Of a stretch of 64,000 nt of DNA, positions 1 to 64,000 are shown piece after piece; within the stretch, counting starts at the first letter, position 1, and every line of letters begins with the position of its first letter. This DNA is from Dehalococcoidia bacterium (lineage in GTDB: Bacteria > Chloroflexota > Dehalococcoidia > Plut-88900), in contig CBDBLV010000005.1 in the NCBI GenBank assembly GCA_965207225.1, forward strand, positions 1,888,001 to 1,952,000, in the 5' to 3' direction. The position numbers and the translations under genes are program-made. The notes below the pieces were generated by a model, which saw only the letters and a list, made by a program, of their open reading frames with translations, did not search any database and had not been told where the DNA came from.

Positions 1-56
1 ATGATTTGACTCAGACAGTCGAGCTGAGTGACAGCAGCAGAAAGGGATAAGCCAAA

Positions 57-365
57 GTGGTTCAGTCAAGGCCGAGAACGGGTCCACCCAGGGAGAGGCG
101 AGGAGGCAGGCCGTGGTTTGCGCGCCGCCGGAAAGTCTGCTCTTTCTGCGTCGACAAGGTGAAGAGCATCGACTACAAGGACCCTGTGAAACTGAGGCGT
201 TTCATTTCGGACAGGGCGAAAATAGAGCCCCGACGAAAGACGGGTACGTGCGCAAAACACCAGCGCATGCTAACCAGGGCCATCAAGAGGGCCCGTACGA
301 TAGCCCTGCTGCCCATAGCGGCCAACCACATTCTGGACACCGGCCCGATAGTCGTCTCCGCATAG
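57..365 (+). CDS. rpsR: 30S ribosomal protein S18 (Zn-binding CxxC form)
   Basis: RRKVCSFC...IDYKD...[26 protein letters not shown] is the S18 signature. Confidence 0.97.
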
Positions 366-451
366 GGAGGCGACCTGACTTGACAGACATGTCTCCAGGG
401 ATGATATCCGAGAGACGTGGATCCTTCTGACAATCCAACTGATCGCCACAC

Positions 452-1765
452 ATGAGCACCCAACCAGTTGCCCCATCGAAGAAGATTGGGATTGGACTAA
501 TGGGCGTCGGGGTGGTGGGGAAGGGGGTGGCGGCCCTGTTGAACGAGAAGGCTGGGGCGCTGGACGCGGGCCCCGGCCGATCCCTGGAGATTCGTAAGAT
601 TCTTGTCAGAGACCTCGCCAAGTCGCGACCCGGCTTTTTGTCTTCTTCGCTTTTAACCACGAACCCGGACAATCTGCTCCGTGACCCGGATATAGACATA
701 GTTGTTGAGGTGATGGGTGGGGAGGAGCCGGCTCGGGGGTATATCAGCGAGGCGTTGTCCCAGGGGAAGCACGTGGTGACGGCCAACAAGGAGGTGATGG
801 GGAAGCACGGACCGGACCTGTCGGGAATGGCCCAAGAGAAAGGCGTAGCGCTGCTATACGAAGCTAGTGCGGGGGGCGGGATTCCCCTTATCAGCACACT
901 GCAGCATGATCTTTCGGCCAATGAAGTCCAGGGCATTACGGCTATCATCAACGGGACGACAAACTACATCCTGACTAGGATGTCCAACGAGGGCATCGAA
1001 TACGGGGAAGCGTTGGCCCAGGCCATGGAACTGGGTTATGCGGAACCTGACCCATCGGCGGACATTGAAGGGACAGATGCGGCGCACAAGCTGGCCCTGA
1101 TTGCCAGCCTGGCATTCCACTCTGAAGTACGTTCTTCGGATGTATATTGCGAAGGGATATCCCGGCTCGCGGCTCGGGACTTCCAGTACGCCCGGGAACT
1201 GGGCTATGCAATCAAGCTGCTGGCCATTGCGAAGAATGACGGGGAGTCGATCCATGTCGGAGTTCACCCGACGCTGATATCCGAAGACCTGCTCCTGGCC
1301 AAAGTGGACGGGGTGTTCAATGCCATCCAGATAGATGCCGACGTGGCAGGCCGCATTCTGCTCTACGGACGGGGCGCGGGCCCCGAGCCGACAGCCAGCG
1401 CGATAATCTCGGACGTACTGAGAATTGCGAAGGCGATGTCGATGGGGCAGGCGAACGGATGGCCGGCGTCGGTGGCTGCTCCGAAGGCGATCAAGCCGAT
1501 GGAGGAGACCGAGAGCCAGTTCTACGTGCGCATGACGGTGGACGACACTTATGGCGTGATGGCACAAATTACGCACATTTTCCAAGAGCTGAAGATCAGC
1601 CTGGCTTCAGTGATCCAGAAGCGGTCGGATCCGGTGAACAAGACTGCGGAGATAGTATTGATGACCCACCCGGCGCCCGAGAAGGCGATGAGGAAGTCGG
1701 TGAAGATGATGGAGGGGCTGAACGCAGTGAGGGAAATTGGCAACGTGGTCCGGGTGGAAGGCTAG
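452..1765 (+). CDS. hom: Homoserine dehydrogenase with C-terminal ACT domain
   Basis: GxGxVG, VVTANK, EASAGGGIP, NGTTNYIL, GYAEPDP, GRGAG motifs. Confidence 0.95.
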   Translation: MSTQPVAPSKKIGIGLMGVGVVGKGVAALLNEKAGALDAGPGRSLEIRKILVRDLAKSRPGFLSSSLLTTNPDNLLRDPDIDIVVEVMGGEEPARGYISEALSQGKHVVTANKEVMGKHGPDLSGMAQEKGVALLYEASAGGGIPLISTLQHDLSANEVQGITAIINGTTNYILTRMSNEGIEYGEALAQAMELGYAEPDPSADIEGTDAAHKLALIASLAFHSEVRSSDVYCEGISRLAARDFQYARELGYAIKLLAIAKNDGESIHVGVHPTLISEDLLLAKVDGVFNAIQIDADVAGRILLYGRGAGPEPTASAIISDVLRIAKAMSMGQANGWPASVAAPKAIKPMEETESQFYVRMTVDDTYGVMAQITHIFQELKISLASVIQKRSDPVNKTAEIVLMTHPAPEKAMRKSVKMMEGLNAVREIGNVVRVEG

Positions 1766-1767
1766 GG

Positions 1768-2850
1768 ATGGGGATACGGATGGGACAGGGAGTCCTGGGC
1801 AGATACGGCGAATATCTCCCGTTAACGGATAAGACGCCGATGATCACCATCGGCGAGGGGAGCACACCCCTGGTGCGTTCCAGGGTCATTGAGAAGGAGC
1901 TGGGGGTCGGGGAGCTGTATTTCAAGCTGGAGGGGTGCAACCCGACAGGATCGTTCAAGGACAGGGGTATGGTGGTGGCAGTGGCCAAGGCACTGGAGGC
2001 GAAAGCGGAGGCGATAATGTGCGCCTCTACGGGGAATACGAGCGCCTCGGCATCGGCTTTCGGGGCCCGGTTCGGACTGGCGACCTACGTCCTGGCACCG
2101 AAAGGAAGGATAGCAAAGGGAAAGCTATCACAGGCACTGGTGCATGGGGCCAAGCTGGTAAGCGTGGACGGCAATTTCGATGAAATCTTGAGAATAGCAC
2201 AGGCCTTGACTGACAAATTTGAAGTGGCTTTCGTCAACTCTCTAAACCCTCACCGAATAGAAGGGCAAAAGACAGCGGCGTTCGAGATTGTGGATGAACT
2301 GGGGTCGGCGCCCGACTACCTGATGGTTCCGGTAGGCAATGCGGGAAACATCACAGCTTACTGGAAGGGATTCAAGGAGTACGCCGAGCTCGGAAGGGCA
2401 TCGAGCAGGCCGCGCATGATGGGCTTTCAAGCCGCCGGAGCGGCGCCAATAGTTGAAGGAAAGCCGGTGGAAAACCCTCAAACTGTGGCCTCTGCGATCA
2501 GGATAGGGAATCCAGCTAGCTGGGATGGTGCACTGGCGGCGGAGAGGGAGTCAGGAGGGGCCATTAGCAAGGTCACTGATGATGAAATCCTGGATGCCTA
2601 CGGTGCAATGGCAGAGAAAGAGGGGATATTCGGGGAGCCGGCGTCTGCGGCCTCTGTGGCGGGGCTGTATAGTATGGTGGGAGATGGGCAGGACCTACGG
2701 GACTCTTCGGTGGTCTGCGTAATCACCGGAACCGGTTTGAAAGACCAGGAGATAGCGTTGCAGAGCCGGGGCACATTCTTGGAGGCGCCATCGACAGTAG
2801 ATGGGGTGGAAGGGGTGTTGGGGTTGAGCCGGGTTCGGGCCTCCGCTTAG
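1768..2850 (+). CDS. thrC: Threonine synthase (start at ATG 1768 or 1780, not 1459)
   Basis: FKLEGCNPTGSFKDRG PLP-lysine motif, CASTGNTS, PVGNAGN; follows hom. Confidence 0.95.
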   Translation: MGIRMGQGVLGRYGEYLPLTDKTPMITIGEGSTPLVRSRVIEKELGVGELYFKLEGCNPTGSFKDRGMVVAVAKALEAKAEAIMCASTGNTSASASAFGARFGLATYVLAPKGRIAKGKLSQALVHGAKLVSVDGNFDEILRIAQALTDKFEVAFVNSLNPHRIEGQKTAAFEIVDELGSAPDYLMVPVGNAGNITAYWKGFKEYAELGRASSRPRMMGFQAAGAAPIVEGKPVENPQTVASAIRIGNPASWDGALAAERESGGAISKVTDDEILDAYGAMAEKEGIFGEPASAASVAGLYSMVGDGQDLRDSSVVCVITGTGLKDQEIALQSRGTFLEAPSTVDGVEGVLGLSRVRASA

Positions 2851-2859
2851 GAAATACAG

Positions 2860-3420
2860 TTGATAGACAAGGAAGCGATACAGGGTGCGGTCGAGCGGAT
2901 AATATGCGGGCTTGGGGTTGAGGGGACCAGCGATGGGTTGAAAGACACTCCCGCAAGAGTGGCTGCGGCGTACGAAGAGCTGTTTTCGGGGGTGGGTCGG
3001 GATCCGAGGGAGGACCTGGCTGCGTGTTTCATGGAGGAGCACGAAGACCTGGTGATGGTAAGAGACATGCCCCTGTACTCCATGTGTGAGCATCACCTGC
3101 TGCCATTCTTCGGCACGGCACACATCGGATATTTGCCCAGCGGAAAGGTGGCAGGCGTGAGCAAGTTGGCCCGGGTGGTGGAAGTGCTGTCACGGAGGCC
3201 GCAGATGCAGGAACGCCTGACTGAGCAGGCGGCGGACACGATATATGACGCAGTATCCCCTGACGGGCTGGCGGTGATAATCAATGCGGAACACCTGTGT
3301 ATGACCATGCGTGGAATACAAAAGCCCGGGACCCGGATCGTTACGCTGGCCGCGAGGGGAAGGTTTGAAAAGGGGCGGTTCAGCAAAGAACAACTCATTT
3401 CGATACTCCAGGGGAGTTGA
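2860..3420 (+). CDS. folE: GTP cyclohydrolase I
   Basis: TPARVA, SMCEHHLLPF, GVSKLAR, QERLT, HLCMTMRG motifs. Confidence 0.96.
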   Translation: MIDKEAIQGAVERIICGLGVEGTSDGLKDTPARVAAAYEELFSGVGRDPREDLAACFMEEHEDLVMVRDMPLYSMCEHHLLPFFGTAHIGYLPSGKVAGVSKLARVVEVLSRRPQMQERLTEQAADTIYDAVSPDGLAVIINAEHLCMTMRGIQKPGTRIVTLAARGRFEKGRFSKEQLISILQGS

Positions 3421-4400
3421 TGTCGGGGCTGCGTATAGAGCGGGAGACATTTTCGGGGTTGGGGCCTCGGTGGGAGGAGTTGTTGGAGAGGGCGGCAGCG
3501 AACAACATTTTCCTCAGTCCACAATGGCAAAGTCTCTGGTGGAACTCACTAGCGGATGACGAGGAGATGATGCTGTTAGCCTGTCTGGACGAGAACGATC
3601 TGGTAGGAGTGCTGCCCCTCAAGAGAAAAGAGGGGCATCTTTCATTCATTGGCAGTGCAAACGTGTGCGACTACATGGACTTCGTGGTAGCGGAGGGTCG
3701 AGAGAAGGAGGTGCACCAGGCTATTGGGGAATACGTGCTGGGTTTGGAGTGGAAGACGCTGGAACTCAATGGGGTTGATGGCAAGTCTGCGACGATGACG
3801 CACCTGGTCGAATGTCTGAGGGGTTGTGGGGTGGAGGTGACGGTGAGGCCGGAAGAGGTGTGTCCGACGGTGAAGCTGCCCGGGAGCTGGGACGAATATC
3901 TGTCGAGACTGAGCAAGAAAGACCGGCATGAGCTGCGCCGGAAGCTGCGTCGTCTTTACAGTGCAGGAGACGTGAGATATCATATCGCCGCTCAATGTGA
4001 CGAATTTCCCAATGACTTGGAGGTGTTTCTGAGGCTGCTGGAGGGCAGTCGGGCTGATAAGGCTGCATTCATGACGCCGAGGATGAGAAAGTTCTTCGAG
4101 AACAGTCTCAACGGGTTGGCAAAGACGGGCTCGGTGCGGCTCAGCTTCCTGGAGGTGGACGGAGAGCGGGTATCAGCGACCGTGTGCTTCGACTACGACA
4201 ACCGGTATTTCCTCTACAACAGCGGGTTCAATACGGAGTATTCGCACCTGAGCGTTGGGCTTCTTCTGAAAGCGTTGTGCCTGAAGACAGCCATAGAAAC
4301 GGGCAAGACAGAGTTCAATTTCCTGAGAGGCTCCGAGCCGTACAAATATCACCTGGGGGCAGTTGACGAAGTTGTATACACGATATCAGCAAACCGCTAG
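3420..4400 (+). CDS. GNAT-family (FemAB/CelD-like, Acetyltransf_6) acyltransferase
   Basis: CDYMD, WDEYLSRLSKKDR.ELRRKLRR, YNSGF, FNFLRGSEPYKY motifs. Confidence 0.8.
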   Translation: MSGLRIERETFSGLGPRWEELLERAAANNIFLSPQWQSLWWNSLADDEEMMLLACLDENDLVGVLPLKRKEGHLSFIGSANVCDYMDFVVAEGREKEVHQAIGEYVLGLEWKTLELNGVDGKSATMTHLVECLRGCGVEVTVRPEEVCPTVKLPGSWDEYLSRLSKKDRHELRRKLRRLYSAGDVRYHIAAQCDEFPNDLEVFLRLLEGSRADKAAFMTPRMRKFFENSLNGLAKTGSVRLSFLEVDGERVSATVCFDYDNRYFLYNSGFNTEYSHLSVGLLLKALCLKTAIETGKTEFNFLRGSEPYKYHLGAVDEVVYTISANR

Positions 4401-4436
4401 GGAGCCGTACTCCTTTTCCATTCAGTACGTTCATTC

Positions 4437-5660
4437 ATGTCCATGTCCACGGATACTCTGCGGGTAGCGCTAGTCAGCGTCCACGGTTGTCCCCTCGCCC
4501 GATTGGGAGAGAAGGACACCGGGGGCATGAACGTATACCTGCTGCAACTGACCAAGGAGCTGGGCAGCCTGGGCATCACCGCCGACGTATACACCCGATT
4601 CCACGACCCGAACGATCCCGAGATAGTTCAGCTGGGCCCCGGGGCACGGGTCATTCACGTCAAAGCGGGCCCCTGGTACGAGACCAAGGACGGGATTTAT
4701 CCTCTGCTTCCGGAATTCGTAGAGAACATGCTGCGCTTCCAGCGTGAGCGCGGGCTCTCTTACGATCTATACCATAGTCATTACTGGCTGTCGGGGGAGG
4801 TGGTGGCGAGATTGAACCGGCGGGAGAGGCTGCCACATGTTGCGAGTTTCCATACGCTTGGGGAAGCGAAGGTAAGGGCTCGGGCGGAGGAGAGCGAGAG
4901 CGAAGTGCGAATACGATCGGAAAGGGACATTCTGCACAGGGCTGACCGCATCGTGGCGGTGAGCGAACACGAACGGGGCAACATGATCGACTTCTACGGG
5001 GCCCCGGGGGAGCGGATACAGGTGATCCCGTGCGGTGTGGACATGGACATCTTCAAGCCAATGCCCAGGAGCCAGGCGAGAGCGGAGCTAGGGTTGGGCA
5101 GCGAAAAGGTCCTGTTGTACGTCGGGAGGGTGCAGCCTCTCAAGGGGCCCGAGTTTCTCCTGGAAGGAGTTGCGAGGCTGGGGGTGCGGTCCGGGTTGAA
5201 GGTGTTGATCGTGGGGGGAGCCGTGACAGGCGACGATGAAGTGGACAAAGTAAGGCGCCTGGCGGAGGAATTGGGAATCGGGCGGATGGTCTCCTTTGAA
5301 GGGACAGTGCCCCATAAGAAACTGGTGCATTACTACAACGCCGCAGACCTGTGCGTTGTGCCATCTTTCTACGAAAGCTTCGGGCTGGTGGCGGCAGAGG
5401 CGATGGCCTGTGGCACGCCGGTGGTAGCCACAGCGGTCGGGGGGTTGCCGGAGACCGTGAAGGATGGGCTGAACGGCTGCCTAATCCGGGAGCGAAGGCC
5501 GGAGGCGCTGGCCGAGAAGGTGAGCTTGTTGCTGGATGATCCGCAACTACGAGGCTTGCTGGCATCGAAGGCACGGGAGTCGGTGGCGGGGTTGGACTGG
5601 CCGCGGGTAGCGGGTCGGGTGGCGGGGCTTTACGAGTCGGTGTACCGGGCGGTCAACTAG
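4437..5660 (+). CDS. mshA: MshA-like GT4 glycosyltransferase (D-inositol-3-phosphate glycosyltransferase-like)
   Basis: HGCPLARLGEKDTGGMNVY, HSHYWLSG, FHTL, GRVQPLKG, ESFGLVAAEAMACGTPVV match actinobacterial MshA motifs. Confidence 0.75.
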   Translation: MSMSTDTLRVALVSVHGCPLARLGEKDTGGMNVYLLQLTKELGSLGITADVYTRFHDPNDPEIVQLGPGARVIHVKAGPWYETKDGIYPLLPEFVENMLRFQRERGLSYDLYHSHYWLSGEVVARLNRRERLPHVASFHTLGEAKVRARAEESESEVRIRSERDILHRADRIVAVSEHERGNMIDFYGAPGERIQVIPCGVDMDIFKPMPRSQARAELGLGSEKVLLYVGRVQPLKGPEFLLEGVARLGVRSGLKVLIVGGAVTGDDEVDKVRRLAEELGIGRMVSFEGTVPHKKLVHYYNAADLCVVPSFYESFGLVAAEAMACGTPVVATAVGGLPETVKDGLNGCLIRERRPEALAEKVSLLLDDPQLRGLLASKARESVAGLDWPRVAGRVAGLYESVYRAVN

Positions 5661-5666
5661 GGCCGA

Positions 5667-6572
5667 CTAAAGGATCCGCTCGTACCAGACGGTCACGGCC
5701 TGTCTCCTGAATCCACCGGCACGATAGATCCTGTGCGCGCTCGGGTTGAGGCTGTCGACGGTGAGGTCGATGCGGGAAGCGCCCGAATCTCTCAGGTACT
5801 GGACGCCGGCCCGCATTATCGAGGTGCCGAGGCCCTTGCCCCGGTATTCGGGGTGGGCACCCATCATTCCTATCCAGCCCTGGGTGCTCTTTTCACTGCG
5901 TTCCAGCCGGGTCCAATTGAAGCCGATGGTGTTGTCGCCGTCCAGTACGAGAAGGATGTCGTTGAAGGAGAAGAGGCCCATGCGGACCTTGTAATAGATG
6001 TCCTCGGGGCGGTTGGGGCTGTAGCCCCAGTGTTTGGCGAAGGAGAGGTTCTGGATGAAGCGGAGCCGGTCTTCGTCGCCTTCACAGAAGTGGCGGAGCT
6101 GGAAGCCTTCGTAGAGGTCGGGGTTGGGGACGGACGTGGGGTCGTTGAGCTTCATCTCCCAGAACTTGCGGATGAATCGGAAGCCGCAGCGCCTGGCAAG
6201 TCTTCGTGCGTTGAGTGCTGCGTATGGAACGGCCATCTGGATGATTTCGTAGCCGAGGTCGGATGCCCGATCAGCCGATGCTTCGACGAGTCGGGTGCCG
6301 GCGCCCTGGCGAAGGTGGTCGGGGTGGACGGCTCCTTCGAGGACGACGCGTTTCAAGGGCGGCTCGAGGTTGGCGATGAGGTAGCCGATGGGAGAGTCGC
6401 CATCGAGGGCGAGGAATACGTCACGCTCCGGGTCGATGGTGGGTTGACCTAGCCAGACGGAGAGGTTGTCGAGTGAACGGCCGGCCCACCAACCCTTGTC
6501 GCCGTGGATGGAGTTTGTGAGAGACCAGAGGCGGTCCAGGTCTGAGTGTTGGTAGCTTTTGACGGTGATTAT
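5667..6572 (-). CDS. Tandem-GNAT acetyltransferase, MshD (mycothiol synthase)-like; probable ATA start
   Basis: Two GNAT motifs (VHPDHLRQGAG, HPEYRGKGLG...NPSAHRIY..GF); frame open to 6620; SD AAGGAGG at 6587-6581 lies 8 nt before in-frame ATA 6572, giving 301 aa. Confidence 0.75.
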   Translation of the reverse strand: MITVKSYQHSDLDRLWSLTNSIHGDKGWWAGRSLDNLSVWLGQPTIDPERDVFLALDGDSPIGYLIANLEPPLKRVVLEGAVHPDHLRQGAGTRLVEASADRASDLGYEIIQMAVPYAALNARRLARRCGFRFIRKFWEMKLNDPTSVPNPDLYEGFQLRHFCEGDEDRLRFIQNLSFAKHWGYSPNRPEDIYYKVRMGLFSFNDILLVLDGDNTIGFNWTRLERSEKSTQGWIGMMGAHPEYRGKGLGTSIMRAGVQYLRDSGASRIDLTVDSLNPSAHRIYRAGGFRRQAVTVWYERIL

Positions 6573-6617
6573 GGTATGGGCCTCCTTATGTGATTTGACG
6601 CTGGATGTGTAATTCTC

Positions 6618-6646
6618 AGGTTACATATTGGGGGGTGGAGGGGCAA
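6618..6646 (-). promoter_or_regulatory. Putative sigma70 promoter of the mshD-like gene
   Basis: TTGCCC-N17-TAACCT on the minus strand. Confidence 0.45.
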
Positions 6647-8216
6647 GGGGTTGGCTCCGTCGATAGGCCGGAGGAATACGGGGTCGTTGTCCAGTTGTGG
6701 GGGTGGGGTTTTGATTGAACGTTGATTGAACTCGTAGCTGGTTTGATTGAACGATGCCTAGAGGGATTTCTGGGGATTTCGCGTGTCGCTGGGGGCAAGG
6801 AAGATGGGCGAGTTTTTGATTGTTTTGCGGTTTCAGGCACGGCTTTGATTGTTTAAGGAACACGGAGGGAACCCTCACCCCCTTTATCCCCCTCTCCCTT
6901 AGGGCCTTTAAGGGAGAGGGGGAAGGAAAAACAGAGGGAGCAGTTGGCGCGCCTGCGCCAACTGCTCCCTCTAGTTTCAATACTGGGGGAGGAAAGGAGG
7001 GATTCTTGACCGGAGTCGGGGACGACAGAGAGGGGCGCCTCAGTCTCAGAAGAAGGAAGGGAACGCTCACCCCCTTGGTCCCCCTCTCCCCCTCGAGGGG
7101 CTCGGGGCAGGCGCTTCCCTCTAGTTTGGTACTGGGGAGCGGGGAGGGGGCACCACCCCAGATTCCTCGCGGGGCATCGGAATGACAGTGTGAGGGGTGT
7201 TGGTTTGTGATTACAATCCCACACGCTGGGGAGGGGATCACCCTCACCCCAGCCCTCTCCCCTCGAGGGAGAGGGGGTAGGACTCCTCCCCTCGACTCCG
7301 CCCGTGGGGTGGATTCTAGATCGGGGGCGGGAGTGACAGTGTAAGAGTCGGGGCGGAGGGAGAGGGGGAGGGGGAGGGGGTGGAAGGTCCCGGACGGTTT
7401 GCGCAGGATGTCGGCGACGCCTGTTCCGATGCGGGGTGTCCGCCCCCGGGGACGGTCCACACCAGCGTCGATTCTGCGACAGCCCCACACTTCCGATAGG
7501 ATGTGGACGAGACGCGAGATATTCTCGCTCTGGGGCAGCCTCGTCCACCGGAAGCGCTCTAGCACCCCAAGGGGTGAGAGCATGGACCCGTGACCGCCGT
7601 TCATAGACCGGAACTTGCCGATGGTGACGACGGTGGAATCACAGCCCCATACTTCCGAGAGGATGTGGACGAGACACGAGAAAATCCCGCTCTGGGGCAG
7701 TCTCGCCCACTGGAAGTGCTCTAGCACCCCAAGGGGTGAGAGCGAGGACCCGTGACCGGCGTTCGTAGACCGGAACTTACCGGTGGTGACGACGGTGGAA
7801 TCCATAAACGGTCTGTTTGTTTTGAGTCGGGCAACCTCCGACTGCTCGGATTGGCCGGCAAGGTGTATGCCGGGGAAGTCCAAGAAGGGCGCTATGGCCC
7901 GATGGAGCAACATTACACCGTGCTCCTTAGCGTCGCCTGACGGGGCGAAACCGTTGCGCCCAGAGAGTGGGGCGCGCACTTGGCAGCTCATAGAGAGGGC
8001 ATGCCGTGATTTGTCCGGGAACCTTCCTTGCAGGGGGCGGGACAGTGATTGATCGCTGCGAAGGCCGAGGCGTTGGGCCTTTGGGCAGCGCTTGTAGTGG
8101 GTGTTGGGGTGCAGGACGGTAAAGGGAAAGGGAGTGGGGCTGAGGCGCGTGCCGGGGGCCGGGCGGCGGAATGCTGTTCGGCTGAGACGGGGCCTATGTA
8201 GGCCGGTGCGGCTCAT
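6621..8216 (-). CDS. Orphan ORF (531 aa) built partly of repeats; coding status uncertain
   Basis: Open 1.6 kb; AAGGAG just before ATG 8216; upstream promoter; no recognisable domain. Confidence 0.3.
   Translation of the reverse strand: MSRTGLHRPRLSRTAFRRPAPGTRLSPTPFPFTVLHPNTHYKRCPKAQRLGLRSDQSLSRPLQGRFPDKSRHALSMSCQVRAPLSGRNGFAPSGDAKEHGVMLLHRAIAPFLDFPGIHLAGQSEQSEVARLKTNRPFMDSTVVTTGKFRSTNAGHGSSLSPLGVLEHFQWARLPQSGIFSCLVHILSEVWGCDSTVVTIGKFRSMNGGHGSMLSPLGVLERFRWTRLPQSENISRLVHILSEVWGCRRIDAGVDRPRGRTPRIGTGVADILRKPSGTFHPLPLPLSLRPDSYTVTPAPDLESTPRAESRGGVLPPLPRGERAGVRVIPSPACGIVITNQHPSHCHSDAPRGIWGGAPSPLPSTKLEGSACPEPLEGERGTKGVSVPFLLLRLRRPSLSSPTPVKNPSFPPPVLKLEGAVGAGAPTAPSVFPSPSPLKALRERGIKGVRVPSVFLKQSKPCLKPQNNQKLAHLPCPQRHAKSPEIPLGIVQSNQLRVQSTFNQNPTPTTGQRPRIPPAYRRSQPLAPPPPNM
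6866..7340. repeat. Cluster of REP-like palindromes
   Basis: CCCTCACCCC..CCCTCTCCC..GGGAGAGGG hairpins (6872, 7241), GATTCCTCGCGGGGCATCGGAATG (7161), GATTC..GG..GACA types (7001, 7311). Confidence 0.75.
7479..7802. repeat. Tandem duplication, 2 x 162 bp
   Basis: 7479-7640 and 7641-7802 align without gaps with scattered substitutions; 54-codon period. Confidence 0.95.
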
Positions 8217-8278
8217 GGGACTCCTTTGGTCCTGCATTGTGATGGGCGCCGAGGTGTGAGGTCGGCGGCCTGGAGTGT

Positions 8279-8307
8279 AGTATAGCACGGAGGTTCAGGT
8301 AGGGCAA
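8279..8307 (-). promoter_or_regulatory. Putative sigma70 promoter with extended -10
   Basis: TTGCCC-N17-TATACT with TGn extension on the minus strand. Confidence 0.55.
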
Positions 8308-8345
8308 ATGTCCAATTTCAGGGGGATGCCCTTCGGCCCCACAGG

Positions 8346-8880
8346 GGAACCCTCACCCCCTTGATCCCCCTCTCCCTTAGGGCCTTTAAGGGAGAGGGGG
8401 AGAGAAGAACAGAGGGCTACGTGGGTGCTGCGCACCCACGTAGCCCTCTAGTTCAGTACTGGGAGAGGAAGGGGGAAGGAGGTAAAGGGTATGAGTGGGC
8501 AAATCCTAGATCCCTCGAGGGGCATCGGAATGGGATGGGAGAAGGGGGGTGGCCGTAGACTGAGGTGGAATATTGGCGGGGCGAGGGCCACGCTCCGCTC
8601 ATACTTCGAGTGGCCTCAGCATGAGTGGCCCTGCCCCAAGGCGACCCGCCGGTCGCCCCTACGGGAACCCAACCCCACTCCGCGGGATGGATTCCCGATC
8701 GCAGTTGGGAATGATGGTGTAGAAGGGGATGGATTCACGCAAGGGACATACGCCCATGTGCATCTTCGACATCTTCGGCCCGATCGGGGTCGGGGATGAC
8801 GGGATAGGGTGGGTGGATATGAAGTGGGCGTGTGGTCGGTCTACGCCTCAGATTCCTCGCGGGGCATCGGAATGGGATAG
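8346..8880. repeat. Second cluster of REP-like palindromes
   Basis: Copy of the 6866-6990 unit at 8346-8475; GATTCCTCG-type at 8509 and 8851; CCGCTCATACTTCGAG..CTCAGC-type at 8594; GGATTCCCGATC..GGGAATGA at 8690. Confidence 0.75.
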
Positions 8881-9021
8881 GGGGAGGTGGGGGAGGGATG
8901 AGGGATAAGCAAGGGGGAATTGTTGGGATTGACAGGGGTGTCGGGGTTGTAGGAAAGTAGCTTGCCGACCCGGGTTGCGAGATCCGGGCATCGAAACCCA
9001 TTCCCAGGAGCAATTCAGCCG

Positions 9022-9723
9022 ATGATTCCCACCCCCAACACCGTGCTAGTAGTTACCCCTCACCCAGACGATTTTGAGTTCGGGTGCGCAGGGATAGTGA
9101 CCAAATGGATAAAGGAAGGAAGTCGGGCGATCCTGGTGGTGGCAACGAATGGAGACAAGGGCACGGATGACCCGGAGATGACGTCGGAGAAGCTGGCGGC
9201 GATACGGCGGGAAGAGCAGCTGGATGCGGCCCGGGTGCTGGGGCTAAGCGAGGTGGTGTTCCTGGACTATCCGGACGGAGGGCTGGAGGACAGTACGGAG
9301 TTTCGGGGGAAGCTGGTGAGGAACCTTCGGCTATACAAGCCGGAGGCAGTTTTCACTACCTATCCGCACCGGAGGAGTTTCTACCTGCACCGGGACCACC
9401 GGATGGCGGGCCAAGTAACCCTGGATGCGGCATTCCCCTACGCGAGAGACAGGCTCCACTTCCCGGAGCACTATGAAGAGGGGCTCGAGCCGCACAAGGT
9501 GAAGCACATCCTGTTCTGGGGAAGTGAGGACCCCGACACGCATTTCGACATTTCCGAGACTATAGATCTGAAGATAACGGCGCTGAAGTGCCACAAGAGC
9601 CAGGTGGCCGATACGGAAGACTGGAACGTGGCAGAGAGCGTGAAGAACCACGCCCAGAACCTGGGTCGGGACAAGGGGATCCAATATGCCGAGGCGTTCA
9701 AGGTGATGAACCTGCGGGGCTAG
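9022..9723 (+). CDS. PIG-L family deacetylase (MshB/BshB/Mca-like)
   Basis: PHPDD, TNGDKG, RREEQ..AA..LG, HRDH, HKSQ motifs. Confidence 0.9.
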   Translation: MIPTPNTVLVVTPHPDDFEFGCAGIVTKWIKEGSRAILVVATNGDKGTDDPEMTSEKLAAIRREEQLDAARVLGLSEVVFLDYPDGGLEDSTEFRGKLVRNLRLYKPEAVFTTYPHRRSFYLHRDHRMAGQVTLDAAFPYARDRLHFPEHYEEGLEPHKVKHILFWGSEDPDTHFDISETIDLKITALKCHKSQVADTEDWNVAESVKNHAQNLGRDKGIQYAEAFKVMNLRG

Positions 9724-9731
9724 GGCGCCGA

Positions 9732-10460
9732 TTGTTCGATCTGCACAGCCATATTCTGCCGGGTCTCGATGATGGGGCCAAGACCCTGGAGGAGTCCATG
9801 GCGATGCTGCGTGTGGCGGCGGCGGACGGAACCAGGGGGATGGCGGCGACGCCCCATGCGAAGGACGTGCGGGAAGCCTACGCGCTGCCAAAGGTCTCCG
9901 AGCACGTGGACACGCTGAACCGGCTGGTGAGGGACGATGGGATTGACATAAGGGTATTTATCGGGATGGAGAACCACCTTTCGGAAGACCTGGCTGAGCT
10001 AGCGGCTTCGGGGGAGGCCTTTTCCTATAACGGTGGTCTCTACATCCTGGTTGAGCTCCCGTTTGACTTGCTTCCCGACTATACAAACGAGGTGCTGGCT
10101 CGACTCCAGGGGCAGGGGCTTACGCCGGTGATAGCGCACCCGGAACGGCAGGCGGACATCATGAAGAATCCTTCAATCATGGGGGAGTTCGCCGAGCGGG
10201 GGATGCTGGGGCAGGTGACGTCGACGTGCATACTGGGGAGGTTCGGAGATGAGGAGCGGGACGTGGCTGAGACTCTATTGAGAAATGGCTGGGTGCATTT
10301 AATCAGCACGGATTGTCACAGGCCCACGGGGCCGCGGGCGCCGAAGCTGGCGGAGGCGGTGACGGAGGCTGGGAGGATTGTCGGGCAGGGGAAGGCGCGA
10401 GCCATGGCGGTGGACGTACCCGAGGCCATACTGTCGGGGAAGCCGTTAAGAGATCTTTGA
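9732..10460 (+). CDS. PHP-family CpsB/CapC-type protein-tyrosine phosphatase
   Basis: DLHSHILPGLDDG, ATPH, AHPER, STDCH; TTG start at 9732. Confidence 0.9.
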   Translation: MFDLHSHILPGLDDGAKTLEESMAMLRVAAADGTRGMAATPHAKDVREAYALPKVSEHVDTLNRLVRDDGIDIRVFIGMENHLSEDLAELAASGEAFSYNGGLYILVELPFDLLPDYTNEVLARLQGQGLTPVIAHPERQADIMKNPSIMGEFAERGMLGQVTSTCILGRFGDEERDVAETLLRNGWVHLISTDCHRPTGPRAPKLAEAVTEAGRIVGQGKARAMAVDVPEAILSGKPLRDL

Positions 10461-10484
10461 GTAACTCTGAGTCGGGGGAAGGGG

Positions 10485-10590
10485 ACACCCCACCCATTCC
10501 GCTCTTGAGACCCTTCGACTCCGCTCAGGGCGAGCGGAATGCCCCACCCGCGAAGGATGGAGTCCCGATCGGGATCGGGAATGGCGGTTA
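10485..10590. repeat. REP-like palindromes between convergent genes
   Basis: CCGCTC..CCCTTCGACTCCGCTCAGGGCGAGCGG and GGAGTCCCGATCGGGATCGGGAATG; same families as at 8594 and 8690. Confidence 0.6.
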
Positions 10591-10610
10591 TGCAAAGATC
10601 TCGCTAAGTC

Positions 10611-11744
10611 TTAGTTGAAGCCGAAGAGTCCTGCGACGTTTTCGCAGACGATTTTGCGCTGCTCATCCTGGGGGACATCTGCGAGGATCTCTGCGAGGAC
10701 TTCACGGGACTTGGGCCAGGTGGACTCGGCGTGGGGATAGTCGGAGCCCCAGGTGAGGCACTGTACGCCGATGAGGTCTCTTAGCTGGATTCCGATGTCG
10801 TCCTGCTGGAAGCTCATGGTGACGTTGCTGTGGAAGAAGTCACTGGGCATGGCGTCGCCCTGGAAGCGGTAAGGCGCCGTCTGGCTTAGTTCGGAGTAGA
10901 GCCAGTCCATTGTCCTCAGGAAGTAGGGCGCCCAGGCGAGCTCATGCTCGACGATGGCGACGTTCAGGTCCGGGTGCCTTTCGAAGACTCCCGAAAATAT
11001 CATGGAGGCTACTGACTTCCTGACCCAGTGGTCCTGGTTGACGCTGAATGCAGCGGCGCCTTCCTCGTCGCCGTTGACGGTGAATACGCTAACCTGCCCG
11101 GGGCCCGGCCTGTTGGAGGCGATGTGCATGCTGAGGACGATGCCGAGGGACTCGGCGGTGGTCCAGAAGGGTTCGTAAATGGGAAGCTCGTATTGCTTGT
11201 CGTCGCCGGGATAGGTGGTAATCATGGCGCCACGGAAGCCCATGCTGGCGCACCTCTCCAGCTCTCGGACGCCCTCTTCCACATCGTCCAAGGAGATGAG
11301 GGCGTTGCCTTTGAAGAGGCCGGGGTTGGCGGAGCAGAAATCGGCGAGCCAGTCGTTGCTGGCGCGGAAGGAGGCGGCAAGGAGGTCAGGTTGGAGGATG
11401 GTGTAGAGCCGGGCGCCGATGGTGGGGTATATGACCTCGCCGTCGACACCGTCGACTTCCAGGTCGTCCATACGGGGGGCGGGGTCAAAGGCGCCGGGTC
11501 GGACGTCTTCGAGGGCACCTTCGAAGGTGATGGCCTCGGGGTCTTCGTAGCGCTGGCCGGCCTGGGAGGGTGCGCCGACGGAGCCGAGGGGCTGGTCCCC
11601 TTCGACGAGCCAGCGGGCCATGCCATCGTCGTCGATGACCATGTGGGGGGCTCGATCCCTGTAGGCGGGATCGATGCGGGAGGTCCAGAGGTCGGGAGGT
11701 TCTACGATGTGGGAGTCGGAGGATATGACTTCCAGGTTAGGCAT
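10611..11744 (-). CDS. Amidohydrolase_2 family protein
   Basis: SSDSHIVEPPDLW, SMH, SGVFERHP, WGSDYPH. Confidence 0.9.
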   Translation of the reverse strand: MPNLEVISSDSHIVEPPDLWTSRIDPAYRDRAPHMVIDDDGMARWLVEGDQPLGSVGAPSQAGQRYEDPEAITFEGALEDVRPGAFDPAPRMDDLEVDGVDGEVIYPTIGARLYTILQPDLLAASFRASNDWLADFCSANPGLFKGNALISLDDVEEGVRELERCASMGFRGAMITTYPGDDKQYELPIYEPFWTTAESLGIVLSMHIASNRPGPGQVSVFTVNGDEEGAAAFSVNQDHWVRKSVASMIFSGVFERHPDLNVAIVEHELAWAPYFLRTMDWLYSELSQTAPYRFQGDAMPSDFFHSNVTMSFQQDDIGIQLRDLIGVQCLTWGSDYPHAESTWPKSREVLAEILADVPQDEQRKIVCENVAGLFGFN

Positions 11745-11907
11745 GGGTTTCACCCCCTTTGCAGCAAGATAACGAAAGGTCACGTAAAGTAAATGGTAGG
11801 AAAGTGTTAAAGCGAATGTCAATGACTACGCGAGGGCAATCGTTGACACGCCGTTTCGAGCAAACCTATGATTTCGGTCAGTCCAAGATGACCCCGGAGG
11901 CAAAACG

Positions 11908-12963
11908 ATGTCACCTTCAGAGAACGCAGGGAGAGTCCAGTCGGTACTGGGCGACATATCGCCGGATGAACTGGGCGTAACGCTCACGCATGAGCACATA
12001 TTCATTCACTTCAAGCCGCTTTACCAGGAGCCGGGGGAGGGGAGCCGGAAGGGTGTGGCAATGAACCCGGTAACTATCGACGACCTGGGATGGATCCGGG
12101 GCAACTGGGCGATGAACTATGCAAACCTCGGGCTGTATGACGAGGAGCTTATGATCAAGGAGGTGACCCGATTCTACCGGGCGGGGGGTCAGAGCCTCGT
12201 GGACGCGACGAATCGGGGAATCGGGAGGGACCCGCTGGCGCTGGCGCGGGTGTCCCGGGCGACGGGGCTGAACATAGTCATGGGGTCGGGGTACTACATA
12301 GAGCCGTTCCAGCCGGAGGGATGGACCGACATCGATGAGGAGCAGATGTTTGAGGAGATAGTGGAGGACGTAACGGAGGGTGTGGGGGACACGGGGGTGA
12401 AGTCGGGGATCATTGGGGAAATTGGGTGTTCATGGCCGTGGACGGAGACGGAAAAGAGGTCGGTGAGGGCCGGGGCACGGGCGCAGGTGAAGACGGGCGC
12501 GCCGTTGCTGATACATCCCGGGCGTCATCCGTCGGCGCCGATGGAGATTGTGCGGGGCATAGATGCGGCGGGTGGGGATGTGTCAAGGACGATCATGAGC
12601 CACGTTTGCCGGACGATATCCGACTACCCGACCTTGAAGGAGCTGGCAGACACGGGGTGTTACATCGAATACGACCTGTTCGGGGCTGAGCAGGCCTTCT
12701 ATCCGCTGGCGCCTTCATTCACTATGCCGAACGACGGGACTCGGGTGGACAACATCATCCGACTTATAGAGGATGGACACCTGAACCAGGTAGTCGTGGC
12801 GCACGATACGGCGTGGAAGACGAGGCTGCACAGCTACGGGGGGCACGGTTACGCGCACCTGCTGGAAAACGTGGTGCCGATTATGCGGGGCAAGGGGATG
12901 AGTCGGGGGCAGATAGACGCGATATTCGTGGAGAACCCGAAGCGTGTGCTGCAGTTCGTCTAG
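11908..12963 (+). CDS. Phosphotriesterase-related protein (PTER-like)
   Basis: THEH, GIIGEIGCSWP, IHPGR, MSH, YDLFG, AHD, YGGHGY. Confidence 0.9.
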   Translation: MSPSENAGRVQSVLGDISPDELGVTLTHEHIFIHFKPLYQEPGEGSRKGVAMNPVTIDDLGWIRGNWAMNYANLGLYDEELMIKEVTRFYRAGGQSLVDATNRGIGRDPLALARVSRATGLNIVMGSGYYIEPFQPEGWTDIDEEQMFEEIVEDVTEGVGDTGVKSGIIGEIGCSWPWTETEKRSVRAGARAQVKTGAPLLIHPGRHPSAPMEIVRGIDAAGGDVSRTIMSHVCRTISDYPTLKELADTGCYIEYDLFGAEQAFYPLAPSFTMPNDGTRVDNIIRLIEDGHLNQVVVAHDTAWKTRLHSYGGHGYAHLLENVVPIMRGKGMSRGQIDAIFVENPKRVLQFV

Positions 12964-15383
12964 GGACTAGAGGGATCTCCGCAGACGACTATTTTGCGGG
13001 CGGTGAAGTCCTCGATTTGCTCCGAGGTGTAGCCTAGCTCGGTGAGGACGCTGGCCGTCTGCTCTCCGACTACTGTGATGGGGCCCAGGTTGGTGTCTGG
13101 GGTCTCGGAGAAGTTAATCATGGGGCCGTAGCGCTGGTATTTGCCGAGGACGGGATGCTCCTGATCGACTATCAAGCCGGCTTCCTTCATACGGGGATCT
13201 GTGTTGACGAATTCGCTGAAGTCGTCGGGGTAGACGGTAACGCAGGCGACGCCCTTGGGAACCAGGAGGTCCTGCCATTCGGAGGCGGGTCGAGTCTTGA
13301 ATACAGGTCCAAGGGCAGCTATGAGGGCTTCGTCGTTTTCGAGGCGGGAGTGGGGGGTGGAGAATCGGGGGTCTTCAAGCAAGTCTTCTCGGGTGAGGGA
13401 GAGGCAGAGGGTTGCCCATTCCTCCTGGGTATCGCAGGCGAGGAAGATCCAGCCATCTTCGGACCGGTACATTCGGTAGAGGGCATGGATGCCGAAGAGG
13501 TCGGGGTCCGGGAGCCGGCGGGAGGGTTTGCCGGGGAACTGGACGTAGTCGTCCGAATTGACGAAGAGACCAGTGCTGACCATGGTAGGCTCGACGTATT
13601 GCCCCTTGCCGGTCTTCTTCTTGACGTAGAGGGCCATGAGCAGGGAAACGGCGACGACCATGGAGGCGCTGACATCAGGGTTGGCTTCGTTGGAGACTGA
13701 GAGGGACTTGGCTATTCGGCGGGTCTCCTGGTAGGAGAGGTCGGAGTCGGGGGGAGGGGGGGTACCGAGCCCCGCCTGGTAGAGGGCACCACCCGCCACG
13801 GCCCCGGGAATGGGGTGCATGACCGAGCGGTGGGAGTAGGGTCCTTTAGAGCCGTAGCCCGCTCCGTACAGGTAGACAAGGCCGGGGTTGATCTTGCTGA
13901 GGGTGTGGTAATCGATGCCGAGGCGATCGGGGACGCCGGGGCGGTAGTTGTGGACGACGGCATCGGCGCGTTCGATGAGGCGGTAAATGATGTTGCGGCC
14001 CTCTTCGGTTTTCAGGTCAACGGCGACGGACTCCTTGCTTTGATGGGTTCTCAGCCCCATCAATCCGAATCCGCGCCAGGGTTCGCCGCCGAGGGGTTCG
14101 ACCTTGATAACGCGCAAGCCCAGGTCGGCGAGGATGGAGGGGCCGAGAGGGGTGGCAATCCAGGAAGCGAAATCGATGATGGTGAGACCTTCCAGGGGTT
14201 TTCGGGGGTGAGTTCCGTTAGGTGTAATGGAAGCAGATCGGTGGCCGTTACGGGAGAGGTCGAGAATCTCGTTGGTGTGCTGGCCGGGGGTGGGGGCGGG
14301 GCGGGTGATGGAGACCGGGGTTTGGGTGAAGGTCGCAATGCGACTTGGCTGTTTGATGAGGCGTCCATCGGGGGTTTCAACGGTCATGGTATGGGCGTTG
14401 GCAATAACCTGAACATGGCCGAAGGCTTCATGTGTTTGTCGGAAAGGCTCGGATGCGGCATCTACATCGGTCATGAATGTGTGGGTCCATTCGTCCAGCG
14501 TGCGTTCCTCCATCCGTTTGAACATACGCTGGTATAGCTCCTCTTCAACCTCCCTTGAGTCGGTATTGGGGAAATGGGAGAAGCGAGAGTCGGCGAGGTA
14601 GTCGCCCAGTCCTATACCGATAACCCAGTTGTAGAAGAGGTGCTCCATGGCGTTGGCCATCTGGAGCCAATGGCCATCACCGGTGGGACAGACGAAATAC
14701 TGGGGAGTGGGTTCGGTATCGGTATAGCCGAGCTGTGGGTTGAGGCCTCTGTGTTCCAGCTGCCACATAAGCCAGTACCAGTCATAGGCGATGAGGGACT
14801 GGAGCAGGCTAGTCTCGACTTTCTGGCCCCGACCCGTTTGCTCCCGGACCAGGAGACCGGAGAGGATACCCTGGAGGGCGAGCATGCCAGCGCCGAAGCT
14901 GGCGACGGGAAGGGCCCCGAACTTTGGCCCCTCGCGGTCAAGCTGCTTGCGGAAAACGTAAAAGCGGCCGGTGTGGGCGGCTACTACGGCATCATAGCCC
15001 TTGACGCCTTCGAGGCCCTTTAGCGGGCCGAAACCGGAGACGGCGCAGTAGACGAGACCGGGACTGACTTCTTTTAGAGTTTCATAGTCCGCGCCGAGGC
15101 GCTTGTCGGCGCCGGGCATGAGGGTGTGGAGGAGCACATCGCTCCTGGCGGCGAGACGTTTGAGGGTGTCCCTGCCGTCGGGGGTTTTGAGGTCGAGGAA
15201 GGCGCTCTTCTTGCCGCGGTGCCAGAGTGGGGATGCGTAGTGCTGCCAGGTGGGGTCGCCGCCGGGGGCCTCTATTTTGATGACTTCGGCACCGGCGTCG
15301 GCGAGGAGTAGGGTGGCAAGGGCGCCGGTCCAGGTGCGGCTGAGGTCGAGGACTCGGAGGCCGGAGCAGATTTCGGAAGTCAT
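12960..15383 (-). CDS. Tandem (two-domain) family III CoA-transferase, CaiB/BaiF-like
   Basis: Two repeats of LxG.xVxD...LAD.G..VIKxE...K.S..xDLKT.xG. Confidence 0.9.
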   Translation of the reverse strand: MTSEICSGLRVLDLSRTWTGALATLLLADAGAEVIKIEAPGGDPTWQHYASPLWHRGKKSAFLDLKTPDGRDTLKRLAARSDVLLHTLMPGADKRLGADYETLKEVSPGLVYCAVSGFGPLKGLEGVKGYDAVVAAHTGRFYVFRKQLDREGPKFGALPVASFGAGMLALQGILSGLLVREQTGRGQKVETSLLQSLIAYDWYWLMWQLEHRGLNPQLGYTDTEPTPQYFVCPTGDGHWLQMANAMEHLFYNWVIGIGLGDYLADSRFSHFPNTDSREVEEELYQRMFKRMEERTLDEWTHTFMTDVDAASEPFRQTHEAFGHVQVIANAHTMTVETPDGRLIKQPSRIATFTQTPVSITRPAPTPGQHTNEILDLSRNGHRSASITPNGTHPRKPLEGLTIIDFASWIATPLGPSILADLGLRVIKVEPLGGEPWRGFGLMGLRTHQSKESVAVDLKTEEGRNIIYRLIERADAVVHNYRPGVPDRLGIDYHTLSKINPGLVYLYGAGYGSKGPYSHRSVMHPIPGAVAGGALYQAGLGTPPPPDSDLSYQETRRIAKSLSVSNEANPDVSASMVVAVSLLMALYVKKKTGKGQYVEPTMVSTGLFVNSDDYVQFPGKPSRRLPDPDLFGIHALYRMYRSEDGWIFLACDTQEEWATLCLSLTREDLLEDPRFSTPHSRLENDEALIAALGPVFKTRPASEWQDLLVPKGVACVTVYPDDFSEFVNTDPRMKEAGLIVDQEHPVLGKYQRYGPMINFSETPDTNLGPITVVGEQTASVLTELGYTSEQIEDFTARKIVVCGDPSSP

Positions 15384-15414
15384 GGGTGGATGACTCTATC
15401 GAAAGCCGGTAGCG

Positions 15415-16548
15415 CTAGTTAAATCCGTATAGCCGGGCGGCGTTGGAATAGCCGATTTTCTCTTTTTCTTCGTCGGTGCAGTCGGAGAGGATGTCGTTGA
15501 GGACCTGTCGTGAGCGGGGCCAAGTGGACTCCCGGTGGGGATAGTCGGAGCCGAACATGATGTTGTCCACGCCAATCACGTCCCGCAGGGCGATGCCAAG
15601 GCCGTCTTCCTGGAAGGAAACGAACATGTTGTCGTGGAAGACGTCGCTGGGGAGCCGGCCATTCTTGAAGGTGATCTCGGTGACGTAGCGGTGCTTTTCG
15701 TAAGCCATGTCCATCATCATGATGAAGTAAGGGGCCCAGGAGAGCTCGTACTCGACGACGCCGACCTTCAGCCTTGGGTGGCGTTCGAAGACGCCTCCGA
15801 ACATCATCTGGGCGATGGACCTGCGGGGCCAGTAGTCCTGGGTGGCCCGGAAGGCGGCGGTGCCGGCGACTGAGGCGTTGTTGGCGAAGGAGCCGATGCG
15901 CGCAGGCCCCGGGCGTGCGGAGCCGGAGTGGATGCCCACTGGGAGGCCGGCGTCTTCAAAGGCGGCCCAGATGGGGTCGAATTCGGGTTGATCGTAGTGT
16001 TCGTCCTCGGACTGGTAGGCGGGTATAACGAAACCGGAGAGGCCAAGTTTGGCGCAGCGCTGGACCTCCTCGACTGCTTCGGGGATGTTGTCAAAGCTGA
16101 TGACGGCTGTGCCCTTGAGCTTGTCGGGGTGGGCGGCGCCGAAGTCGGCGGACCAGTCGTTGAGGGCCCGGAAGCAGGCAGAGAGGAGGTCTCCACGGAC
16201 ATCAACGGTGAAGAGACGGGTACCGATGGTGGAGTAAACGACCTCACCGACAACGCCATCGACTTCCATGGCCTTGAGGCGTTCGTCGGGGTCGTAAGCA
16301 GCGAGGGGGGACTCTTCGTAGGAGCCTTCGATGGAGAGATTGTCGAGGTCGGTGTAGCGGCGTCCGGCCTGGGTAGGGCCTCCGACGGAGCCGATGAGGA
16401 TATCGTCGCCGACAACCCAGTTATCCACGTTGCCGTTCTTGACGACGCGAGGGGCCTTGTCCCGGAAGCGGGGGTGGGTGCGGGTCTGCCAGAGGTCGGG
16501 GGGTTCTACGACGTGGGAGTCGGCGGAGATGAGCTGTTCAAGGGCCAC
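15415..16548 (-). CDS. Amidohydrolase_2 family protein
   Basis: ISADSHVVEPPDLW, GGVFERHP, FGSDYPH; paralog of 10611-11744. Confidence 0.9.
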   Translation of the reverse strand: MALEQLISADSHVVEPPDLWQTRTHPRFRDKAPRVVKNGNVDNWVVGDDILIGSVGGPTQAGRRYTDLDNLSIEGSYEESPLAAYDPDERLKAMEVDGVVGEVVYSTIGTRLFTVDVRGDLLSACFRALNDWSADFGAAHPDKLKGTAVISFDNIPEAVEEVQRCAKLGLSGFVIPAYQSEDEHYDQPEFDPIWAAFEDAGLPVGIHSGSARPGPARIGSFANNASVAGTAAFRATQDYWPRRSIAQMMFGGVFERHPRLKVGVVEYELSWAPYFIMMMDMAYEKHRYVTEITFKNGRLPSDVFHDNMFVSFQEDGLGIALRDVIGVDNIMFGSDYPHRESTWPRSRQVLNDILSDCTDEEKEKIGYSNAARLYGFN

Positions 16549-16670
16549 GGGCGGACCTTCCTCTCTAAGCAGGTGCCGAGGGCGTCGATTAGGCGGATAT
16601 TACCATACTGGGACAGTAGCGTAACTGTAGAGCCATGTCTTTCGGTCACACGTCTCAGTCCTGCGCCACC

Positions 16671-16709
16671 CCCCGCTCATACTTCGAGGGCCTCAGCACG
16701 AGCGGCCCC
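16671..16709. repeat. REP-like element
   Basis: CCCCGCTCATACTTCGAGGGCCTCAGCACGAGCGG, near-copy of the element at 8594. Confidence 0.6.
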
Positions 16710-16773
16710 ACCACCCGATGGGCAAATTGTGCCAAAGTCTCATAACTGGTGACCGCGATTCCAAATCGGGAGA

Positions 16774-17769
16774 CTAGCCGGAGCGGCGTTTGTGGGCGAG
16801 GGCGGCGATCGCTTCGACGACGACCCGGTGGGCGTGCTCGGCGGTGACGGCGCCGGGGCCGTCGTAGGGAGGGGAGACCTCGACGACATCCATGGCTACG
16901 AGGTTGACCCGTGAGACGATATTGCGGACGGCACGGAGGAGTTGGCTGGGGCTCATGCCGCCGGGCTCGGGGGTGCCGGTGCCGGGGGCGAAGCCCGGGT
17001 CAAGGACATCGATATCGACGGAGAGGTAGATCAACTCGGGGCCGTCCAGGGCCTCGTTGATTGCCTCGTCCATGACTACGTCGAAGCCACGCTCATCTAG
17101 CTCGGTCATCAGATGCCACCTCATGCCCTGCTCCTCCATCCAATGCCAGACCTCGGCAGGGGGCCAGTAGCCGCGGAGGCCGATCTGGACGAAGTTCTTC
17201 GCAGGAACGGCACCGCTTTCGATGAGACGTCGCATGGGGCTGCCATGGGCGATGAGGCTGCCACCAAAGCTGTCGGGGGCAGTGTCGGCGTGGGAGTCGA
17301 AGTGGATGATGCCGACCTTGCCCCGGCCCCAGGCGTCGGCGACGGCGGTGGCGGCTGGGAGAGTAATGGAATGGTCTCCGCCGAGGACGATCGGGAGGGT
17401 TTTGGCGGCGAGGACGTCGGCGACTTTACGGTTTATGGCCGCGTGGGCGAGTTCCAGGGAGTGGGGTGAGCAGTTGGCGTCGCCGAAGTCGACGACCTTG
17501 AGGACAGCGAAGGGCTGCACCTTGAGGGAGACGTGGTACATGGGCTCGACGGGGCTTCCACCGACGTAGCCCGCGGCCTGACGGATGGCCCGGGGTCCGA
17601 AGCGGGTGCCGGGCCTGATGGTGGTGCCCATGTCGAAGGGGGCGCCCATGATGGCGACGTCGGGGGAGAGGCGCTTCAGTTCCTCGGGGTCGGTGACATA
17701 AGGGAGTTTGAGGAAGGAGGGTAGGCCGACAAATAAGGGTTCTGCCTCGGGAGGGGGTTGGGTAGTCAT
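16774..17769 (-). CDS. Agmatinase/guanidino-acid hydrolase (ureohydrolase family)
   Basis: RPGTRFGP, GGDHS, HFDSHAD, DIDVLD, APGTGTPE. Confidence 0.9.
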   Translation of the reverse strand: MTTQPPPEAEPLFVGLPSFLKLPYVTDPEELKRLSPDVAIMGAPFDMGTTIRPGTRFGPRAIRQAAGYVGGSPVEPMYHVSLKVQPFAVLKVVDFGDANCSPHSLELAHAAINRKVADVLAAKTLPIVLGGDHSITLPAATAVADAWGRGKVGIIHFDSHADTAPDSFGGSLIAHGSPMRRLIESGAVPAKNFVQIGLRGYWPPAEVWHWMEEQGMRWHLMTELDERGFDVVMDEAINEALDGPELIYLSVDIDVLDPGFAPGTGTPEPGGMSPSQLLRAVRNIVSRVNLVAMDVVEVSPPYDGPGAVTAEHAHRVVVEAIAALAHKRRSG

Positions 17770-17850
17770 ATATTCATTCCAAGAGGAAACATGGTACTGT
17801 TCTCACGGTGCATGACAAATTGTGCGCATAGCTCAATGTAACATCAAGAC

Positions 17851-19380
17851 CTAGAGCATCTCCCTGACCATTTGCCTGGCATGGACCATGTCTGCAGCCA
17901 GCCTATCATCCGATATATCGGCAAAACCTGACAACATGGCAGATGCCTCACCCCGTACCCCGGCGATGATTGCCGGCTTCCCGGCAACCATCTGTCCAAT
18001 AAGTGTCCCAGCGGTATCATCCACATAAGTAGTCTTGCTGAAGTCGAAGATAACGGCCTCGCTGACCTTGATGTCTCTTCTTAGAATTCGCTCCATCGAC
18101 CGGGCGGAGGCCACAGACACCCTGTCCGGCAGGATTACCAGAGCGACTCGGGAAGAGAAGGCGTCGGCGTCGGGCCAAATGATGATGTCAAGCAACGGAA
18201 CGGATATGAGACGATCCAGTTCCTGCCGTTCAGACCGGGCGGCGCCCACCAAAGCTGCCACCACCAGGCCTATCAAGATAGCAGTGACGAAGTCGACCAG
18301 CACCGCGAAGGCCACGGTAGTGAGCATTACGAATGCGTAGCCGAGAGGCATTCGCCGCAGCCTCCGCAGATATCGCCAGTCAATGATGCGGTAACCATTA
18401 ACCATGATGATGCCGGCGAGGGCGGCCAACGGAATGTGAATGGCCTGGAGGACCAAGAGGGACAACACCAAGAGAGAGGCGGCAGTAATGCCAGCAATCA
18501 TGGTCCTGCCTCCGGCATGGGCATTTATGAGGCTGGTTGAGCTGACGCCACCCGGGGTACCGCCGATCAGCCCGGCGGCGACGTTGCCGAGTCCTTGCGC
18601 CATCAATTCCCGGTTGGGCCTGTGCACTCCGCCGGTAATCGTATCCGTCTGCAAGGCCGTCAAGAGCGTCGTGGCGGCGGAGAGTAGCGCCATGGTGAAA
18701 GCAGGCGTAATGACTGCCGCATCGAACACCGGCAGGGTCAGGTCAGGCAAACCTCGGGGGATATCCCCGATTACAGGGGCGTTCTTCAGCCAGAGTATGC
18801 CCGCCAGGCTTCCGGCGACCAGGGCGGCGAATTGGGATGGGGCATATTTAGATAGCTTACGGGGCCAAAGAAACCCAACGGCTATGGTAATGATGGCGAT
18901 TGCGAGGGCCTCATAGTTCACGGAGGCGCCAAGCCACTCCCCGGCATTGCCGACGATGCCGCCCGGAGCCGTAGGCAGCCCCAAGGCAGGCAAGACCTGC
19001 GTTGCGATGAGAAGGATGCCAGCGGCGGTAAAGAACCCCGAAAGAAGGGAATGGGGAATATAGGTAATGAACCGCCCGAGGCGCAATACGCCGAAGGCCA
19101 CCAGGAACAAGCCTGCCAACAGGGCGGCGGTGAACGCGCCCTCCAACCCGTAATCGGCGACTACCGGGCCCATGACCACAGCGACAAACACGTTGGGGCC
19201 CGATATAAAGGCCCTGGTGCCCCCGGTTACGGCTGCCAGAAAACCAATGGCGATGGCGCCATAGAGACCCGAGGCAGGTCCGACTCCGGCAATGATGCCG
19301 TAGGCCATGGCGGTGGGAATCAGAATCACGCCGACTACAACGCCCGAAAGCAGGTCAGTTGTTATAACCTTCAGATTCAT
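17851..19380 (-). CDS. SulP-family anion transporter with STAS domain
   Basis: DLLSG..V....IP.AMAYG, GLY, ISGP, NRELMAQG; C-terminal STAS (DFSKTTYVD). Confidence 0.9.
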   Translation of the reverse strand: MNLKVITTDLLSGVVVGVILIPTAMAYGIIAGVGPASGLYGAIAIGFLAAVTGGTRAFISGPNVFVAVVMGPVVADYGLEGAFTAALLAGLFLVAFGVLRLGRFITYIPHSLLSGFFTAAGILLIATQVLPALGLPTAPGGIVGNAGEWLGASVNYEALAIAIITIAVGFLWPRKLSKYAPSQFAALVAGSLAGILWLKNAPVIGDIPRGLPDLTLPVFDAAVITPAFTMALLSAATTLLTALQTDTITGGVHRPNRELMAQGLGNVAAGLIGGTPGGVSSTSLINAHAGGRTMIAGITAASLLVLSLLVLQAIHIPLAALAGIIMVNGYRIIDWRYLRRLRRMPLGYAFVMLTTVAFAVLVDFVTAILIGLVVAALVGAARSERQELDRLISVPLLDIIIWPDADAFSSRVALVILPDRVSVASARSMERILRRDIKVSEAVIFDFSKTTYVDDTAGTLIGQMVAGKPAIIAGVRGEASAMLSGFADISDDRLAADMVHARQMVREML

Positions 19381-19645
19381 GGGTGCGGATGTTAGGGAGG
19401 CCTAAAGTCACAAAAGCAATTCGGATGCGCCTTAGCTCCCACTCAGGTTGGCGCTTGAAAGTGCCTACACAGGGATTATCGATTTGGACACAGGTGGCAG
19501 CATTCCAAGCTCTATTGAATAGATCTCAGAATGACTTTGTCATTCTATGGGAACCGGACTGAAACCCACAAGAATGGGTTCTGTTGACCGTACGGCTGGG
19601 TGGGGTATAAATTAGCGTTGTTCTCAGCAACCGGAGGTATACATA

Positions 19646-20698
19646 ATGGCAGCGTCCAAGCCGGGCTACATCAACTCTTACGTGGGGTTCCCATCTTTCT
19701 TCGGGGCGCCGATTATCGGTCGGGAGGACGTGCAGGAGGGGATGACGGTGGTGGCGGGGGTGCCGATAGACGAGGGGATAAACATCGGGAGGAAGGGTGC
19801 GAGGTTCGGGCCACGGGGCATAAGGGAGGGCACGTACAAGTACCGAATGGTGCAGGAGATGGCGGAGGACAGAACGACGGTGGACCTGGACAGCCATCTG
19901 GGTTTCCGGTTCAAGGGGGACGGGCTGCTGGCAGACATTGGGGATTTGGACATTTCGCCACAAGACATAATGGTGACGACGGAGGGTGTGGCGTCCGGGG
20001 TGAGCGATATCGTGCGTCGGGGCGGGTCACCAGTGATCCTGGGCGGTGACCACTACGTTTGCTACCCGGGATTTCTCGGGTTTGCGCGGGGGATGGTGGA
20101 GAGGCAGTCGAATCCGAGGATAGGATACCTGCACATCGACAGTCACCCGGACTTCTGGGACGAGCTGCAGGCGGGGAGCCGATACAACCACGGGACCTCA
20201 GCACGGCGGATCAGTGAGAATGCCACGATAAATTACAAGAACATGGCGTGGCTCGGGCTGAACGGGGCGGTGCTGGACGCGGAGCAGTATCGCATGTACA
20301 GCGACCACAGCCTGAAGATGGTCACCGCCCGGCAGATGCTGGACAAAGGGATAGAAGAGGCGCTCAAGGAGGTGCTGGAGGTGGCGGCGGACAGCGTGGA
20401 CGCGGTTTACGTGAGCGTAGACATAGACGTTGTGGACGGGTCGGAGTCGCCTGGGACTACGGCTTGCGTGTACCAGGGGATCAGGGCGCGGGAGTTTCTT
20501 TCGCTGATGACGGCGCTGGGACAGTACGACATTATCAAGGGCATCGACCTCTGTGAAGTTGCGCCGCCCCTGGACCCGACGGACAGGACGATGCACCTGG
20601 CGGCGCTTGGTTTGCTGGCGACGCTCGGGCCCCGGATGTTCGAGACGATAGACATGAAGACCGGCAAGCCAACGGGAAGCGGAGGGTTCTCCTACTAG
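19646..20698 (+). CDS. Agmatinase-like ureohydrolase
   Basis: GARFGP, GGDH, HIDSHPD, DIDVVD, EVAPPLD. Confidence 0.88.
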   Translation: MAASKPGYINSYVGFPSFFGAPIIGREDVQEGMTVVAGVPIDEGINIGRKGARFGPRGIREGTYKYRMVQEMAEDRTTVDLDSHLGFRFKGDGLLADIGDLDISPQDIMVTTEGVASGVSDIVRRGGSPVILGGDHYVCYPGFLGFARGMVERQSNPRIGYLHIDSHPDFWDELQAGSRYNHGTSARRISENATINYKNMAWLGLNGAVLDAEQYRMYSDHSLKMVTARQMLDKGIEEALKEVLEVAADSVDAVYVSVDIDVVDGSESPGTTACVYQGIRAREFLSLMTALGQYDIIKGIDLCEVAPPLDPTDRTMHLAALGLLATLGPRMFETIDMKTGKPTGSGGFSY

Positions 20699-20707
20699 GG
20701 ACTGCCC

Positions 20708-21850
20708 ATGGCAAAGATGCTCTTTGTGGATGTGGACGGACACATCCTGGAACCGGCGAATCTGTGGCTTGACTACATAGAACCGCGGTTTAAGGACCGG
20801 GCGATGCGCGTCGATACGGACCTGGCGGGGCTGGAGTGCTGGAGCGTGGACGGTGAGCCGATACCGTTCTTCTCGAGTGGAACGGCCGTGGATGCAGCTA
20901 CGATAGGCAAGGACCAGAAGTGGCGTCGGGAGAAGATTTTCGACAGCCACGAAGTGAACTGGGACGACGGCCTGGAAATGAATCCACCGGCGTGGAAGCC
21001 CGACCGGCGAATCGCGATGATGGATGATGAGGAGATAGACGGCAGCTTTCTGTTCCCCACGCTGGGGCTCACGCTGTCCCGGATAGAAGACAGGGAACTG
21101 AGTGCGGCCCACTGCAGGGCGTATAACAACTGGATCAGGGACTTCTGTGCAGATGGGAATGGTCGGCTGTTCCCTGCTGTGACGCTGCCCTGGGGGGACG
21201 TTCAGCGGGCCGTGGGTGAGCTAAAGAGAACTTCGGAGTTCGGGGCGAGGGCGGTGCAGGCCCCCAATACACCACCGAATGACATGTCCTACGGGAGGCT
21301 GAGATGGGACCCGCTCTGGGCGGAGCTGGTAAGCCAGGGGCTTCCTGTTTCGCTGCATGTTGGGAATGCCGGCACTACGTCGGGGAGCATCCTGTACCCG
21401 GAGTTCTCATTGCCAAGCTGGTGGGACCTGGTCACGGGGCCAATCGATTCCATGCTGAGCTTCCTGAGCTTCTTCCAGGGCGGGGTGTTCGACCGGTTCC
21501 CAAAGCTGAAGGTTGTTGTCCTGGAGTCAGGGGCGGCGTGGCTGCCGTGGCTGCTGATAAGGATGGACGATATGCGGGATGTAATGGGGTTCACGACGGA
21601 GTCGAAGCGGCAGCCTACGGAGTATTTCTCAACGCAATGCTGGGTCTCGGTGGACCCGGGGGACGAGCTGGGACAGTTCGTAATCGAGCAACTAGGCGCA
21701 GATAGAGTCCTTTGGGCGTATGACTACCCTCACTCGGACGGGGGCAAGGACCCGGTCCGGAATCTGAGGAAGCTTCTGCAGGGATTTACGCCAAGGGAGC
21801 GGAGATTGGTGTCGGGGGAGAATGCGGTGGGGCTCTACGGGCTCGAGTAG
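20708..21850 (+). CDS. Amidohydrolase_2 family protein
   Basis: DVDGHILEP, SLH, GGVFDRFP, DYPHSD. Confidence 0.9.
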   Translation: MAKMLFVDVDGHILEPANLWLDYIEPRFKDRAMRVDTDLAGLECWSVDGEPIPFFSSGTAVDAATIGKDQKWRREKIFDSHEVNWDDGLEMNPPAWKPDRRIAMMDDEEIDGSFLFPTLGLTLSRIEDRELSAAHCRAYNNWIRDFCADGNGRLFPAVTLPWGDVQRAVGELKRTSEFGARAVQAPNTPPNDMSYGRLRWDPLWAELVSQGLPVSLHVGNAGTTSGSILYPEFSLPSWWDLVTGPIDSMLSFLSFFQGGVFDRFPKLKVVVLESGAAWLPWLLIRMDDMRDVMGFTTESKRQPTEYFSTQCWVSVDPGDELGQFVIEQLGADRVLWAYDYPHSDGGKDPVRNLRKLLQGFTPRERRLVSGENAVGLYGLE

Positions 21851-21931
21851 ACATAAACGCAGGATACATTGATTTCGAGGGGCTATACTGGGGCTTCAAT
21901 TAGCAGTGTTCAGACCAGGAGGTAAACGGGA

Positions 21932-23071
21932 GTGAACAATTCACCGATCATCGACGTGGACGGTCACATACTGGAGCCGTCAGACCTGTGGGTGAACAAC
22001 ATTGAGCCGAAGTTCAAGGACAGGGCGATGCACATGGGAGTCGGGGAGGACGGGCTGGAGCAGTGGTACTCAGAGGGAAAGGGCGACGTGTTCCTGAATC
22101 ACGGTACGAGCGCCAACATGGCCACTGTCGGCAGGACCAAGGAATGGAGACAGAAGAACATTTTCGAAAACCCGTCGTTGACCTGGGAGGAGGGGCGAGA
22201 GATAAACCCCGGGGCCCGGGACCCGGACGCACGGGTCGCATTGATGGATGAGGAAGAGATCGACAAGAGCATTCTTTACCCGTCGCTGGGGCTGAGCTGG
22301 GTTGCAACGAAGGACCCCTCCCTAGCTGCGGCCTATTGCCGAGTTTATAACGACTGGCTGGTGGACTTTTGCAGCGAGCATCCGGACAGGTTATACCCGG
22401 CGATAATTCTTCCGTGGACGGACGTTGACGAGGCGGTGAAGGAGCTGAAGAGGACGGCGGGAGTCGGGCCGAGGGCGGTGATGTGCCCGGCAAGCCCGCC
22501 CCATGACAGGTCGTATGGGTCTCGGTACTGGGACCCGCTATGGGCGGAATTCCAGGATCAGGACATGCCTCCGGCGCTGCACGTGAGCGCGGGAGGCACA
22601 CCGTCGAGCAGCCTGCTATATCCCGACATCACGATGCCTTCGTGGTGGGTATTCTCGACGTCCCAGGACATCCAACTGAGCTTCATGAGCTTCTTCCAGG
22701 GCGGCGTTTTCGATCGTTTCCCGAACTTCAAGCTGGTAGTGCTGGAGTCGGGGACGCTGTGGATGCCCTACATCCTGGACCGGATGGATGAGAAATACGA
22801 GGTGATAGGCTTCACCATGGAGTCGAAGGAGGAGCCGAGCACGTATTTCAAGACCCGGGGGTGGATATCCATGGAGCCGGAGGACGAGTATGGGGCATTG
22901 ACGGCGGAGCTACTGGGAGCGGACAGGATACTCTGGGCCTACGATTATCCGCACTCAGACTCGTGGACGGGGCCGGTGAAGACGCTGAGAGAGTCGCTCT
23001 CGAGGCTGCCAGAGGAGGACCAGCGCAAGGTGATGGGTGAGAACGCCCTGGACCTATACAAGATGAACTAA
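21932..23071 (+). CDS. Amidohydrolase_2 family protein (tandem paralog)
   Basis: DVDGHILEP, GGVFDRFP, DYPHSD; SD AGGAGG before GTG. Confidence 0.9.
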   Translation: MNNSPIIDVDGHILEPSDLWVNNIEPKFKDRAMHMGVGEDGLEQWYSEGKGDVFLNHGTSANMATVGRTKEWRQKNIFENPSLTWEEGREINPGARDPDARVALMDEEEIDKSILYPSLGLSWVATKDPSLAAAYCRVYNDWLVDFCSEHPDRLYPAIILPWTDVDEAVKELKRTAGVGPRAVMCPASPPHDRSYGSRYWDPLWAEFQDQDMPPALHVSAGGTPSSSLLYPDITMPSWWVFSTSQDIQLSFMSFFQGGVFDRFPNFKLVVLESGTLWMPYILDRMDEKYEVIGFTMESKEEPSTYFKTRGWISMEPEDEYGALTAELLGADRILWAYDYPHSDSWTGPVKTLRESLSRLPEEDQRKVMGENALDLYKMN

Positions 23072-23082
23072 AGGCCTGAGTC

Positions 23083-23826
23083 CTAGAGGTAAGACTCCAG
23101 CCAAGCGAGGGTTAGTTGGAGGATGCGGTCCATGTCCTCGGGGCGGCGGAGGGCATGCTCGGCGCCCTGGATGATTTCGAGCATTTTGGGCTTGCGGGCG
23201 TGGGCGTAGAGTTCGCGGGCCTGTTCGACGGGGACGTCATCATCAAGGCTTCCATGGATGATCAGGACGGGTCGGTCCAGCTCGGCTGCAGCCTTGCATA
23301 AATTGTATTTCGCTCCGTCTTGGAAATAGTCGAGCTTCAGCCTCTTCCCTGAGGGCAGAGAGAAATAGCCCGTGGAATGACATTCGGCAAGGTGTTCTTC
23401 CGTGGGTGATTGGGGTCGGGAGGGAGTGGCGAGGAGGACGTAGACTTTAACCCTCTGGTCCTGGGCGGCGACGGGGACTTCGCCGCCGAAGCTGGACCCT
23501 AGGACGGCGATGCGGTCGGTATCGATGCCAGTGTTTTGGAGGAAATCCAAAGTGGCACGGTAGTCAGCGATGCGGGCGGACAGGGTGGTGTCCTCGAAGA
23601 GGCCGTCACTAGCGTCGGGTGGGTAGCCGCAGCCTCGGTAGTTGAACTTGAGGATGGCATATCCACGCTCTATGAGTTTAGGGGCCAGGAAAGACCACTT
23701 GGTGCCGTCCTTGCTGGCTTCAAAGCCGTGGGACATGAGGATGCATGGGGCGTTGGGAGCGGGGATGGCGAGGTCGCCGCGTAGGGTATCGCCGTCTACA
23801 GAGAATTCGACGCTGTTGGTTTGCAT
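23083..23826 (-). CDS. Alpha/beta hydrolase
   Basis: HGF, GSSFGG nucleophile elbow, IHGSLDDDV, GAEH. Confidence 0.9.
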   Translation of the reverse strand: MQTNSVEFSVDGDTLRGDLAIPAPNAPCILMSHGFEASKDGTKWSFLAPKLIERGYAILKFNYRGCGYPPDASDGLFEDTTLSARIADYRATLDFLQNTGIDTDRIAVLGSSFGGEVPVAAQDQRVKVYVLLATPSRPQSPTEEHLAECHSTGYFSLPSGKRLKLDYFQDGAKYNLCKAAAELDRPVLIIHGSLDDDVPVEQARELYAHARKPKMLEIIQGAEHALRRPEDMDRILQLTLAWLESYL

Positions 23827-23889
23827 GGCAGTGAATGGAGAGACTGGAAGGTTGGAGGCGAGGGCAAGGATACCATTTCCGGCCTCACA

Positions 23890-23918
23890 TTGCGGGGTGG
23901 AGAGGGGTGGGATAGAAT
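23890..23918 (+). promoter_or_regulatory. tRNA promoter
   Basis: TTGCGG-N17-TAGAAT, 9 nt upstream of the tRNA. Confidence 0.65.
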
Positions 23919-23927
23919 TAGCTATCG

Positions 23928-24002
23928 GGGCTCGTAGCTCAGCGGCAGAGCGGTCGGCTCATAACCGATTGGTCCCTGGTTCGAATCCAGGCGGGCCCAC
24001 CA
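23928..24002 (+). tRNA. tRNA-Ile2 (CAT anticodon, lysidine type)
   Basis: Cloverleaf GGGCTCG/CGGGCCC, TAGCTCAG, CTCATAA loop, GGTTCGAATCC, A73-CCA; paired 1:72 and no 3GC anticodon stem, so not fMet; Ile2 preferred over elongator Met by resemblance. Confidence 0.85.
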
Positions 24003-25579
24003 CGCTTGACGGTAGACAGAACCGGGGCGTGGAGAGCCACCTCCTCTGTGTCCCTTCCCCCTATCGGAGCATCCTCCGGCATAGGGATGGAGTAGCGCAG
24101 CAAAGCATTGCCAGGCATCACCACGATCTCCTTCACGAAGGATTCGATGAAGGCCCTGCGCTCGGTCAACTCGCTCTTGTTGAGGAACACGCTCATGTCC
24201 AAGGCGTAGGCCGTGATGGTCTCCACGTCGTCCAGGATCTCCCTGCGCTGCGAGAGCATCGCCCTGGCCTCGGTAGCAGACGCCTCCAGCTTCTCCTGGC
24301 GCTCCCGGTGGTCTCTGATGCGGAGCTTGAAGTCCTCGATGTCCAGGTCGGTGGTCTCCGCGAGGTCGTAGAGCCGTCCCAGCCTACGCTTCACGTCCTC
24401 AAGCTCCGACTCGATAGTCTGAAGCTTCTGGCGCTGCTCCTTGGCGATGCCGTCCATCTCCTCGTCCACCAGCTTCACCAACTCCCGGATGTTGGACTCG
24501 GTGAGCACGTTCTCCCTGATCTTTCCCACCACCATCTCCTCGAAGCGCCGTGCGTTGAGCCTGGGGGTCTCGCAGGCGTGCCTGCCCCGCTTCATGATGG
24601 ACTGGCAGACGTAGTAGGCGTACCTCCCGCTCTTGGCGTCCTGGCCGCTAAGCGCCCCGTTGCACGTCCGGCACCTGACCAACCCGCTGAGCAGGTAGGT
24701 GCTTCCCACACGTCGGGGATGGGCCTTCCTGGGAGCCCGTGAACGCATTCGCTTGTTGACCCTCTTGAATTGGGCTTTGGTGACGATACCGTGGAACGCC
24801 TTGTCCACCCTGACCGGCTCGGCCTTATCCTTCCCTCCGACGCCCCAGAGGAGGGTTCCGGTGTAGGCTTCGTTTCGTAGGATGATGTGGACGCCGTTCT
24901 TGGACCAGAGCCTCCCCGTGGGGTTGGCGATGCCCTCGGCGTTGAGGGTCTGGGTGATGTCCAGGATGCCCCGGCCCGACTCGGCCATGGAGAAAATGCG
25001 CTTGACCACGGGAGCGGTTGCGGGATCGGGTTCCAGGGTGGGGCGTTTCTTGGCCCCGTCCTGCACCATGCGCTTCTGATAGCCGTAGGGCACCCTGCTG
25101 GCGACCCAGAAGCCTCTTGATGCGGCCTCCCGCATTCCCCGGCGAACTTCTTCGGCAAGATTTTCCGAGTAAAATTCGTCCACCGACTCGATGATGGCCT
25201 CCATGAGCCTGCCGGTGGCGGAGTCGTCGGCGTGCTCGGTGATGGAGACGACGCGGACTCCCTTGCGCCGGAGCATGGACTTGAAGGCGACGGCGTGTTC
25301 CCGCTTGCGGGTGAACCTCGAAAACTTCCAGACCAAAATCTCTCTGAAAGGGGCCTCGGGCTTGGCGGCCTCGTCGAGCATCTTGCGGAACTCCGGCCTG
25401 TCGGCGATGCGGCCGCTCTCGGCCTCGTCGATGTACTCCCTTGCGACGACGTAGCCGTTCTTGTCGGCGTAGTCCCTGAGTGCCCGCAGCTGGGCGGCCA
25501 CGGACAGGTCCACGTCCTGCCGGTCGCTGGACACCCTGGCGTACAGGGCCACGGGTATCAGGTCGGTTTGTTCACGCAT
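23939..25579 (-). CDS. Large serine recombinase (integrase 1); last ~20 codons are the antisense of the tRNA
   Basis: YARVSS, DEAESG, RFTR, recombinase domain, CxxC..YYVC..C Zn ribbon; SD AAGGAG before ATG 25579. Confidence 0.95.
   Translation of the reverse strand: MREQTDLIPVALYARVSSDRQDVDLSVAAQLRALRDYADKNGYVVAREYIDEAESGRIADRPEFRKMLDEAAKPEAPFREILVWKFSRFTRKREHAVAFKSMLRRKGVRVVSITEHADDSATGRLMEAIIESVDEFYSENLAEEVRRGMREAASRGFWVASRVPYGYQKRMVQDGAKKRPTLEPDPATAPVVKRIFSMAESGRGILDITQTLNAEGIANPTGRLWSKNGVHIILRNEAYTGTLLWGVGGKDKAEPVRVDKAFHGIVTKAQFKRVNKRMRSRAPRKAHPRRVGSTYLLSGLVRCRTCNGALSGQDAKSGRYAYYVCQSIMKRGRHACETPRLNARRFEEMVVGKIRENVLTESNIRELVKLVDEEMDGIAKEQRQKLQTIESELEDVKRRLGRLYDLAETTDLDIEDFKLRIRDHRERQEKLEASATEARAMLSQRREILDDVETITAYALDMSVFLNKSELTERRAFIESFVKEIVVMPGNALLRYSIPMPEDAPIGGRDTEEVALHAPVLSTVKRGGPAWIRTRDQSVMSRPLCR
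23994..24002 (+). other. att core 1 (attL), GGCCCACCA = tRNA 3' end
   Basis: Identical 9-mer at 37893 and 56383 with matching arm symmetry. Confidence 0.85.
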
Positions 25580-25599
25580 TGGCTTCTCCTTGCTATCAA

Positions 25600-26754
25600 T
25601 CATACGGTTCGGTGTCTCAAAGAGCGGAGGCCGCTCACTGGGCTGGACTCGCCCCCCCAGCACTCCGTCAGGGCCTGTTCGGCATCGATGGACGGCACCC
25701 CGGCGGCCGGCTCCGCACTCACCAACGCCACCCCCGTATCGTGGAAGCCGAGGTCGGTTGCGGGCTGCGGCTTCTGTCCGGTCCTGACGAACTCGACCAC
25801 GGCCTCAATGCCCTGCACTGCCATCCGAACCGGATACTGCATGGCGGTGGCTCCAAGCTCCCCGGCGGCGACCCTGCTCACGCCGGAACAGGCCCCGTCG
25901 ATGGTGACGATCAGCACTTCGTGCTCCAGCCCCATGGAACGGAGCGCTGTGTATGCGCCCGCAGCCGCGGGCTCGTTGATGGCGTACACGAGTCGTATCG
26001 ACGGGTCCATGCGCATCAGGCGCTCCATCGCGCTGCGCCCGCCTGCTTCCGAGCCCATGGTGGTAGCGCTGCCGGCGATGCGCGGGTCATCCTCGTCATA
26101 TTTCCTCTCCGGGTCCTTGATGTCGATGCCGAAGCCGTGGAGGAAGCCCTGGTTGCGCATCACATCAACGGTGACCGGCGTCTCATAGCCGTCCAGCGTC
26201 GCGATCCGGGTCTGAGCCGCCAGCGGCCCCAGCCTTTGCCGAGCCCAAAGGCCGATCAGTTCACCGGCCCGCAAGTTGTCGGTGGCGAAGGTTGCGTCAA
26301 CCGTGTCCGGCAGGTCGAAGGGGGTGTCGAGGGCGATCACCAGCACGCCCTCCGAACGCGCTTGCGCGACCGCCGGTTCTAGGGCCAGCGGGTCCGACGG
26401 GGTGATGAGGATGCCCTTCGCGCCCGACTCTACCAGCTCCTCAATGGCCGCTAGCTGCGCCTGTGTATCCCCGTCGTAGGCGCCGCTGTAGGTGCGCAGC
26501 TCGACGCCAAGCCCCTCGGCGCGCTCAAGGGCCGCCTCGGTCATGGTGACGAAGAAGGGGTTGCCCTCGGTCTTGGTAATCAGCCCCACGATCACACGCT
26601 CGGACTCGGTGGAAGCAGGTTCCTGAGCGCAACCGATGAAAGTCACGACGATAAGGCAGAACGACATGGCGACGAAGGACGGCACCCTGGCAGACATGGC
26701 AACAGGCGTGCGGCCATTCGTCCGATTCATAGGTACGTTCTGCTCTCGGTTCAT
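25600..26754 (-). CDS. Sugar ABC-transporter substrate-binding lipoprotein (LacI/RbsB fold, FrcB-like); start uncertain (26754/26730/26697/26667)
   Basis: Lipobox FIGC; LITKTEGNPFFV, IALDTP, ATDN, AINEP, TIDG, ATAMQYP. Confidence 0.85.
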   Translation of the reverse strand: MNREQNVPMNRTNGRTPVAMSARVPSFVAMSFCLIVVTFIGCAQEPASTESERVIVGLITKTEGNPFFVTMTEAALERAEGLGVELRTYSGAYDGDTQAQLAAIEELVESGAKGILITPSDPLALEPAVAQARSEGVLVIALDTPFDLPDTVDATFATDNLRAGELIGLWARQRLGPLAAQTRIATLDGYETPVTVDVMRNQGFLHGFGIDIKDPERKYDEDDPRIAGSATTMGSEAGGRSAMERLMRMDPSIRLVYAINEPAAAGAYTALRSMGLEHEVLIVTIDGACSGVSRVAAGELGATAMQYPVRMAVQGIEAVVEFVRTGQKPQPATDLGFHDTGVALVSAEPAAGVPSIDAEQALTECWGGESSPVSGLRSLRHRTV

Positions 26755-26981
26755 TGCTGGTCGTCCCGGCGTGAACGCCTTCGCTGCATCCGCTCCTGGA
26801 TGCGCCACTCCCTTTCTTCCATGTACAGGCGGATGGCCTCCCGCAGCACTTCGCTCACGGTGCGGCTCTCGTCCTTCACCACCTGCCGCAGGTGCTGGGA
26901 CATCTCCGGGGGCAGGGAGAAGGTGATGGTGTCGGTGTTCCTCGGCTTGACGGGCAACGTACGCTCCCCATTTTTGTCCAT
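26751..26981 (-). CDS. Ribbon-helix-helix (CopG-like) regulator
   Basis: TITFSLPPEM...RTVSEVLREAIRLY. Confidence 0.8.
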   Translation of the reverse strand: MDKNGERTLPVKPRNTDTITFSLPPEMSQHLRQVVKDESRTVSEVLREAIRLYMEEREWRIQERMQRRRSRRDDQQ

Positions 26982-27049
26982 TGATATAGTGTAGCGTCTT
27001 ACTCTTATCATCCCGCAACCGAAGCCCTTTCGTCAAGGGAGAGATGGCA

Positions 27050-27876
27050 GGAATTGCCCTGGGATGCCTTGAAACTGCGGCATTGCAGCGACACTCCAGC
27101 TACATCGATGCGAGCGATCCGGCGGCGCTGGTCGAGGCTGTCGCCGGGGCGGCCTGGGGCCGTCAACTGGCCCCTTGGAGGCTGGATGTAATGTCCTACC
27201 CGTGTACAAGGATTCGGCTCAGTTCCCAAAATGCAAGTCGGGGGTGTTTCCAAGCTGAAAGCGGGGGAGAGAGAGGGGAGGTTGGCAAGGGAGCAAGCAA
27301 TGTTTGGTCGGAGCGTGTTCCACGGATTCCGGCGGAGTTGCAGAAATGCAAGTCGGCAAAATAGCCACATTGGAGCGAGCAATGTCGATGCCCTCTGAGG
27401 CGGCGGCAGCGAGATTATTGACCGGTCACCGTGTCGAGAGCGTCGATCAAGACGAGAATGGGATGGTCGGTGATCCCGCCGGTTCTGCAACGAATTGTAC
27501 TTTTGGGAGCTGTTGGGGGCTGACACGGTGAGTGATGGGAATGCCCTTCTGGCCCCTATAGGAAGTCCTGGGAACGGCTCGGTGGGGAAGTTTGAACATG
27601 CTCCGGTGGCAAGTTGCGGCTGAGTCCAGGTGCTCCGAGTAAGACTGCTGTAGGCAGGAATCGTAGCTGTGAGACGAGGGAACCAAAGGGGTGTGACGCA
27701 TTGGCGAAAACGGCCTGATGGGTCAGTTCTGCAACGGATTGTACTTCTGCGGGCGTAAGGGGAGATGCGTGACCGGTCGCGTCTGCAAGTTGTCCCAGCA
27801 AGGCTGCTGGGACAGCCCCTATTGGAAGGGTTAGGAGCGGAAACGGCGGTCATTGCGCAGCCTGATGCATCAGGGC
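27050..27876. other. Non-coding backbone segment homologous to 41893-42408
   Basis: Identical blocks of 34 bp (27553-27586) and 48 bp (27785-27832); paired 18-bp repeats. Confidence 0.85.
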
Positions 27877-28241
27877 CTGCGAGCGTATTTCGAGGCAGGA
27901 TCGGAGCCTTCGAGCCGGCGGCGGCAACGGAGAATCGGCGGGCCGTCGTTCATGGGCTGATGCGTCAGACTACAATCGCCCATGGGAGGTTTTCGCCCTG
28001 AGAGGGCTGTAAGGAGAATCGGGGTACATTGCAGAATACAATCTGGGTGACATTCGTAGCTGAATGAAGGGGAACCAGGGCGAAGCGAAGGGAATCCATC
28101 GAGCAGTTTTACTGCGGGTCGGTGCTAAGTCTATTGTACTGATTGTATTGCACTTCATTGTGGTTTCCCATTTGATCTCGCCCACATGGTTGACCACGAT
28201 GAGCCGGTTCATGGGATGTTGCGAAGGATTCAGGAGACGGC

Positions 28242-29042
28242 GTGAAGGCCCTATCGGAGAGGCCCCTACCGGACCTGCTGGACGCTCCGGTGAATGACCG
28301 GGGCAAGGTGGCTGCGGCCGAGGCCCTGGGGGTGAACTACCGCACTATGGTGACCTGCCACGAGTCTCGTCACGTATCGCGGCGGATGCGGAAGGCGTTG
28401 GCGGAGTTCAGGGACAAGCACGGTGACGGCGGGGATGAGCAGGACGATGACGCCGGTGACATTGTAGGGAAGGTAACGGCGTTGGAAGAACGGGTGGCGG
28501 CGATGGAGGAAGCGCATGGAGCATTGGTGGAGACCGTCGAGGCCCAGGCGAGACAACTGACGGAGTTGGAGCGCAATGCTGGAGGGTCGGAGGGCGGGGC
28601 GGTGGAAGAGAAACGGGACCTGCAAAAACCTAATGCGGCGGATTATGACGATGACGGGCAAGGAACACAGTGGCGGCCTCCACGACGGGAGCACGGCCTT
28701 CCCGACGCCGGAGTGGTCACGTTGGAGGAACAGCCCGACGAAGGGCACGCCTTCGGCCCGGCTGCCCCGTTGGTGGCGGAATGGCGAGGGCTGAGGAGTG
28801 TCGGTGAGGCGTCGGGCGGTCGGGTTGACCGGGCGAAGGCTGCGGTGCGACGGTGGGAGCTGGAGGTCGCCATGCTCGGAGACTACGGCCTGACGCTGCC
28901 GCCGGAGACCGCACCCCTGGACGCATCGCGCAGGGAGGACCACCTGCGGTGGCGGAAGGAGGCGCTGGCAGCGGCCTTGGCGAAAGCAAGGCGGCTGCGC
29001 TGGCTGAGGCGAGCACTCACCCTGGGTCTGCGATGGGGGTAG
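28242..29042 (+). CDS. Hypothetical protein with N-terminal HTH and coiled coil
   Basis: AAAEALGVNYRTM HTH-like segment; heptad LEERVAAMEE region; AGGAG before GTG. Confidence 0.65.
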   Translation: MKALSERPLPDLLDAPVNDRGKVAAAEALGVNYRTMVTCHESRHVSRRMRKALAEFRDKHGDGGDEQDDDAGDIVGKVTALEERVAAMEEAHGALVETVEAQARQLTELERNAGGSEGGAVEEKRDLQKPNAADYDDDGQGTQWRPPRREHGLPDAGVVTLEEQPDEGHAFGPAAPLVAEWRGLRSVGEASGGRVDRAKAAVRRWELEVAMLGDYGLTLPPETAPLDASRREDHLRWRKEALAAALAKARRLRWLRRALTLGLRWG

Positions 29043-29242
29043 CCGACTGAAGTAGCTCAAGGCGCCCTTCGCCGTCGGCCAGCAGATCGGACAGTCCGCG
29101 GTGGACTCGGCTCTTTCCAAGCGATGGACGGAGGTGGTAGAATGCAACTCGTAGAAGAATGCTCTGTTGGAGGAGCCTCGGAGTGGATGCGCCGGTGTCG
29201 GTTGGAGATGGCGCAGGCTCCGGGCCGATTGTCGGGTGAGAT

Positions 29243-29938
29243 ATGACGACGCCAGACACATTCACCAAAACCGCAGAAGTGCAAGGCGGCTTCCGGCTGC
29301 CCGACCCGCCGCAGCGGGAACCGGATGAGATGACGCAGTACGACCAGCTCTTCAAGTACGGCTACTCCCACGCCCTGGCAGTGCATCTGGGCAACCCGGA
29401 GACCACCCTGGTGGAGGCGGACCGCTGGATAGTCGCCAGGCCGGAGTTCAACAAGGCACGCGCCCGGCGTCCCGACCTCTTGGTGGCCTTTGGTGTTGAT
29501 CCCGAGGTGTATCGCCGGAGCAACGGGTACATCGTCTCGGAGCAGGGGAAGCCGCCGGACTTCGTGCTTGAGGTGGCGTCGGAGAGCACCGGAGCAATGG
29601 ACGTGGGGGCCAAACGGGTGGACTATGCCCGTTTGGGCATACCCGAGTACTGGCGGTTCGACGAGACGGGAGAGTATCACGGGGCGAGGTTGGCCGGTGA
29701 CCGGCTGGTGGAGGGCCGATACGAACCCATACCGATAGAGACCGTGTCCGATGGAGTCCTCCAGGGACACAGTGCCGTGTTGGGCCTGAATCTGCGATGG
29801 TCGGATGGTGAGCTGCTGTTCTACGACCCCGCCACCGGGGAGCCCATCGCCACCTTTGAGCGTGAACGAGCCCGCGTCGAGGCTGCTGAAGCCCGAGTCC
29901 GGGAGTTGGAGGAGCGGCTCCGTAGCCAGGGAGCGTAG
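29243..29938 (+). CDS. Uma2/DUF820-family PD-(D/E)XK endonuclease-like protein
   Basis: RPDLLVAF, PPDFVLEVAS, KRVDYARLGIPEYWRFD; C-terminal AEARVRELE coil. Confidence 0.9.
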   Translation: MTTPDTFTKTAEVQGGFRLPDPPQREPDEMTQYDQLFKYGYSHALAVHLGNPETTLVEADRWIVARPEFNKARARRPDLLVAFGVDPEVYRRSNGYIVSEQGKPPDFVLEVASESTGAMDVGAKRVDYARLGIPEYWRFDETGEYHGARLAGDRLVEGRYEPIPIETVSDGVLQGHSAVLGLNLRWSDGELLFYDPATGEPIATFERERARVEAAEARVRELEERLRSQGA

Positions 29939-30111
29939 CCTCACTGCCGGATCAGTAGGGCAAGGAGCAACAACACCGACCTTAAGGTTATCGAATGAGC
30001 GGATTGGCAGTCCAACTCACCCAAATTGCGGTCGCATCGGCTACCTTGTCTTGGGTCTTGCCCAAGACATTGGGGCGTAACCCTCGCCGCAGGCCTTTGA
30101 AAGCCTTGGAG

Positions 30112-30124
30112 CCCCCCCCCCCCC
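30112..30124 (+). repeat. C13 homopolymer upstream of the adhesin gene
   Basis: 13 consecutive C, 41 bp before ATG 30165. Confidence 0.9.
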
Positions 30125-30164
30125 GCCTAATAGCTATTCTGTTTCCGGCCTGCGCGATGATGAC

Positions 30165-33100
30165 ATGATGAGCCGCGCCGCCGGGTTCCGACGCCTGCTC
30201 TCCTTCCGTTCCTTGCTGGCCGTGGCCGCGGTGTCGGCGCTGCTCCTGACCCTGCTCCATGCGCAGCAGGCGCAGGCCCAGTCCGGCGACCTGAGTCTCG
30301 CCGTGACCGAGCGCAGCGAAAGCAGCCTGACGGTGCAGTGGAGCCAGCTTGAAGACGTGGTTACCTATACCGTCATCCTCCTCGGGGGTGACGAGTTCCA
30401 GGTGCACACCGCCTCACCCGGAGAGGACACCTACGTCTTCACCGGCTTGCAGGCTGACTTCCAGTACGAGCTGAGCGTCAGTGCCTTCCGCAGCGACGCC
30501 ACCAGTGCCGGCGAGGTTCAGATCAGGGCGCGCACACTGCCGCCCATCAAGCCAGAGCCGACGCCGGTGGTGGAGCCCGAGATCGTCCCCCAAGTAAGCG
30601 TGACGGCTGGCCCTGAAGTTACCGAGGGCAGCGACGCCGTATTCACGATAACGGCAGACCCGGTGCCTGCCGGTGACATCACTGTGGAGCTGACTATCAC
30701 TGCCGGCGGCGACGTGATCGGCGACGGAGAGACCGGCCAACGGACCGTGACTGTTCCGGCCAGCGGATCAGCGACCTACGCCGTGTCCACCGTCGACGAC
30801 GGCGTGGTCGAATCCCCCGGAACCGTTACGGCGACGCTTGTCTCCGCCAGCGGCGGCTACGCCGTCGCGGATGCACCCAACGACGCGGCAACCGTGACGA
30901 TAACCAGCGAAGACTGGCTCCTCCGCACTCCCACGATCAACTTGGCCCGGCCTAGCCCCGGCATTACTGAATATATACCAACCGACTTTGTGCTGCACGT
31001 ATTCCCTGCACCGGACAAGCCGCTGCTGATCAACGTGAGATTGTCGCAGGAGAACGATTTCTACGATCCCGTGGACCTGGGGCTGAAACAGCTCCTAATT
31101 CCGGCCAAACATCACTCCCTGGTGCATAAGATCACTCCGATTGACGACAGCGTGGCCGAGCCCGACGGCAGCATCACCCTGGAGCTGCTGCCGGGAGCGG
31201 GATATCAGCTGGGCCCTTACAAGTCCACCACGGAAGTGATCATCGATAGAGACCTGACCGAGGAGGAGCGGAAGAACTACACTCCGGAAATCCAGGTCGT
31301 CGGGACGGTCGTCACGGGGGGAAGCTACGAAGGCAGCGATTACCGGTTCAGGTTCACGTCGAAAAGATCCCTGTCCAGTCCGCTCCCCATCACCGTTGAG
31401 ATCAGCCAGATTGGTGATTTCGTGACGCCGGAACACCTGGGCAAGCGCCAGTTGACCATTCCCGCCGCCCCTTCACACGCCTACTTGATCGTCCCCACGG
31501 TGGACGACCAAGTTGACGAGCCGAACGGCCGGGTGGTGGCACGGGTTCTGCCCGGCGACGGCTACGTGGCAGCTGGGTGGTACGACGGAGAGGAACACAG
31601 CGGGAGTGACTACGGCAGCCAGTGGATCCAGGACAATGACGAGGTGGAATTCACCCTCGCCACTGGGACGGACATCAGCGAGGGCGGCGAGGCGGAGTTC
31701 ACCATTAGCGCCTCGGAGTCGTCGCCGGCCCGAACGGAAACCATCAAGGCCCTCGTCAGCCAGAACGGCGACTTCGTGGGCGCGTCCAACGACCTGGGCC
31801 TGCGTACCCTCACCATCACCACCGGGCAGTCCATCACGCTGCGCGTAGCCACCGACGACGACAGTGCCGATGAAGCCGACGGCTGGGTGAGCCTGTCCAT
31901 CGAAGGCGCTACGGCGCAGGTCGTCGTATCCGACGACGACGGCGGACAGGTCGCGCAGGTCGGGGATTGCGCAGCCGATGTGTCCACCACCTGCACAGCG
32001 CGCGTAGACGGCAAGGTAGGCGGCGTTTTGGATTCCGGCCTCGACGAAGACTGGCACGGCGTCAGCCTGACCGCAGGCCGGACCTACTGGATGAAGGCGT
32101 GGGGGTTTGAAGCGGGGGTGTTCTGCATACACGACGCCTGGGGCGATTGCACGCAAGAGCGCTGGGGCTACTTGGACGATGGCTTCGTTTTCACGCCAGA
32201 GAAGAGCGGGACCTGGTTCATCGGAGTCCGACCATCGGGAGTTATAGGGCAATGGCCCCCGACCCCGAATCAGACTGTCCCGCCCGGGTTGCTGGAAGTG
32301 GAACTGCAATCGCTAGCCGAAATCGCGGAATATGAGAAAGCCTACGTGCTGGAAGTGGCCACCGTCGCCGACGATTACCCCGCCGACGCGACCACCACCG
32401 GTCAATTGAGCGCCGACGGCAGCGCGGCCACCGGCCGCAATGAAACCCGCGTGGACGTGGACTGGTTCCGGGTCAGCCTGAGCACCGGCGTAGAATATTA
32501 CATCTACGCCGATTCGACGCTGACCAAGTCGGGACTGGCGCACCCGCTCCACGCCAGGGTCGAAGGGGTGTACGACGCCGACGGCAACCGCGTCGCCAGC
32601 GGCGTAGAATCCCCACTGGCGGCGACGGCCCCGGACGCTGTCGTAACTCCGGACGCCGATGGTACCTACTACGTCGCCGTCACGGGCAACTTGTACAACT
32701 ACCGACTTGCCCGGCATCCTGCCGCGGACACGGGCGAAAGACCTTTTATCGATACCCCCTATTCTCCTGGCAGTAGTTTCACTGCATCCATCGAGTACGC
32801 AACCTGCCTGCTGACTGCTCTCGACTGTTATGATAGTTTCTGGGGATTAAGTTTGGGCAACGGGGTTGAATCCTCGGATTGGCACAATGGCGGTGTCCCC
32901 TACCAGCTGTCCGTAGTCACTGGGGAGGACGACTACGCGGACCACCGGGACACGACCGCCAGCGTCGCGGTCGGTGGGTCGTTGACCGGAGCCATCGACT
33001 ACCCGGGCGACGTGGACTGGGTCGCGGTCACGCTCCCGCCTGGCAGCCTGTATGAATTCAAGGTTGAGGGTGTTGCCGCCAACGGCAAAGCGACTTTGCC

Positions 33101-36100
33101 GGATCCCCATTTCACGGATTTGCTTTACGCGGCGGGTGGGCGCTTCCGTGGTATGCGCAGCGCGGTATGGCGTTGGTCGCAGCATGACGTCGGGAAACCG
33201 GTGGATGTCGTAAACACGGACGATATGGGCTGGCACCGGCCCCCTGCGAGCCGCCTGTTCTTCCCCGGTTATGAGAACATCTATTTCATCGGCGTGACCT
33301 CGGCGGAAAACCGCGAAGGTGTTCTGGATACCGGCGCCTACCGGGTTAGCGTATCCATCGTCCCGCAGGACCCGGAGGGAGACGACAACTCCACGACCAG
33401 CGCCCTGACCGTTGATGGCGGAGCCGTCGAAGCGCATATCGATTCCGGCGGAGACGTGGATTGGTTCGCCGTCCAGCTCGAGGCCAGCCGCAACTATATG
33501 CTCGGGGTATCCGTGCACTGCCCGTACACGGACTGCGGTTGGGCCAGTGGCACGGACCTTGAGGTAAAGCTGGTTGACGCCAACGGCAAGGCAGTGTTAC
33601 CACCCGGCCTGGGCAGTGACGATGGCATTTATGACGAAAGCCACGAAGGCGTTCAAATTGAGGCCTCGGGCACGTACTATCTCGTGGTCAGGACAGGCTT
33701 TAATTTCCACTGGTCCGGCCAGAAGCTCAAGTACAACGCGTGGGCCAGCCTGCTCCCGGATGATGAGGCGACCGACGACATCCATACCACCGCCGTGTTG
33801 CCGCCGGCCGTAAAGCAGTCCAAGCGGGGGGAAATCCAGTACCCGGGCGACGTTGACTGGTACCGGGTCACGGTGCAGGCCGGTTGGTCCCATACCTTCA
33901 CGGCGGTCTATAATCCCGCCCACCGCGTTGCCTACTACGGAGCTGAGGTCACCCCCAGCCACCGGGTTGACGGACTGTTTGATTCAACTGGCGCGCCGGT
34001 CTATGACAAAGTCTACTTCTACGATGAGCGGGGGATCAAGCAAAAGGCTTACGCGCACACAAAACGGAGCGGCAGAAGCTGGCGGGAGCTCATTTTCGAG
34101 CCGGATGCGGACGGCGCCTATTACGTGGCGGTCTCTGGAAGCCTCGGCCCGTACCAGGTGAGACACCGGTCCGCGGTTGCCGCCGCCGTCCCGGTCCTGT
34201 CCATCACGGCCGACGCAGCGTCGGTCGCCGAGGGCGGCAGCGCGGAGTTCACCCTGACGGCCAACCCTGCCCCCACGTTGGACCTGGCGGTGAGCGTCAC
34301 GGTGTCGGCCAGCGGCGACTACGGGGCAACCACGGGGAAGCGGACGGTGACCGTCAGCACGGGCGGGAAGGCCACGCTGACCGTCGCCACCACCGGGGAC
34401 GACGCCGACGAACCCGACGGTTCGGTGACGGCCACGCTGGATACTCCGGCCACCGACGCCGGCTACAAGGTGTCAGCGGCCCAAGGCGCAGCCACGGTCA
34501 CCGTCTCCGACGACGACGGACCCGCCCTGCCGGTGATCAGCGTGACCTCCGACGGCGACGTGACCGAGGGCTCAGGCGCCAGCTTCACGGTGACGGCCAG
34601 CCCGGCGCCGGCGGCGGACCTGGACGTGAGCGTCACGGTCTCCGCCGACGGCGACTACGGAGCCACGACGGGACAGCGGACGGTGACCATCCCGGCGGCG
34701 GGCTTCGTCACGCTGGCGGTGGCCACCACCGGCGACGACGTTGACGAGGCCGACGGGTCGGTGACGGTCACCATCGACGCTGACCCCGACCAGGACGACT
34801 ACCTGGTGTCCCAGACCCAGGGGGCTGCCACGGTGGCCGTCTCCGACGACGACGCCCCGGCGGGAGCGGACTACACCGACTACCAGACGGTGGTGGACTA
34901 CCTCATCGAGGTGCGGGACAATCCCGAGAACGCGGCCGTGAAGGGGAACCCCGCGCACATAAAGAAGTGGAACCGGGTCCTGGCCGCCGTCGGCTACGAC
35001 AGCGGCGAGTCGGCGATGCCGGCCTCCGAGATCCACGACAACGCGGCGAAGTGGTCGGACAGCCCGTTCCACGCGGCGTCGGTGTACCTGACGAGCCTGG
35101 AGCAGCAGCAGGGCCAGCTGCAACAGCAGACGCCTGAGGTGGGCGTCACCGGCGGCGGGGCCGTGACCGAGGGCGGCGACGCCGTCTTCACGGTGACGGC
35201 GAGCCCGGCCCCGGCCTCCAACCTGGGCGTGAGCGTCACGGTGTCCCAGAGCGGCGACTACGGCGCCACCACGGGCCAGCGCACGGTGACGATACCCACC
35301 ACGGGCAGCGTCACCATCACCGTGGGCACCACGGACGATACTACTGACGAGACCGACGGGTCGGTGACGGCAACGGTGAACGCCGGCAGCGGCTACACGG
35401 TGTCCTCGACCCAGGGGGCGGCCACGGTCGGCGTGGCGGACAACGACGCCGCCCCCACGCCGGTGGTGAGCGTCAGCGCGGGCAGCGGCATCACCGAGGG
35501 CGGCAGCGCAAGCTTCACCGTCAGCGCAAACCCCGCCCCCGCCGCCAACCTCGACGTGAGCCTCACGGTCTCGCAGAGCGGCGACTACGGCGCGACCACG
35601 GGCCAGCGCACGGTGACGATACCCACCACGGGCAGCGTCACCCTCACCGTTGGCACCACCGACGATACTACTGACGAGACCGACGGGTCGGTGACGGCCA
35701 CGGTGAACGCGGGCAGCGGCTACACGGTGTCCTCGTCCCAGGGGGCTGCCACGGTCGGCGTCGCAGACAACGACGACCCGGTCGTTGAGGAGCAGACGGG
35801 CTACACGGTGGACCCGGACGTGATCGCGAAGGTCAGGGAGCTGGCGTCGCAGACGCAGCACGGGACGGCCCACGTGAACCGCTGGAACCGGGTGCTCGTC
35901 GCCTTCGGCGAGCACGACGGCACCGGCGTCACGGGCGGCCCGATGACGGCGGCCGAGGCGCAGGATATGGCGGACAAACACAGCAGCCCGGTGTGGGACG
36001 AGGTGGTTGCCGAGCTGACGGCGCTGGAGGCGGCGTCAACGCAGACGCCACCGCCGCCCACGCCTGAGGTGAGCATCACCGCTGGCAGCGGGGTGACCGA

Positions 36101-37715
36101 GGGCGGCGACGCAACCTTCACGGTGACGGCCAGCCCGGCCCCGGCGGCCAACCTGGACGTGAGCGTCACGGTGTCGCAGAGCGGCGACTACGGCGCGACC
36201 ACGGGCCAGCGCACGGTGACGATACCCACCACGGGCAGCGTCACCCTCACCGTCGGCACCACGGACGACAGTACTGACGAGACCGACGGGTCGGTGACGG
36301 CAACGGTGAACGCCGGCAGCGGCTACACGGTGTCCTCGTCCCAGGGCGCGGCCACGGTGGCCGTGGCCGACAACGACGACGCCCCCACGCCGGTGGTGAG
36401 CGTCAGCGCTGGCAGCGGGGTGACCGAGGGAGGGGACGCAACCTTCACGGTGACGGCCAGCCCGGCGCCTTCGTCGAACTTGGACGTCAGCGTCACGGTG
36501 TCCCAGAGCGGCGACTACGGCGCGACCACGGGCCAGCGCACGGTGACCGTCCCGACTTCGGGCAGCGTCACCCTCACCGTCGGCACCACCGACGATACTA
36601 CTGACGAGACCGACGGCTCGGTGACGGCCACGGTGAACGCGGGCAGCGGCTACACGGTGTCGTCCACCCAGGGCACGGCCACGGTCGGCGTGGCCGACAA
36701 CGACGCCGCCCCCACGCCGGTGGTGAGCGTCACCGCTGGCAGCGGGGTGACCGAGGGCGGCGACGCCACCTTCACGGTGACGGCCAGCCCGGCCCCGGCG
36801 TCCAACCTGGCGGTGAGCGTCACGGTATCGCAGAGCGGCGACTACGGCGCGACCACGGGCCGGCGCACGGTGACCGTCCCCACCACGGGCAGCGTCACCC
36901 TCACCGTCGGCACCACCGACGATACTACTGACGAGACCGACGGCTCGGTGACGGCCACGGTGAACGCGGGCAGCGGCTACACGGTGTCGTCCACCCAGGG
37001 CACGGCCACGGTCGGCGTGGCCGACAACGACGCCGCCCCCACGCCGGTGGTGAGCGTCACCGCTGGCAGCGGGGTGACCGAGGGCGGCGACGCCACCTTC
37101 ACGGTGACGGCCAGCCCGGCCCCGGCGTCCAACCTGGCGGTGAGCGTAACGGTGTCCCAGAGCGGCGACTACGGCGCCACCACGGGCCAGCGGACGGTGA
37201 CGATACCCACCACGGGCAGCGTCACCATCACCGTGGGCACCACCGACGACAGTACGGACGAGACCGACGGCTCGGTCACGGCCACGGTGAACGCGGGCAG
37301 CGGCTACACGGTGTCCTCGTCCCAGGGCGCGGCCACGGTGGCGGTGTCGGACAACGACGCCGCCCCCACGCCGGTGGTGGAGGAGACGGACGAGGCCGTG
37401 CTGGCCGACTGCGGCGACAGCAGGCCCACGGTCCTGATCAACAACCCCACGGCCAGCCGCAGCGACGCGACGGTGGAGTTCGAGGTGAGCCTCGACTGCA
37501 AGCCGAGCGGCTCGGTGACGCTGCTGCTGTCGGTGCTCCGCAACGGCGATATCAGCAGCGATCCGGTCACCTACGCCGCCCTGGACGGCGAGGAAACGTC
37601 CATCACGGTCACGGTGGAGATCAGGGACTCCCAGGAGCTGGGCCTCACCCTGGCGTGGAGCTCGGGCGTGGCGAACCGGACCGAAACGACCGGCAACGTG
37701 GAGTTCACCGACTAG
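30165..37715 (+). CDS. Giant secreted adhesin-like protein (2516 aa): signal peptide, Fn3, Calx-beta-like repeats, PPC-like domains
   Basis: AQA signal cleavage site; Fn3 (W..Y..TGL...Y..SVSA); (V/I)TEG..A.FT..DD..DE.DG repeats; D.DW beta-sandwich repeats. Confidence 0.9.
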   Translation: MMSRAAGFRRLLSFRSLLAVAAVSALLLTLLHAQQAQAQSGDLSLAVTERSESSLTVQWSQLEDVVTYTVILLGGDEFQVHTASPGEDTYVFTGLQADFQYELSVSAFRSDATSAGEVQIRARTLPPIKPEPTPVVEPEIVPQVSVTAGPEVTEGSDAVFTITADPVPAGDITVELTITAGGDVIGDGETGQRTVTVPASGSATYAVSTVDDGVVESPGTVTATLVSASGGYAVADAPNDAATVTITSEDWLLRTPTINLARPSPGITEYIPTDFVLHVFPAPDKPLLINVRLSQENDFYDPVDLGLKQLLIPAKHHSLVHKITPIDDSVAEPDGSITLELLPGAGYQLGPYKSTTEVIIDRDLTEEERKNYTPEIQVVGTVVTGGSYEGSDYRFRFTSKRSLSSPLPITVEISQIGDFVTPEHLGKRQLTIPAAPSHAYLIVPTVDDQVDEPNGRVVARVLPGDGYVAAGWYDGEEHSGSDYGSQWIQDNDEVEFTLATGTDISEGGEAEFTISASESSPARTETIKALVSQNGDFVGASNDLGLRTLTITTGQSITLRVATDDDSADEADGWVSLSIEGATAQVVVSDDDGGQVAQVGDCAADVSTTCTARVDGKVGGVLDSGLDEDWHGVSLTAGRTYWMKAWGFEAGVFCIHDAWGDCTQERWGYLDDGFVFTPEKSGTWFIGVRPSGVIGQWPPTPNQTVPPGLLEVELQSLAEIAEYEKAYVLEVATVADDYPADATTTGQLSADGSAATGRNETRVDVDWFRVSLSTGVEYYIYADSTLTKSGLAHPLHARVEGVYDADGNRVASGVESPLAATAPDAVVTPDADGTYYVAVTGNLYNYRLARHPAADTGERPFIDTPYSPGSSFTASIEYATCLLTALDCYDSFWGLSLGNGVESSDWHNGGVPYQLSVVTGEDDYADHRDTTASVAVGGSLTGAIDYPGDVDWVAVTLPPGSLYEFKVEGVAANGKATLPDPHFTDLLYAAGGRFRGMRSAVWRWSQHDVGKPVDVVNTDDMGWHRPPASRLFFPGYENIYFIGVTSAENREGVLDTGAYRVSVSIVPQDPEGDDNSTTSALTVDGGAVEAHIDSGGDVDWFAVQLEASRNYMLGVSVHCPYTDCGWASGTDLEVKLVDANGKAVLPPGLGSDDGIYDESHEGVQIEASGTYYLVVRTGFNFHWSGQKLKYNAWASLLPDDEATDDIHTTAVLPPAVKQSKRGEIQYPGDVDWYRVTVQAGWSHTFTAVYNPAHRVAYYGAEVTPSHRVDGLFDSTGAPVYDKVYFYDERGIKQKAYAHTKRSGRSWRELIFEPDADGAYYVAVSGSLGPYQVRHRSAVAAAVPVLSITADAASVAEGGSAEFTLTANPAPTLDLAVSVTVSASGDYGATTGKRTVTVSTGGKATLTVATTGDDADEPDGSVTATLDTPATDAGYKVSAAQGAATVTVSDDDGPALPVISVTSDGDVTEGSGASFTVTASPAPAADLDVSVTVSADGDYGATTGQRTVTIPAAGFVTLAVATTGDDVDEADGSVTVTIDADPDQDDYLVSQTQGAATVAVSDDDAPAGADYTDYQTVVDYLIEVRDNPENAAVKGNPAHIKKWNRVLAAVGYDSGESAMPASEIHDNAAKWSDSPFHAASVYLTSLEQQQGQLQQQTPEVGVTGGGAVTEGGDAVFTVTASPAPASNLGVSVTVSQSGDYGATTGQRTVTIPTTGSVTITVGTTDDTTDETDGSVTATVNAGSGYTVSSTQGAATVGVADNDAAPTPVVSVSAGSGITEGGSASFTVSANPAPAANLDVSLTVSQSGDYGATTGQRTVTIPTTGSVTLTVGTTDDTTDETDGSVTATVNAGSGYTVSSSQGAATVGVADNDDPVVEEQTGYTVDPDVIAKVRELASQTQHGTAHVNRWNRVLVAFGEHDGTGVTGGPMTAAEAQDMADKHSSPVWDEVVAELTALEAASTQTPPPPTPEVSITAGSGVTEGGDATFTVTASPAPAANLDVSVTVSQSGDYGATTGQRTVTIPTTGSVTLTVGTTDDSTDETDGSVTATVNAGSGYTVSSSQGAATVAVADNDDAPTPVVSVSAGSGVTEGGDATFTVTASPAPSSNLDVSVTVSQSGDYGATTGQRTVTVPTSGSVTLTVGTTDDTTDETDGSVTATVNAGSGYTVSSTQGTATVGVADNDAAPTPVVSVTAGSGVTEGGDATFTVTASPAPASNLAVSVTVSQSGDYGATTGRRTVTVPTTGSVTLTVGTTDDTTDETDGSVTATVNAGSGYTVSSTQGTATVGVADNDAAPTPVVSVTAGSGVTEGGDATFTVTASPAPASNLAVSVTVSQSGDYGATTGQRTVTIPTTGSVTITVGTTDDSTDETDGSVTATVNAGSGYTVSSSQGAATVAVSDNDAAPTPVVEETDEAVLADCGDSRPTVLINNPTASRSDATVEFEVSLDCKPSGSVTLLLSVLRNGDISSDPVTYAALDGEETSITVTVEIRDSQELGLTLAWSSGVANRTETTGNVEFTD
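35120..37380 (+). repeat. Near-identical ~327-bp (109-aa) intragenic repeats
   Basis: CCCACGCCGGTGGTG recurs at 36384, 36711, 37038, 37365; further unit copies near 35130, 35455 and 36060. Confidence 0.92.
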
Positions 37716-37745
37716 GCCGGGACATACGAATCGGCAAGAGGACAG

Positions 37746-37780
37746 AAGGGGGGCCTGTGGCAATGCCGCAGGCCCCCCTT
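37746..37780. terminator. Hairpin terminator between the convergent adhesin and integrase 2 genes
   Basis: AAGGGGGGCCTGTGGC-AAT-GCCGCAGGCCCCCCTT. Confidence 0.75.
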
Positions 37781-37822
37781 GCTCTAGTTGCGGGGCGGCT
37801 AGGTAATATACTAACGTGGGTG

Positions 37823-39478
37823 TCAGGATCGCCGGAGTGAAGTTGGATCACCCATCCACAATTCGAAAATGGTTCTGCCTATCGTCAACTCAGGCCCACC
37901 AGAGACTCCCATACTGCGAACTTTCCGTCCCAGGGCGACCTCGGCAAGGTCGGCCCCGCCTATGGGAGAGTCCTCCGGGGTGGGGATTGTGTAGTGGATC
38001 GTGGCCCTGCCGGGCCTAACCTCGATCTCGCTGACGAAGGACCGGATGAAGGCCCGTGACTCGGTGATCTCGCTCTCCCTGAGGAACTCGCTCATGTCCT
38101 GGGCGAAGGCGGTGATGGTCTCCACCTTGTCCAGCGTCACCCTTCGCTTCGACAGGACGGCTCTGGCCTCCTCAGCGGCGGCCTCCAGCTTCTCCTTGCG
38201 CTCCCGGAGCTCCTTGATGCGGTCCGTGGCGTCGGACATCTCGATCTCGGTGGTCTCGATGACCTGCCAGATGCGTCCCAGCCGACGCTTCACGTCCTCA
38301 AGCTCCTCGTCGATGACCTTCAGCCGCTTGCGGTGCTCCCGGGCCACACCGTCCATCTCTTCGTCCACCATCTTCACCAGGTCCCGGATGTTGGACTCGA
38401 TGAGGATGTTGTCCCGGATGTTCTCGACGATGAGGCCCTCGAAGCGCTTGGCGTTGAGCCTTGGGGTTTCGCAGGTTCCCCTGCCCTTCTTGAGCAGGGA
38501 ATGGCAGACGTAGTAGGTGTATTTGCCGCCCTTGGCCTCGGCGGCGGTGAGGGCCTTGCGGCACCGCCGGCACTTGACCAGCCCACTCAGCAGGTAGGGG
38601 CTGGAGGCCCGGCGGGGGTGGACGACCTTGGGGGCGCGGGACTTGAGCAGCCGTCTCACCTGCCGGTACTTGCTCTTGGAGACCAGGGCGGGGAACGCCT
38701 TCTCCACCCTGACTGGCTCGGCTTTGTCCTTGGACTTGGTTCCCCACACCAAGACGCCCGTGTAGGCTTCGTTGGTCAGCATGGTGTGGACGGCGCTCTT
38801 GAGCCACTGCTTGCCCCTGGGAGAGGGGACGCCCTCTGCGTTGAGGGTCTTCGTGATGTCCAGGGAGCTTTGGCCCTGGAGGGCCATGTCGAAGACGCGC
38901 TTGACCACGGCGTCGGCGGGCGGGTCGGGCTCCAGCCTGGGGCGCTTCTTGGCCCCGTCCTGGACGTAGACCTTGCGGTAGCCGTAGGGTGCGAAGGTGG
39001 CGACCCAGAAGCCACGTGAGGCCGCCTCCCGCATTCCACGGGAGACCTCCTCTGCAAGATTGGCGCTGTAGAACTCGTCCACGGACTCGATGATGGCCTC
39101 CATGAGCTTGCCGGTGGGGGAGTCGTCGGCGTGTTCGGTGATGGAGACGACGCGGATGCCCCGCCTCCTGAGCATGGACTTGAAGGCGACGGCGTGCTCC
39201 CGCTTGCGGGTGAATCTCGAAAACTTCCAGACCAAAATCTCCTGGAACGGGGCCTCGGGCTTGCCCGCCTCGTCCAGCATCTTCTGGAACTGGGGCCTGT
39301 CTGCGATGCGGCCGCTCTCGGCCTCGTCCACGTACTCCCTTGCGACGACGTAGCCGTTCTTCTGGGCGTAGTCCCTGAGCGCCCGCATCTGGGCGGCCAC
39401 GGACAGGTCCACGTCCTGCCGGTCGCTGGACACCCTGGCGTACAGGGCGACGGGTATCAGGTCAGTTCTCTCGTTCAT
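37823..39478 (-). CDS. Large serine recombinase (integrase 2); C-terminal tail encoded by the right end of island 1
   Basis: Close paralog of integrase 1 (YARVSS, RFTRKREH, Zn ribbon); SD GGAGG. Confidence 0.95.
   Translation of the reverse strand: MNERTDLIPVALYARVSSDRQDVDLSVAAQMRALRDYAQKNGYVVAREYVDEAESGRIADRPQFQKMLDEAGKPEAPFQEILVWKFSRFTRKREHAVAFKSMLRRRGIRVVSITEHADDSPTGKLMEAIIESVDEFYSANLAEEVSRGMREAASRGFWVATFAPYGYRKVYVQDGAKKRPRLEPDPPADAVVKRVFDMALQGQSSLDITKTLNAEGVPSPRGKQWLKSAVHTMLTNEAYTGVLVWGTKSKDKAEPVRVEKAFPALVSKSKYRQVRRLLKSRAPKVVHPRRASSPYLLSGLVKCRRCRKALTAAEAKGGKYTYYVCHSLLKKGRGTCETPRLNAKRFEGLIVENIRDNILIESNIRDLVKMVDEEMDGVAREHRKRLKVIDEELEDVKRRLGRIWQVIETTEIEMSDATDRIKELRERKEKLEAAAEEARAVLSKRRVTLDKVETITAFAQDMSEFLRESEITESRAFIRSFVSEIEVRPGRATIHYTIPTPEDSPIGGADLAEVALGRKVRSMGVSGGPELTIGRTIFELWMGDPTSLRRS
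37893..37901 (+). other. att core 2 (island 1 / island 2 junction)
   Basis: GGCCCACCA with GTTC at -21 and GAAC at +17..+20. Confidence 0.85.
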
Positions 39479-39505
39479 CGGTCTCGTCCTCCTCTCTATG
39501 TTCCT

Positions 39506-41782
39506 CTAGGTCTTGGAGATTCCTTCAACCGAACCGTCGGCGTTCTCCACGGCGATCCGAACGATCTCGACAACCTCGTCCAGAAAAGCCTGCGTGGGCG
39601 GATCCATGACGGAGCTGATTGACGGCGCTGCTGCTTCGTAGATGTGCGCCATCCGATCCGCTCGTTGAAAACTGGACCCCGCGCCCCTGAACCCATAGGC
39701 GGCTTGCCACTCGCTGGGATGAGATCGGATTAGTCGCCGCTCAGCGAGGGCGCGGATGCCGCCGAGCACCTCTTGGCGTATCTGATCAATGGCGGCCCTG
39801 CCCTCATCATCATCTGCCGGAGCTCTGGTCCATCCGGCGGGTTCGTTCAGCCAATGGGATGCACTCTCTTGAAGCTCCCTGATCAGATCGGCAACCGGCC
39901 TCAGGGTGTCATATTCGTTGTCCCACAGGTTGGCAATACGTCGGCATAGCGCTTTGACCCGAGCCCAGTGTTGCTTCTTGGTGCCCTCATGGTAGCTGAG
40001 GCCCAGCCTGCCCCACCAGGGACCCTTAAACCCATCGGTGGCGTCACGCAGAGCGAGTTCCAAACGAAGGACGTTGTAAATCGGCGCGGCTGTTACCGGC
40101 TCGGGAGGCTTCGCGGCCTCCTGCATTTCGACCAAAAGCTTGTGCATCTGGTCGAGGATGGGGGTTGGGATGCTCTCGGTGGGTCGATTCAATCCTCCAA
40201 GATAAAAGTTGCGGCTGTCCAGTCGACGCTCCAGTATCTCCGTGACCGGCGCCCCCAGCGCATCCCGCATCCCGGACAGGGCGTTGCCGATTGAGGCCTG
40301 GACGTGGTTGACCTTCTGGGTATAGCTGCGGAGATTGTCGCCCCGTACTTGGTCGAAATGCGTGAAGACAACACCGAGCTTGTGACCGTGGCCACCGGTG
40401 CCGACGGAGCGCAGGAGTTCGAGGGGAGCAGCCTGCATAGGCGATTGAGCGTTGTCTATCAGCAGGATCATGTCTGCCTCTTGGAACCTGTCGGTTACCT
40501 TGGTGGAGATGCTCGTTGCCTCCCTAGCTGAGTGACCAAGGCCTTCGCCGTCCAGCAGAACCAGCCGGCGGTCACCGTCTTGCAGTTTAGTCGCAGCGGG
40601 TTGGAATGGGCCGCTTACGCGGATGCCGTCAACCAGAGGCGTCAGCAACCGCCCAAATTGCTGGGAATGGTTGCCAGTGAACCATCTCACCTGTCGTAGA
40701 AAGGCAGTTCGGTCACCCTCTTCGTAGTACCATAGTATGGGCCACCCCGTTGCCTCTCGCTCAAAGTCGCCCTCTGCAATCAGACCAAAGCGTTCCTCGA
40801 TGGACTCCATGATGTCCACGGAGATATCCGTGAATCCCTGATTTTCGTACAGCGCATCGGTGAACTCTTCTATCCACGCGTCCCTTCGCGTGGCGCTATC
40901 CATGTCATCGTACTTGCCGCTTCTCGGCGCGATCTGTTCTTGGACCGCCATTGCGATTTCTCTGATGCGAACGACGTACCCTCTCAGGTGCTCATTGTTC
41001 TTTGTCAACTCGCCAACGGCGACAACTTCGTCATCTGGCAGCGTCACCGCGGGACCCTCTTCATCTTCGAACAGGCGATCCATCTCATGGTCTGGTGACT
41101 CTTGCTGCCATGTGCCGAGTGGATATGAGAGACGAAAGCGTTGTTCGGGATGCTCCAACAGTGCTCCGGCGATGCCCTCATCGTCTTGACCTCGAATTAC
41201 ACTGGCGCATGCCTCTTCGAGGCACTCGTCGACAGCTCCCCTTACTTCGTGCTCGTTCATGAACGTGATCACAGACTTGAAGGGGCCTGTCGCCGTGGTG
41301 ATAATCTCAATGTCAGCAGTTGTGGTCTTTGCCGTTGACGTAGAGGGGAAACGGTCCCGCGTGTGGTCGGAGCCGATAAGTTGGCGCAGTAGCGTGGTCT
41401 TGCCTGCTCCCGTCGACCCAACGAGCATGACACGGGCATAGCCGTCATCAGGCGTCGGCAGAGGAAGCATCTCTTCCCTGCGCTCCTTGGACTTGATCTT
41501 GCCGACCTCAATGCCGTCGAAGAACGCTGAGACGACGATGGCGTCGAATCGCTGCGACGCCTCGGTGCGTCGGTCAAGGGACCACCAGGATGGGTCAGCG
41601 AGGATTTCATTGAGATGCCCGACCAGATGGTCCGCCGTGGAGTCATCTGCCGTGCCAAGACCTCGACGCACCTTCAGACCAAACTTGCCCCGGGCGTCGG
41701 TCCTGCGCGGATGGTTGAATGTTACGCTCCAACCGGGACGGTTAGAGCGCGTCTTGCTGGCCGTGTAGATTGTCGTCGTCAT
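39506..41782 (-). CDS. Uncharacterised P-loop GTPase (dynamin/septin-like), 758 aa
   Basis: G1 GSTGAGKTT, G2 TAKTT, G3 LDGEG, G4-like THFD; SD AAGGAGG before ATG 41782. Confidence 0.7.
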   Translation of the reverse strand: MTTTIYTASKTRSNRPGWSVTFNHPRRTDARGKFGLKVRRGLGTADDSTADHLVGHLNEILADPSWWSLDRRTEASQRFDAIVVSAFFDGIEVGKIKSKERREEMLPLPTPDDGYARVMLVGSTGAGKTTLLRQLIGSDHTRDRFPSTSTAKTTTADIEIITTATGPFKSVITFMNEHEVRGAVDECLEEACASVIRGQDDEGIAGALLEHPEQRFRLSYPLGTWQQESPDHEMDRLFEDEEGPAVTLPDDEVVAVGELTKNNEHLRGYVVRIREIAMAVQEQIAPRSGKYDDMDSATRRDAWIEEFTDALYENQGFTDISVDIMESIEERFGLIAEGDFEREATGWPILWYYEEGDRTAFLRQVRWFTGNHSQQFGRLLTPLVDGIRVSGPFQPAATKLQDGDRRLVLLDGEGLGHSAREATSISTKVTDRFQEADMILLIDNAQSPMQAAPLELLRSVGTGGHGHKLGVVFTHFDQVRGDNLRSYTQKVNHVQASIGNALSGMRDALGAPVTEILERRLDSRNFYLGGLNRPTESIPTPILDQMHKLLVEMQEAAKPPEPVTAAPIYNVLRLELALRDATDGFKGPWWGRLGLSYHEGTKKQHWARVKALCRRIANLWDNEYDTLRPVADLIRELQESASHWLNEPAGWTRAPADDDEGRAAIDQIRQEVLGGIRALAERRLIRSHPSEWQAAYGFRGAGSSFQRADRMAHIYEAAAPSISSVMDPPTQAFLDEVVEIVRIAVENADGSVEGISKT

Positions 41783-41822
41783 AGCCCCTCCTTGCGTTGT
41801 TCTGTGTTGTACGAACCATCGC

Positions 41823-41851
41823 ATTATGGACCTCAATTTCTGGAATGTCAA
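41823..41851 (-). promoter_or_regulatory. sigma70 promoter for GTPase-integrase 2
   Basis: TTGACA-N17-CATAAT. Confidence 0.75.
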
Positions 41852-41892
41852 GTCCTTGGGGAACAACTGAGAACAACCTCCTCTATCTACTG

Positions 41893-42408
41893 GGGAATTG
41901 CCCATGGGCAGCCCGCTTGTGCGGAAATGAGTGATACGTCAAGCCCATCGGGGCACCTGGGGCTGGCGAGTCCTGCGACGGGGTTCGGCGTCGAGGCAGG
42001 TCGCCGGGATTTGGTGCTCTGCAACGAATTGTACTTTCGGGAGCTGTTGGGGGCTGACACGGTAAGTAGTGGGAATGGCCTTTTGTCCCCTATAGGAAGT
42101 CCTGGGAACGGCTCGGTGGGACAAGTTGCGGCATGTTGCGCAGTCTTCGGCGTCCGTGTGTGGGACGCAGTGGCCGGGCGGCTGTAGGCAGGAATCGTAG
42201 CTGAGGGATGATGGTGACGGGGGGTGTGATGCAGCGGGGAAGACGGCCTGACCGGTCGGTTCTGCAACGGATTGTACTGTGGTGGGCGGTAGCGGAGATG
42301 CGCGACCGGTCACGTGGGCAAGTTGTCCCAGCAAGGCTGCTGGGACAGCCCCTATTGGAAGGGTTCGGAACGGAAAGGGCGGTCATTGCGCAGGCTGATA
42401 CGTCAGGG
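41893..42408. other. Conserved non-coding backbone segment (second copy)
   Basis: Homologous to 27050-27876; hairpin at 42322-42349. Confidence 0.85.
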
Positions 42409-44425
42409 CGAGGGGCCTTCTGTGGAGGGAATACGGCGGGGGCAGTATCCACGAGTCGCCCAGGACGCCATGCTCGGCAAGGGTCTCGGTGTTGCTGGTG
42501 ACGATGGGCACGTCGTCCTCTGCGTCGGCGATGTCGAGGAAGGCGGTCTCGCTGTCGGGGGACTCGAAGACGAAGAGCACGTGGGGCAGGTGTCCCTCGT
42601 GGTCTCTCTTTGCCCAGCCGCTGGTGAAATAACGTCGGTAGGACCTCAGGCGTTTGGGGATGCGTTTCGGCGTGGTGGCCCTCCGCTCGAACTCCAGCAG
42701 GTAGGGACGCCACTCGCCCTTGTACTCCAGGGTGAAGGAGGCGTCGGGGTGGATGGCGTAGGCGGTCTGGTCGTGGCGGTATCCGATGCTGGAGCGGTGG
42801 GTGGGAAGCAGGTCGAACAGGTCGTGGTCCGGGGAGTTGGCGACCTCGGCTGAGAGGGCGGAAGCGAAGCCGACGACGCCGGCGTGGTGGCGCAGCTGGG
42901 CGGCCAGGGCGCGCAGGGCTGTCCCGACGTAGACGGAGGGCTTCCTGAGGGTGAGTTCTGGGCTCCAGCGGTCGAGGGTGAGGCCGACGGCGGCCCGGTC
43001 CCGGCGGGCCAGGTGCGTCAGTCCCTCGTCGGTGAGCACGAGGAGGGAGCCGTCCTCCCGCACTAGGCCGTGCTCACGGAGGGCGCGGAGCACCTGGTTG
43101 ACCCGGCGCAGGGTGACGCCGCCCATGAGTCCCGCAAGCTGCTCACGGGTGCACAGGGGCCATGCCGACAGCAGGTCCAGGGCGTCCTTCCCGGCGCGGG
43201 TGAGTTGCGCCGATGGGGATGACGTGAGCTGCTCGCCAGGCTCCGGCATGGCGGCCTTCACACTGGAGGAGTAGAGGTCTTCGAGATCGGGCCTCGGGTT
43301 GTCGCGGAAGGACGAATGGGACGAGTCCAGCAGCCGATCCATCCACGCCAGGATGCTCCCCAGGGACGCGCCAGGGTCTATGAGCACCGGCGGGTCATTG
43401 TCCCGTCCGTCTCCGCACTGTTGCCAGACGGCTCCGGTGTGGTCTCCGGCCAGAAGCTCTCCTTCCGTCGCCGCAAAGGTCCTGCGGTGCTCCGACGGGT
43501 CGCCCAATGAGCGGATGGCCCTTCGGGTGGCCTGGTCAGCATGGGTCAGGACGAGCGTGGCGAACGGCCTCTCGCGGCTGGGGAGATGCTCGACGCTCCT
43601 GAGGCGGTAGCGCAGGTTGGAGGTGGGCAGGGTCGCACCCTGGCGGATGACGCCGATGGAGCGTCCACCGGACAGGGTGACCAGCATGTCGTAGGGGCCG
43701 CTGCGGTAGTGGTCCACGCGCACGGGCTTCTCCTGCGGGTCTGCGTCGGCGATCATGGCGGCGACGCGGTAGAGGACGGCCACGGCGTCCATGCGCTCGG
43801 CCAGCAGCCGGAACCATTGCCTGGACACGGGGTACTCGCTGAGGAAGTAGTCCGTGCCGTGCTCGATCCGCCCTCCGGCGACGATGCCCTGCTTCGTGGG
43901 GAAGTAACGGCGCTGGGGGCGGGAGCCGAGAACGCTCAACTGGTGCGACACGGAGTCCACCAGGCCCCGCTTTGCGAGGTTGCTCAGCCGGTCACGCAAC
44001 GTGGAGGCGGGGACACGTCCGAAGCGGGAGAGCTCGTCCACGGTGGCCAGGGGCGTGGCGCAGACCAGCCGCAGAGCGTCCTCCAGGGTCTCGGACAGGC
44101 GCTTGGGACCGGTCGCCGCTGGGCCGCTGTCCTTCAGCCGCCGCCTGGCCTGCGCTTGGAGTATCAGCCGCTCCTCGGCGTCCTCCACCGCCTCTGGTCT
44201 GTCGCCCACTTGCTCCAGCACCGCGCTGGGGATAGCGCGCCCGGCGTGGCCCCGGTCGAGGAAACGCCACAGGGTGTGGCGGGAGACGCCGAGGGTCTCG
44301 GCCGCCTTGGGCCTGCCATGCAGCACGGCGTAGGTGCGCACGTAGTCCCGGACCGCCCCGTCGAGGTCCGCTCCAGCCTGCGCTGCGCCGTTGACTCTTG
44401 CTTCTTGTGGGTTCGTGACTGCCAA
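42383..44425 (-). CDS. Replication-relaxation (Replic_Relax-like) protein with N-terminal HTH and two related halves
   Basis: HTH AAETLGVSRHTL; wHTH ..PL(A/C)T.(D/E).L.. twice; IHPDA..YLLEFER nuclease-like motif. Confidence 0.7.
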   Translation of the reverse strand: MAVTNPQEARVNGAAQAGADLDGAVRDYVRTYAVLHGRPKAAETLGVSRHTLWRFLDRGHAGRAIPSAVLEQVGDRPEAVEDAEERLILQAQARRRLKDSGPAATGPKRLSETLEDALRLVCATPLATVDELSRFGRVPASTLRDRLSNLAKRGLVDSVSHQLSVLGSRPQRRYFPTKQGIVAGGRIEHGTDYFLSEYPVSRQWFRLLAERMDAVAVLYRVAAMIADADPQEKPVRVDHYRSGPYDMLVTLSGGRSIGVIRQGATLPTSNLRYRLRSVEHLPSRERPFATLVLTHADQATRRAIRSLGDPSEHRRTFAATEGELLAGDHTGAVWQQCGDGRDNDPPVLIDPGASLGSILAWMDRLLDSSHSSFRDNPRPDLEDLYSSSVKAAMPEPGEQLTSSPSAQLTRAGKDALDLLSAWPLCTREQLAGLMGGVTLRRVNQVLRALREHGLVREDGSLLVLTDEGLTHLARRDRAAVGLTLDRWSPELTLRKPSVYVGTALRALAAQLRHHAGVVGFASALSAEVANSPDHDLFDLLPTHRSSIGYRHDQTAYAIHPDASFTLEYKGEWRPYLLEFERRATTPKRIPKRLRSYRRYFTSGWAKRDHEGHLPHVLFVFESPDSETAFLDIADAEDDVPIVTSNTETLAEHGVLGDSWILPPPYSLHRRPLALTYQPAQ

Positions 44426-44610
44426 TCCGATACCTCAACTTGCTGATGTCCCAACATCCCATCTTGAACGGGAAATTGCTCGCATGTAATGCCTTGCAGG
44501 ACGTTGTATTGAGGTGGGATCTGTGATAGAGGCAGGGCCGTGAACCCGATGCCCTGAGCCGCCGCCAGGGTGACGCGGCATTGAGGATGCGGGGCTTGCT
44601 TGATGGCGGT

Positions 44611-44850
44611 TCATCCGCCGGACCCCTTCTCTGACGGCGGCTTCGTGGACGGCGACTCTGCCTTGGGTATCTCACCCCGCAGATGGGCGCGGACGATCAT
44701 CCGGGCCAGGATGCGCAGCCCGCGTTGGAGCTGAGCTCGCTGCTCGGCGGTGTAGGGCTCCATCGGCCTGTCGATGGAGGGATCGGAAGCGTCTCCTCCG
44801 CTCCTCTTCCTTTGCCCGTTCCTTGTATCTTCTCTATTGCTCTCTCTCAT
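44611..44850 (-). CDS. Small hypothetical backbone protein
   Basis: Amphipathic helix QRGLRILARMIVRAHLR; co-oriented upstream of the relaxase-like gene. Confidence 0.55.
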   Translation of the reverse strand: MRESNREDTRNGQRKRSGGDASDPSIDRPMEPYTAEQRAQLQRGLRILARMIVRAHLRGEIPKAESPSTKPPSEKGSGG

Positions 44851-44995
44851 GGGTCACAGTCGCAGCGGCGGTTCGTCGGGCCGCTGGCCTCTCGTCTACA
44901 GGTGTCCTGGGTGGCCTCCGGGCACAGACGGACCGGCGGGCGGGCTACCGCCCGGTCTTTACGTCAGTGTGGGCGACCGGAATGGCGAGCGTTAT

Positions 44996-45049
44996 CCCCT
45001 GGAAGGGACTACATCGGCGTAGTGGCTTCCAGGGGACTACGCCGATGTA
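44996..45049. other. Overlapping, mutually exclusive inverted repeats
   Basis: 44996-45005/45026-45035 (10 bp) and 45010-45023/45036-45049 (14 bp), both perfect. Confidence 0.85.
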
Positions 45050-46086
45050 TCCAGTGATGGCGAGTCGCAATGGGCCGAGCCCGCCCTCCGGGCTGAGGCC
45101 GGGGAGACCGCGGCGTCACTGGGGTTGTCGGTCTCCCTGTCGAACTCAGCGCCAAGATGTTCACCTCCTGCGGTTTGCTGCGGGTCACCGGACCGCAGCC
45201 CTCGCCAGAGAGTGTGAACGACCGGGACGCCGAAGAAGACCTCACGCATGGTGGCGCCACGGAGGGTCTCCAATCGGGGAGCCGTTTCTTGCAGTGTTGG
45301 GGTGTACAGGAAATGGAGTTTGGTGACGAAGTGGTCGAAGTCGTGATGTCGTAGCTGAATCAGGGGTAAATCGGCCCCTATGGGCTGTAACCGGCAAGCA
45401 ATCTGTTGAAAGGCCCCAGTTCGGTCTCCGATGACAAAGGAGGGCTTGAGGCGGGGGTGTCTACACCGGAGAAAATCGACGGTCCGATGACAAAAGCTGC
45501 CCAAAAATGAGCTTGAGGCGGGGGTGCATTACGCTGGGATGGACGCCGGACGGGACCGGGTGCGGTTCCCGGCGGGATGAGCCGCCCAGGCGGCTGGAGC
45601 TTCGATGTCAGCGCCAACTCGTTTACCTCCCTGCGATTTGCCGCGAACCGTTGGATCGCAGCGCCTGCAAGAGAGTGTGAACAACGGACGGGCGATCCGT
45701 AACCTCCCACGGGCAGGTGCGGAAATGCACCTGTCCGTATGCAGGTGCGAACATGCTCCGCCTCCCGAGGGCTTGCGAAGCCTGGGCCGCAGGAAGGGCG
45801 AATGGACATGCGGGTCAGGATGCGCAGCGTCTCTCGCCGCTTGACGGTGTGCGCCGCCGCCGATCCATCCGAAGACGTGGCGACCCTCCTTGATGGCTTC
45901 CTTCTATCGGCCCCTCTCATCCCGCTCCTCCGTGTCGGTCTCCGGTGGGATTGCAGACTGGCCTTTCCGCCCTTGACGCCGGTTCTGTGGCGTCCTTAGG
46001 CGAGTTTGCGGATCTGGGAGAGCGAGCGGTATCCCTCGGAGGGGATTACATCGATCATTCGCGTGTCCCGTATCGCATGATTTCTA

Positions 46087-46125
46087 TTGACAGAGCTAGT
46101 GAAGCAATATACGCTAGTAAGCGTA
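46087..46125 (+). promoter_or_regulatory. Promoter with overlapping operator palindrome
   Basis: TTGACA-N17-TACGCT; TACGCT-AGTA-AGCGTA inverted repeat over the -10. Confidence 0.7.
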
Positions 46126-46161
46126 CACAGAACACTAACCGTGTCATTGTAGGAGTGCGCA

Positions 46162-46512
46162 ATGCCTTTGGGCGACCTGATCAATAGGGGCCGGATAGCC
46201 AAGCAACTCGGTCTACGAGCTCTAGCTAGACAGATTGGCATTGCCCCATCCTACTTGGCTGATATCGAGAATGACCGTAGGGTTCCTTCAGAGGGAGTGC
46301 TCCGCAGTATTTCGGAGACACTTGATCTGGACTTCGACGGATTGATGCAACAGGCAGGACGATTGGGGGAAGGAGTTGAGTATTACCTCCGCCAAGAGAA
46401 GCTAGCAGGTCAGCTTTTCCGCAAAGTGGCCGAAACTAACCTTGACCGAGAGGGTCTCCAGAAGCTCTTGGACAGGCTTGAGCAACTGGGGCCTCCAGAG
46501 GATGAGCAATGA
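46162..46512 (+). CDS. XRE-family HTH regulator (CapH-like)
   Basis: LGLRALARQIGIAPSYLADIENDRRVPS. Confidence 0.9.
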   Translation: MPLGDLINRGRIAKQLGLRALARQIGIAPSYLADIENDRRVPSEGVLRSISETLDLDFDGLMQQAGRLGEGVEYYLRQEKLAGQLFRKVAETNLDREGLQKLLDRLEQLGPPEDEQ

Positions 46513-47252
46513 AGGATTACCGAAGCCCAAATGGAGAGCGGCGGCTCTGGTTTGAAGAGAGCGAGATTGAGGAGATCATGACACATGAGCTTCAACAGTG
46601 TGAGATGTTCCCAAGCGCTGCTATTCCTCTGGTGGATGTGGAAGCCTTCTTGGAGTTGCATCTTCAAGTTAGGCTTGACCTATATTGCGAACTACGTCCT
46701 GGTTTGCTGGGAGTCAGCACATTCATCGCCGGGCAGCAGCCCGTGGTTGAAATCAATCGGGACCTCACAGAGCAAGCGAACGAGAATGCCAGCCCAACTG
46801 GGCTTCTAGGGAGGTGGCGGGCCACGTTGGCACATGAGGCCGCCCACGTGATCCTGCATAGACAACTCGTCGAGCGACCACAGGGACAAGGGACACTGTT
46901 CTCTCAAGGGGTGGAATCGAAGGTGGAGACGACTACGACGAGATGCCTAGAACGTCACATCTGGTTTGCCCGGGGCACGGGCGACTGGAAAGAAGTACAG
47001 GCCAATCTGGGAATGGCAGCCTTGCTAATGCCAAGCGGTCCATTCACCGACCTAGCGAGACTCATTGTGGGAGCCAGACCAGCAAACGATCTTCTAGCCT
47101 ATATTCCAGCAAGAGACACGCAAGCGTACGCTGGTCTGATCCGAGAGTTGTCTAGACGATGCCAAGTCTCTCAAGAAGCCGCCGGTATTCGTCTGAGCAC
47201 TCTGGGATTGACTCGTTCTTCGAGTGAACCAATGTTGGGGTTGGCACCATAG
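46509..47252 (+). CDS. ImmA/IrrE-family Zn metallopeptidase (CapP-like)
   Basis: RWRATLAHEAAHVILH, EVQAN..MAALLMP; ATGA overlap with the HTH gene. Confidence 0.9.
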   Translation: MKDYRSPNGERRLWFEESEIEEIMTHELQQCEMFPSAAIPLVDVEAFLELHLQVRLDLYCELRPGLLGVSTFIAGQQPVVEINRDLTEQANENASPTGLLGRWRATLAHEAAHVILHRQLVERPQGQGTLFSQGVESKVETTTTRCLERHIWFARGTGDWKEVQANLGMAALLMPSGPFTDLARLIVGARPANDLLAYIPARDTQAYAGLIRELSRRCQVSQEAAGIRLSTLGLTRSSSEPMLGLAP

Positions 47253-47349
47253 ACTAGAAGGGAGTGTGTATGAGCGGGAGTAGGCGTTGAGAGCAGTGGC
47301 TTAGGGTAGAAGCCGGACGAGCCTTTCCAGAATATCACGGAGGTTTCCC

Positions 47350-47592
47350 ATGACAACAGGAAGGTACGAATTCAAAGTCAACGGGGTTGAGTTCAGGACG
47401 GACACTCCTGAGCTGACTGCATCCCAGATTCTGGCGATTGCCATTGAGGGCAAAGCGGTTCCTAATCCTAAAGGAGCAGACACATACATTCTGCGCGGTG
47501 ACAAGGGTGAGTACCAGGGAGGTACCCGGATTGACCTAACGGTCGACAACGTGTTCATAACCGTGCCGACAGGACCCACGCCTGTGGCATGA
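47350..47592 (+). CDS. Ubiquitin-like beta-grasp protein (multi-ubiquitin type)
   Basis: YEFKVNG....LTASQIL...IDL...FITVP pattern; 80 aa; precedes E2/E1 genes. Confidence 0.65.
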   Translation: MTTGRYEFKVNGVEFRTDTPELTASQILAIAIEGKAVPNPKGADTYILRGDKGEYQGGTRIDLTVDNVFITVPTGPTPVA

Positions 47593-47605
47593 GTGGAGGT
47601 GAGGC

Positions 47606-47983
47606 TTGGCACCCAACGACATAAGTCGGGTCCAGTCAGAACTGGAGGAGTTAGGATACGCTCCTACACTACACAATTGGAAGCATGGTGTCGTTGTCGA
47701 ATTCGACTACACCGTCGAGGTTGGCACTCACACGGGACAGATGTTTAGGCTCGGTATGAGCTTTCAAGAGCAGGGCTATTCGGAATACCCTCCTCACTGG
47801 ATACACGTGAGCCCTCCTGTGGATGATGGCCTGGGTGGTGTACAGGAGCGATACCAAACTGCGGATGGTCGGGAGTGGATTGCCTTAAGCAGACCCCCCA
47901 GCGATATATGGGACAATCTGCCGGTCAAGAACATGAGGCACTACCTTGACGAGCATATACGGCGATTCTGGAGTCGGATGTGA
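47606..47983 (+). CDS. Prokaryotic E2-like protein lacking cysteine
   Basis: Y..YPPHWIH, W..LSRP motifs; position between the Ubl and E1 genes. Confidence 0.6.
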   Translation: MAPNDISRVQSELEELGYAPTLHNWKHGVVVEFDYTVEVGTHTGQMFRLGMSFQEQGYSEYPPHWIHVSPPVDDGLGGVQERYQTADGREWIALSRPPSDIWDNLPVKNMRHYLDEHIRRFWSRM

Positions 47984-49446
47984 TCTTTGACGTTGCTATG
48001 CTCGCTGAAGTTGATGGAGTGGCGATAGGTCACTTGCTTCAGCATTACAGGCACGGCGAGGGCCAAGAAGACTTGTGCTTCGCTTTGTGGCGACCATCGA
48101 TAGGGAGCAGTAAGTACTCCGGGATCATCTACCGGGTCATCCTGCCTCAGCATGAAGACCGTGAATTGCACGGCAACGCCAGCTTCCAGCCTGCATACCT
48201 CACTCGGGCTCTTGATATGGCACGACAAGAGAAGGCAGGGTTGGCATTTATGCACAGCCATCCCAGTCAGGGATGGCAGGGAATGAGTGGATCTGATGTG
48301 AGAGCCGAACGAGATGTTCTTGCGTATCCGGCTGGCGCTACTGGACTTCCACTGCTTGGCCTCACTGTCGGTACCGACGGCTACTGGAGCGCTCGATTCT
48401 GGGAGCGGGCCGAGGGAGAGATGATGAGGCGGGAATGTGAGAGGGTCAGAGTTGTAGGAGCCGATTCTTATCGAGTGTACTTCGACAACAGAATTTTCCC
48501 GCCACCTGATCGAAGTGAAGTTCTCAAGCGCACCATCGACACTTGGGGAGAAGAGGCCCAACAGAACATCGCACGCCTGAAGGTAGGGATTGTTGGTTTG
48601 GGAAGCGTGGGATGTATCGTCGCTGAAGGCCTTGCCAGAATCGGCATATCAAGTTTCACACTGATCGACCATGATCTAGTAGAAGAACACAATCTCGACC
48701 GGCTACTATACTCTACGGAACGTGATATCGGGACACATAAGGTTGATTTAGCGAACCGGAAGATACGACGACACGCTACAGCCAAGGACGTCCAAGTAAT
48801 TGCCTTGCCAATGTCGATTCGAGAGCGAACCGCCTACAAGGCAGCCATTGACTGCGATCTACTATTCAGTTGCGTTGACCGTCCAGTCGGGCGAGATGTG
48901 CTCAACTATATTGCTTATACCCATTTGATTCCGGTTATAGATGGGGGCGTGGATGCTGGTCCTCTCAACAGCCATCTTCTCCTAACACACTGGCGGGCTC
49001 ACTTGGTAGGTCCGGGTAATCAGTGCATGCGCTGCATCGGTCAATACAGCACGAGTGATGTCTCAATGGAGTTGGACGGATCACTTGATGACCCTTCTTA
49101 CATTACTGCTTTACCAGCCGAAGTTCGGATGAACAACCAGAATGTATTCCCTTTCAGTCTTGGAGTAGCAAGCATGCAACTGAACTTGATGCTCAGGTAT
49201 ATCCTAGCCCAAGACTGGTGGCCCGCCATCAAGCAACAGGACTATCGATTTGTTACACAAGATATTGGTTTCCCGACCGGAAGTTGCCGCCCAAATTGCG
49301 AGTTTCCTTCACGGGTTGCTTTGGGAGACTCAATTGCTCCATTCTACTTGGTGGAAAAGACAAAGACTCACAGATACTCCCCGAAGTCAATTCTGTATAC
49401 ATGCCTTAGCCGGGTAAGAGCGTTTCTGAGAGGTAGGCGCAACTGA
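47980..49446 (+). CDS. JAB/MPN-like domain fused to ThiF/E1 adenylation domain
   Basis: E..HSHP-x7-SGSD; GLGSVG, D.D.VEEHNLDR, CVD, CMRC...CRPNC. Confidence 0.88.
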   Translation: MIFDVAMLAEVDGVAIGHLLQHYRHGEGQEDLCFALWRPSIGSSKYSGIIYRVILPQHEDRELHGNASFQPAYLTRALDMARQEKAGLAFMHSHPSQGWQGMSGSDVRAERDVLAYPAGATGLPLLGLTVGTDGYWSARFWERAEGEMMRRECERVRVVGADSYRVYFDNRIFPPPDRSEVLKRTIDTWGEEAQQNIARLKVGIVGLGSVGCIVAEGLARIGISSFTLIDHDLVEEHNLDRLLYSTERDIGTHKVDLANRKIRRHATAKDVQVIALPMSIRERTAYKAAIDCDLLFSCVDRPVGRDVLNYIAYTHLIPVIDGGVDAGPLNSHLLLTHWRAHLVGPGNQCMRCIGQYSTSDVSMELDGSLDDPSYITALPAEVRMNNQNVFPFSLGVASMQLNLMLRYILAQDWWPAIKQQDYRFVTQDIGFPTGSCRPNCEFPSRVALGDSIAPFYLVEKTKTHRYSPKSILYTCLSRVRAFLRGRRN

Positions 49447-49506
49447 TAGTGCATACCTATTCCAGTACACTAAGGGCCGGTGGTAGAATACCCTGAGGAG
49501 TATACC

Positions 49507-52257
49507 ATGCCTCCACGTAGGAGATCACCACAATCCAAGCGTCCCATTGAGTCCTATGACCACCGGGACAAGGAAAGACTGAACAACCCACCCGTCGGAC
49601 TAGTCACGCCGGAGACTGACCGGGACGCGGGACGGAAGACCTACGCCTACGACCCCCATCTGGACCCGCAGCTCCAGTGGGCGGGAAAGGCGGAGCATAC
49701 CTCCTTTCAGGTTCCCACGGTCTCTCTCCATGTACACGAGCGCATCGACCCCCGCACCATCATTGAGGCTACCCGCAGGCGCAACGGCAACGGCGCTCCG
49801 GTACAGGGCAGTCTCTTTGAGCTGCCGGAGGAGAACCCCCCGGTCCGCAACGCCATCGAGTTCTACCAGCACCGTCACAACTGGACCAACCGCCTCGTAG
49901 CTGGCGATAGCCTATTGGTGATGAACAGCCTGCTGGGGAAGGAGGGCATGGCCGGCAAAGTGCAGATGGTCTACATCGACCCTCCTTATGGAATCCGGTA
50001 TGGCTCTAACTTCCAGCCTTTCGTGAACCGTCGAGACGTGAAGGATGGCAAGGATGAGGACCTGACCCAGGAGCCGGAAACCATTAAGGCCTTCCGCGAC
50101 ACCTGGGAACTAGGCATCCACTCCTATCTGTCCTATCTACGGGACCGTCTGCTGCTAGCGCGGGAGATGCTAAGTGAGACAGGTAGCGTTTTCGTGCAGA
50201 TTTCCGACGAGAACGTCCATCTGGTTCGAGAACTCATGGATGAGATTCTTGGCCCCGAACAGTTCATGTCTCTTATATCGTTCAGGACAAAGATCCCACT
50301 GAACGCAGCCTTCTTGCCCAATATAGCAGATTTCTTGATTTGGTATGCCAAAGACAAGGATAAGGTAAAGTTCCGACGGTTGTTCACAACTCGTAATTTC
50401 GGTGAGGAAACACAATTCTCTAACGCACAGCTGGAGGATGGCGCTGTAACAAAGGCATCTGAAGTGCCCGAATCTGAAATCGAGTCTACTCGCTACTTCA
50501 CCCTCATTGATCTCATGGCAACCGGTTATACCGAATCATGCCACTTTGAGTTTTTCCTAGAAGGAAGGAGAGCGTACCCCAACCCTACTACAAGCTGGAA
50601 GACTACACCTGAAGGAATGCAGCGACTGATTGCCGCCAACAGGGTCCGATGGCAAAGGACTGTGCCAAGATATGTCTTTTTCGCAGACGACTACCCTGTC
50701 ATGCAAATCACCAACCAATGGACAGATACGCAGGGGGCAGTTGGCAAAACATTCGCCGTCCAAACCTCCTCAAAGGTCATTGAGCGTTGTCTCCTGATGA
50801 CTACCGACCCTGGCGACTTGGTGTTCGACCCTACCTGCGGCTCCGGCACCACCGCCCATGTCGCCGAGCAATGGGGCCGTCGCTGGATCACGTGCGATAC
50901 ATCCCGTGTGGCGATAGCTCTTGCCAAGCAGCGATTGGTGACCGCCCTTTACGACTACTATGAGTTGGCCCATCCAAGCGAGGGAGTGGGTAGCGGCTTC
51001 AACTACAAGACTGTCCCCCACATCACTTTGGGTTCCATCGCTAACAACCCCGACATCAAAGAGGGCATGACCCAAGAGGACATCGACAAGGCCATCGCCC
51101 GCCACGCTCCCCAGGAGACACTGTACGACCAGCCTTTGGTGGACACGGGCAAAAGGCGGGTGACCGGTCCCTTCAGTGTCGAGGCTGTCCCCGCACCGGC
51201 GGTCAAGCCCATCGACGACATTGACGTTGCCGAGCCGCTGCCCGCCGATGACACGGTGGCCCGCTCTGGCGAAACACTGCGCCAGTCAGACTGGCGGGAG
51301 GAGCTGCTAAAGACGGGCATCCGTGGTAAGGCAGGGCAGTTCATTCGCTTCGCCAGGTTGGAGCCTTTGCCGGACCATCGCCATCTACACGCCGATGGCG
51401 AGTCGTTGCCCAACGCCGACGGCGCCCAGAGCATTCGGGAAGGCCCAGCGCGGGCATCACAGCGTGTTGTCGTATCTTTCGGACCTGAGCACGCGCCGTT
51501 GGAGCCGCGTCAGGTGAACCAAGCCTTGCAGGAAGCCGAAACCCTAAGGCCGAGTCCTCGTATCATCGTCTTCGCTGCCTTCCAGTTCGACCCCGAAGCA
51601 GCGAAAGACATCGACGAAACCAACTGGCCCGGCATGACCCTGCTGAAGGCGCAAATGAATGCTGACCTACTCACTGAGGATCTGAAGCGCAAGCGAGCGA
51701 GCAATGAGAGCTTCTGGCTCATCGGCCAGCCGGATGTGCAGGTTGAGGCCATCGCTAATGGTAAAGACGCGGGAAAGCGCCGCGTTAGTGTCCAGGGGTT
51801 CGATTACTACAACACCAAGAGCGGCGATGTGGAGTCGGGTGGACAGGACAAGATAGCGATGTGGATGCTAGACACGGACTACGACGGTCGCAGCCTTTAT
51901 CCTCGGCAAGTGTTCTTTCCCATGTCTGGCAGCAACGATGGATGGACTCGCCTGGTCAGGAACCTCAAAGCGGAGATAGACGAGGAGCTAATCGAGGCTT
52001 ATCGGGGCACCCTATCTCTGCCCTTCGAGCCGGGAGAGAATCGGCGGATAGCGGTCAAGATCATCGACGACCGGGGTATCGAGAGCCTGAAGGTGATTGG
52101 GTTGGACGCCGAACCTAAAGTAACGAAGTCCAGTAGAACTCTGGAGGATATTTTCGTAGCGCGCTTCAATGACATCCCTCAAGAGGAATGGGATCGGCTG
52201 CCGCACGACTTGATTGACAACCTGGATCACTACACCGCTGGCGCGGATCGTCGATGA
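49507..52257 (+). CDS. mod: Type III R-M methyltransferase (Mod) with a 49-aa antitoxin-like C-terminal extension
   Basis: YIDPPY, FDPTCGSGTT, usual end IAVKIIDDRGIESLKVI, then extra tail; SD GAGGAG before ATG 49507. Confidence 0.92.
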   Translation: MPPRRRSPQSKRPIESYDHRDKERLNNPPVGLVTPETDRDAGRKTYAYDPHLDPQLQWAGKAEHTSFQVPTVSLHVHERIDPRTIIEATRRRNGNGAPVQGSLFELPEENPPVRNAIEFYQHRHNWTNRLVAGDSLLVMNSLLGKEGMAGKVQMVYIDPPYGIRYGSNFQPFVNRRDVKDGKDEDLTQEPETIKAFRDTWELGIHSYLSYLRDRLLLAREMLSETGSVFVQISDENVHLVRELMDEILGPEQFMSLISFRTKIPLNAAFLPNIADFLIWYAKDKDKVKFRRLFTTRNFGEETQFSNAQLEDGAVTKASEVPESEIESTRYFTLIDLMATGYTESCHFEFFLEGRRAYPNPTTSWKTTPEGMQRLIAANRVRWQRTVPRYVFFADDYPVMQITNQWTDTQGAVGKTFAVQTSSKVIERCLLMTTDPGDLVFDPTCGSGTTAHVAEQWGRRWITCDTSRVAIALAKQRLVTALYDYYELAHPSEGVGSGFNYKTVPHITLGSIANNPDIKEGMTQEDIDKAIARHAPQETLYDQPLVDTGKRRVTGPFSVEAVPAPAVKPIDDIDVAEPLPADDTVARSGETLRQSDWREELLKTGIRGKAGQFIRFARLEPLPDHRHLHADGESLPNADGAQSIREGPARASQRVVVSFGPEHAPLEPRQVNQALQEAETLRPSPRIIVFAAFQFDPEAAKDIDETNWPGMTLLKAQMNADLLTEDLKRKRASNESFWLIGQPDVQVEAIANGKDAGKRRVSVQGFDYYNTKSGDVESGGQDKIAMWMLDTDYDGRSLYPRQVFFPMSGSNDGWTRLVRNLKAEIDEELIEAYRGTLSLPFEPGENRRIAVKIIDDRGIESLKVIGLDAEPKVTKSSRTLEDIFVARFNDIPQEEWDRLPHDLIDNLDHYTAGADRR

Positions 52258-52673
52258 CTGAAATCTTCGTGGACACCGCATATCTCATAGCCCTAGCCAG
52301 GCGTCACGACCAATGGCACGACACGGCGCTCGCCGCTCGGAATAGACTTGGTGAAGTACCCTTGGTGACGACAGACGAGGTGCTCACTGAGTTCTTGACT
52401 GCGATGTCGAACGCCGGTCCGGGGTTGCGAGGGGACGCCGCGGGTACGGTCAGAGAGATCCTGGAGGCCGGCGCAATTAGAATTGTAGCTCAGACACGCC
52501 AGTCCTTCCTTGAAGGGCTCGACAGATACGAGAAGCGTCTCGATAAAGACTATAGCCTTCAGGACTGCATCTCTATGAATGTGATGGAGGCAGAGGGAAT
52601 TACCGAGATTCTCACCAGCGACCACAACTTCGAGCAGGAAGGCTTTACCATCCTGATGAAGCAGGACAGGTAG
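52254..52673 (+). CDS. vapC: PIN-domain (VapC-like) toxin
   Basis: FVDT, VLTE, SLQDCIS, TSDHNF acidic quartet; ATGA overlap with mod. Confidence 0.88.
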   Translation: MTEIFVDTAYLIALARRHDQWHDTALAARNRLGEVPLVTTDEVLTEFLTAMSNAGPGLRGDAAGTVREILEAGAIRIVAQTRQSFLEGLDRYEKRLDKDYSLQDCISMNVMEAEGITEILTSDHNFEQEGFTILMKQDR

Positions 52674-52681
52674 GGGCCGCG

Positions 52682-55486
52682 ATGGAACAGTCAACGATAG
52701 ACCGGCTCATCATCAACAAGCCGTATGAGGAGCCGAAGGAGTACTGGAACTACAATCGGGAGACACGTAAGTTCTGTCGGAAACCTGGCCGCCGTCCTGC
52801 GGGCTACCTGATAGCGTCTGGGGACTCCAAGACTTTCGACGATCCAGGTGTCTTCGTCGAAATCCCTCTGGTCAACCAGATACGGCCGCGGGTAAAGGAT
52901 TGGAGTGACGCCGGGTATCCTGGCGTCACCGCCATCACCAAGCGCCTGTTGGAGCACTGGACAGACCCGGAAGAATTCGAGAGCCGTCGATTCTTCTTCT
53001 GTCAGATCGAAGCTGCCGAGACGCTCATCTGGCTCGCCGAAGCCCCAGACAGCGAGAAGGTAGGCATCGACATCCCTGGCGACGGTGGAGAGTTCTGGCG
53101 CCTATGCGCCAAGATGGCCACCGGGACGGGCAAGACCGTTGTAATGGCGATGCTCATTGCTTGGCACATCTTGAACAAGGTCTCATATCCCCAGGACACC
53201 CGGTTCGCCAAGAACGTGCTGGTGGTTGCCCCTGGACTCACCATCAGGAGCCGTCTTGCGGTCCTGGAACCATCCCACGAGGACAACTACTACGAGGCTT
53301 TCCGTGTTGTACCTTCATCCCTACTGGACCGGCTCCGCCAAGGGAAGGTCATTGTCCGAAACTGGCACGCCCTCAACTGGGAGACCGAGGATCAGATTAG
53401 GAGAAAGCGGAGCGTGGACAAGCGCGGGGCAAAGAGTGACGAAGCCTACGTTCGCGATGTGCTGGGCGACATGGCCGGAGCACGAAACCTGCTAGTCATC
53501 AACGATGAGGCGCACCATGCCTGGAGAGTGCCCGCCGAGTCCAAGGTGAAGGGCGTTGCCAAGGCGGACATCGAGGAGGCGACCAAGTGGGTTGGCGGCC
53601 TGGACCGGATTCATCGAGCGCGGGGCATCCTCACTTGCTTTGACTTCTCGGCCACACCCTTTGCTCCTTCCGGCAAGAGGAGTTCCGAAGAAGCGCTGTT
53701 CGACTGGATAGTAAGTGACTTTGGACTGAACGACGCCATCGAGTCCGGGTTGGTCAAGACGCCGAGGGTCGTGATTCGGGACGACACACCGGTTGATGCC
53801 AAGACCTACAGGTCGCGCCTCTACCACATCTACAACGACCCGGAGGTGAAGGACGATCTGAATCGCCGTGCCCAGCCCCACGAACCGTTGCCCGACTTAG
53901 TGACCAATGGATACTATCTGCTTGGCTATGACTGGAGAGAGGCCGCCAGAGAGTGGCAAGAAGCCAAGCTCAAGACACCACCGGTAATGATCACCGTCGC
54001 CAACCGCACTGAGACCGCAGCCAGAGTCAAACACGCCTTTGACCGCAAGCGAGTCCTTATAGACGAGCTCTGTGACCCGGACCGTACGTTGCACATCGAC
54101 TCCGGCGTTCTGAAGAGAGCCGAAGAGTCCGAGGAACCGATAGCCGAGATCATGCCGGACGATGAGGATGAATCTGACAACGGTGCTGTCAGTCCCAAGC
54201 TCACTAGAGACCAGATGGCCGAGCAGTTGCGAAAGATGGTGGACACCGTGGGACGGCCCGGGCAGCCCGGTGAGCGGGTACAGAACGTCATTTCAGTGGG
54301 AATGCTCTCCGAGGGCTGGGACGCCAAGACCGTGACACACATCATGGGTCTGAGGGCCTTCACCAGCCAACTGTTGTGCGAGCAGGTGGTCGGGCGAGGT
54401 CTCAGGCGCACGTCTTACGATGTGAATCCAGAGACAGAGATGTTTGACCCTGAGTACGTCAACATTTTCGGTGTGCCGTTCACCTTCCTTCCCCACGAAG
54501 GGGGCGAGAGTGGGCCTCCGAAGCCTCCCTCACCCAAGACGGCTATTGAGCCAGTACCGGAAAAGGCCCCGTTCGAGATCAAGTGGCCCAACATCATCCG
54601 CATTGAGCATGTCTATCGCCCCAGACTGACCTTGGATTGGAATCAGGTAGAACGTTTGGAGCTCAATGCCAGTGAAACGGCGCAAGTGGCCGAGCTTGCC
54701 CCGGTAGTGGATGGCAAGCCCGACGTGTCCAAGCTGACCAGCATCGACCTAGAGGCGTTGGCCCACGAGTACCGGACTCAGAAGATAATTTTCGAGACCG
54801 CACGGGACGTGTTTGACCTGATGAAGCCGTCCTGGGCAGGGAGCCGTGAGTCGCTCATCGCCCAGTTGGTGAAGCTGGTAGAGCAGTTCCTTCTATCGGG
54901 CAGCCTGGGTATTACTCCTCCCCTCTTCTATCAGGACGACATGCGCCGTCGCCTTATGATCACATTAAACATGACGAAGGTGGTGCAGCACGTATGGGAT
55001 GCTGTCCGCGTCGAGAACACGGAACGACTTGAGCCGGTGTTCGACCGCGACCACCCAATACGCTCTACTGCGAACATGGCAACCTGGTACACAGGCAAGC
55101 CGTGCAACCTAACGGACCGCAGCCATATCAACATGTGCGTCTACGACAGCACTTGGGAAGCCTCGGAAGCTTTTGAGTTGGATTACAACCGTCTAGTGAA
55201 TGCCTGGGTCAAGAACGACCACCTGGGCTTCGAGGTGCTCTACGTCTACCGTGGTGTGGTGCGGAAGTACCGACCGGATTTCATCATTCGCCTGAGATCA
55301 GGAAACACGCTGATCCTGGAGACCAAGGGGCAACCAGATGAGCAAAGCTACTCAAAGCACCGCGCTCTGGAGCAATGGATTGAGGCCGTCAACCAGCACG
55401 GCGGATTCGGCCGCTGGTCAGCAGATGTTTCTTATAGCCCAGGGGACATCAAGGACATCTTGGCGAAGCACGGTGCTGTCGAATGA
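52682..55486 (+). CDS. res: Type III restriction enzyme Res subunit (SF2 helicase + PD-(D/E)XK)
   Basis: MATGTGKT, NDEAHH, SATP, LSEGWD, QVVGRGLR, YRPDF..LETKG. Confidence 0.92.
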   Translation: MEQSTIDRLIINKPYEEPKEYWNYNRETRKFCRKPGRRPAGYLIASGDSKTFDDPGVFVEIPLVNQIRPRVKDWSDAGYPGVTAITKRLLEHWTDPEEFESRRFFFCQIEAAETLIWLAEAPDSEKVGIDIPGDGGEFWRLCAKMATGTGKTVVMAMLIAWHILNKVSYPQDTRFAKNVLVVAPGLTIRSRLAVLEPSHEDNYYEAFRVVPSSLLDRLRQGKVIVRNWHALNWETEDQIRRKRSVDKRGAKSDEAYVRDVLGDMAGARNLLVINDEAHHAWRVPAESKVKGVAKADIEEATKWVGGLDRIHRARGILTCFDFSATPFAPSGKRSSEEALFDWIVSDFGLNDAIESGLVKTPRVVIRDDTPVDAKTYRSRLYHIYNDPEVKDDLNRRAQPHEPLPDLVTNGYYLLGYDWREAAREWQEAKLKTPPVMITVANRTETAARVKHAFDRKRVLIDELCDPDRTLHIDSGVLKRAEESEEPIAEIMPDDEDESDNGAVSPKLTRDQMAEQLRKMVDTVGRPGQPGERVQNVISVGMLSEGWDAKTVTHIMGLRAFTSQLLCEQVVGRGLRRTSYDVNPETEMFDPEYVNIFGVPFTFLPHEGGESGPPKPPSPKTAIEPVPEKAPFEIKWPNIIRIEHVYRPRLTLDWNQVERLELNASETAQVAELAPVVDGKPDVSKLTSIDLEALAHEYRTQKIIFETARDVFDLMKPSWAGSRESLIAQLVKLVEQFLLSGSLGITPPLFYQDDMRRRLMITLNMTKVVQHVWDAVRVENTERLEPVFDRDHPIRSTANMATWYTGKPCNLTDRSHINMCVYDSTWEASEAFELDYNRLVNAWVKNDHLGFEVLYVYRGVVRKYRPDFIIRLRSGNTLILETKGQPDEQSYSKHRALEQWIEAVNQHGGFGRWSADVSYSPGDIKDILAKHGAVE

Positions 55487-56181
55487 TCTGGGCACCCAAT
55501 GTGGAGAATGCATCAGAAGTCGTTAAGGCAGCGTTGGCCGATATTGAGGCCGACGAAAGGCAACTGATCGCCAGTTCAGGTGAGATGTTCAAAGCCGACG
55601 GTGGTGCAGTTTATGGATTTGACCTCTTAGCGAATGCTGCCATAAATCGCGCCTTGGCCCTGTCTTCAGGCTTCAGGACATTGATCCTTGAACGGAATCT
55701 CGTTTGTGCAGGATCCCTAGTCCGGCTGCAACTGGATACCTCGCTCCGCCTATACGCCGGCTTCATTGTAGAGAAGCCACATGATTTCGCTATCAAAGTA
55801 TTCGCGGGTAAGAACATCAGAAGGTTGAAAGACAAAGATGGCAACTCCATGACTGATCGGTACCTGGTTGAGAAACTGGCGAAGCAATATCCTTGGATCG
55901 AATCAGTTTACGAACGGGCGTCAGACTACGTGCACCTGTCTGGTACCCATATCCTAAGTTCCGTGGAACTCATCGACAAACAGTCAGATGTTATAGGCTT
56001 GAAGGCTAGCTTCCTCGACAAGCCACTTTCAGACGACATCTATATTGATGCCATAAATGCATTCAGGCAATGCACACGCATCGTTGCTGACCATATTGAA
56101 GGTTGGATATGGACCAAGAATAATCCGGAAAAGATTGCCTCATTAACGGAGATGCGAGAACGGGAAAGTCATGGCATCTAG
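55483..56181 (+). CDS. Hypothetical protein, possible HEPN/DUF5677-like
   Basis: LVRLQLD...YERASDYVH motif; ATGA overlap with res. Confidence 0.6.
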   Translation: MIWAPNVENASEVVKAALADIEADERQLIASSGEMFKADGGAVYGFDLLANAAINRALALSSGFRTLILERNLVCAGSLVRLQLDTSLRLYAGFIVEKPHDFAIKVFAGKNIRRLKDKDGNSMTDRYLVEKLAKQYPWIESVYERASDYVHLSGTHILSSVELIDKQSDVIGLKASFLDKPLSDDIYIDAINAFRQCTRIVADHIEGWIWTKNNPEKIASLTEMRERESHGI

Positions 56182-56336
56182 TTGGAGGCTCAACTTCTTC
56201 GCAATGGTTCTTGAACCGAGGTCGCATCCCTGCATACGTATGCATCCCCAACTCAACCATCGACGCTCGGCTCACAGGTTGCAAGGCCGGATGAATGCCT
56301 AGTTCTGTATGACTTCGCCGTCTGCTTAGGGGATGA

Positions 56337-56390
56337 CTAGATTGGGACTTCCCATCGAAAAGTTCGCAGTTTAGTAGGCTTTGGCCCACC
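56337..56390 (-). other. Detached 3' end of integrase 2 (GGPKPTKLRTFRWEVPI-stop)
   Basis: Becomes in frame with integrase 2 when island 2 is circularised at the core. Confidence 0.75.
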
Positions 56391-56391
56391 A
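56383..56391 (+). other. att core 3 (right end of island 2)
   Basis: GGCCCACCA with GTTC at -21 and GAAC at +17..+20. Confidence 0.85.
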
Positions 56392-56408
56392 GACTTGATA
56401 AAATCAAG

Positions 56409-56445
56409 AACCTTCGCAATTTCCTTCAAGCTGGAGGTATAGTCG
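56409..56445 (+). repeat. 37-bp direct repeat, copy 1
   Basis: 33/37 identical to 59062-59098. Confidence 0.9.
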
Positions 56446-56470
56446 AGGCCCAGGAGTTGGAGGTGGTCAG

Positions 56471-59044
56471 GTGAGATGTATCGTCCTCATTGGACTGCTA
56501 GCCATTCTTCTGTTCCTCGTGGCAGGTTGTGGCGATCGCTACTCTACCCCCTCGCCCAGCGCTACTCAAGAGCCAACGAACACCAGCACCTCGACGCCTG
56601 CCATCGGCGGCGCCAACGCGTCCCAGTCACTCAGCGACGATATAGAGTTGGCTGGAGAGACCACATGGACCCTCGAATCGTTAGACGGTCAACCAGTCCT
56701 AGAAACGTCTGTAATAACGCTGAGGATTGGTGACAACTGGATTGACGGTATTGACGGATGCAACTCCTACGGCGGGCGATCCGAGGAGCGTACGCCTGTC
56801 GCCGGTGCAGAGGGGGTGTTCTCAATACCACCCTTCGGAGTCACTGAGATGTTGTGCCCCGAGCCCGAGGGTGTCATGGATCAGGCCGATGCATATATGG
56901 AAGCCCTCGTGCAGGGGGAGAGGTTCCGCATCACTGATGACCGGCTGGAGATCCTCGACGGCGGCGGAGCGAGAAGACTGATTTTCGTCAGGCGGGCGCC
57001 GCTGCCCGGGAGTCCCATTGACCTGAAAGGCACTGCTTGGCGGCTCCTCATCGAGGGTGATGCGATGGATGGCGTTCGCGTACCGACCCTGAGCTTCTTG
57101 GATGATCGGTTGGTCACCGGAGCGACTGCCTGTCGCAGCTACGTTGCGACGGGCCAAGCGTCCGAAGGTGCTCTGAGGTTTCCAGGGAAGAGAATGTTAG
57201 GGTCCTCGCAATCATGGCAGTCGTGCGTAGAGCAAGAGCGGACTCTGGAGGGCGAGTTCACCGACTTTCTGACGTGGGCGAGGGAGTATTCGGTTGATGA
57301 GGAGGGAGGAGCAAGTCGCCTCAGAATCTGGAGCATCAGGGGCAAGACCCTGACCTTTGAGCCGCTGCCACAGGCCGAGGACATCTCCGACACGGATTGG
57401 TCCCTTACGGCGTTCGTCGAACTCATGCTCGACTCCGGGATGTGGCACCACCGGACTGCCGAGGTGATCCAGGGAACCAAGATTACGATAGATTTCGACG
57501 ACCACAGCATCAGCGGGTTCACGGGGTGCAACTCTTACAGGGGTCCGGCAATGTTCGAAAGCGGATCGGTCACGGTGGATCGACAGTCCTTCTACTCTAC
57601 GACGAAGCTATGCGAAGTGCCGGAGGGCCTGACAGAGCAGGAGAAGCGCTACCTCTCTCTAGTACAGCGGGCCACACGGTATGGCATCTCTGGCGACAGT
57701 CTGTTCATGCAGACGGATGACGACGTGCTCCTGTTGTTCCAGGCCGAGGAGATGGCGGAAACGCCTGTTCCGGCTGCGGCTCCAGAGGCCACACCAACCG
57801 CGATCCCGACTCCAGCGTCGGAGCCAAGCCCAGGGACCTTGTCGGCCAGAGACGTCCTAGACTCAATGACCGCTGCCATGTCGGCATTGGACTCCGGGTA
57901 TATCGAGATAGAGGTGACGACGAAGCTGTCGGCTGGGGACGGGTCGCAGCAGACCGTAACGATGGAGATAGTAGGTGACTTCCAAGCCCCTGATCGAAGC
58001 CGGGTCAACATGAGCATCGACACCGACGACGACAGCGCGGAGTTTGAGATAATCACCATTGAGGACAAGACGTACCTGAAGCTGCCCGATTTCGACAGGT
58101 GGGCTATCAGCACCGGTTCCATCACTCCGTACGGCGATCTGTTCTCATTCGGCGCGTTCAGCACGGACTTCGACGCCGGGGTAGTCGCGTCCTTCAACTC
58201 GCCGATACGGGAGGTTTTTGTGGGTGAGAGTGTCCACTACGTGAGGGGGCCGGTATCGGGGTATGCCCTGGCCGACCTGCTTGGCATGGTCGAAGATACC
58301 GATGGCGAAGACGTGGCCGAATTTGGCGAGGGCGTGGTCGAATTCCGGATTGGAGTCGATGACTTCCTGGTCCGGAAGATGGTGATCGAGGCCGAACTGC
58401 CAGACGAGGAAGGCACGCTAAGTATGCAGGTCAACATGACGCTGTCCGATTTCGGCAAGCCTGTTGATATCCAGGTGCCCGATCCAGAGACGGGTGCCGA
58501 CCAGCCGGGCGATCAGACTGGGGCAACCACGGAGGTTCTGGAGAACGGCTGGATCAGAGTTGACTTGGCCCAGCAGGGTTTCGGGTTCGCCATTTCGGTC
58601 CCGCCATTGTGGGAGTTGGACACGACGAAGGATGAGTGGGGCAACCTGCGAAGCGGCCTCTGGCTCCAAGGCAAGGACACGTCGGGGCCGGACTCCGAGG
58701 GTCTCCGTTTGCATTTCGTACTACAGATCGACTTGTTGTTCTCTGCGTACGCCGACTTGGAGGAGTACACGGATATCTACATAGCAAACACCGCCTTCTT
58801 CGCGGACATTGATGAGCTGGACATCGAGAGCGAGAAGGTCAGCTTGCCAGCAGGAGACGCTTTCGTTCAGAGCTTCTCAAACATCTCACCGACACGCGGC
58901 ATCCGGCTATCGCACGCTCAATACATCCTGGCGTATGGCGAAGACGCCTTCATCATCACCTTCACTTCGCCGTCGGAAATCTTCGATGAAGTGAGGCAGG
59001 TCCTTGAGCAGATCGCCGAGACGATAGAGTTATACGACCCATAA
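56471..59044 (+). CDS. Multi-domain lipoprotein: three META (HslJ-like) domains, LppX/LprAFG-like and PsbP-like regions
   Basis: Lipobox VAGC; W.L....G..GCNSY.G...T...C repeated three times. Confidence 0.8.
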   Translation: MRCIVLIGLLAILLFLVAGCGDRYSTPSPSATQEPTNTSTSTPAIGGANASQSLSDDIELAGETTWTLESLDGQPVLETSVITLRIGDNWIDGIDGCNSYGGRSEERTPVAGAEGVFSIPPFGVTEMLCPEPEGVMDQADAYMEALVQGERFRITDDRLEILDGGGARRLIFVRRAPLPGSPIDLKGTAWRLLIEGDAMDGVRVPTLSFLDDRLVTGATACRSYVATGQASEGALRFPGKRMLGSSQSWQSCVEQERTLEGEFTDFLTWAREYSVDEEGGASRLRIWSIRGKTLTFEPLPQAEDISDTDWSLTAFVELMLDSGMWHHRTAEVIQGTKITIDFDDHSISGFTGCNSYRGPAMFESGSVTVDRQSFYSTTKLCEVPEGLTEQEKRYLSLVQRATRYGISGDSLFMQTDDDVLLLFQAEEMAETPVPAAAPEATPTAIPTPASEPSPGTLSARDVLDSMTAAMSALDSGYIEIEVTTKLSAGDGSQQTVTMEIVGDFQAPDRSRVNMSIDTDDDSAEFEIITIEDKTYLKLPDFDRWAISTGSITPYGDLFSFGAFSTDFDAGVVASFNSPIREVFVGESVHYVRGPVSGYALADLLGMVEDTDGEDVAEFGEGVVEFRIGVDDFLVRKMVIEAELPDEEGTLSMQVNMTLSDFGKPVDIQVPDPETGADQPGDQTGATTEVLENGWIRVDLAQQGFGFAISVPPLWELDTTKDEWGNLRSGLWLQGKDTSGPDSEGLRLHFVLQIDLLFSAYADLEEYTDIYIANTAFFADIDELDIESEKVSLPAGDAFVQSFSNISPTRGIRLSHAQYILAYGEDAFIITFTSPSEIFDEVRQVLEQIAETIELYDP

Positions 59045-59061
59045 AGTGAGCTACCGCCTAA

Positions 59062-59098
59062 AACCTTCACAATTTTCTTCAAGCTGGAGGTGTAGCCG
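59062..59098 (+). repeat. 37-bp direct repeat, copy 2
   Basis: See 56409-56445. Confidence 0.9.
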
Positions 59099-59129
59099 CA
59101 GCACCTATAGAGCCCAGTGGAGGCTGAGA

Positions 59130-60323
59130 GTGACCGTCGGTGCCCATCTTCGTCAGCAGCGCTTTCGTAGCAGGGGCTGGCATACTGTATTCGCGACTGT
59201 GCTCCTAGCTGTCCTGGTACCCGTTGTCCTGGTGGCGTGTACAGATGAATCACTACCGCCGCGAACTCAGCCTCCGGAAGCCAGTCCCACTGCGACGACG
59301 AAGGAGACCGGGGTCTTGGTGCTGCTACCCGGCGAGGGCCCGAGTCCGACCGACATTGCGTGTCTGATGCAGGAGTTGGAGGGTACATCCTCCGGTGAAC
59401 GCATCGTCGCTGTCTTATCGGCCACCGACGCCTCTGGGAAGAGGCTAACGATGGAGGAGAGTGAAGCCCTAGCTCGGGCAGCGGAAGGCTGTGGCATCGA
59501 AATAGAGTTTGTCCTTACGAGACCGGAATCGACTGCTGCGCCATCCACTACGCCGACTCCCACGGCCATTCCTGCACCCGTACCCACAGTCACGCCCAAG
59601 AGCGCCCGCGATTTGCCGACGCTCACGCCCTTCCCTCAGACCACTAGCTCGGATGAATGGCGTGGCCTTGTGGTCGCCCCGGAGGACCGCTGCTCCCCGT
59701 ACGACTCCGACGACTACCCTTATTCGCAGTCCGTCGAGCGTCGTATCGTCGCCAGCATGGGCGGCATCATCTACGGCCCCTATACGGGAATGTGGTTCGA
59801 TAGCACATCCGAGACTGACATTGAGCACATCGTCGCTCGCTCCGAGGCCCACGACAGCGGCCTCTGCGCTGCGAACGCCGCAACGAGACGACAGTTTGCC
59901 GCCGACCCTATCAACCTCACCCTGGCAAGCCCCTCGGTCAATCGCCACCAGAAGAGCGCCAAGGACGCCGCCGAATGGGTACCCGATCTGAATCAGTGCT
60001 GGTTCGCTGATCGCGTCGTCGAGGTTCGGAAGAGGTATGGCCTGACCATCGACGAACGCGAACGCGACGCACTGGAGAACATCTTGTCGGATTGCACGTC
60101 CGCGGAAATGATTGTGCGAGAAGCTCCCTTGGCCCCTACGCCGACTGCCGTTGCGCAAGGAAACGAAGCAGCCAACAACGCCCTTGAGATGTATGACGAC
60201 AACGGGAACGGTCACATCACCTGCGCAGAGGCGCGCAACCACGGCATTGCTCCTGTGCGCCGTGGACATCCCGCATATGAGTACATGAACGACGCCGACA
60301 ACGACGGCGTGGTCTGCGAGTGA
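59130..60323 (+). CDS. Lipoprotein HNH/DUF1524-like nuclease with C-terminal Excalibur/EF-hand Ca-binding motif
   Basis: Lipobox LVAC; DIEHIV..SEAHDSG...NL......N..K; DDNGNG.ITC...D.DNDGVVCE; GGAGG before GTG 59130. Confidence 0.8.
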   Translation: MTVGAHLRQQRFRSRGWHTVFATVLLAVLVPVVLVACTDESLPPRTQPPEASPTATTKETGVLVLLPGEGPSPTDIACLMQELEGTSSGERIVAVLSATDASGKRLTMEESEALARAAEGCGIEIEFVLTRPESTAAPSTTPTPTAIPAPVPTVTPKSARDLPTLTPFPQTTSSDEWRGLVVAPEDRCSPYDSDDYPYSQSVERRIVASMGGIIYGPYTGMWFDSTSETDIEHIVARSEAHDSGLCAANAATRRQFAADPINLTLASPSVNRHQKSAKDAAEWVPDLNQCWFADRVVEVRKRYGLTIDERERDALENILSDCTSAEMIVREAPLAPTPTAVAQGNEAANNALEMYDDNGNGHITCAEARNHGIAPVRRGHPAYEYMNDADNDGVVCE

Positions 60324-60406
60324 TGAGGCGGCTCCCGGTCCGATAGCAGCGAAGCTCAGAGGCGCGAGAGAGCGCCCGCGGACGACCTGAGCGAGACCCC
60401 CAAGTA

Positions 60407-60445
60407 TTGACTTAGGACGGCTTAGTGTGTAACCATGCTACACAC
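60407..60445 (+). promoter_or_regulatory. TA promoter and operator
   Basis: TTGACT; inverted repeat GTGTGTA-N7-TACACAC. Confidence 0.6.
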
Positions 60446-60470
60446 CCACTTTGGTCAATAGGAGGGCGAT

Positions 60471-60746
60471 ATGGCCAGGGTTCAATTGGTGATGCCGGAC
60501 GCCGACCGAGACCGTTTCGTCGATCAGGCGCGGCGCGAGGGAATGTCACTCAGTGCATGGATGCGGGCAGCCGCACGAGAACGCCTCGAAACACGCCAGC
60601 AGGTCAAGCTGTTCGAATCTCCTGAAGACGTTAGGGAGTTCTTCCGGTCCCGCGCAGCGCTGGACGGTCCGGAGACAGAGCCGGACTGGAGCGAACACCT
60701 GCGAGTGATGAACGAGTCGCGGGCGGCAGGGGTCACCGGCACATGA
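60471..60746 (+). CDS. RHH-type antitoxin (VapB-like)
   Basis: ARVQLVM...ARREGMSLSAWMRAA; ATGA overlap with the PIN gene. Confidence 0.8.
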   Translation: MARVQLVMPDADRDRFVDQARREGMSLSAWMRAAARERLETRQQVKLFESPEDVREFFRSRAALDGPETEPDWSEHLRVMNESRAAGVTGT

Positions 60747-61138
60747 TCTTCGTAGACACGAACGTCTTCATGTACGCAGTGGGACAGCCCCACGCACTCC
60801 AGACGCCCGCCCAGGACTTCTTCGTCGAAGCCAACCTGAGCGGCACGCCGCTGTGCACGTCAGCGGAGGTGATGCAGGAACTAGCCCATGTTTATCTGCC
60901 CACGGGAAGGCTGCAATCCTTTGATGCGACGCTGGAACTGATGGCGAGCGCGGCCGTTGAAGTTTGGCCGCTGGAAGAGGATGACGTAGCTCTGGCCCGC
61001 CAACTACACGAGCAGCACCCCACCTTACAGGCCCGGGATCTCTGCCATCTAGCAAGTTGCCGACGGCGCGGCGTCAGGGACATCAAGACCTTTGACCAAA
61101 CATTCGCCGCTGTATTGGGCCATCCCTCAATCCAATAG
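60743..61138 (+). CDS. vapC: PIN-domain toxin
   Basis: IFVDTNVFMY, EVMQE, ARDLCH, TFD. Confidence 0.9.
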   Translation: MIFVDTNVFMYAVGQPHALQTPAQDFFVEANLSGTPLCTSAEVMQELAHVYLPTGRLQSFDATLELMASAAVEVWPLEEDDVALARQLHEQHPTLQARDLCHLASCRRRGVRDIKTFDQTFAAVLGHPSIQ

Positions 61139-61179
61139 AGGCCGAGCAGCTGGGTAGGCCGCAGGCTGGTTGATTCAAC

Positions 61180-64000
61180 ATGCCTAGACAGACAGAACCG
61201 AACGCCAACAACGCCCTGGGCGACATTCTGCGAGGTATGATGCCGGGCTGCGAAGTCCGCTCTGAAAACACCCAGACCTTCATCGACTATCCGGGCCGCC
61301 ATGCCGATGTGCTGATCGTCGCGCCGGGCCGCTCCCCGGTGGTGGTCGAGGCCGAGTTTGAACCGGCTGCTGAAGTAGAGAAGGACGCCTCCGAACGATT
61401 GGGGCTTCGCGTGGAGGGGCAACCTCGAACGGTCGAGGCGGCCATAGCGGTGCGCTACCCACAGGTTGTGGAGGACGCCTACGACGTGCGCCAGGTCCTC
61501 TCCGAAACCCGTCTCTCCTACTATGTCCTGCACCAGGACGGCCCTCGCTTCCCCGAATCGGGCTGGCTGGAAGGTTCAGTGACCGACTTGGCAGACCTTG
61601 CTCGTCTGGTGTCCGTCCCGCAGAAGGCGGTTGAACAGGCGGCTGACACGCTTGAGCACGGCATCGGGCAGGCAGCCACCCGTTTGGAGGAAATGGCGAA
61701 GCTGCGCCCTAACGTCACCCCTGTTATCGCCCGCCTATTGGGAATGAGCGACGTTCCCCAGACCCGCCGCATGGCCTGCGCCATTATCGCCAACGCCATG
61801 GTCTTCCATCAGCGCATCGCGGGGATACACGAGGGTGTGAAACCTCTGCGCTTGGTGTGCGGTCCCAGCGTCGCAAACCCGCAGGGCGAAACGCTTACAG
61901 CCTGGGAAGATATCCTGAGGATCAACTACTGGCCCATCTTCGCCATCGCCAAGGACATCTTGGAGCAGCTTCCCGGAGACGCCGCCACCAACATCCTGCG
62001 GGAGTTGTTGGAGACTTCCCAGGAAGTTGAAGCCACCGGCGTCGACAACGCCCACGACCTGACCGGACGCATCTTCCAACGGCTGATCGCCGACCGGAAG
62101 TATCTGGCCACCTTCTACACGCTTCCAGCTTCGGCCGCGCTGCTGGCCCGGCTGGCAGTGGCCAAGATGGATGGAGTGGACTGGGCCAACGCCGAGGCCA
62201 TTGGCAGGCTGCGGATCGGGGATTTCGCCTGCGGTACCGGTGCCCTGCTTTCGGCGGTGTACGAGCAAGTTGCTTCCCGCCACGAGCGTGCCGGGGGTGA
62301 TTCCGCAGCCCTGCATCCAGTGATGATAGAGGAGGTCCTGTACGGCTGCGACGTCATGCCCTCGGCAATTCACATCACCGGCTCCACCCTGTCCGGTATG
62401 CGGCCCAACGTGGGATTCAAACAGTCCCGTCTCTACACCATGCCCTACGGAAGACAGAAAGACAGCACGGTGAAGATAGGTTCCTTGGAGTTACTCCAAG
62501 CCTCCACAGCCCTCACCTTGTTCAATACCAGCGACCCCGCCCTGCGCACCGGCAGCGCGGGCGAGGAGACTGCCGCTCAGATCAACGTGGACATCCCGGA
62601 CGCGAACTTTGACTTGGTGATAATGAATCCACCCTTCACAAGGGCAACCAACCACGAAGGCGCCCACGCGGATATCACAAACCCCGCCTTCGCCGCTTTC
62701 GATGCCACGCCTGCCGACCAAACAAAGATGGGAGACCGGATCAATCAGTTAGGGAAGGAATCCTGCTATCACGGCAACGCTGGAATTGCTTCAGCATTCG
62801 CTGCTCTGGCCGACAAGAAGCTCAAGGCCGGTGGAGTCCTTGCCCTGGTCTTGCCCCTGTCCGTGGCGAACGGCCTGTCGTGGAAGGGTCTTCGAGCAAT
62901 GCTTGCCAGCGATTATACGGATGTAACAGTCCTCAGCATCGCTGAGAATGGCCGTGAAATGTCGTTCTCGTCCGATACCGGGATGGCAGAGTGTCTGGTA
63001 GTTGCCCGCAAGGTTAGGCCAGATGAAACACCTGACCCCAGGGCGAGCTTCTCGTCCTTCGGTGGCAGGCCGCGGGGGTTTGCCCACTCCAGTTCGTTGT
63101 CGAGCAGCCTACGGAATGGTCGCAAAGTGAGGCGACTAGAGGACGGGCCGTATAGTGGAACGCTGCTGATGGTCGGTAATGAACAGGCTGGCGAGTCCGT
63201 AACTGCTCCGATAGGCAAGAATGGAGCGGGTTGGAGCGCGGTGCGCCTAGCCGACTATTCTCTAGCACAGACCGCTTATGCCCTGTCTCAGTCCCAGATC
63301 TGGCTGCCCGGGAGCCCATCCCAGGTTGAGTTGAAGATGGCCTTGCTGAGCAACATCGGCAAACTCGGTTTGGTACATCGCGACATTACTGGACCGGCTC
63401 CTCGCGGCCCCTTCGACAAGGTTGCTCCAAGCCCTACAGCCACCTATCCTGCCCTATGGAACCACGATGCGAAGCAGGAAACTCGCATGGTCTGTCTTCC
63501 AGATTCCCAGCTACTGGCCAGAGTGGGGATGGAAGACAAGGCGGCTGATGTCTGGGCTACAGCCGGACGCGCTCACTTGAACCTTGACTTCACCTTTGGC
63601 TCCCAGGCTCTGACTGTCGCGTTCACGGAGAGGGAATCCATCGGTGGGAGGGTATGGCCAAATGTTATCTTCCCCGACAGTAGATTCGATAGTGCTTATA
63701 CGATATGGGGCAACTCCACGTTGGGGCTCCTATCGTACTGGTGGCACTCCAACCGCCAGCAATCGAGCAAGGCTGGCATGACTATCCGTCAGGCCGAGTC
63801 ACTAGCTGTGCTCGACCTCCGCGCTCTCACCGACGAGCAATTGCTCATGGCTGAAATGATCTTCGACGAGTTCCGGGACAAGGAGTTGAAGCCCGCCTAC
63901 CTCGCGGACGCTGACCCTAATCGAGCCCTGCTCGACCACCGTGTGGTCTGCGACCTGCTTGGCTTCGACGAGGATGTGTACGAGGGAGTTCGGAGGCTGT
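61180..64000 (+). CDS. Type IIG/IIL fused restriction-modification enzyme, truncated by the window end (absent from the ORF track)
   Basis: Manual translation MPRQTEPNANN..HADVL..VVEAE; FYT, DFACGTG (62221) and MNPPF (62623) in frame. Confidence 0.88.
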   Translation, partial: MPRQTEPNANNALGDILRGMMPGCEVRSENTQTFIDYPGRHADVLIVAPGRSPVVVEAEFEPAAEVEKDASERLGLRVEGQPRTVEAAIAVRYPQVVEDAYDVRQVLSETRLSYYVLHQDGPRFPESGWLEGSVTDLADLARLVSVPQKAVEQAADTLEHGIGQAATRLEEMAKLRPNVTPVIARLLGMSDVPQTRRMACAIIANAMVFHQRIAGIHEGVKPLRLVCGPSVANPQGETLTAWEDILRINYWPIFAIAKDILEQLPGDAATNILRELLETSQEVEATGVDNAHDLTGRIFQRLIADRKYLATFYTLPASAALLARLAVAKMDGVDWANAEAIGRLRIGDFACGTGALLSAVYEQVASRHERAGGDSAALHPVMIEEVLYGCDVMPSAIHITGSTLSGMRPNVGFKQSRLYTMPYGRQKDSTVKIGSLELLQASTALTLFNTSDPALRTGSAGEETAAQINVDIPDANFDLVIMNPPFTRATNHEGAHADITNPAFAAFDATPADQTKMGDRINQLGKESCYHGNAGIASAFAALADKKLKAGGVLALVLPLSVANGLSWKGLRAMLASDYTDVTVLSIAENGREMSFSSDTGMAECLVVARKVRPDETPDPRASFSSFGGRPRGFAHSSSLSSSLRNGRKVRRLEDGPYSGTLLMVGNEQAGESVTAPIGKNGAGWSAVRLADYSLAQTAYALSQSQIWLPGSPSQVELKMALLSNIGKLGLVHRDITGPAPRGPFDKVAPSPTATYPALWNHDAKQETRMVCLPDSQLLARVGMEDKAADVWATAGRAHLNLDFTFGSQALTVAFTERESIGGRVWPNVIFPDSRFDSAYTIWGNSTLGLLSYWWHSNRQQSSKAGMTIRQAESLAVLDLRALTDEQLLMAEMIFDEFRDKELKPAYLADADPNRALLDHRVVCDLLGFDEDVYEGVRRL

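Follow-up and report, generated by a model that had tools for sequence, protein, structure and literature searches.

Tandem islands at ssrA in Dehalococcoides carry DsiB, a serine recombinase of ~540 aa that is encoded on the reverse strand by attL (McMurdie et al. 2011, PMC3146451). According to that description, the 3′ end of the DsiB gene always overlaps attL, with its stop codon outside the island, and the DsiB ends are reported to be divergent (PMC3146451). The authors proposed that DsiB may need either the circular form or a position downstream of an adjacent island, which gives it a 3′ fragment, to be fully functional (PMC3146451). Both the overlap of gene and attachment site and the idea of a tail relay were thus published in 2011, and the original prediction for the DNA analyzed here, which knew of no functional description of such a relay, cannot keep that claim.

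Attachment sites within genes are described for other systems as well. In myxophage Mx8, attP lies inside the integrase coding sequence (IntP/IntX), and the gene that results from integration is a recombinant one whose 3′ end is new; as reviewed, this alters the behavior of the enzyme and does not inactivate it (PMC6070905). In mycobacteriophage BPs, attP lies in the repressor gene and integration strips a C-terminal ssrA-like degradation tag; the same source gives the BPs integrase a C-terminal proteolysis signal too (PMC4557955). The SSV-type "suicidal" integrases, which are tyrosine recombinases reviewed as restricted to archaea, have their recombination site within the integrase gene (PMC8371274).

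Here, we describe the anatomy of an island array in a 64,000-nucleotide stretch of a Dehalococcoidia genome (the window), the design shared by its family, an empty site in a related genome, and a signal of selection on the recombinase tails. The host genome belongs to a sponge-associated Dehalococcoidia lineage. We consider it likely that integrative islands are arrayed in tandem here, with the region covering the part nearest the tRNA, and that they are driven by large serine recombinases (LSRs) with the att site in the end of the LSR gene. This judgment covers the explanation as a whole, namely the array, an attB in the tRNA gene, an attP in the LSR gene, the tail swap, and a tail of two parts.

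As far as the published description goes, the family appears to be DsiB-like in design. The two have in common the bacterial class, tandem islands past a tRNA-like target with direct repeats of the target 3′ end, and a reverse-strand serine recombinase of ~540 aa by attL whose 3′ end runs over attL to a stop outside the island. The targets here are tRNA genes (seven in this genome, 14 species over 80 loci), whereas DsiB uses ssrA, and the repeat is 9 bp rather than the 20 bp of the DsiB islands. Around the tmRNA gene of this genome (C1:198772-199125), there was no LSR match within about 19 kb. The DsiB islands are described with a six-gene module that includes the small recombinase DsiA, RecF-like, ParB-domain, and Mom proteins and an embedded tRNA-like gene; by Pfam, the DsiA/RecF-like/ParB/Mom module was not found among the 27 ORFs of at least 116 aa in islands 1-3. 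The present family further differs from the published account in having a second, mirror-placed LSR lineage and native tails that are conserved and appear to be under selection.

With Mx8, the locus shares an attP within the integrase gene and a new 3′ end on integration. However, Mx8 Int is a tyrosine recombinase and the cited review describes no relay between tandem neighbors; the serine recombinase domains here rule out membership in the Mx8 type, and the likeness is one of way of working. The locus resembles BPs, as described, in that attP lies inside a gene, a C-terminal peptide is lost, and the fate of the protein would be altered. In BPs, by contrast, the gene that is cut encodes the repressor and not the integrase, the recombinase is of the tyrosine type, and the tag is a degron, whereas the conserved residues here lie 5-9 positions before the end. 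SSV genes are reviewed as being split and inactivated, while here the C-terminal extension, predicted to be disordered, is exchanged alone. An SSV-type suicidal integrase is ruled out here: all three domains are intact, and only residues past Gly-Gly-Pro change.

Islands and their tRNA target

ARAGORN places one tRNA in the window, with anticodon CAT and the label Met (Table 1). This label departs from the original call of tRNA-Ile2, but upon comparison of the three CAT tRNAs of the genome, Ile2 is plausible by elimination and by likeness to the tRNA-Ile(GAT) of the genome. The end of this tRNA is the same in eight congeners. The last 9 bases of the tRNA make up the repeated core, and its T arm and acceptor/CCA end correspond to the B half-site of attB. 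The core GGCCCACCA occurs in the window at 6483, 23994, 37893, and 56383, that is, four times against 1.08 expected. Since 4 of 100 shuffles reach at least four copies, this count is not significant by itself. The copy at 6483 is without matching context, but the surroundings of the other three lie far outside what chance would give. Further cores lie outside the window, at genome positions C5:1962013 and 1973009, and the tandem array runs on past the window end.

Table 1. Features of the island array, in window coordinates
Feature	Position	Strand	Basis or remark
tRNA, anticodon CAT (probably tRNA-Ile2)	23928..24002	+	ARAGORN; end compared across congeners
int1, A-type LSR, 546 aa from ATG	23939..25579	-	Pfam and alignment with int2
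Junction S1 core GGCCCACCA (tRNA arm / island-1 P′ arm), symmetry center GGCC/CACCA	23994..24002		
Island 1, 13.9 kb	24003..37901		bounded by GGCCCACCA; cargo from Pfam
int2, LSR, 551 aa, arm type c	37823..39478	-	Pfam; ends in VSGGPELTIGRTIFELWMGDPTSLRRS, then stop
Tail module T1, ELTIGRTIFELWMGDPTSLRRS then stop, coded by island-1 distal arm (Pa)	37823..37891	-	
Junction S2 core GGCCCACCA (island-1 Pa arm / island-2 P′c arm)	37893..37901		
Island 2, 18.5 kb	37902..56391		bounded by GGCCCACCA; cargo from Pfam
Tail module T2, KPTKLRTFRWEVPI then stop, putative detached native tail of int2, island-2 distal arm (Pc)	56337..56381	-	
Junction S3 core GGCCCACCA (island-2 Pc arm / P′b arm of third island)	56383..56391		
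Island 3 (B-type), first 7.6 kb	56392..64000		runs to genome C5:1962013 (= window position 74013)
P′b arm and tail module T3, DLIKSRTFAISFKLEV then stop	56392..56442	+	left end of B-type island

Islands 1 and 2 each begin with an LSR gene on the minus strand. By Pfam, island 1 carries a periplasmic binding protein, a Uma2 nuclease, and a 2516-aa Fn3 repeat protein, and island 2 an AAA ATPase, a Replic_Relax protein, an XRE HTH protein with an ImmA/IrrE peptidase, ThiF, PIN, and a type III restriction-modification system (N6_N4_Mtase and ResIII). Within the window, island 3 adds a META-domain protein, GmrSD_C/Excalibur, PIN, and an Eco57I-type methylase (Pfam). The tRNA, the cores, and the domains agree with the prediction of tandem LSR islands at a tRNA 3′ end, although the picture of two islands was too small: there are more than two, with two LSR lineages. 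Nor does every core lie in an integrase gene, as there is no integrase upstream of the core at 56383 but only a detached tail.

Elsewhere in the genome, we found diverged copies of island 1 (88-93%). The right 9,964 bp of island 2 is present twice at 100% identity; the second copy forms the start of contig C4, and the two copies adjoin two different neighbors. The array past 56391 is uncertain in this assembly, which has five contigs and 8.3% contamination and gives two alternative right neighbors of island 2.

Recombinases int1 and int2

Both int1 and int2 scored above the Pfam cut-offs for Resolvase (PF00239), Recombinase (PF07508), and Zn_ribbon_recom (PF13408), and both contain YARVSSDRQ. 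R61, R88, and R91 never vary across 86 sequences of 29-83% identity, and Y13, R15, S17, and Q21 hardly do. An AF2 model built on an 86-row alignment (mean pLDDT 86) shows a coiled-coil insertion, with helices 361-409, 414-448, 452-468, and 471-481 between the ribbon strands. Order in the model ends at about residue 520; pLDDT is only 38-47 for residues 521-551, such that the C-terminal tail is predicted to be disordered. By their domains, catalytic residues, coiled-coil, and att geometry, we assign int1 and int2 to the LSR family.

The open frame of int1 (23939-25663, minus strand) reaches a GTG at 25663, but the alignment with int2 makes the ATG at 25579 the most likely start. The two proteins are 69% identical in an alignment that ends exactly at Gly-Gly-Pro, which is how both frames read the attachment core, as had been predicted. 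Beyond it, the last 17 codons of int1 (23992-23942) are the antisense of the tRNA, and the frame ends in KRGGPAWIRTRDQSVMSRPLCR and a stop. The frame of int2 instead continues into T1, coded at the far end of island 1, so that the exchange of C-terminal tails is found as claimed. To judge from the reading frames, T1 is the tail that int1 would have in circular form and is now read as the tail of int2. The minus strand at 56390-56337 reads GGPKPTKLRTFRWEVPI and a stop, containing T2. The nearest paralogue of int2 (93%) sits on a tRNA-Val(TAC).

Geometry of the attachment sites

Canonical phage LSRs (phiC31, Bxb1, A118/LI, and SPbeta) use short att sites with inverted half-sites and a central crossover, and their outer motif lies further from the center in P-type than in B-type sites, by a shift of about 5 bp. 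They mostly integrate into protein genes or intergenic DNA, and their excision needs a separate directionality factor. We know of no attP inside the integrase reading frame in these four. The enzymes described here have the same domain architecture, short att sites, and the same kind of P/B spacing, with a shift of 6 bp; they differ in that no directionality factor was identified here.

With GGCC/CACCA taken as the center, each island has outer arms that form an inverted repeat in register. The arms match at 18 of 30 positions in island 1 and at 22 of 30 in island 2 (15/17 and 12/12 for the 17-mer and 12-mer noted originally), compared with a mean of 7.8, an sd of 2.5, and a maximum of 19 among 20,000 arm pairs drawn at random from the window. 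In the P arms, GTTC stands at -25..-22; the tRNA arm has it at -19..-16 and is the only arm of the array with B-type spacing. The distal attB arm showed no outer motif of the GTTC type.

From this geometry, attB would be the 3′ end of the tRNA gene, with the T-loop GTTC, acceptor strand, and encoded CCA forming the B half-site, and strands would be exchanged inside GCCCACCA. The putative attP is an imperfect palindrome of ~50 bp across the last ~20 codons of the island's own LSR gene. Its P′ arm would code for the stretch leading up to Gly-Gly-Pro; since this arm carries CACCA as well, insertion would leave the tRNA whole. The P arm would code for the 14-22 residues after Gly-Gly-Pro; because attP spans the end of the gene, integration would cut the native tail off the LSR. 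As integrated, int1, the enzyme next to the tRNA, reads into tRNA antisense, and the internal one (int2) into the arm left by its left-hand neighbor.

Distribution of the family and signs of mobility

The LSR family comprises 3,201 cluster representatives at E ≤ 1e-30 and, by homology, is widespread in Dehalococcoidia. We compared 80 related loci, all from Dehalococcoidia/Chloroflexota records (MAGs), and in 52 of them the GGx codon overlies the 3′ end of a tRNA in antisense orientation, with 14 tRNA species represented. Among the best 120 homologues, 50 have a T1-like tail, 40 a tRNA-antisense-like tail, 11 run into a convergent LSR, and 19 have other ends.

In this genome, 7 of 49 tRNA genes, all different, have an antisense LSR on their 3′ end. 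At E ≤ 1e-100 there are 33 LSR copies, as opposed to 0, 0, 0, 1, 3, 4, 6, and 6 in eight congeners, and of the 32 near-full-length paralogues only one has an internal stop. The second lineage (B-type) is encoded on the plus strand at the far end of its islands; the member that belongs to island 3 lies beyond the window, at C5:1960474-1962114. The genome holds 19 two-arm junctions, and all 19 are heterotypic, i.e., the same arm type is never adjacent. At B/A junctions, the tails of both enzymes are foreign and long, at 114 and about 30 aa, and several other junctions are arm-only relics without a recombinase.

One congener (G008) provides the empty-site allele that had been called for. There, the DNA immediately after the tRNA matches C4:29126-30623 of the present genome with 88.7% identity over 1502 bp, and in the present genome this stretch comes after the last core of the array. 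Together with the variable occupancy, this empty site lends indirect backing to attP × attB recombination by these predicted LSRs.

Tail modules and selection

The genome contains 15 copies of T1, 7 of T2, and 11 of T3, the last being the native tail of the plus-strand LSR outside the window. Comparison of these copies suggests a bipartite tail, in which ~7 codons behave as half-site DNA and the ~7 that follow as a selected peptide. "RT" is the GAAC half-site motif read in frame, and it is found in every arm, including that of the tRNA. Past it, the distal part reads F-x-h-x-h-x-h and then stops, with the conserved residues 5-9 positions before the protein end and not at the very end. In T1 (13-14 unique sequences; 10 in an earlier set), the proximal codons have a pS of 0.27 and a pN/pS of 0.91, whereas the distal codons have a pS of 0.71 and a pN/pS of 0.24, the lowest of six frames. 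Overall, proximal codons combine low pS with a pN/pS of about 0.9-1.4, and distal codons a pS of about 0.7-0.8 with a pN/pS of 0.24-0.45. The LSR frame was likewise the lowest of six for the distal codons of T2 (0.30, five sequences) and for an unrelated metagenomic tail family, FSLxFSLxT and stop (0.45, seven sequences). For T3, the LSR frame (0.56) was no better than two others (0.50 and 0.58). The conserved residues use all four Gly codons, both Phe and both Glu codons, and TTG or CTT for Leu. These sets are small, consist of paralogues without a tree, and were partly picked by eye from regex hits, so ascertainment could inflate the signal. Within that limit, the shared tail motif of the original prediction is present, and the distal residues past "RT" behave as a peptide under purifying selection.

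At four loci (L078, L084, L088, and L077), the integrated LSR stops at the core with a tail of 0-3 aa, which implies that the tail is not needed for a folded enzyme. We tentatively suggest that the native tail works only as long as attP is unbroken. It could adjust competence for integration, the binding of a partner, or turnover, and integration would yield an enzyme that lacks it.

Discussion

What the tail exchange does can be read in several ways. The original prediction took it as a position-dependent switch, in which a newcomer inserts by the tRNA, loses its tail, and gives a native-like tail to the previous resident, such that the activity or stability of each integrase would hinge on its place in the array. 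We regard this as possible but doubtful. The map fits, as int1 has a tRNA-derived tail and int2 the T1 tail of island 1; the tRNA arm, as the sole half-site of the array with B-type spacing, favors the proximal junction as the target; and native tails appear to be under selection. The same proposal exists for DsiB (PMC3146451), and tail changes on integration have described precedents in Mx8 Int (PMC6070905) and the BPs repressor (PMC4557955). That newcomers always take the proximal site nevertheless stays conjectural, as distal insertion would yield the same junction map. Moreover, the tail borrowed by int2 is T1 and not its own T2 type, the two may not be interchangeable, and the long foreign tails of both enzymes at B/A junctions mean that "native-like" is not the rule at internal positions.

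It is rather unlikely, in our estimation, that the swap is an incidental outcome of an attP in the 3′ end of a gene, with tails that lack any function themselves and whose likeness reflects solely a constraint on DNA such as the att site, an accessory-factor site, or a terminator. The proximal codons do behave as DNA, "RT" being GAAC on every arm, and T3 gives no frame-specific signal; the tail is predicted to be disordered and may be missing altogether from integrated enzymes, and DsiB ends are reported as divergent (PMC3146451). Against this, the distal codons of T1, T2, and the metagenomic family combine saturated synonymous change with conserved residues and stop position, and the LSR frame is the best of six in all three. 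The distal motif is also not mirrored in the other half-site, so the symmetry of recombinase binding does not explain it. An array of old insertions with inactive recombinases, kept by drift or domesticated for another task, seems very improbable. Arm-only relics and the failure to find a circle or deletion junction in the contigs searched would fit such a fossil, although the circle junctions that had been predicted were sought in short contigs, where the multi-copy LSR blurs them. Both int1 and int2 are full-length with conserved catalytic-domain residues, near-full-length copies with an internal stop are the exception, occupancy is sharply unlike across congeners, and 10 kb of island 2 has a second, identical copy, all of which speak against a fossil.

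Returning to the reading we prefer, an LSR-driven array with the att site in the LSR end, a more speculative extension is that the F-x-h-x-h-x-h-stop motif is a state sensor contained in the recombinase gene itself that, with the rule of heterotypic adjacency, would make up a stacking grammar at tRNA genes. The motif would be on the enzyme only when attP is intact, as on a free circle, or when a neighbor provides a look-alike arm, and would there determine directionality, the binding of partners, or lifetime, partly replacing the separate directionality factor of phage serine integrases.

Serine integrases are valued for genome engineering since the integration they catalyze runs in one direction and takes a separate factor to undo. 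The islands described here raise the question of how direction is controlled without a known factor and of how tandem arrays are built. They belong to a large natural LSR family whose att site lies within the end of the enzyme gene, the encoded end being predicted to be disordered, and the detachable part appears to carry a selected peptide. With native, borrowed, tRNA-derived, and absent tails at hand as natural variants, the hypothesis of 2011 becomes directly testable. The family also indicates that serine recombinases can target the universal T-arm/CCA end of many tRNAs, and in this genome about 33 copies have piled up, carrying restriction-modification and other defense-type cargo.

Results

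Attachment sites inside the recombinase genes

The original prediction placed tandem islands at a tRNA gene, with the attachment site inside each integrase gene and integrase tails exchanged on integration. The final nine bases of the window's tRNA, GGCCCACCA (the core), occur at four window positions, listed in the table below. This number is not significant by itself, since four or more copies occurred in 4 of 100 shuffles (1.08 expected), and the evidential weight rests on what surrounds three of them. The ORF ends at 23994 and 37893 and the minus-strand translation at 56383 bore out the claim that the core is read in the integrase frame. Both int1 and int2, the ORFs of islands 1 and 2, contain Resolvase, Recombinase, and Zn_ribbon_recom domains, identifying them as large serine recombinases (LSRs). 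They share 69% identity in an alignment that stops precisely at Gly-Gly-Pro, after which we refer to the residues as the tail. The exchange of tails is real. The fourth core copy is remote from any recombinase and consistent with chance.

We also found that, about the centre GGCC/CACCA, each island's outer arms form in-register inverted repeats. The symmetry was 18/30 for island 1 and 22/30 for island 2, as compared to a mean of 7.8 and a maximum of 19 for 20,000 random arm pairs, in keeping with the symmetric attP expected from rejoining the island ends. As for the proposed tRNA-Ile2 identity, the genome contains three CAT tRNAs, one of them initiator-like. The window's tRNA matches the genome's tRNA-Ile(GAT) in the T arm and the acceptor stem (GGGC/GCCC), which makes the assignment plausible, but only that.

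Features of the array and related sites (bare numbers, window positions; C1 to C5, contigs of the assembly)
Feature	Position	Strand	Description
tRNA	23928-24002	+	Anticodon CAT; sole tRNA of the window
Core copies	6483-6491, 23994, 37893, 56383
int1 ORF	23939-25663	-	C-terminus ..GGPAWIRTRDQSVMSRPLCR-stop, within tRNA
int2 ORF	37823-39478	-	C-terminus ..GGPELTIGRTIFELWMGDPTSLRRS-stop
Third core copy	56383	-	Minus-strand translation GGPKPTKLRTFRWEVPI-stop
Island 1	24003-37901		Periplasmic binding protein, Uma2 nuclease, 2516-aa Fn3 repeat protein
2516-aa ORF	30165-37715	+	GC up to 72%, Fn3 match, ~330 bp internal repeats
Island 2	37902-56391		AAA ATPase, Replic_Relax protein, XRE/ImmA-type pair, ThiF, type III restriction-modification pair, PIN
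Pair in island 2	46162-47252		XRE-type HTH adjoining ImmA/IrrE-type peptidase
Genes in island 2	47980-55486		ThiF, type III restriction-modification pair, PIN
Island 3	from 56392		At its start: META, GmrSD_C, PIN, Eco57I-type enzyme
Same-core junction	C5:1962013		B-type LSR converging on A-type LSR; scan of contig past window
Same-core junction	C5:1973009		Scan of contig past window
Junction	~C5:1990320		B-type frame (C5:1988796-1990320) continuing into HerA-like ORF
Convergent LSR pairs	C3:24821, C3:58951, C3:86826, C4:735669, C4:873313, C5:1961992, C5:2032322		B-type facing A-type
2.2-2.6 kb repeats	C4:19187-21779, C5:156753, C5:1057953, C5:1138597, C1:67072, others

Recombinase types, arm types, and the extent of the array

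The 4.03-Mb assembly (five contigs, 92.3% complete, 8.3% contamination), in which the window spans C5:1888001-1952000, encodes 32 near-full-length LSR paralogues. A-type LSRs occupy the tRNA-proximal end of their island and are antisense to the tRNA. Such a copy sits on the 3′ end of 7 out of 49 tRNA genes in the assembly (Ile-GAT, Ala-TGC, Lys-CTT, Val-TAC, Gln-TTG, Val-GAC, and the window's CAT). B-type LSRs, ∼55% identical to the A-type and ending in ..SVLDFVQSGPP, lie on the same strand as the tRNA at the distal end of the island and read outward over the same core. Because same-core junctions continue past the window, the stretch to the right of 56391 (CTTGATAAAATCAAGAACC) is not chromosomal flank but the left arm of another island, the third, which is of B type. 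Three reversed same-core junctions lie farther along contig C5. Near C5:1990320 the core reads GGCC/CAGTGAG, not CACCA, and the B-type frame has no stop after Gly-Pro, extending into a HerA/DUF87-like ORF as an open frame of 1072 aa. Rearrangement or use of a secondary site could account for this junction. The 2.2-2.6 kb repeats, present in many copies that are 99.7-100% identical and in several cases located within B-type islands, are probably insertion sequences.

Each of the three recurring arm types forms a palindrome with its partner arm: a (GTTCTGYCTAYCGTCAA), b (GTTCTTGATTTYRTC), and c (GTTCGCAGT), the last being that of int2. Scanning the genome for strict GTTC-N42-GAAC with a core-like centre yielded 22 sites, three of which were chance matches without arm likeness. 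The other 19 were two-arm junctions of types a/b (8), b/a (7), c/b (3), and a/c (1). None of the 19 was homotypic, as compared to ∼41% under random pairing at the observed arm frequencies, although copying of some junctions means that they do not count as independent. Serine integrases are not known to target their own attL or attR, a rule that the absence of homotypic junctions would fit.

In the seven convergent LSR pairs, the 3′ ends overlap by ∼50 bp over one core. Each LSR translates the antisense of its partner's end, giving 643-aa and 546-aa frames. We considered whether A- and B-type recombinases belong to a single two-recombinase element with a hybrid attP. We set this reading aside, since the arms of either type form a symmetric pair of their own and both A-only and B-only islands exist. 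The unit C3:24821-58951, which has no recognisable inner junction, may still be such an element.

An empty site in a congener and a repeated stretch of island 2

The tRNA and the sequence upstream of it, 2 kb in all, are present in eight congeners at 79-96% identity. In one of these, G008, the tRNA directly adjoins DNA matching C4:29126-30623 of our genome (88.7% identity, 1502 bp), where this DNA begins immediately after ..GTCCAGTCCAGCCCACCA, the end of the B-type LSR at C4:27570-29066. Since the tRNA in G008 adjoins DNA that follows the array end in our genome, G008 carries the empty-site allele that the original prediction had set as a test. The same comparison implies that the distal end of our array is on a different contig, C4. 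In other congeners the flank lies farther in, or arm-like scars stand beside the tRNA. LSR matches at E≤1e-100 numbered 33 in our genome versus 0, 0, 0, 1, 3, 4, 6, and 6 in the eight congeners. At one locus (L018, congener G001), an inverted a-type arm directly follows the tRNA, and the plus strand reads GPPNLTVDGTVFELWL, resembling the tail module T1; with no recombinase within 1.5 kb, this arm is taken to be a scar or an inversion product.

Window positions 46428-56391 are 100% identical to C4:1-9964 (9,964 bp; 99.9% over 10,012 bp). The right part of island 2 therefore has two different right neighbours, which are two different B-type islands. This reflects either a long array that holds the stretch twice or two co-assembled haplotypes. 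Neither joint 24002/37902 nor joint 37901/24003 was present in Logan contigs of four runs over 23500-43400, a comparison limited by short contigs and by the many copies of the LSR. All listed joints in these contigs, among them many skip and go-back joints, fall inside the repeat-rich 2516-aa ORF, which suggests that its repeat number varies. Related repeat blocks are found in several other islands. The cargo of island 2 is defence-island-like, with a possible induction switch. No terminal overlap indicating a circular contig was seen among the loci read from L021-L180, and no relatives were found in viral contigs.

The design is shared across the family

Homologues at E≤1e-30 numbered at least 4,997 in a word-indexed search and 3,201 among 50%-identity representatives in an exhaustive search. 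From one-genome-per-species records we took 80 loci, all from Dehalococcoidia or Chloroflexota MAGs. In 52/80 the GGx codon coincided with the 3′ end of a tRNA encoded antisense to it, covering 14 tRNA species. Among the remainder, 12/80 read into a convergent B-type gene with the same 114-aa read-through seen in the genome's convergent pairs, 4/80 had native-like tails, and 12/80 were other. Representatives at just 31-47% identity also finish in tRNA-antisense-like peptides. Gly-Gly results from reading the discriminator base plus CCA in antisense. The GAAC half-site motif lies 22-25 from the centre in P arms (the attP arms) and 16-19 from it in the tRNA arm, there corresponding to the T loop.

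A putative two-part tail

The original prediction also pointed to a shared tail motif. Its "RT", common to all tails, is CGA/AGA ACC, the GAAC half-site motif. For the codon analyses, 15 T1, 7 T2, and 11 T3 (B-type) tail copies were chosen by eye from 263 regex matches in the genome. The T1 set combined our genome with three genome loci and four metagenome loci (13-14 unique sequences). Numbered after the first Gly, its proximal codons (3-9) gave pS 0.27 and pN/pS 0.91, and its distal codons (10-16), examined also with 10 sequences, gave pS 0.71 and pN/pS 0.24, the lowest of six frames (others 0.47-15). Distal pN/pS was likewise lowest of six frames for T2 (0.30, 5 unique sequences) and for a metagenomic FSLxFSLxT-stop family (0.45, 7 unique); for T3 (0.56, 11 unique) it was not separated from two frames (0.50, 0.58). 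The FSLxFSLxT-stop family came from a metagenome contig scan constraining only the core and half-site, in which 32 of 78 full-length matches had F-x-h-x-h-x-h and then a stop within four codons. Conserved T1 residues use varied codons (all four Gly codons, TTT/TTC, GAA/GAG, TTG/CTT), and the partner half-site has no mirror of the distal motif. In our reading of these sets, which are small, paralogous, tree-free, and partly chosen by eye, the proximal tail would be attachment-site DNA and the distal tail a peptide that purifying selection maintains.

The tRNA-Ile(GAT)-derived tail SWTRTRDLSLIRTAL and the short T1 tail ELTVGRTIFELWMGL are both 15 aa before the stop and share Thr3, Arg6, hydrophobic residues at 8 and 11, and the final Leu, a likeness due to either chance or mimicry.

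AF2 with an 86-row alignment gave a confident LSR model (mean pLDDT 86) with a long coiled coil and order to about residue 520. Residues 521-551, the P′-arm-encoded peptide plus tail, had pLDDT 38-47 and were not placed confidently, so the model does not indicate where the tail would dock. The att site thus lies within DNA encoding a flexible extension, which the conserved motif terminates in the manner of a short linear motif. A model from a shallower alignment (50 rows, 72-83% identity; mean pLDDT 54) was discarded. PDB sequence matches were confined to the N-terminal and recombinase domains. Because the tail might be similar to a clamp-binding hexapeptide, a complex of the genome's DnaN with int2 residues 505-551 was predicted; its score of 0.02 speaks neither for nor against binding.

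Discussion

The tail relay had been put forward as undescribed. McMurdie et al. 2011 (PMC3146451), on tandem ssrA islands in Dehalococcoides, report divergent recombinase ends and propose that the recombinase might reach full function only in the circular form or when placed after a neighbouring island that carries the 3′ fragment. The central idea was therefore already in print as a hypothesis. Functional precedents for a tail change on integration are Mx8 Int (reviewed in PMC6070905) and the BPs repressor, which loses a degradation tag (PMC4557955), and SSV-type integrases have their gene split outright (PMC8371274). Unlike the serine recombinases here, Mx8 Int and the BPs repressor belong to tyrosine systems. 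In main texts, mostly outside subscription journals, we found no description, other than PMC3146451, of a serine-recombinase family that targets tRNAs and carries att within its gene, and none of mirror-placed lineages or of selection on a detachable tail.

Taken together, the anatomy first proposed is confirmed and extended. Integration would be ordinary LSR chemistry on a tRNA end, and the native tail looks functional.

What the first reader, a model, noticed from the sequence alone, without database searches (positions are those of the whole stretch)
52090..52682. Type III Mod methyltransferase fused to an antitoxin-like tail, with a PIN toxin between mod and res
Seen: Mod continues past its usual end (..DDRGIESLKVIGLD) for 49 in-frame residues ending IPQEEWDRLPHDLIDNLDHYTAG, and its stop overlaps (ATGA) a PIN gene; res starts 8 bp after the PIN gene. 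From recall, small genes upstream of this PIN subfamily end in a similar P.EEW..LP.D...N.DHY..G motif. No separate antitoxin gene is present, though AGGTGA-N5-TTG (52091-52104) could give an internal in-frame start. Inference: the MTase is itself the antitoxin, so loss, degradation or phage inhibition of Mod would release an RNase. This would be an R-M guard or addiction module logically similar to PrrC but of different architecture.
Basis: partly seen in the sequence, partly recalled or inferred. Interest (0 to 1): 0.78.

Follow-up and report, generated by a model that had tools for sequence, protein, structure and literature searches.

The report
Restriction methylase carrying a built-in antitoxin
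A DNA methylase of a restriction system ends in a short peptide that normally belongs to a separate antitoxin, and the matching RNase-type toxin gene sits right behind it, so the methylase itself most likely keeps the toxin switched off.

Summary
Mod (49480..52257) runs 49 residues past the family's usual end (..VIGLD). Its stop overlaps the ATG of a 139-aa PIN gene (ATGA, 52254-52257), and res starts 8 nt after PIN.

The fusion is not an artefact. A contig of an independent metagenome covers 51617-53000 with no indel. Of the 120 best Mod homologues, 106 carry one or two such tails.

The tail is homologous to the C-terminal roughly 40 residues of free antitoxins of the same PIN subfamily (hhalign 98.3%, E 2.4e-14). 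Those antitoxins include AF2212-type ones in this genome.

Among 79 species-level loci with a readable Mod end, 6 of 6 tailed Mods have the PIN. Only 1 of 73 tail-less Mods has it, and that one has a free antitoxin.

A complex model places the tail over the PIN catalytic residues (ipSAE 0.77, best control 0.00).

The internal-start idea is not supported.

Verdict: a VapBC-like toxin-antitoxin cassette whose antitoxin is fused to a Type III-like methyltransferase. Binding and neutralisation are well supported. The trigger (addiction or policing versus a phage-sensing guard) is inferred. I found no description of it in the papers searched. Interest is high.

The parts
49480..52107 (+). Core of the Mod methyltransferase, up to the family's usual C-terminus ..DDRGIESLKVIGLD. 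The likely true start is the ATG at 49507.
   Evidence: PF01555 at residues 161-483, E 1e-31. PADLOC MTase_III, E 2e-150. Tail-less homologues stop 6-8 residues after DDRGIES.
52108..52134 (+). Linker (AEPKVTKSS) between the Mod core and the antitoxin-like motif. It varies in length and sequence among homologues.
   Evidence: C-termini of 120 homologues. The stretch after DDRGIES is 54-104 residues in singly tailed forms.
52135..52254 (+). Antitoxin-like tail RTLEDIFVARFNDIPQEEWDRLPHDLIDNLDHYTAGADRR, the predicted PIN-binding peptide.
   Evidence: Aligns with the C-termini of free antitoxins, with P, P, D, Y and G invariant. hhalign 98.3%, E 2.4e-14. Predicted contacts lie at tail residues 876-913 of the 916-aa form.
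52254..52257 (+). ATGA overlap of the Mod stop and the PIN start, suggesting translational coupling.
   Evidence: Sequence. The PIN ORF abuts or overlaps the Mod stop in the tailed loci L013, L014, L017, L018 and L188-L192.
52254..52673 (+). VapC-like PIN-domain gene (139 aa), the putative toxin.
   Evidence: PF01850, E 7e-9. The nearest solved relative by sequence is VapC20, E 4e-9. D7, E46, D104 and D123 are invariant in 70 homologues.
52682..55486 (+). Res subunit: helicase plus endonuclease, BPTD_3080 family.
   Evidence: NF046055 at 1131 bits (cut-off 800). PF04851 ResIII, E 5e-9.
52091..52104 (+). It is probably a remnant of the Shine-Dalgarno sequence that serves the gene after mod in tail-less relatives.
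   Evidence: The codon is CTG, CTG, CTG, TTA, TTG, ACA, CTG, CTG and ATG in 9 other tailed loci. AAGGTGA also occurs in the tail-less L024, just before its stop and the next ATG.

Best explanation
This is a Type III-like restriction-modification operon (mod-res, BPTD_3080-family Res) with a VapBC-type toxin-antitoxin cassette built into it.

The toxin is a VapC-like PIN nuclease encoded between mod and res. Its antitoxin is not a separate protein. It is a peptide of about 40 residues, joined by a short variable linker to the C-terminus of the Mod methyltransferase.

The peptide is the portable toxin-binding module of a large family of antitoxins. In that family it is attached to many different N-terminal parts. 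Here it lies over the PIN active site and keeps the nuclease off.

PIN translation is coupled to Mod translation through the ATGA overlap. The toxin is therefore never made without an equal amount of tethered antitoxin.

Inferred consequences:
- Anything that removes full-length Mod frees a stable PIN, and growth stops. This includes loss of the cassette, a nonsense or frameshift mutation anywhere in the 2.6-kb mod gene, proteolysis of the tail, or shut-off of host synthesis during infection.
- Type III Res is inactive without Mod (established knowledge, recalled). Such systems are therefore not self-addictive, and the fusion supplies that missing addiction or policing.
- The fusion may also act as an abortive-infection back-up.

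What is shown: the anatomy, the homology, the co-occurrence, the co-variation and the predicted interface. What is inferred: toxicity, neutralisation in vivo and the trigger.
For: 1. Homology. Free antitoxins upstream of paralogous PINs in the same genome end in the same motif and overlap the PIN start. These have an AF2212-like N-terminus (PF01954, E 5e-12 to 2e-8). A profile of 15 free antitoxins matches the Mod alignment only at the tail: hhalign 98.3%, E 2.4e-14, 67 columns.

2. Co-occurrence. The query lacked the tail and returned 80 species-level loci. 6 of 6 tailed Mods have the PIN overlapping or abutting the mod stop, with res 421-433 nt further on. 1 of 73 tail-less Mods has this PIN, and there a free 111-aa protein with the same tail precedes it. 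One locus was unreadable. Three further tailed loci (L189, L190, L192) also have the PIN. 0 of 51 readable metagenome loci have either tail or PIN.

3. Conservation. 106 of the 120 best homologues carry a tail. P899, D901, D907 and Y909 are invariant in 59 tailed Mods.

4. Co-variation. Tail and PIN similarity correlate at rho 0.68, against 0.37 for the adjacent Mod core and PIN. The partial Mantel value is 0.65, and 0 of 2000 permutations reached it.

5. Complex model. The median ipSAE is 0.77 (runs 0.71, 0.80, 0.77) and the best of 3 controls is 0.00. The runs share at least 91% of contacts and the partner pLDDT is at least 70. The mark was reached by 58 of 80 solved complexes and by 2 of 110 mismatched pairs. 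PIN contacts include residues 6, 8-9, 46, 101-104 and 122-123, at or next to the invariant acidic residues D7, E46, D104 and D123.

6. The fusion is real DNA. An independent study's contig shows no indel.

7. The tail is a portable module. The tail profile has 3236 representative proteins at E <= 0.001. They include 44-57-aa minimal forms and fusions to AF2212-like, TPR and MarR parts.
Against: - No experiment shows that the PIN is toxic, that the tail neutralises it, or what releases it.
- The complex score is a model's confidence. VapBC complexes are solved, so the pass may partly reflect likeness to them.
- The contig-length matching of Mod and PIN proteins is indirect. On megabase contigs it does not prove adjacency.
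- Related loci are not independent, so the co-occurrence and Mantel figures overstate significance.
- A covalently tethered, presumably stable antitoxin does not fit the classic picture of a labile antitoxin. The PIN could instead be a permanently bound subunit.
- 17-18 of 120 homologues carry two tandem tails of different types. For six of them only one PIN was found on the same contig among the 120 listed. One tail per PIN is therefore not a strict rule.
- I could not fetch DNA of any double-tail locus.
- RNA evidence was not obtained. Run X10 held only fragments of relatives.
Confidence: 0.75

Rival explanations
1. Phage-sensing guard of the R-M system. The PIN is held latent on Mod. A phage anti-restriction protein, or phage-induced degradation of Mod, releases or unmasks it. 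The RNase then aborts the infection, as PrrC does for EcoprrI. This extends the best explanation rather than excluding it. The difference lies in what the trigger is.
For: - The toxin gene is embedded in the R-M operon and its inhibitor is physically part of Mod.
- In relatives the same mod-res junction carries other typical abortive-infection or effector genes: the CAP12/Pycsar-type TIR domain (PF10137), MNT plus HepT, AAA_15/21 ATPases with a 175-aa partner, and M78 peptidase plus DUF4411.
- The locus lies in a defence island next to a ubiquitin-like E1/E2/JAB system with capH/capP-like regulators.
- A 2025 review lists PrrC and PARIS as R-M guardians (PMC12707154, passages read).
Against: - Nothing here bears on a phage trigger.
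- No relatives of the PIN were found in viral contigs, and tail mimics were not searched for there.
- The tail-PIN contact is the ordinary antitoxin-toxin contact and needs no sensing by Mod.
Confidence: 0.3
2. The antitoxin is made separately, by internal initiation at the in-frame TTG (52102) behind AGGTGA. The fusion is then only apparent at the protein level.
For: AGGTGA-N5-TTG is present and in frame in the window. Free-standing tail-only genes exist at this very position in relatives: L079 (62 aa) and L019 (111 aa). Minimal 44-57-aa forms exist elsewhere.
Against: - In 9 other tailed loci the codon is CTG, CTG, CTG, TTA, TTG, ACA, CTG, CTG and ATG. It is a start codon in only 2 of 9.
- AAGGTGA encodes the conserved K-V-I. 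It also occurs in tail-less Mods, where it precedes the next gene's ATG.
- The open frame through the junction is kept in 106 of 120 homologues.
Confidence: 0.08
3. The PIN is a constitutive extra nuclease subunit recruited to the Mod-Res complex by the tail. It would be an RNA or ssDNA nuclease working with restriction, not a toxin to be released.
For: The tether is covalent and stoichiometry is coupled through the ATGA overlap. PIN sits between the two R-M genes in all 10 tailed loci seen as DNA. Matelska et al. 2017 noted PIN genes coupled to Type I R-M units, sometimes without antitoxins (PMC5499597, passages read).
Against: The tail is homologous to antitoxin tails of ordinary two-gene TA pairs. 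The model puts it on the catalytic acidic residues, which would block the site rather than present it.
Confidence: 0.1
4. Artefact or decay: a lost stop codon or an assembly error fused a dying antitoxin gene to mod, without function.
For: 4 of 120 homologues have non-motif extensions that look like frameshifted tails (P0081, P0086, P0105, P0106). The locus is present twice at 100% identity in an assembly rated 8.3% contaminated.
Against: An independent contig shows no indel. The fusion is conserved in 106 of 120 homologues with invariant motif residues. The PIN catalytic residues are invariant.
Confidence: 0.02

Closest known systems
VapBC-type (PIN) type II toxin-antitoxin pairs, specifically the COG2880/DUF104 (AF2212-like)-PIN pairs predicted by Makarova et al. 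2009 (PMC2701414, passages read)
   Same: - A PIN toxin with four conserved acidic residues.
- The antitoxin coding sequence lies directly upstream and overlaps the toxin start.
- The same C-terminal toxin-binding motif.
- Paralogous pairs of this kind lie in the same genome.
   Different: The antitoxin's N-terminal AF2212-like (AbrB-related) DNA-binding part is replaced by an approximately 870-residue DNA methyltransferase. There is no separate antitoxin gene, and the cassette sits inside an R-M operon.
PrrC anticodon nuclease within the EcoprrI Type IC R-M locus (R-M 'guardian'; review PMC12707154, passages read)
   Same: An RNase-type suicide effector is encoded inside an R-M gene cluster and is presumably kept silent by the R-M proteins.
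   Different: - PrrC is an ABC-ATPase-like anticodon nuclease held by non-covalent association with a Type I enzyme and activated by T4 Stp.
- Here the effector is a small PIN protein. The silencing element is a recognisable antitoxin peptide fused covalently to a Type III-like Mod.
- No trigger is known.
PIN-like genes coupled to Type I R-M subunits (Matelska et al. [quoted passage not shown]
   Same: PIN genes lie in R-M operons, sometimes without a recognisable antitoxin. The authors suggested a different way of regulating the toxin.
   Different: Those cases involve Type I systems. No fusion of an antitoxin to an R-M subunit is described in the passages read, and they state that no direct TA-R-M interaction had been shown. 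The supplementary figure S7 was not seen.
Modular, promiscuous antitoxin domains in type II TA networks (for example Ernits et al. 2023, PMC10440598; search listing and abstract only)
   Same: One neutralising module is combined with many partners.
   Different: Here the module is a short C-terminal peptide, and one of its partners is a large enzyme of another defence system.

Membership tests
Type III(-like) restriction-modification system | Mod subunit: N6/N4 DNA methyltransferase | tested here: met
   PF01555, E 1e-31, above its cut-off. PADLOC MTase_III, E 2e-150.
Type III(-like) restriction-modification system | Res subunit with an SF2 helicase/translocase and an endonuclease part, encoded next to mod | tested here: met
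   NF046055 (BPTD_3080 family restriction endonuclease), 1131 bits against a cut-off of 800. PF04851 ResIII, E 5e-9. There is a weak TnsA-like endonuclease match at residues 800-909. mod and res abut in 27 of 80 related loci.
Type III(-like) restriction-modification system | ATP-dependent restriction that needs Mod for target recognition | not testable with these tools
   This is a biochemical property. It is assumed from knowledge of Type III enzymes (recalled).
VapBC-type type II toxin-antitoxin system | PIN-domain toxin with conserved acidic active-site residues | tested here: met
   PF01850, E 7e-9, above its cut-off. D7, E46, D104 and D123 are invariant in 70 homologues. VapC20 is the nearest solved chain, E 4e-9. 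The NCBIfam VapC models match only below their cut-offs.
VapBC-type type II toxin-antitoxin system | Separate small antitoxin gene directly upstream, with an N-terminal DNA-binding domain | tested here: not met
   There is no separate ORF. The antitoxin-like sequence is the last 49 codons of mod. An internal start is not conserved.
VapBC-type type II toxin-antitoxin system | The antitoxin's C-terminal region binds the toxin and occludes its active site | tested here: inconclusive
   This is a prediction only. ipSAE is 0.77 with a best control of 0.00, and the contacts lie at the catalytic residues. There is no measurement.
VapBC-type type II toxin-antitoxin system | The toxin arrests growth and the antitoxin rescues it | not testable with these tools
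   Needs expression experiments.
AF2212-like / COG2880 (DUF104) antitoxins | N-terminal AF2212-like domain (PF01954) | tested here: not met
   No Pfam or NCBIfam match for the tail at E <= 0.1. The free paralogues do match PF01954.
AF2212-like / COG2880 (DUF104) antitoxins | Shared C-terminal motif ..P..(E)W..LP.D...N..HY..G next to a PIN gene of this subfamily | tested here: met
   Alignments A4 and A6 have P, P, D, Y and G invariant. hhalign 98.3%.
PrrC-like R-M guardian | Suicide nuclease gene embedded in an R-M locus | tested here: met
   PIN lies between mod and res.
PrrC-like R-M guardian | PrrC/RloC-type ATPase plus anticodon-nuclease domains | tested here: not met
   The only domain found is PIN, and there is no PADLOC match.
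PrrC-like R-M guardian | Activation when a phage inhibits the R-M enzyme | not testable with these tools
   Needs phage experiments.

The most novel reading that the evidence does not exclude
The mod-res junction of this R-M family is a general docking site for second-line suicide effectors. In one lineage the effector's inhibitor has been welded to Mod. The R-M complex itself then becomes the sensor: disabling, degrading or mutating Mod unleashes a PIN RNase.

The tandem tails of different types would be stacked immunities against PINs of competing cassettes. Such tails occur twice on some Mods and up to four times in one 189-aa protein. If so, short portable antitoxin peptides are swapped and accumulated in an arms race among R-M-borne toxin cassettes.
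Probability: 0.3. Interest if true: 0.9.

Novelty: new variant of a known kind. Interest (0 to 1): 0.78.

Why it matters
It would be the first described case, within the papers I could search, of an antitoxin covalently built into a subunit of another defence system. That gives a direct physical link between restriction-modification and toxin-antitoxin modules. A 2017 survey said such a link had not been shown (PMC5499597).

It offers a simple answer to how Type III-like systems, whose Res is harmless without Mod, can still be addictive and resist decay of mod.

It is directly testable with a few constructs: full-length Mod, tail-less Mod and tail alone, each with the PIN.

It also defines a 40-residue portable PIN-neutralising peptide. 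The peptide has no Pfam or NCBIfam model yet has thousands of representative carriers. That would improve annotation of apparently orphan PIN toxins.

Tried and rejected
1. DNA context of double-tail Mods. None was found in 400 genomes of the phylum, the 11 other genomes of the order, 400 genomes of the class, two metagenome scans (one search found nothing; one search gave 80 loci without tails) or viral contigs (17 loci without tails). Whether two tails go with two PIN genes therefore stays open.

It found no window-like PIN (>= 80% identity) there. Only the best 120 of 822 PIN hits were listed, so a second and more distant PIN cannot be excluded.

2. PIN relatives in viral contigs: none.

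3. RNA evidence. Run X10 (metatranscriptome) held only short pieces of relatives with 3-8 differences each. This is no evidence of expression either way.

4. Internal-start hypothesis: rejected as a general mechanism.

5. Promoter and terminator scan of 46000-56600. It found fewer sites than in shuffles and none informative on the + strand inside the operon. The one + strand terminator-like site, at 52129, lies inside the tail coding sequence and is weak (5 pairs).

6. The 232-aa ORF after res (55483..56181) has no family and no counterpart in any fetched locus. I do not treat it as part of the system.

7. Literature (library: CC-licensed PMC plus bioRxiv). Searches for an antitoxin fused to a methyltransferase, for PIN in Type III R-M, for BPTD_3080, for the motif HYLYG and for R-M guardians found no description of this fusion. 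Subscription papers and the supplements of PMC5499597 were not seen.

Full report
**Observation**

The + strand between 49480 and 55486 holds three tightly packed genes.
- Mod is 49480..52257, 925 aa from a GTG. The database form of 916 aa starts at the ATG 9 codons later.
- A 139-aa PIN gene is 52254..52673.
- Res is 52682..55486.

Mod matches PF01555 (E 1e-31) and PADLOC MTase_III (E 2e-150). PIN matches PF01850 (E 7e-9). Res matches NF046055, the 'BPTD_3080 family restriction endonuclease', at 1131 bits against a cut-off of 800.

After ..DDRGIESLKVIGLD the Mod frame runs on for 49 residues, ending ..IPQEEWDRLPHDLIDNLDHYTAGADRR. Its TGA overlaps the PIN ATG (ATGA, 52254-52257). Res starts 8 nt after the PIN stop. 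The AGGTGA-N5-TTG at 52091-52104 is present and in frame.

**Is the fusion real?**

Logan contigs of public runs were laid on 51600-53000.
- Run X1, possibly the source sample, has a 765-nt contig over 51807-52571 with no difference.
- X1 also has a second, diverged contig of the same span with 102 substitutions and no gap.
- Run X5 comes from another study. It has a 2210-nt contig over 51617-53000 with 8 substitutions and no gap.
- No insertion or deletion is listed for X1 or X5 between 52000 and 52677.

The locus also occurs twice at 100% identity in the assembly. Contig C4 positions 1-10014 equal window 46428-56441. That may be an assembly duplicate and is not counted as support.

The fusion is also widespread. 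I searched the protein collection with Mod residues 640-925. Of the 120 best hits, 106 carry one or two antitoxin-like tails after the same ..DDRGIES.. anchor. By the script these are 89 with one motif and 17 with two. P0047 is a second-tail case that the pattern missed, so the true split is 88 and 18.
- 9 hits stop 6-8 residues after the anchor.
- 4 have extensions without the motif that look frameshifted.
- 1 is cut within the motif.

This list is biased towards tails, because the query contained one.

**What the tail is**

The window's own genome holds paralogous PIN genes of 35-36% identity. Each is preceded by an 84-94-aa gene that overlaps the PIN start. Those genes have an N-terminal AF2212-like domain (PF01954, E 5e-12 to 2e-8). 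They end in ..P..W.DLPTDL..N.KHYLYG.PKEE.

The same arrangement was seen in other genomes of the class and phylum. The Mod tail aligns with the last 40 or so residues of these proteins, with two P, one D, one Y and one G invariant. A profile of 15 free antitoxins, compared with the alignment of 59 tailed Mods, matches only the tail: hhalign probability 98.3%, E 2.4e-14, 67 columns.

Neither Pfam nor NCBIfam has a model that matches the tail at E <= 0.1.

A profile of 25 tails was searched against 1.84 billion representative proteins. It found 3236 at E <= 0.001 and 837 at E <= 1e-10. Among the best 150:
- most are small proteins with the motif at the C-terminus, down to 44-57 residues;
- some carry it behind TPR repeats (P0284, 465 aa), a MarR domain (P0399), an AF2212-like domain or unnamed parts of about 300 residues;
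- several have two to four tandem copies, for example P0259 (189 aa, four copies).

The tail is thus a portable module. It is most simply read as the toxin-binding part of the antitoxin, here attached to a methyltransferase.

**Co-occurrence with the PIN gene**

To avoid bias I searched species-representative genomes with Mod residues 640-876, that is, without the tail. This gave 80 loci.
- Six have a tailed Mod (L013, L014, L016, L017, L018, L020). All six have a PIN of 58-80% identity that overlaps or abuts the mod stop, with res 421-433 nt after mod.
- Of 73 tail-less loci, one (L019) has this PIN. There it is preceded by a free 111-aa protein ending in the same motif.
- One locus (L074) was unreadable.

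L079 has a free 62-aa tail-only gene between mod and res and no PIN. Three more tailed loci from the class-level search (L189, L190, L192) also have the PIN. L188 and L191 repeat L014 and L018.

None of 51 metagenome loci with a readable Mod end has either tail or PIN. Nor do 17 viral-contig loci have a tail. None of the 11 other genomes of the window's order has the tail, which fits a mobile defence cassette.

**Cassette behaviour**

- Tail and PIN similarity correlate at rho 0.68.
- The 232 Mod residues just upstream correlate with PIN at 0.37.
- The partial Mantel value for tail-PIN given the core is 0.65, reached by 0 of 2000 permutations.

The six DNA loci show the same pattern. L013 is closest in the Mod core (88%) but distant in tail and PIN (64%). 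L017 is the reverse (81% core, 80% PIN). Tail and PIN therefore travel and diverge together, with a break point in the linker.

Two caveats apply. The pairs are related, so significance is overstated. Contig-length matching is also indirect.

**Predicted contact**

PIN (alignment of 70 sequences) was folded with Mod residues 858-916 (alignment of 59).
- The scores were ipSAE 0.71, 0.80 and 0.77 (median 0.77), against 0.00 for the best of three controls.
- At least 91% of contacts were shared between runs, and the partner pLDDT was at least 70.
- The tool's mark was reached by 58 of 80 solved complexes and 2 of 110 mismatched pairs. These counts hold only roughly here, because my own alignments were used.

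The PIN residues in contact include 6, 8-9, 46, 101-104 and 122-123. These are at or next to D7, E46, D104 and D123, which are invariant in 70 homologues. This supports binding over the active site. It does not prove it, and solved VapBC complexes may help the model. The nearest solved relative of the PIN by sequence is M. tuberculosis VapC20, named as a 23S rRNA endonuclease (E 4e-9).

**The internal start**

The in-frame TTG at 52102 is CTG, CTG, CTG, TTA, TTG, ACA, CTG, CTG and ATG in nine other tailed loci. AAGGTGA encodes the conserved K-V-I. It also occurs in tail-less Mods such as L024, where it lies just before the stop and the next gene's ATG. It is best read as the old ribosome-binding site for the gene after mod. 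A separate peptide in this one organism is not excluded, but it is not the conserved solution.

**Mechanism**

The following is shown or well supported:
- the anatomy;
- the homology of the tail to antitoxin C-termini;
- its near-perfect linkage and co-variation with the PIN;
- an intact PIN active site;
- a predicted inhibitory contact.

The following is inferred:
- The PIN is a growth-arresting RNase kept off by the Mod-borne peptide.
- The ATGA overlap couples its synthesis to that of Mod.
- Loss of full-length Mod frees the PIN. Such loss could come from deletion, any frameshift or nonsense mutation in mod, proteolysis or shut-off of synthesis.

Type III Res needs Mod to act (recalled, established). 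A plain Type III system can therefore decay to r-m- without killing the cell. The fused antitoxin would close that route, acting as addiction and as policing of the mod reading frame.

The guard reading (a phage attack on Mod triggers the PIN) is compatible and attractive. In relatives the same junction carries other effector-type cargo:
- CAP12/Pycsar-type TIR proteins;
- MNT plus HepT pairs;
- AAA_15/21 ATPases with a 175-aa partner;
- M78 peptidase plus DUF4411;
- an AAA ATPase plus a subtilase.

No result here tests the guard reading.

A rival is that the PIN is a permanently tethered working subunit. The predicted occlusion of its active site speaks against this.

**Open point**

Seventeen or eighteen of the 120 homologues carry two tails of different types. 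I could not fetch their DNA.

That PIN's nearest singly tailed relative has a tail more like the second (terminal) tail (47-69% identity) than the first (39-64%).

P0003's first tail is 94% identical to the window's. Yet no window-like PIN (>= 80% identity) lies on its contig. The first tail may be an orphan or a stacked immunity, or a second PIN may lie below the listing limit.

**Comparison with what is known**

The system works like a VapBC pair, and specifically like the COG2880/DUF104-PIN pairs predicted in 2009 (PMC2701414, passages read). It fails one defining feature of that family: a separate antitoxin with a DNA-binding N-terminus.

It resembles PrrC in logic, as a nuclease embedded in an R-M locus, but shares no domain with it.

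Matelska et al. 2017 reported PIN genes coupled to Type I R-M units, some without antitoxins. They stated that no direct TA-R-M interaction had been shown (PMC5499597, passages read). Their supplementary figure was not seen.

A 2025 review of R-M biology names PrrC and PARIS as guardians. It does not contain the word VapC (PMC12707154, passages read).

Six literature searches found no description of an antitoxin fused to a methyltransferase. The library lacks most subscription journals.

**Verdict**

The proposed trigger is untested.

I rate this a new variant of known kinds (a toxin-antitoxin module and an R-M-linked suicide effector), with an architecture that I did not find in print. It is of high interest because it is conserved, mechanistically suggestive and easy to test.

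Noticed in passing
window 46162-49446 (+): Directly upstream of mod, in the same direction and tightly packed, lie five genes: a capH-like HTH gene (46162..46512); a capP-like M78 peptidase (46509..47252); an 80-aa weak multi-ubiquitin-like gene (47350..47592); a 125-aa gene without family (47606..47983); and a 488-aa ThiF/E1 protein (47980..49446). Together they look like a ubiquitin-like conjugation defence system with CapH/CapP-type regulators. A homologue of the M78 gene (55% identity) also lies upstream of mod in L014, without the ubiquitin-like genes.
   Followed up: partly
window 46428-56441 = G000:C4:1-10014: The whole stretch from within the capH-like gene to just past the ORF after res occurs a second time at 100% identity, at the start of contig C4. 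The assembly is rated 8.3% contaminated. I cannot tell a real duplication from an assembly duplicate.
   Followed up: partly
window 37823-46055: The region holds a serine recombinase (37823..39478, - strand) and a 680-aa protein with a replication-relaxation domain (42383..44425, - strand). Window 42018-46055 recurs at 91-92% identity at three other places in the genome (C5:133938, C3:90643, C4:692982), so it is a multi-copy mobile element next to the defence genes.
   Followed up: no
window about 56383-56441: A stretch of 33-63 bases at the right edge of the duplicated segment recurs at 86-100% identity at about ten places on four contigs. It may be a repeat element or an insertion site.
   Followed up: no
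L013-L092, between mod and res: In this R-M family the mod-res junction is a cargo site. 27 of 80 loci have mod and res abutting. About 39 have inserts of 116-3900 nt. The inserts include CAP12/Pycsar-type TIR proteins (alone or with an AAA_15/21 ATPase and a 180-aa protein), MNT plus HepT pairs, an AAA_15 ATPase with a 175-aa protein, HTH-M78 peptidase plus DUF4411, an AAA ATPase plus an S8 protease, DUF4258 and an IS66 transposase.
   Followed up: partly
L079:6720-6908 (+): A free 62-aa gene consisting only of the antitoxin tail lies between mod and res with no PIN gene beside it. It is an orphan antitoxin at exactly the position of the fusion.
   Followed up: no
P0259 (189 aa), P0260, P0262 and others: Some proteins consist of two to four tandem antitoxin tails of different sequence types. 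The tail also occurs behind TPR repeats (P0284, P0332, P0293) and a MarR domain (P0399).
   Followed up: partly
L003:867-1917 (G000:C1): Two AF2212-type antitoxin genes in tandem (94 aa and 84 aa) precede a single paralogous PIN gene. Another paralogous pair is present in four identical copies in the genome (L004-L007).
   Followed up: no
window 55483-56181 (+): A 232-aa ORF overlaps the res stop. It has no Pfam or PADLOC match and no counterpart in any fetched locus.
   Followed up: partly
P0081, P0086, P0105, P0106: Four Mod homologues have C-terminal extensions of 30-47 residues that start like a linker or tail but lack the motif, as if the tail were frameshifted. This could be decay or sequencing error.
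   Followed up: no
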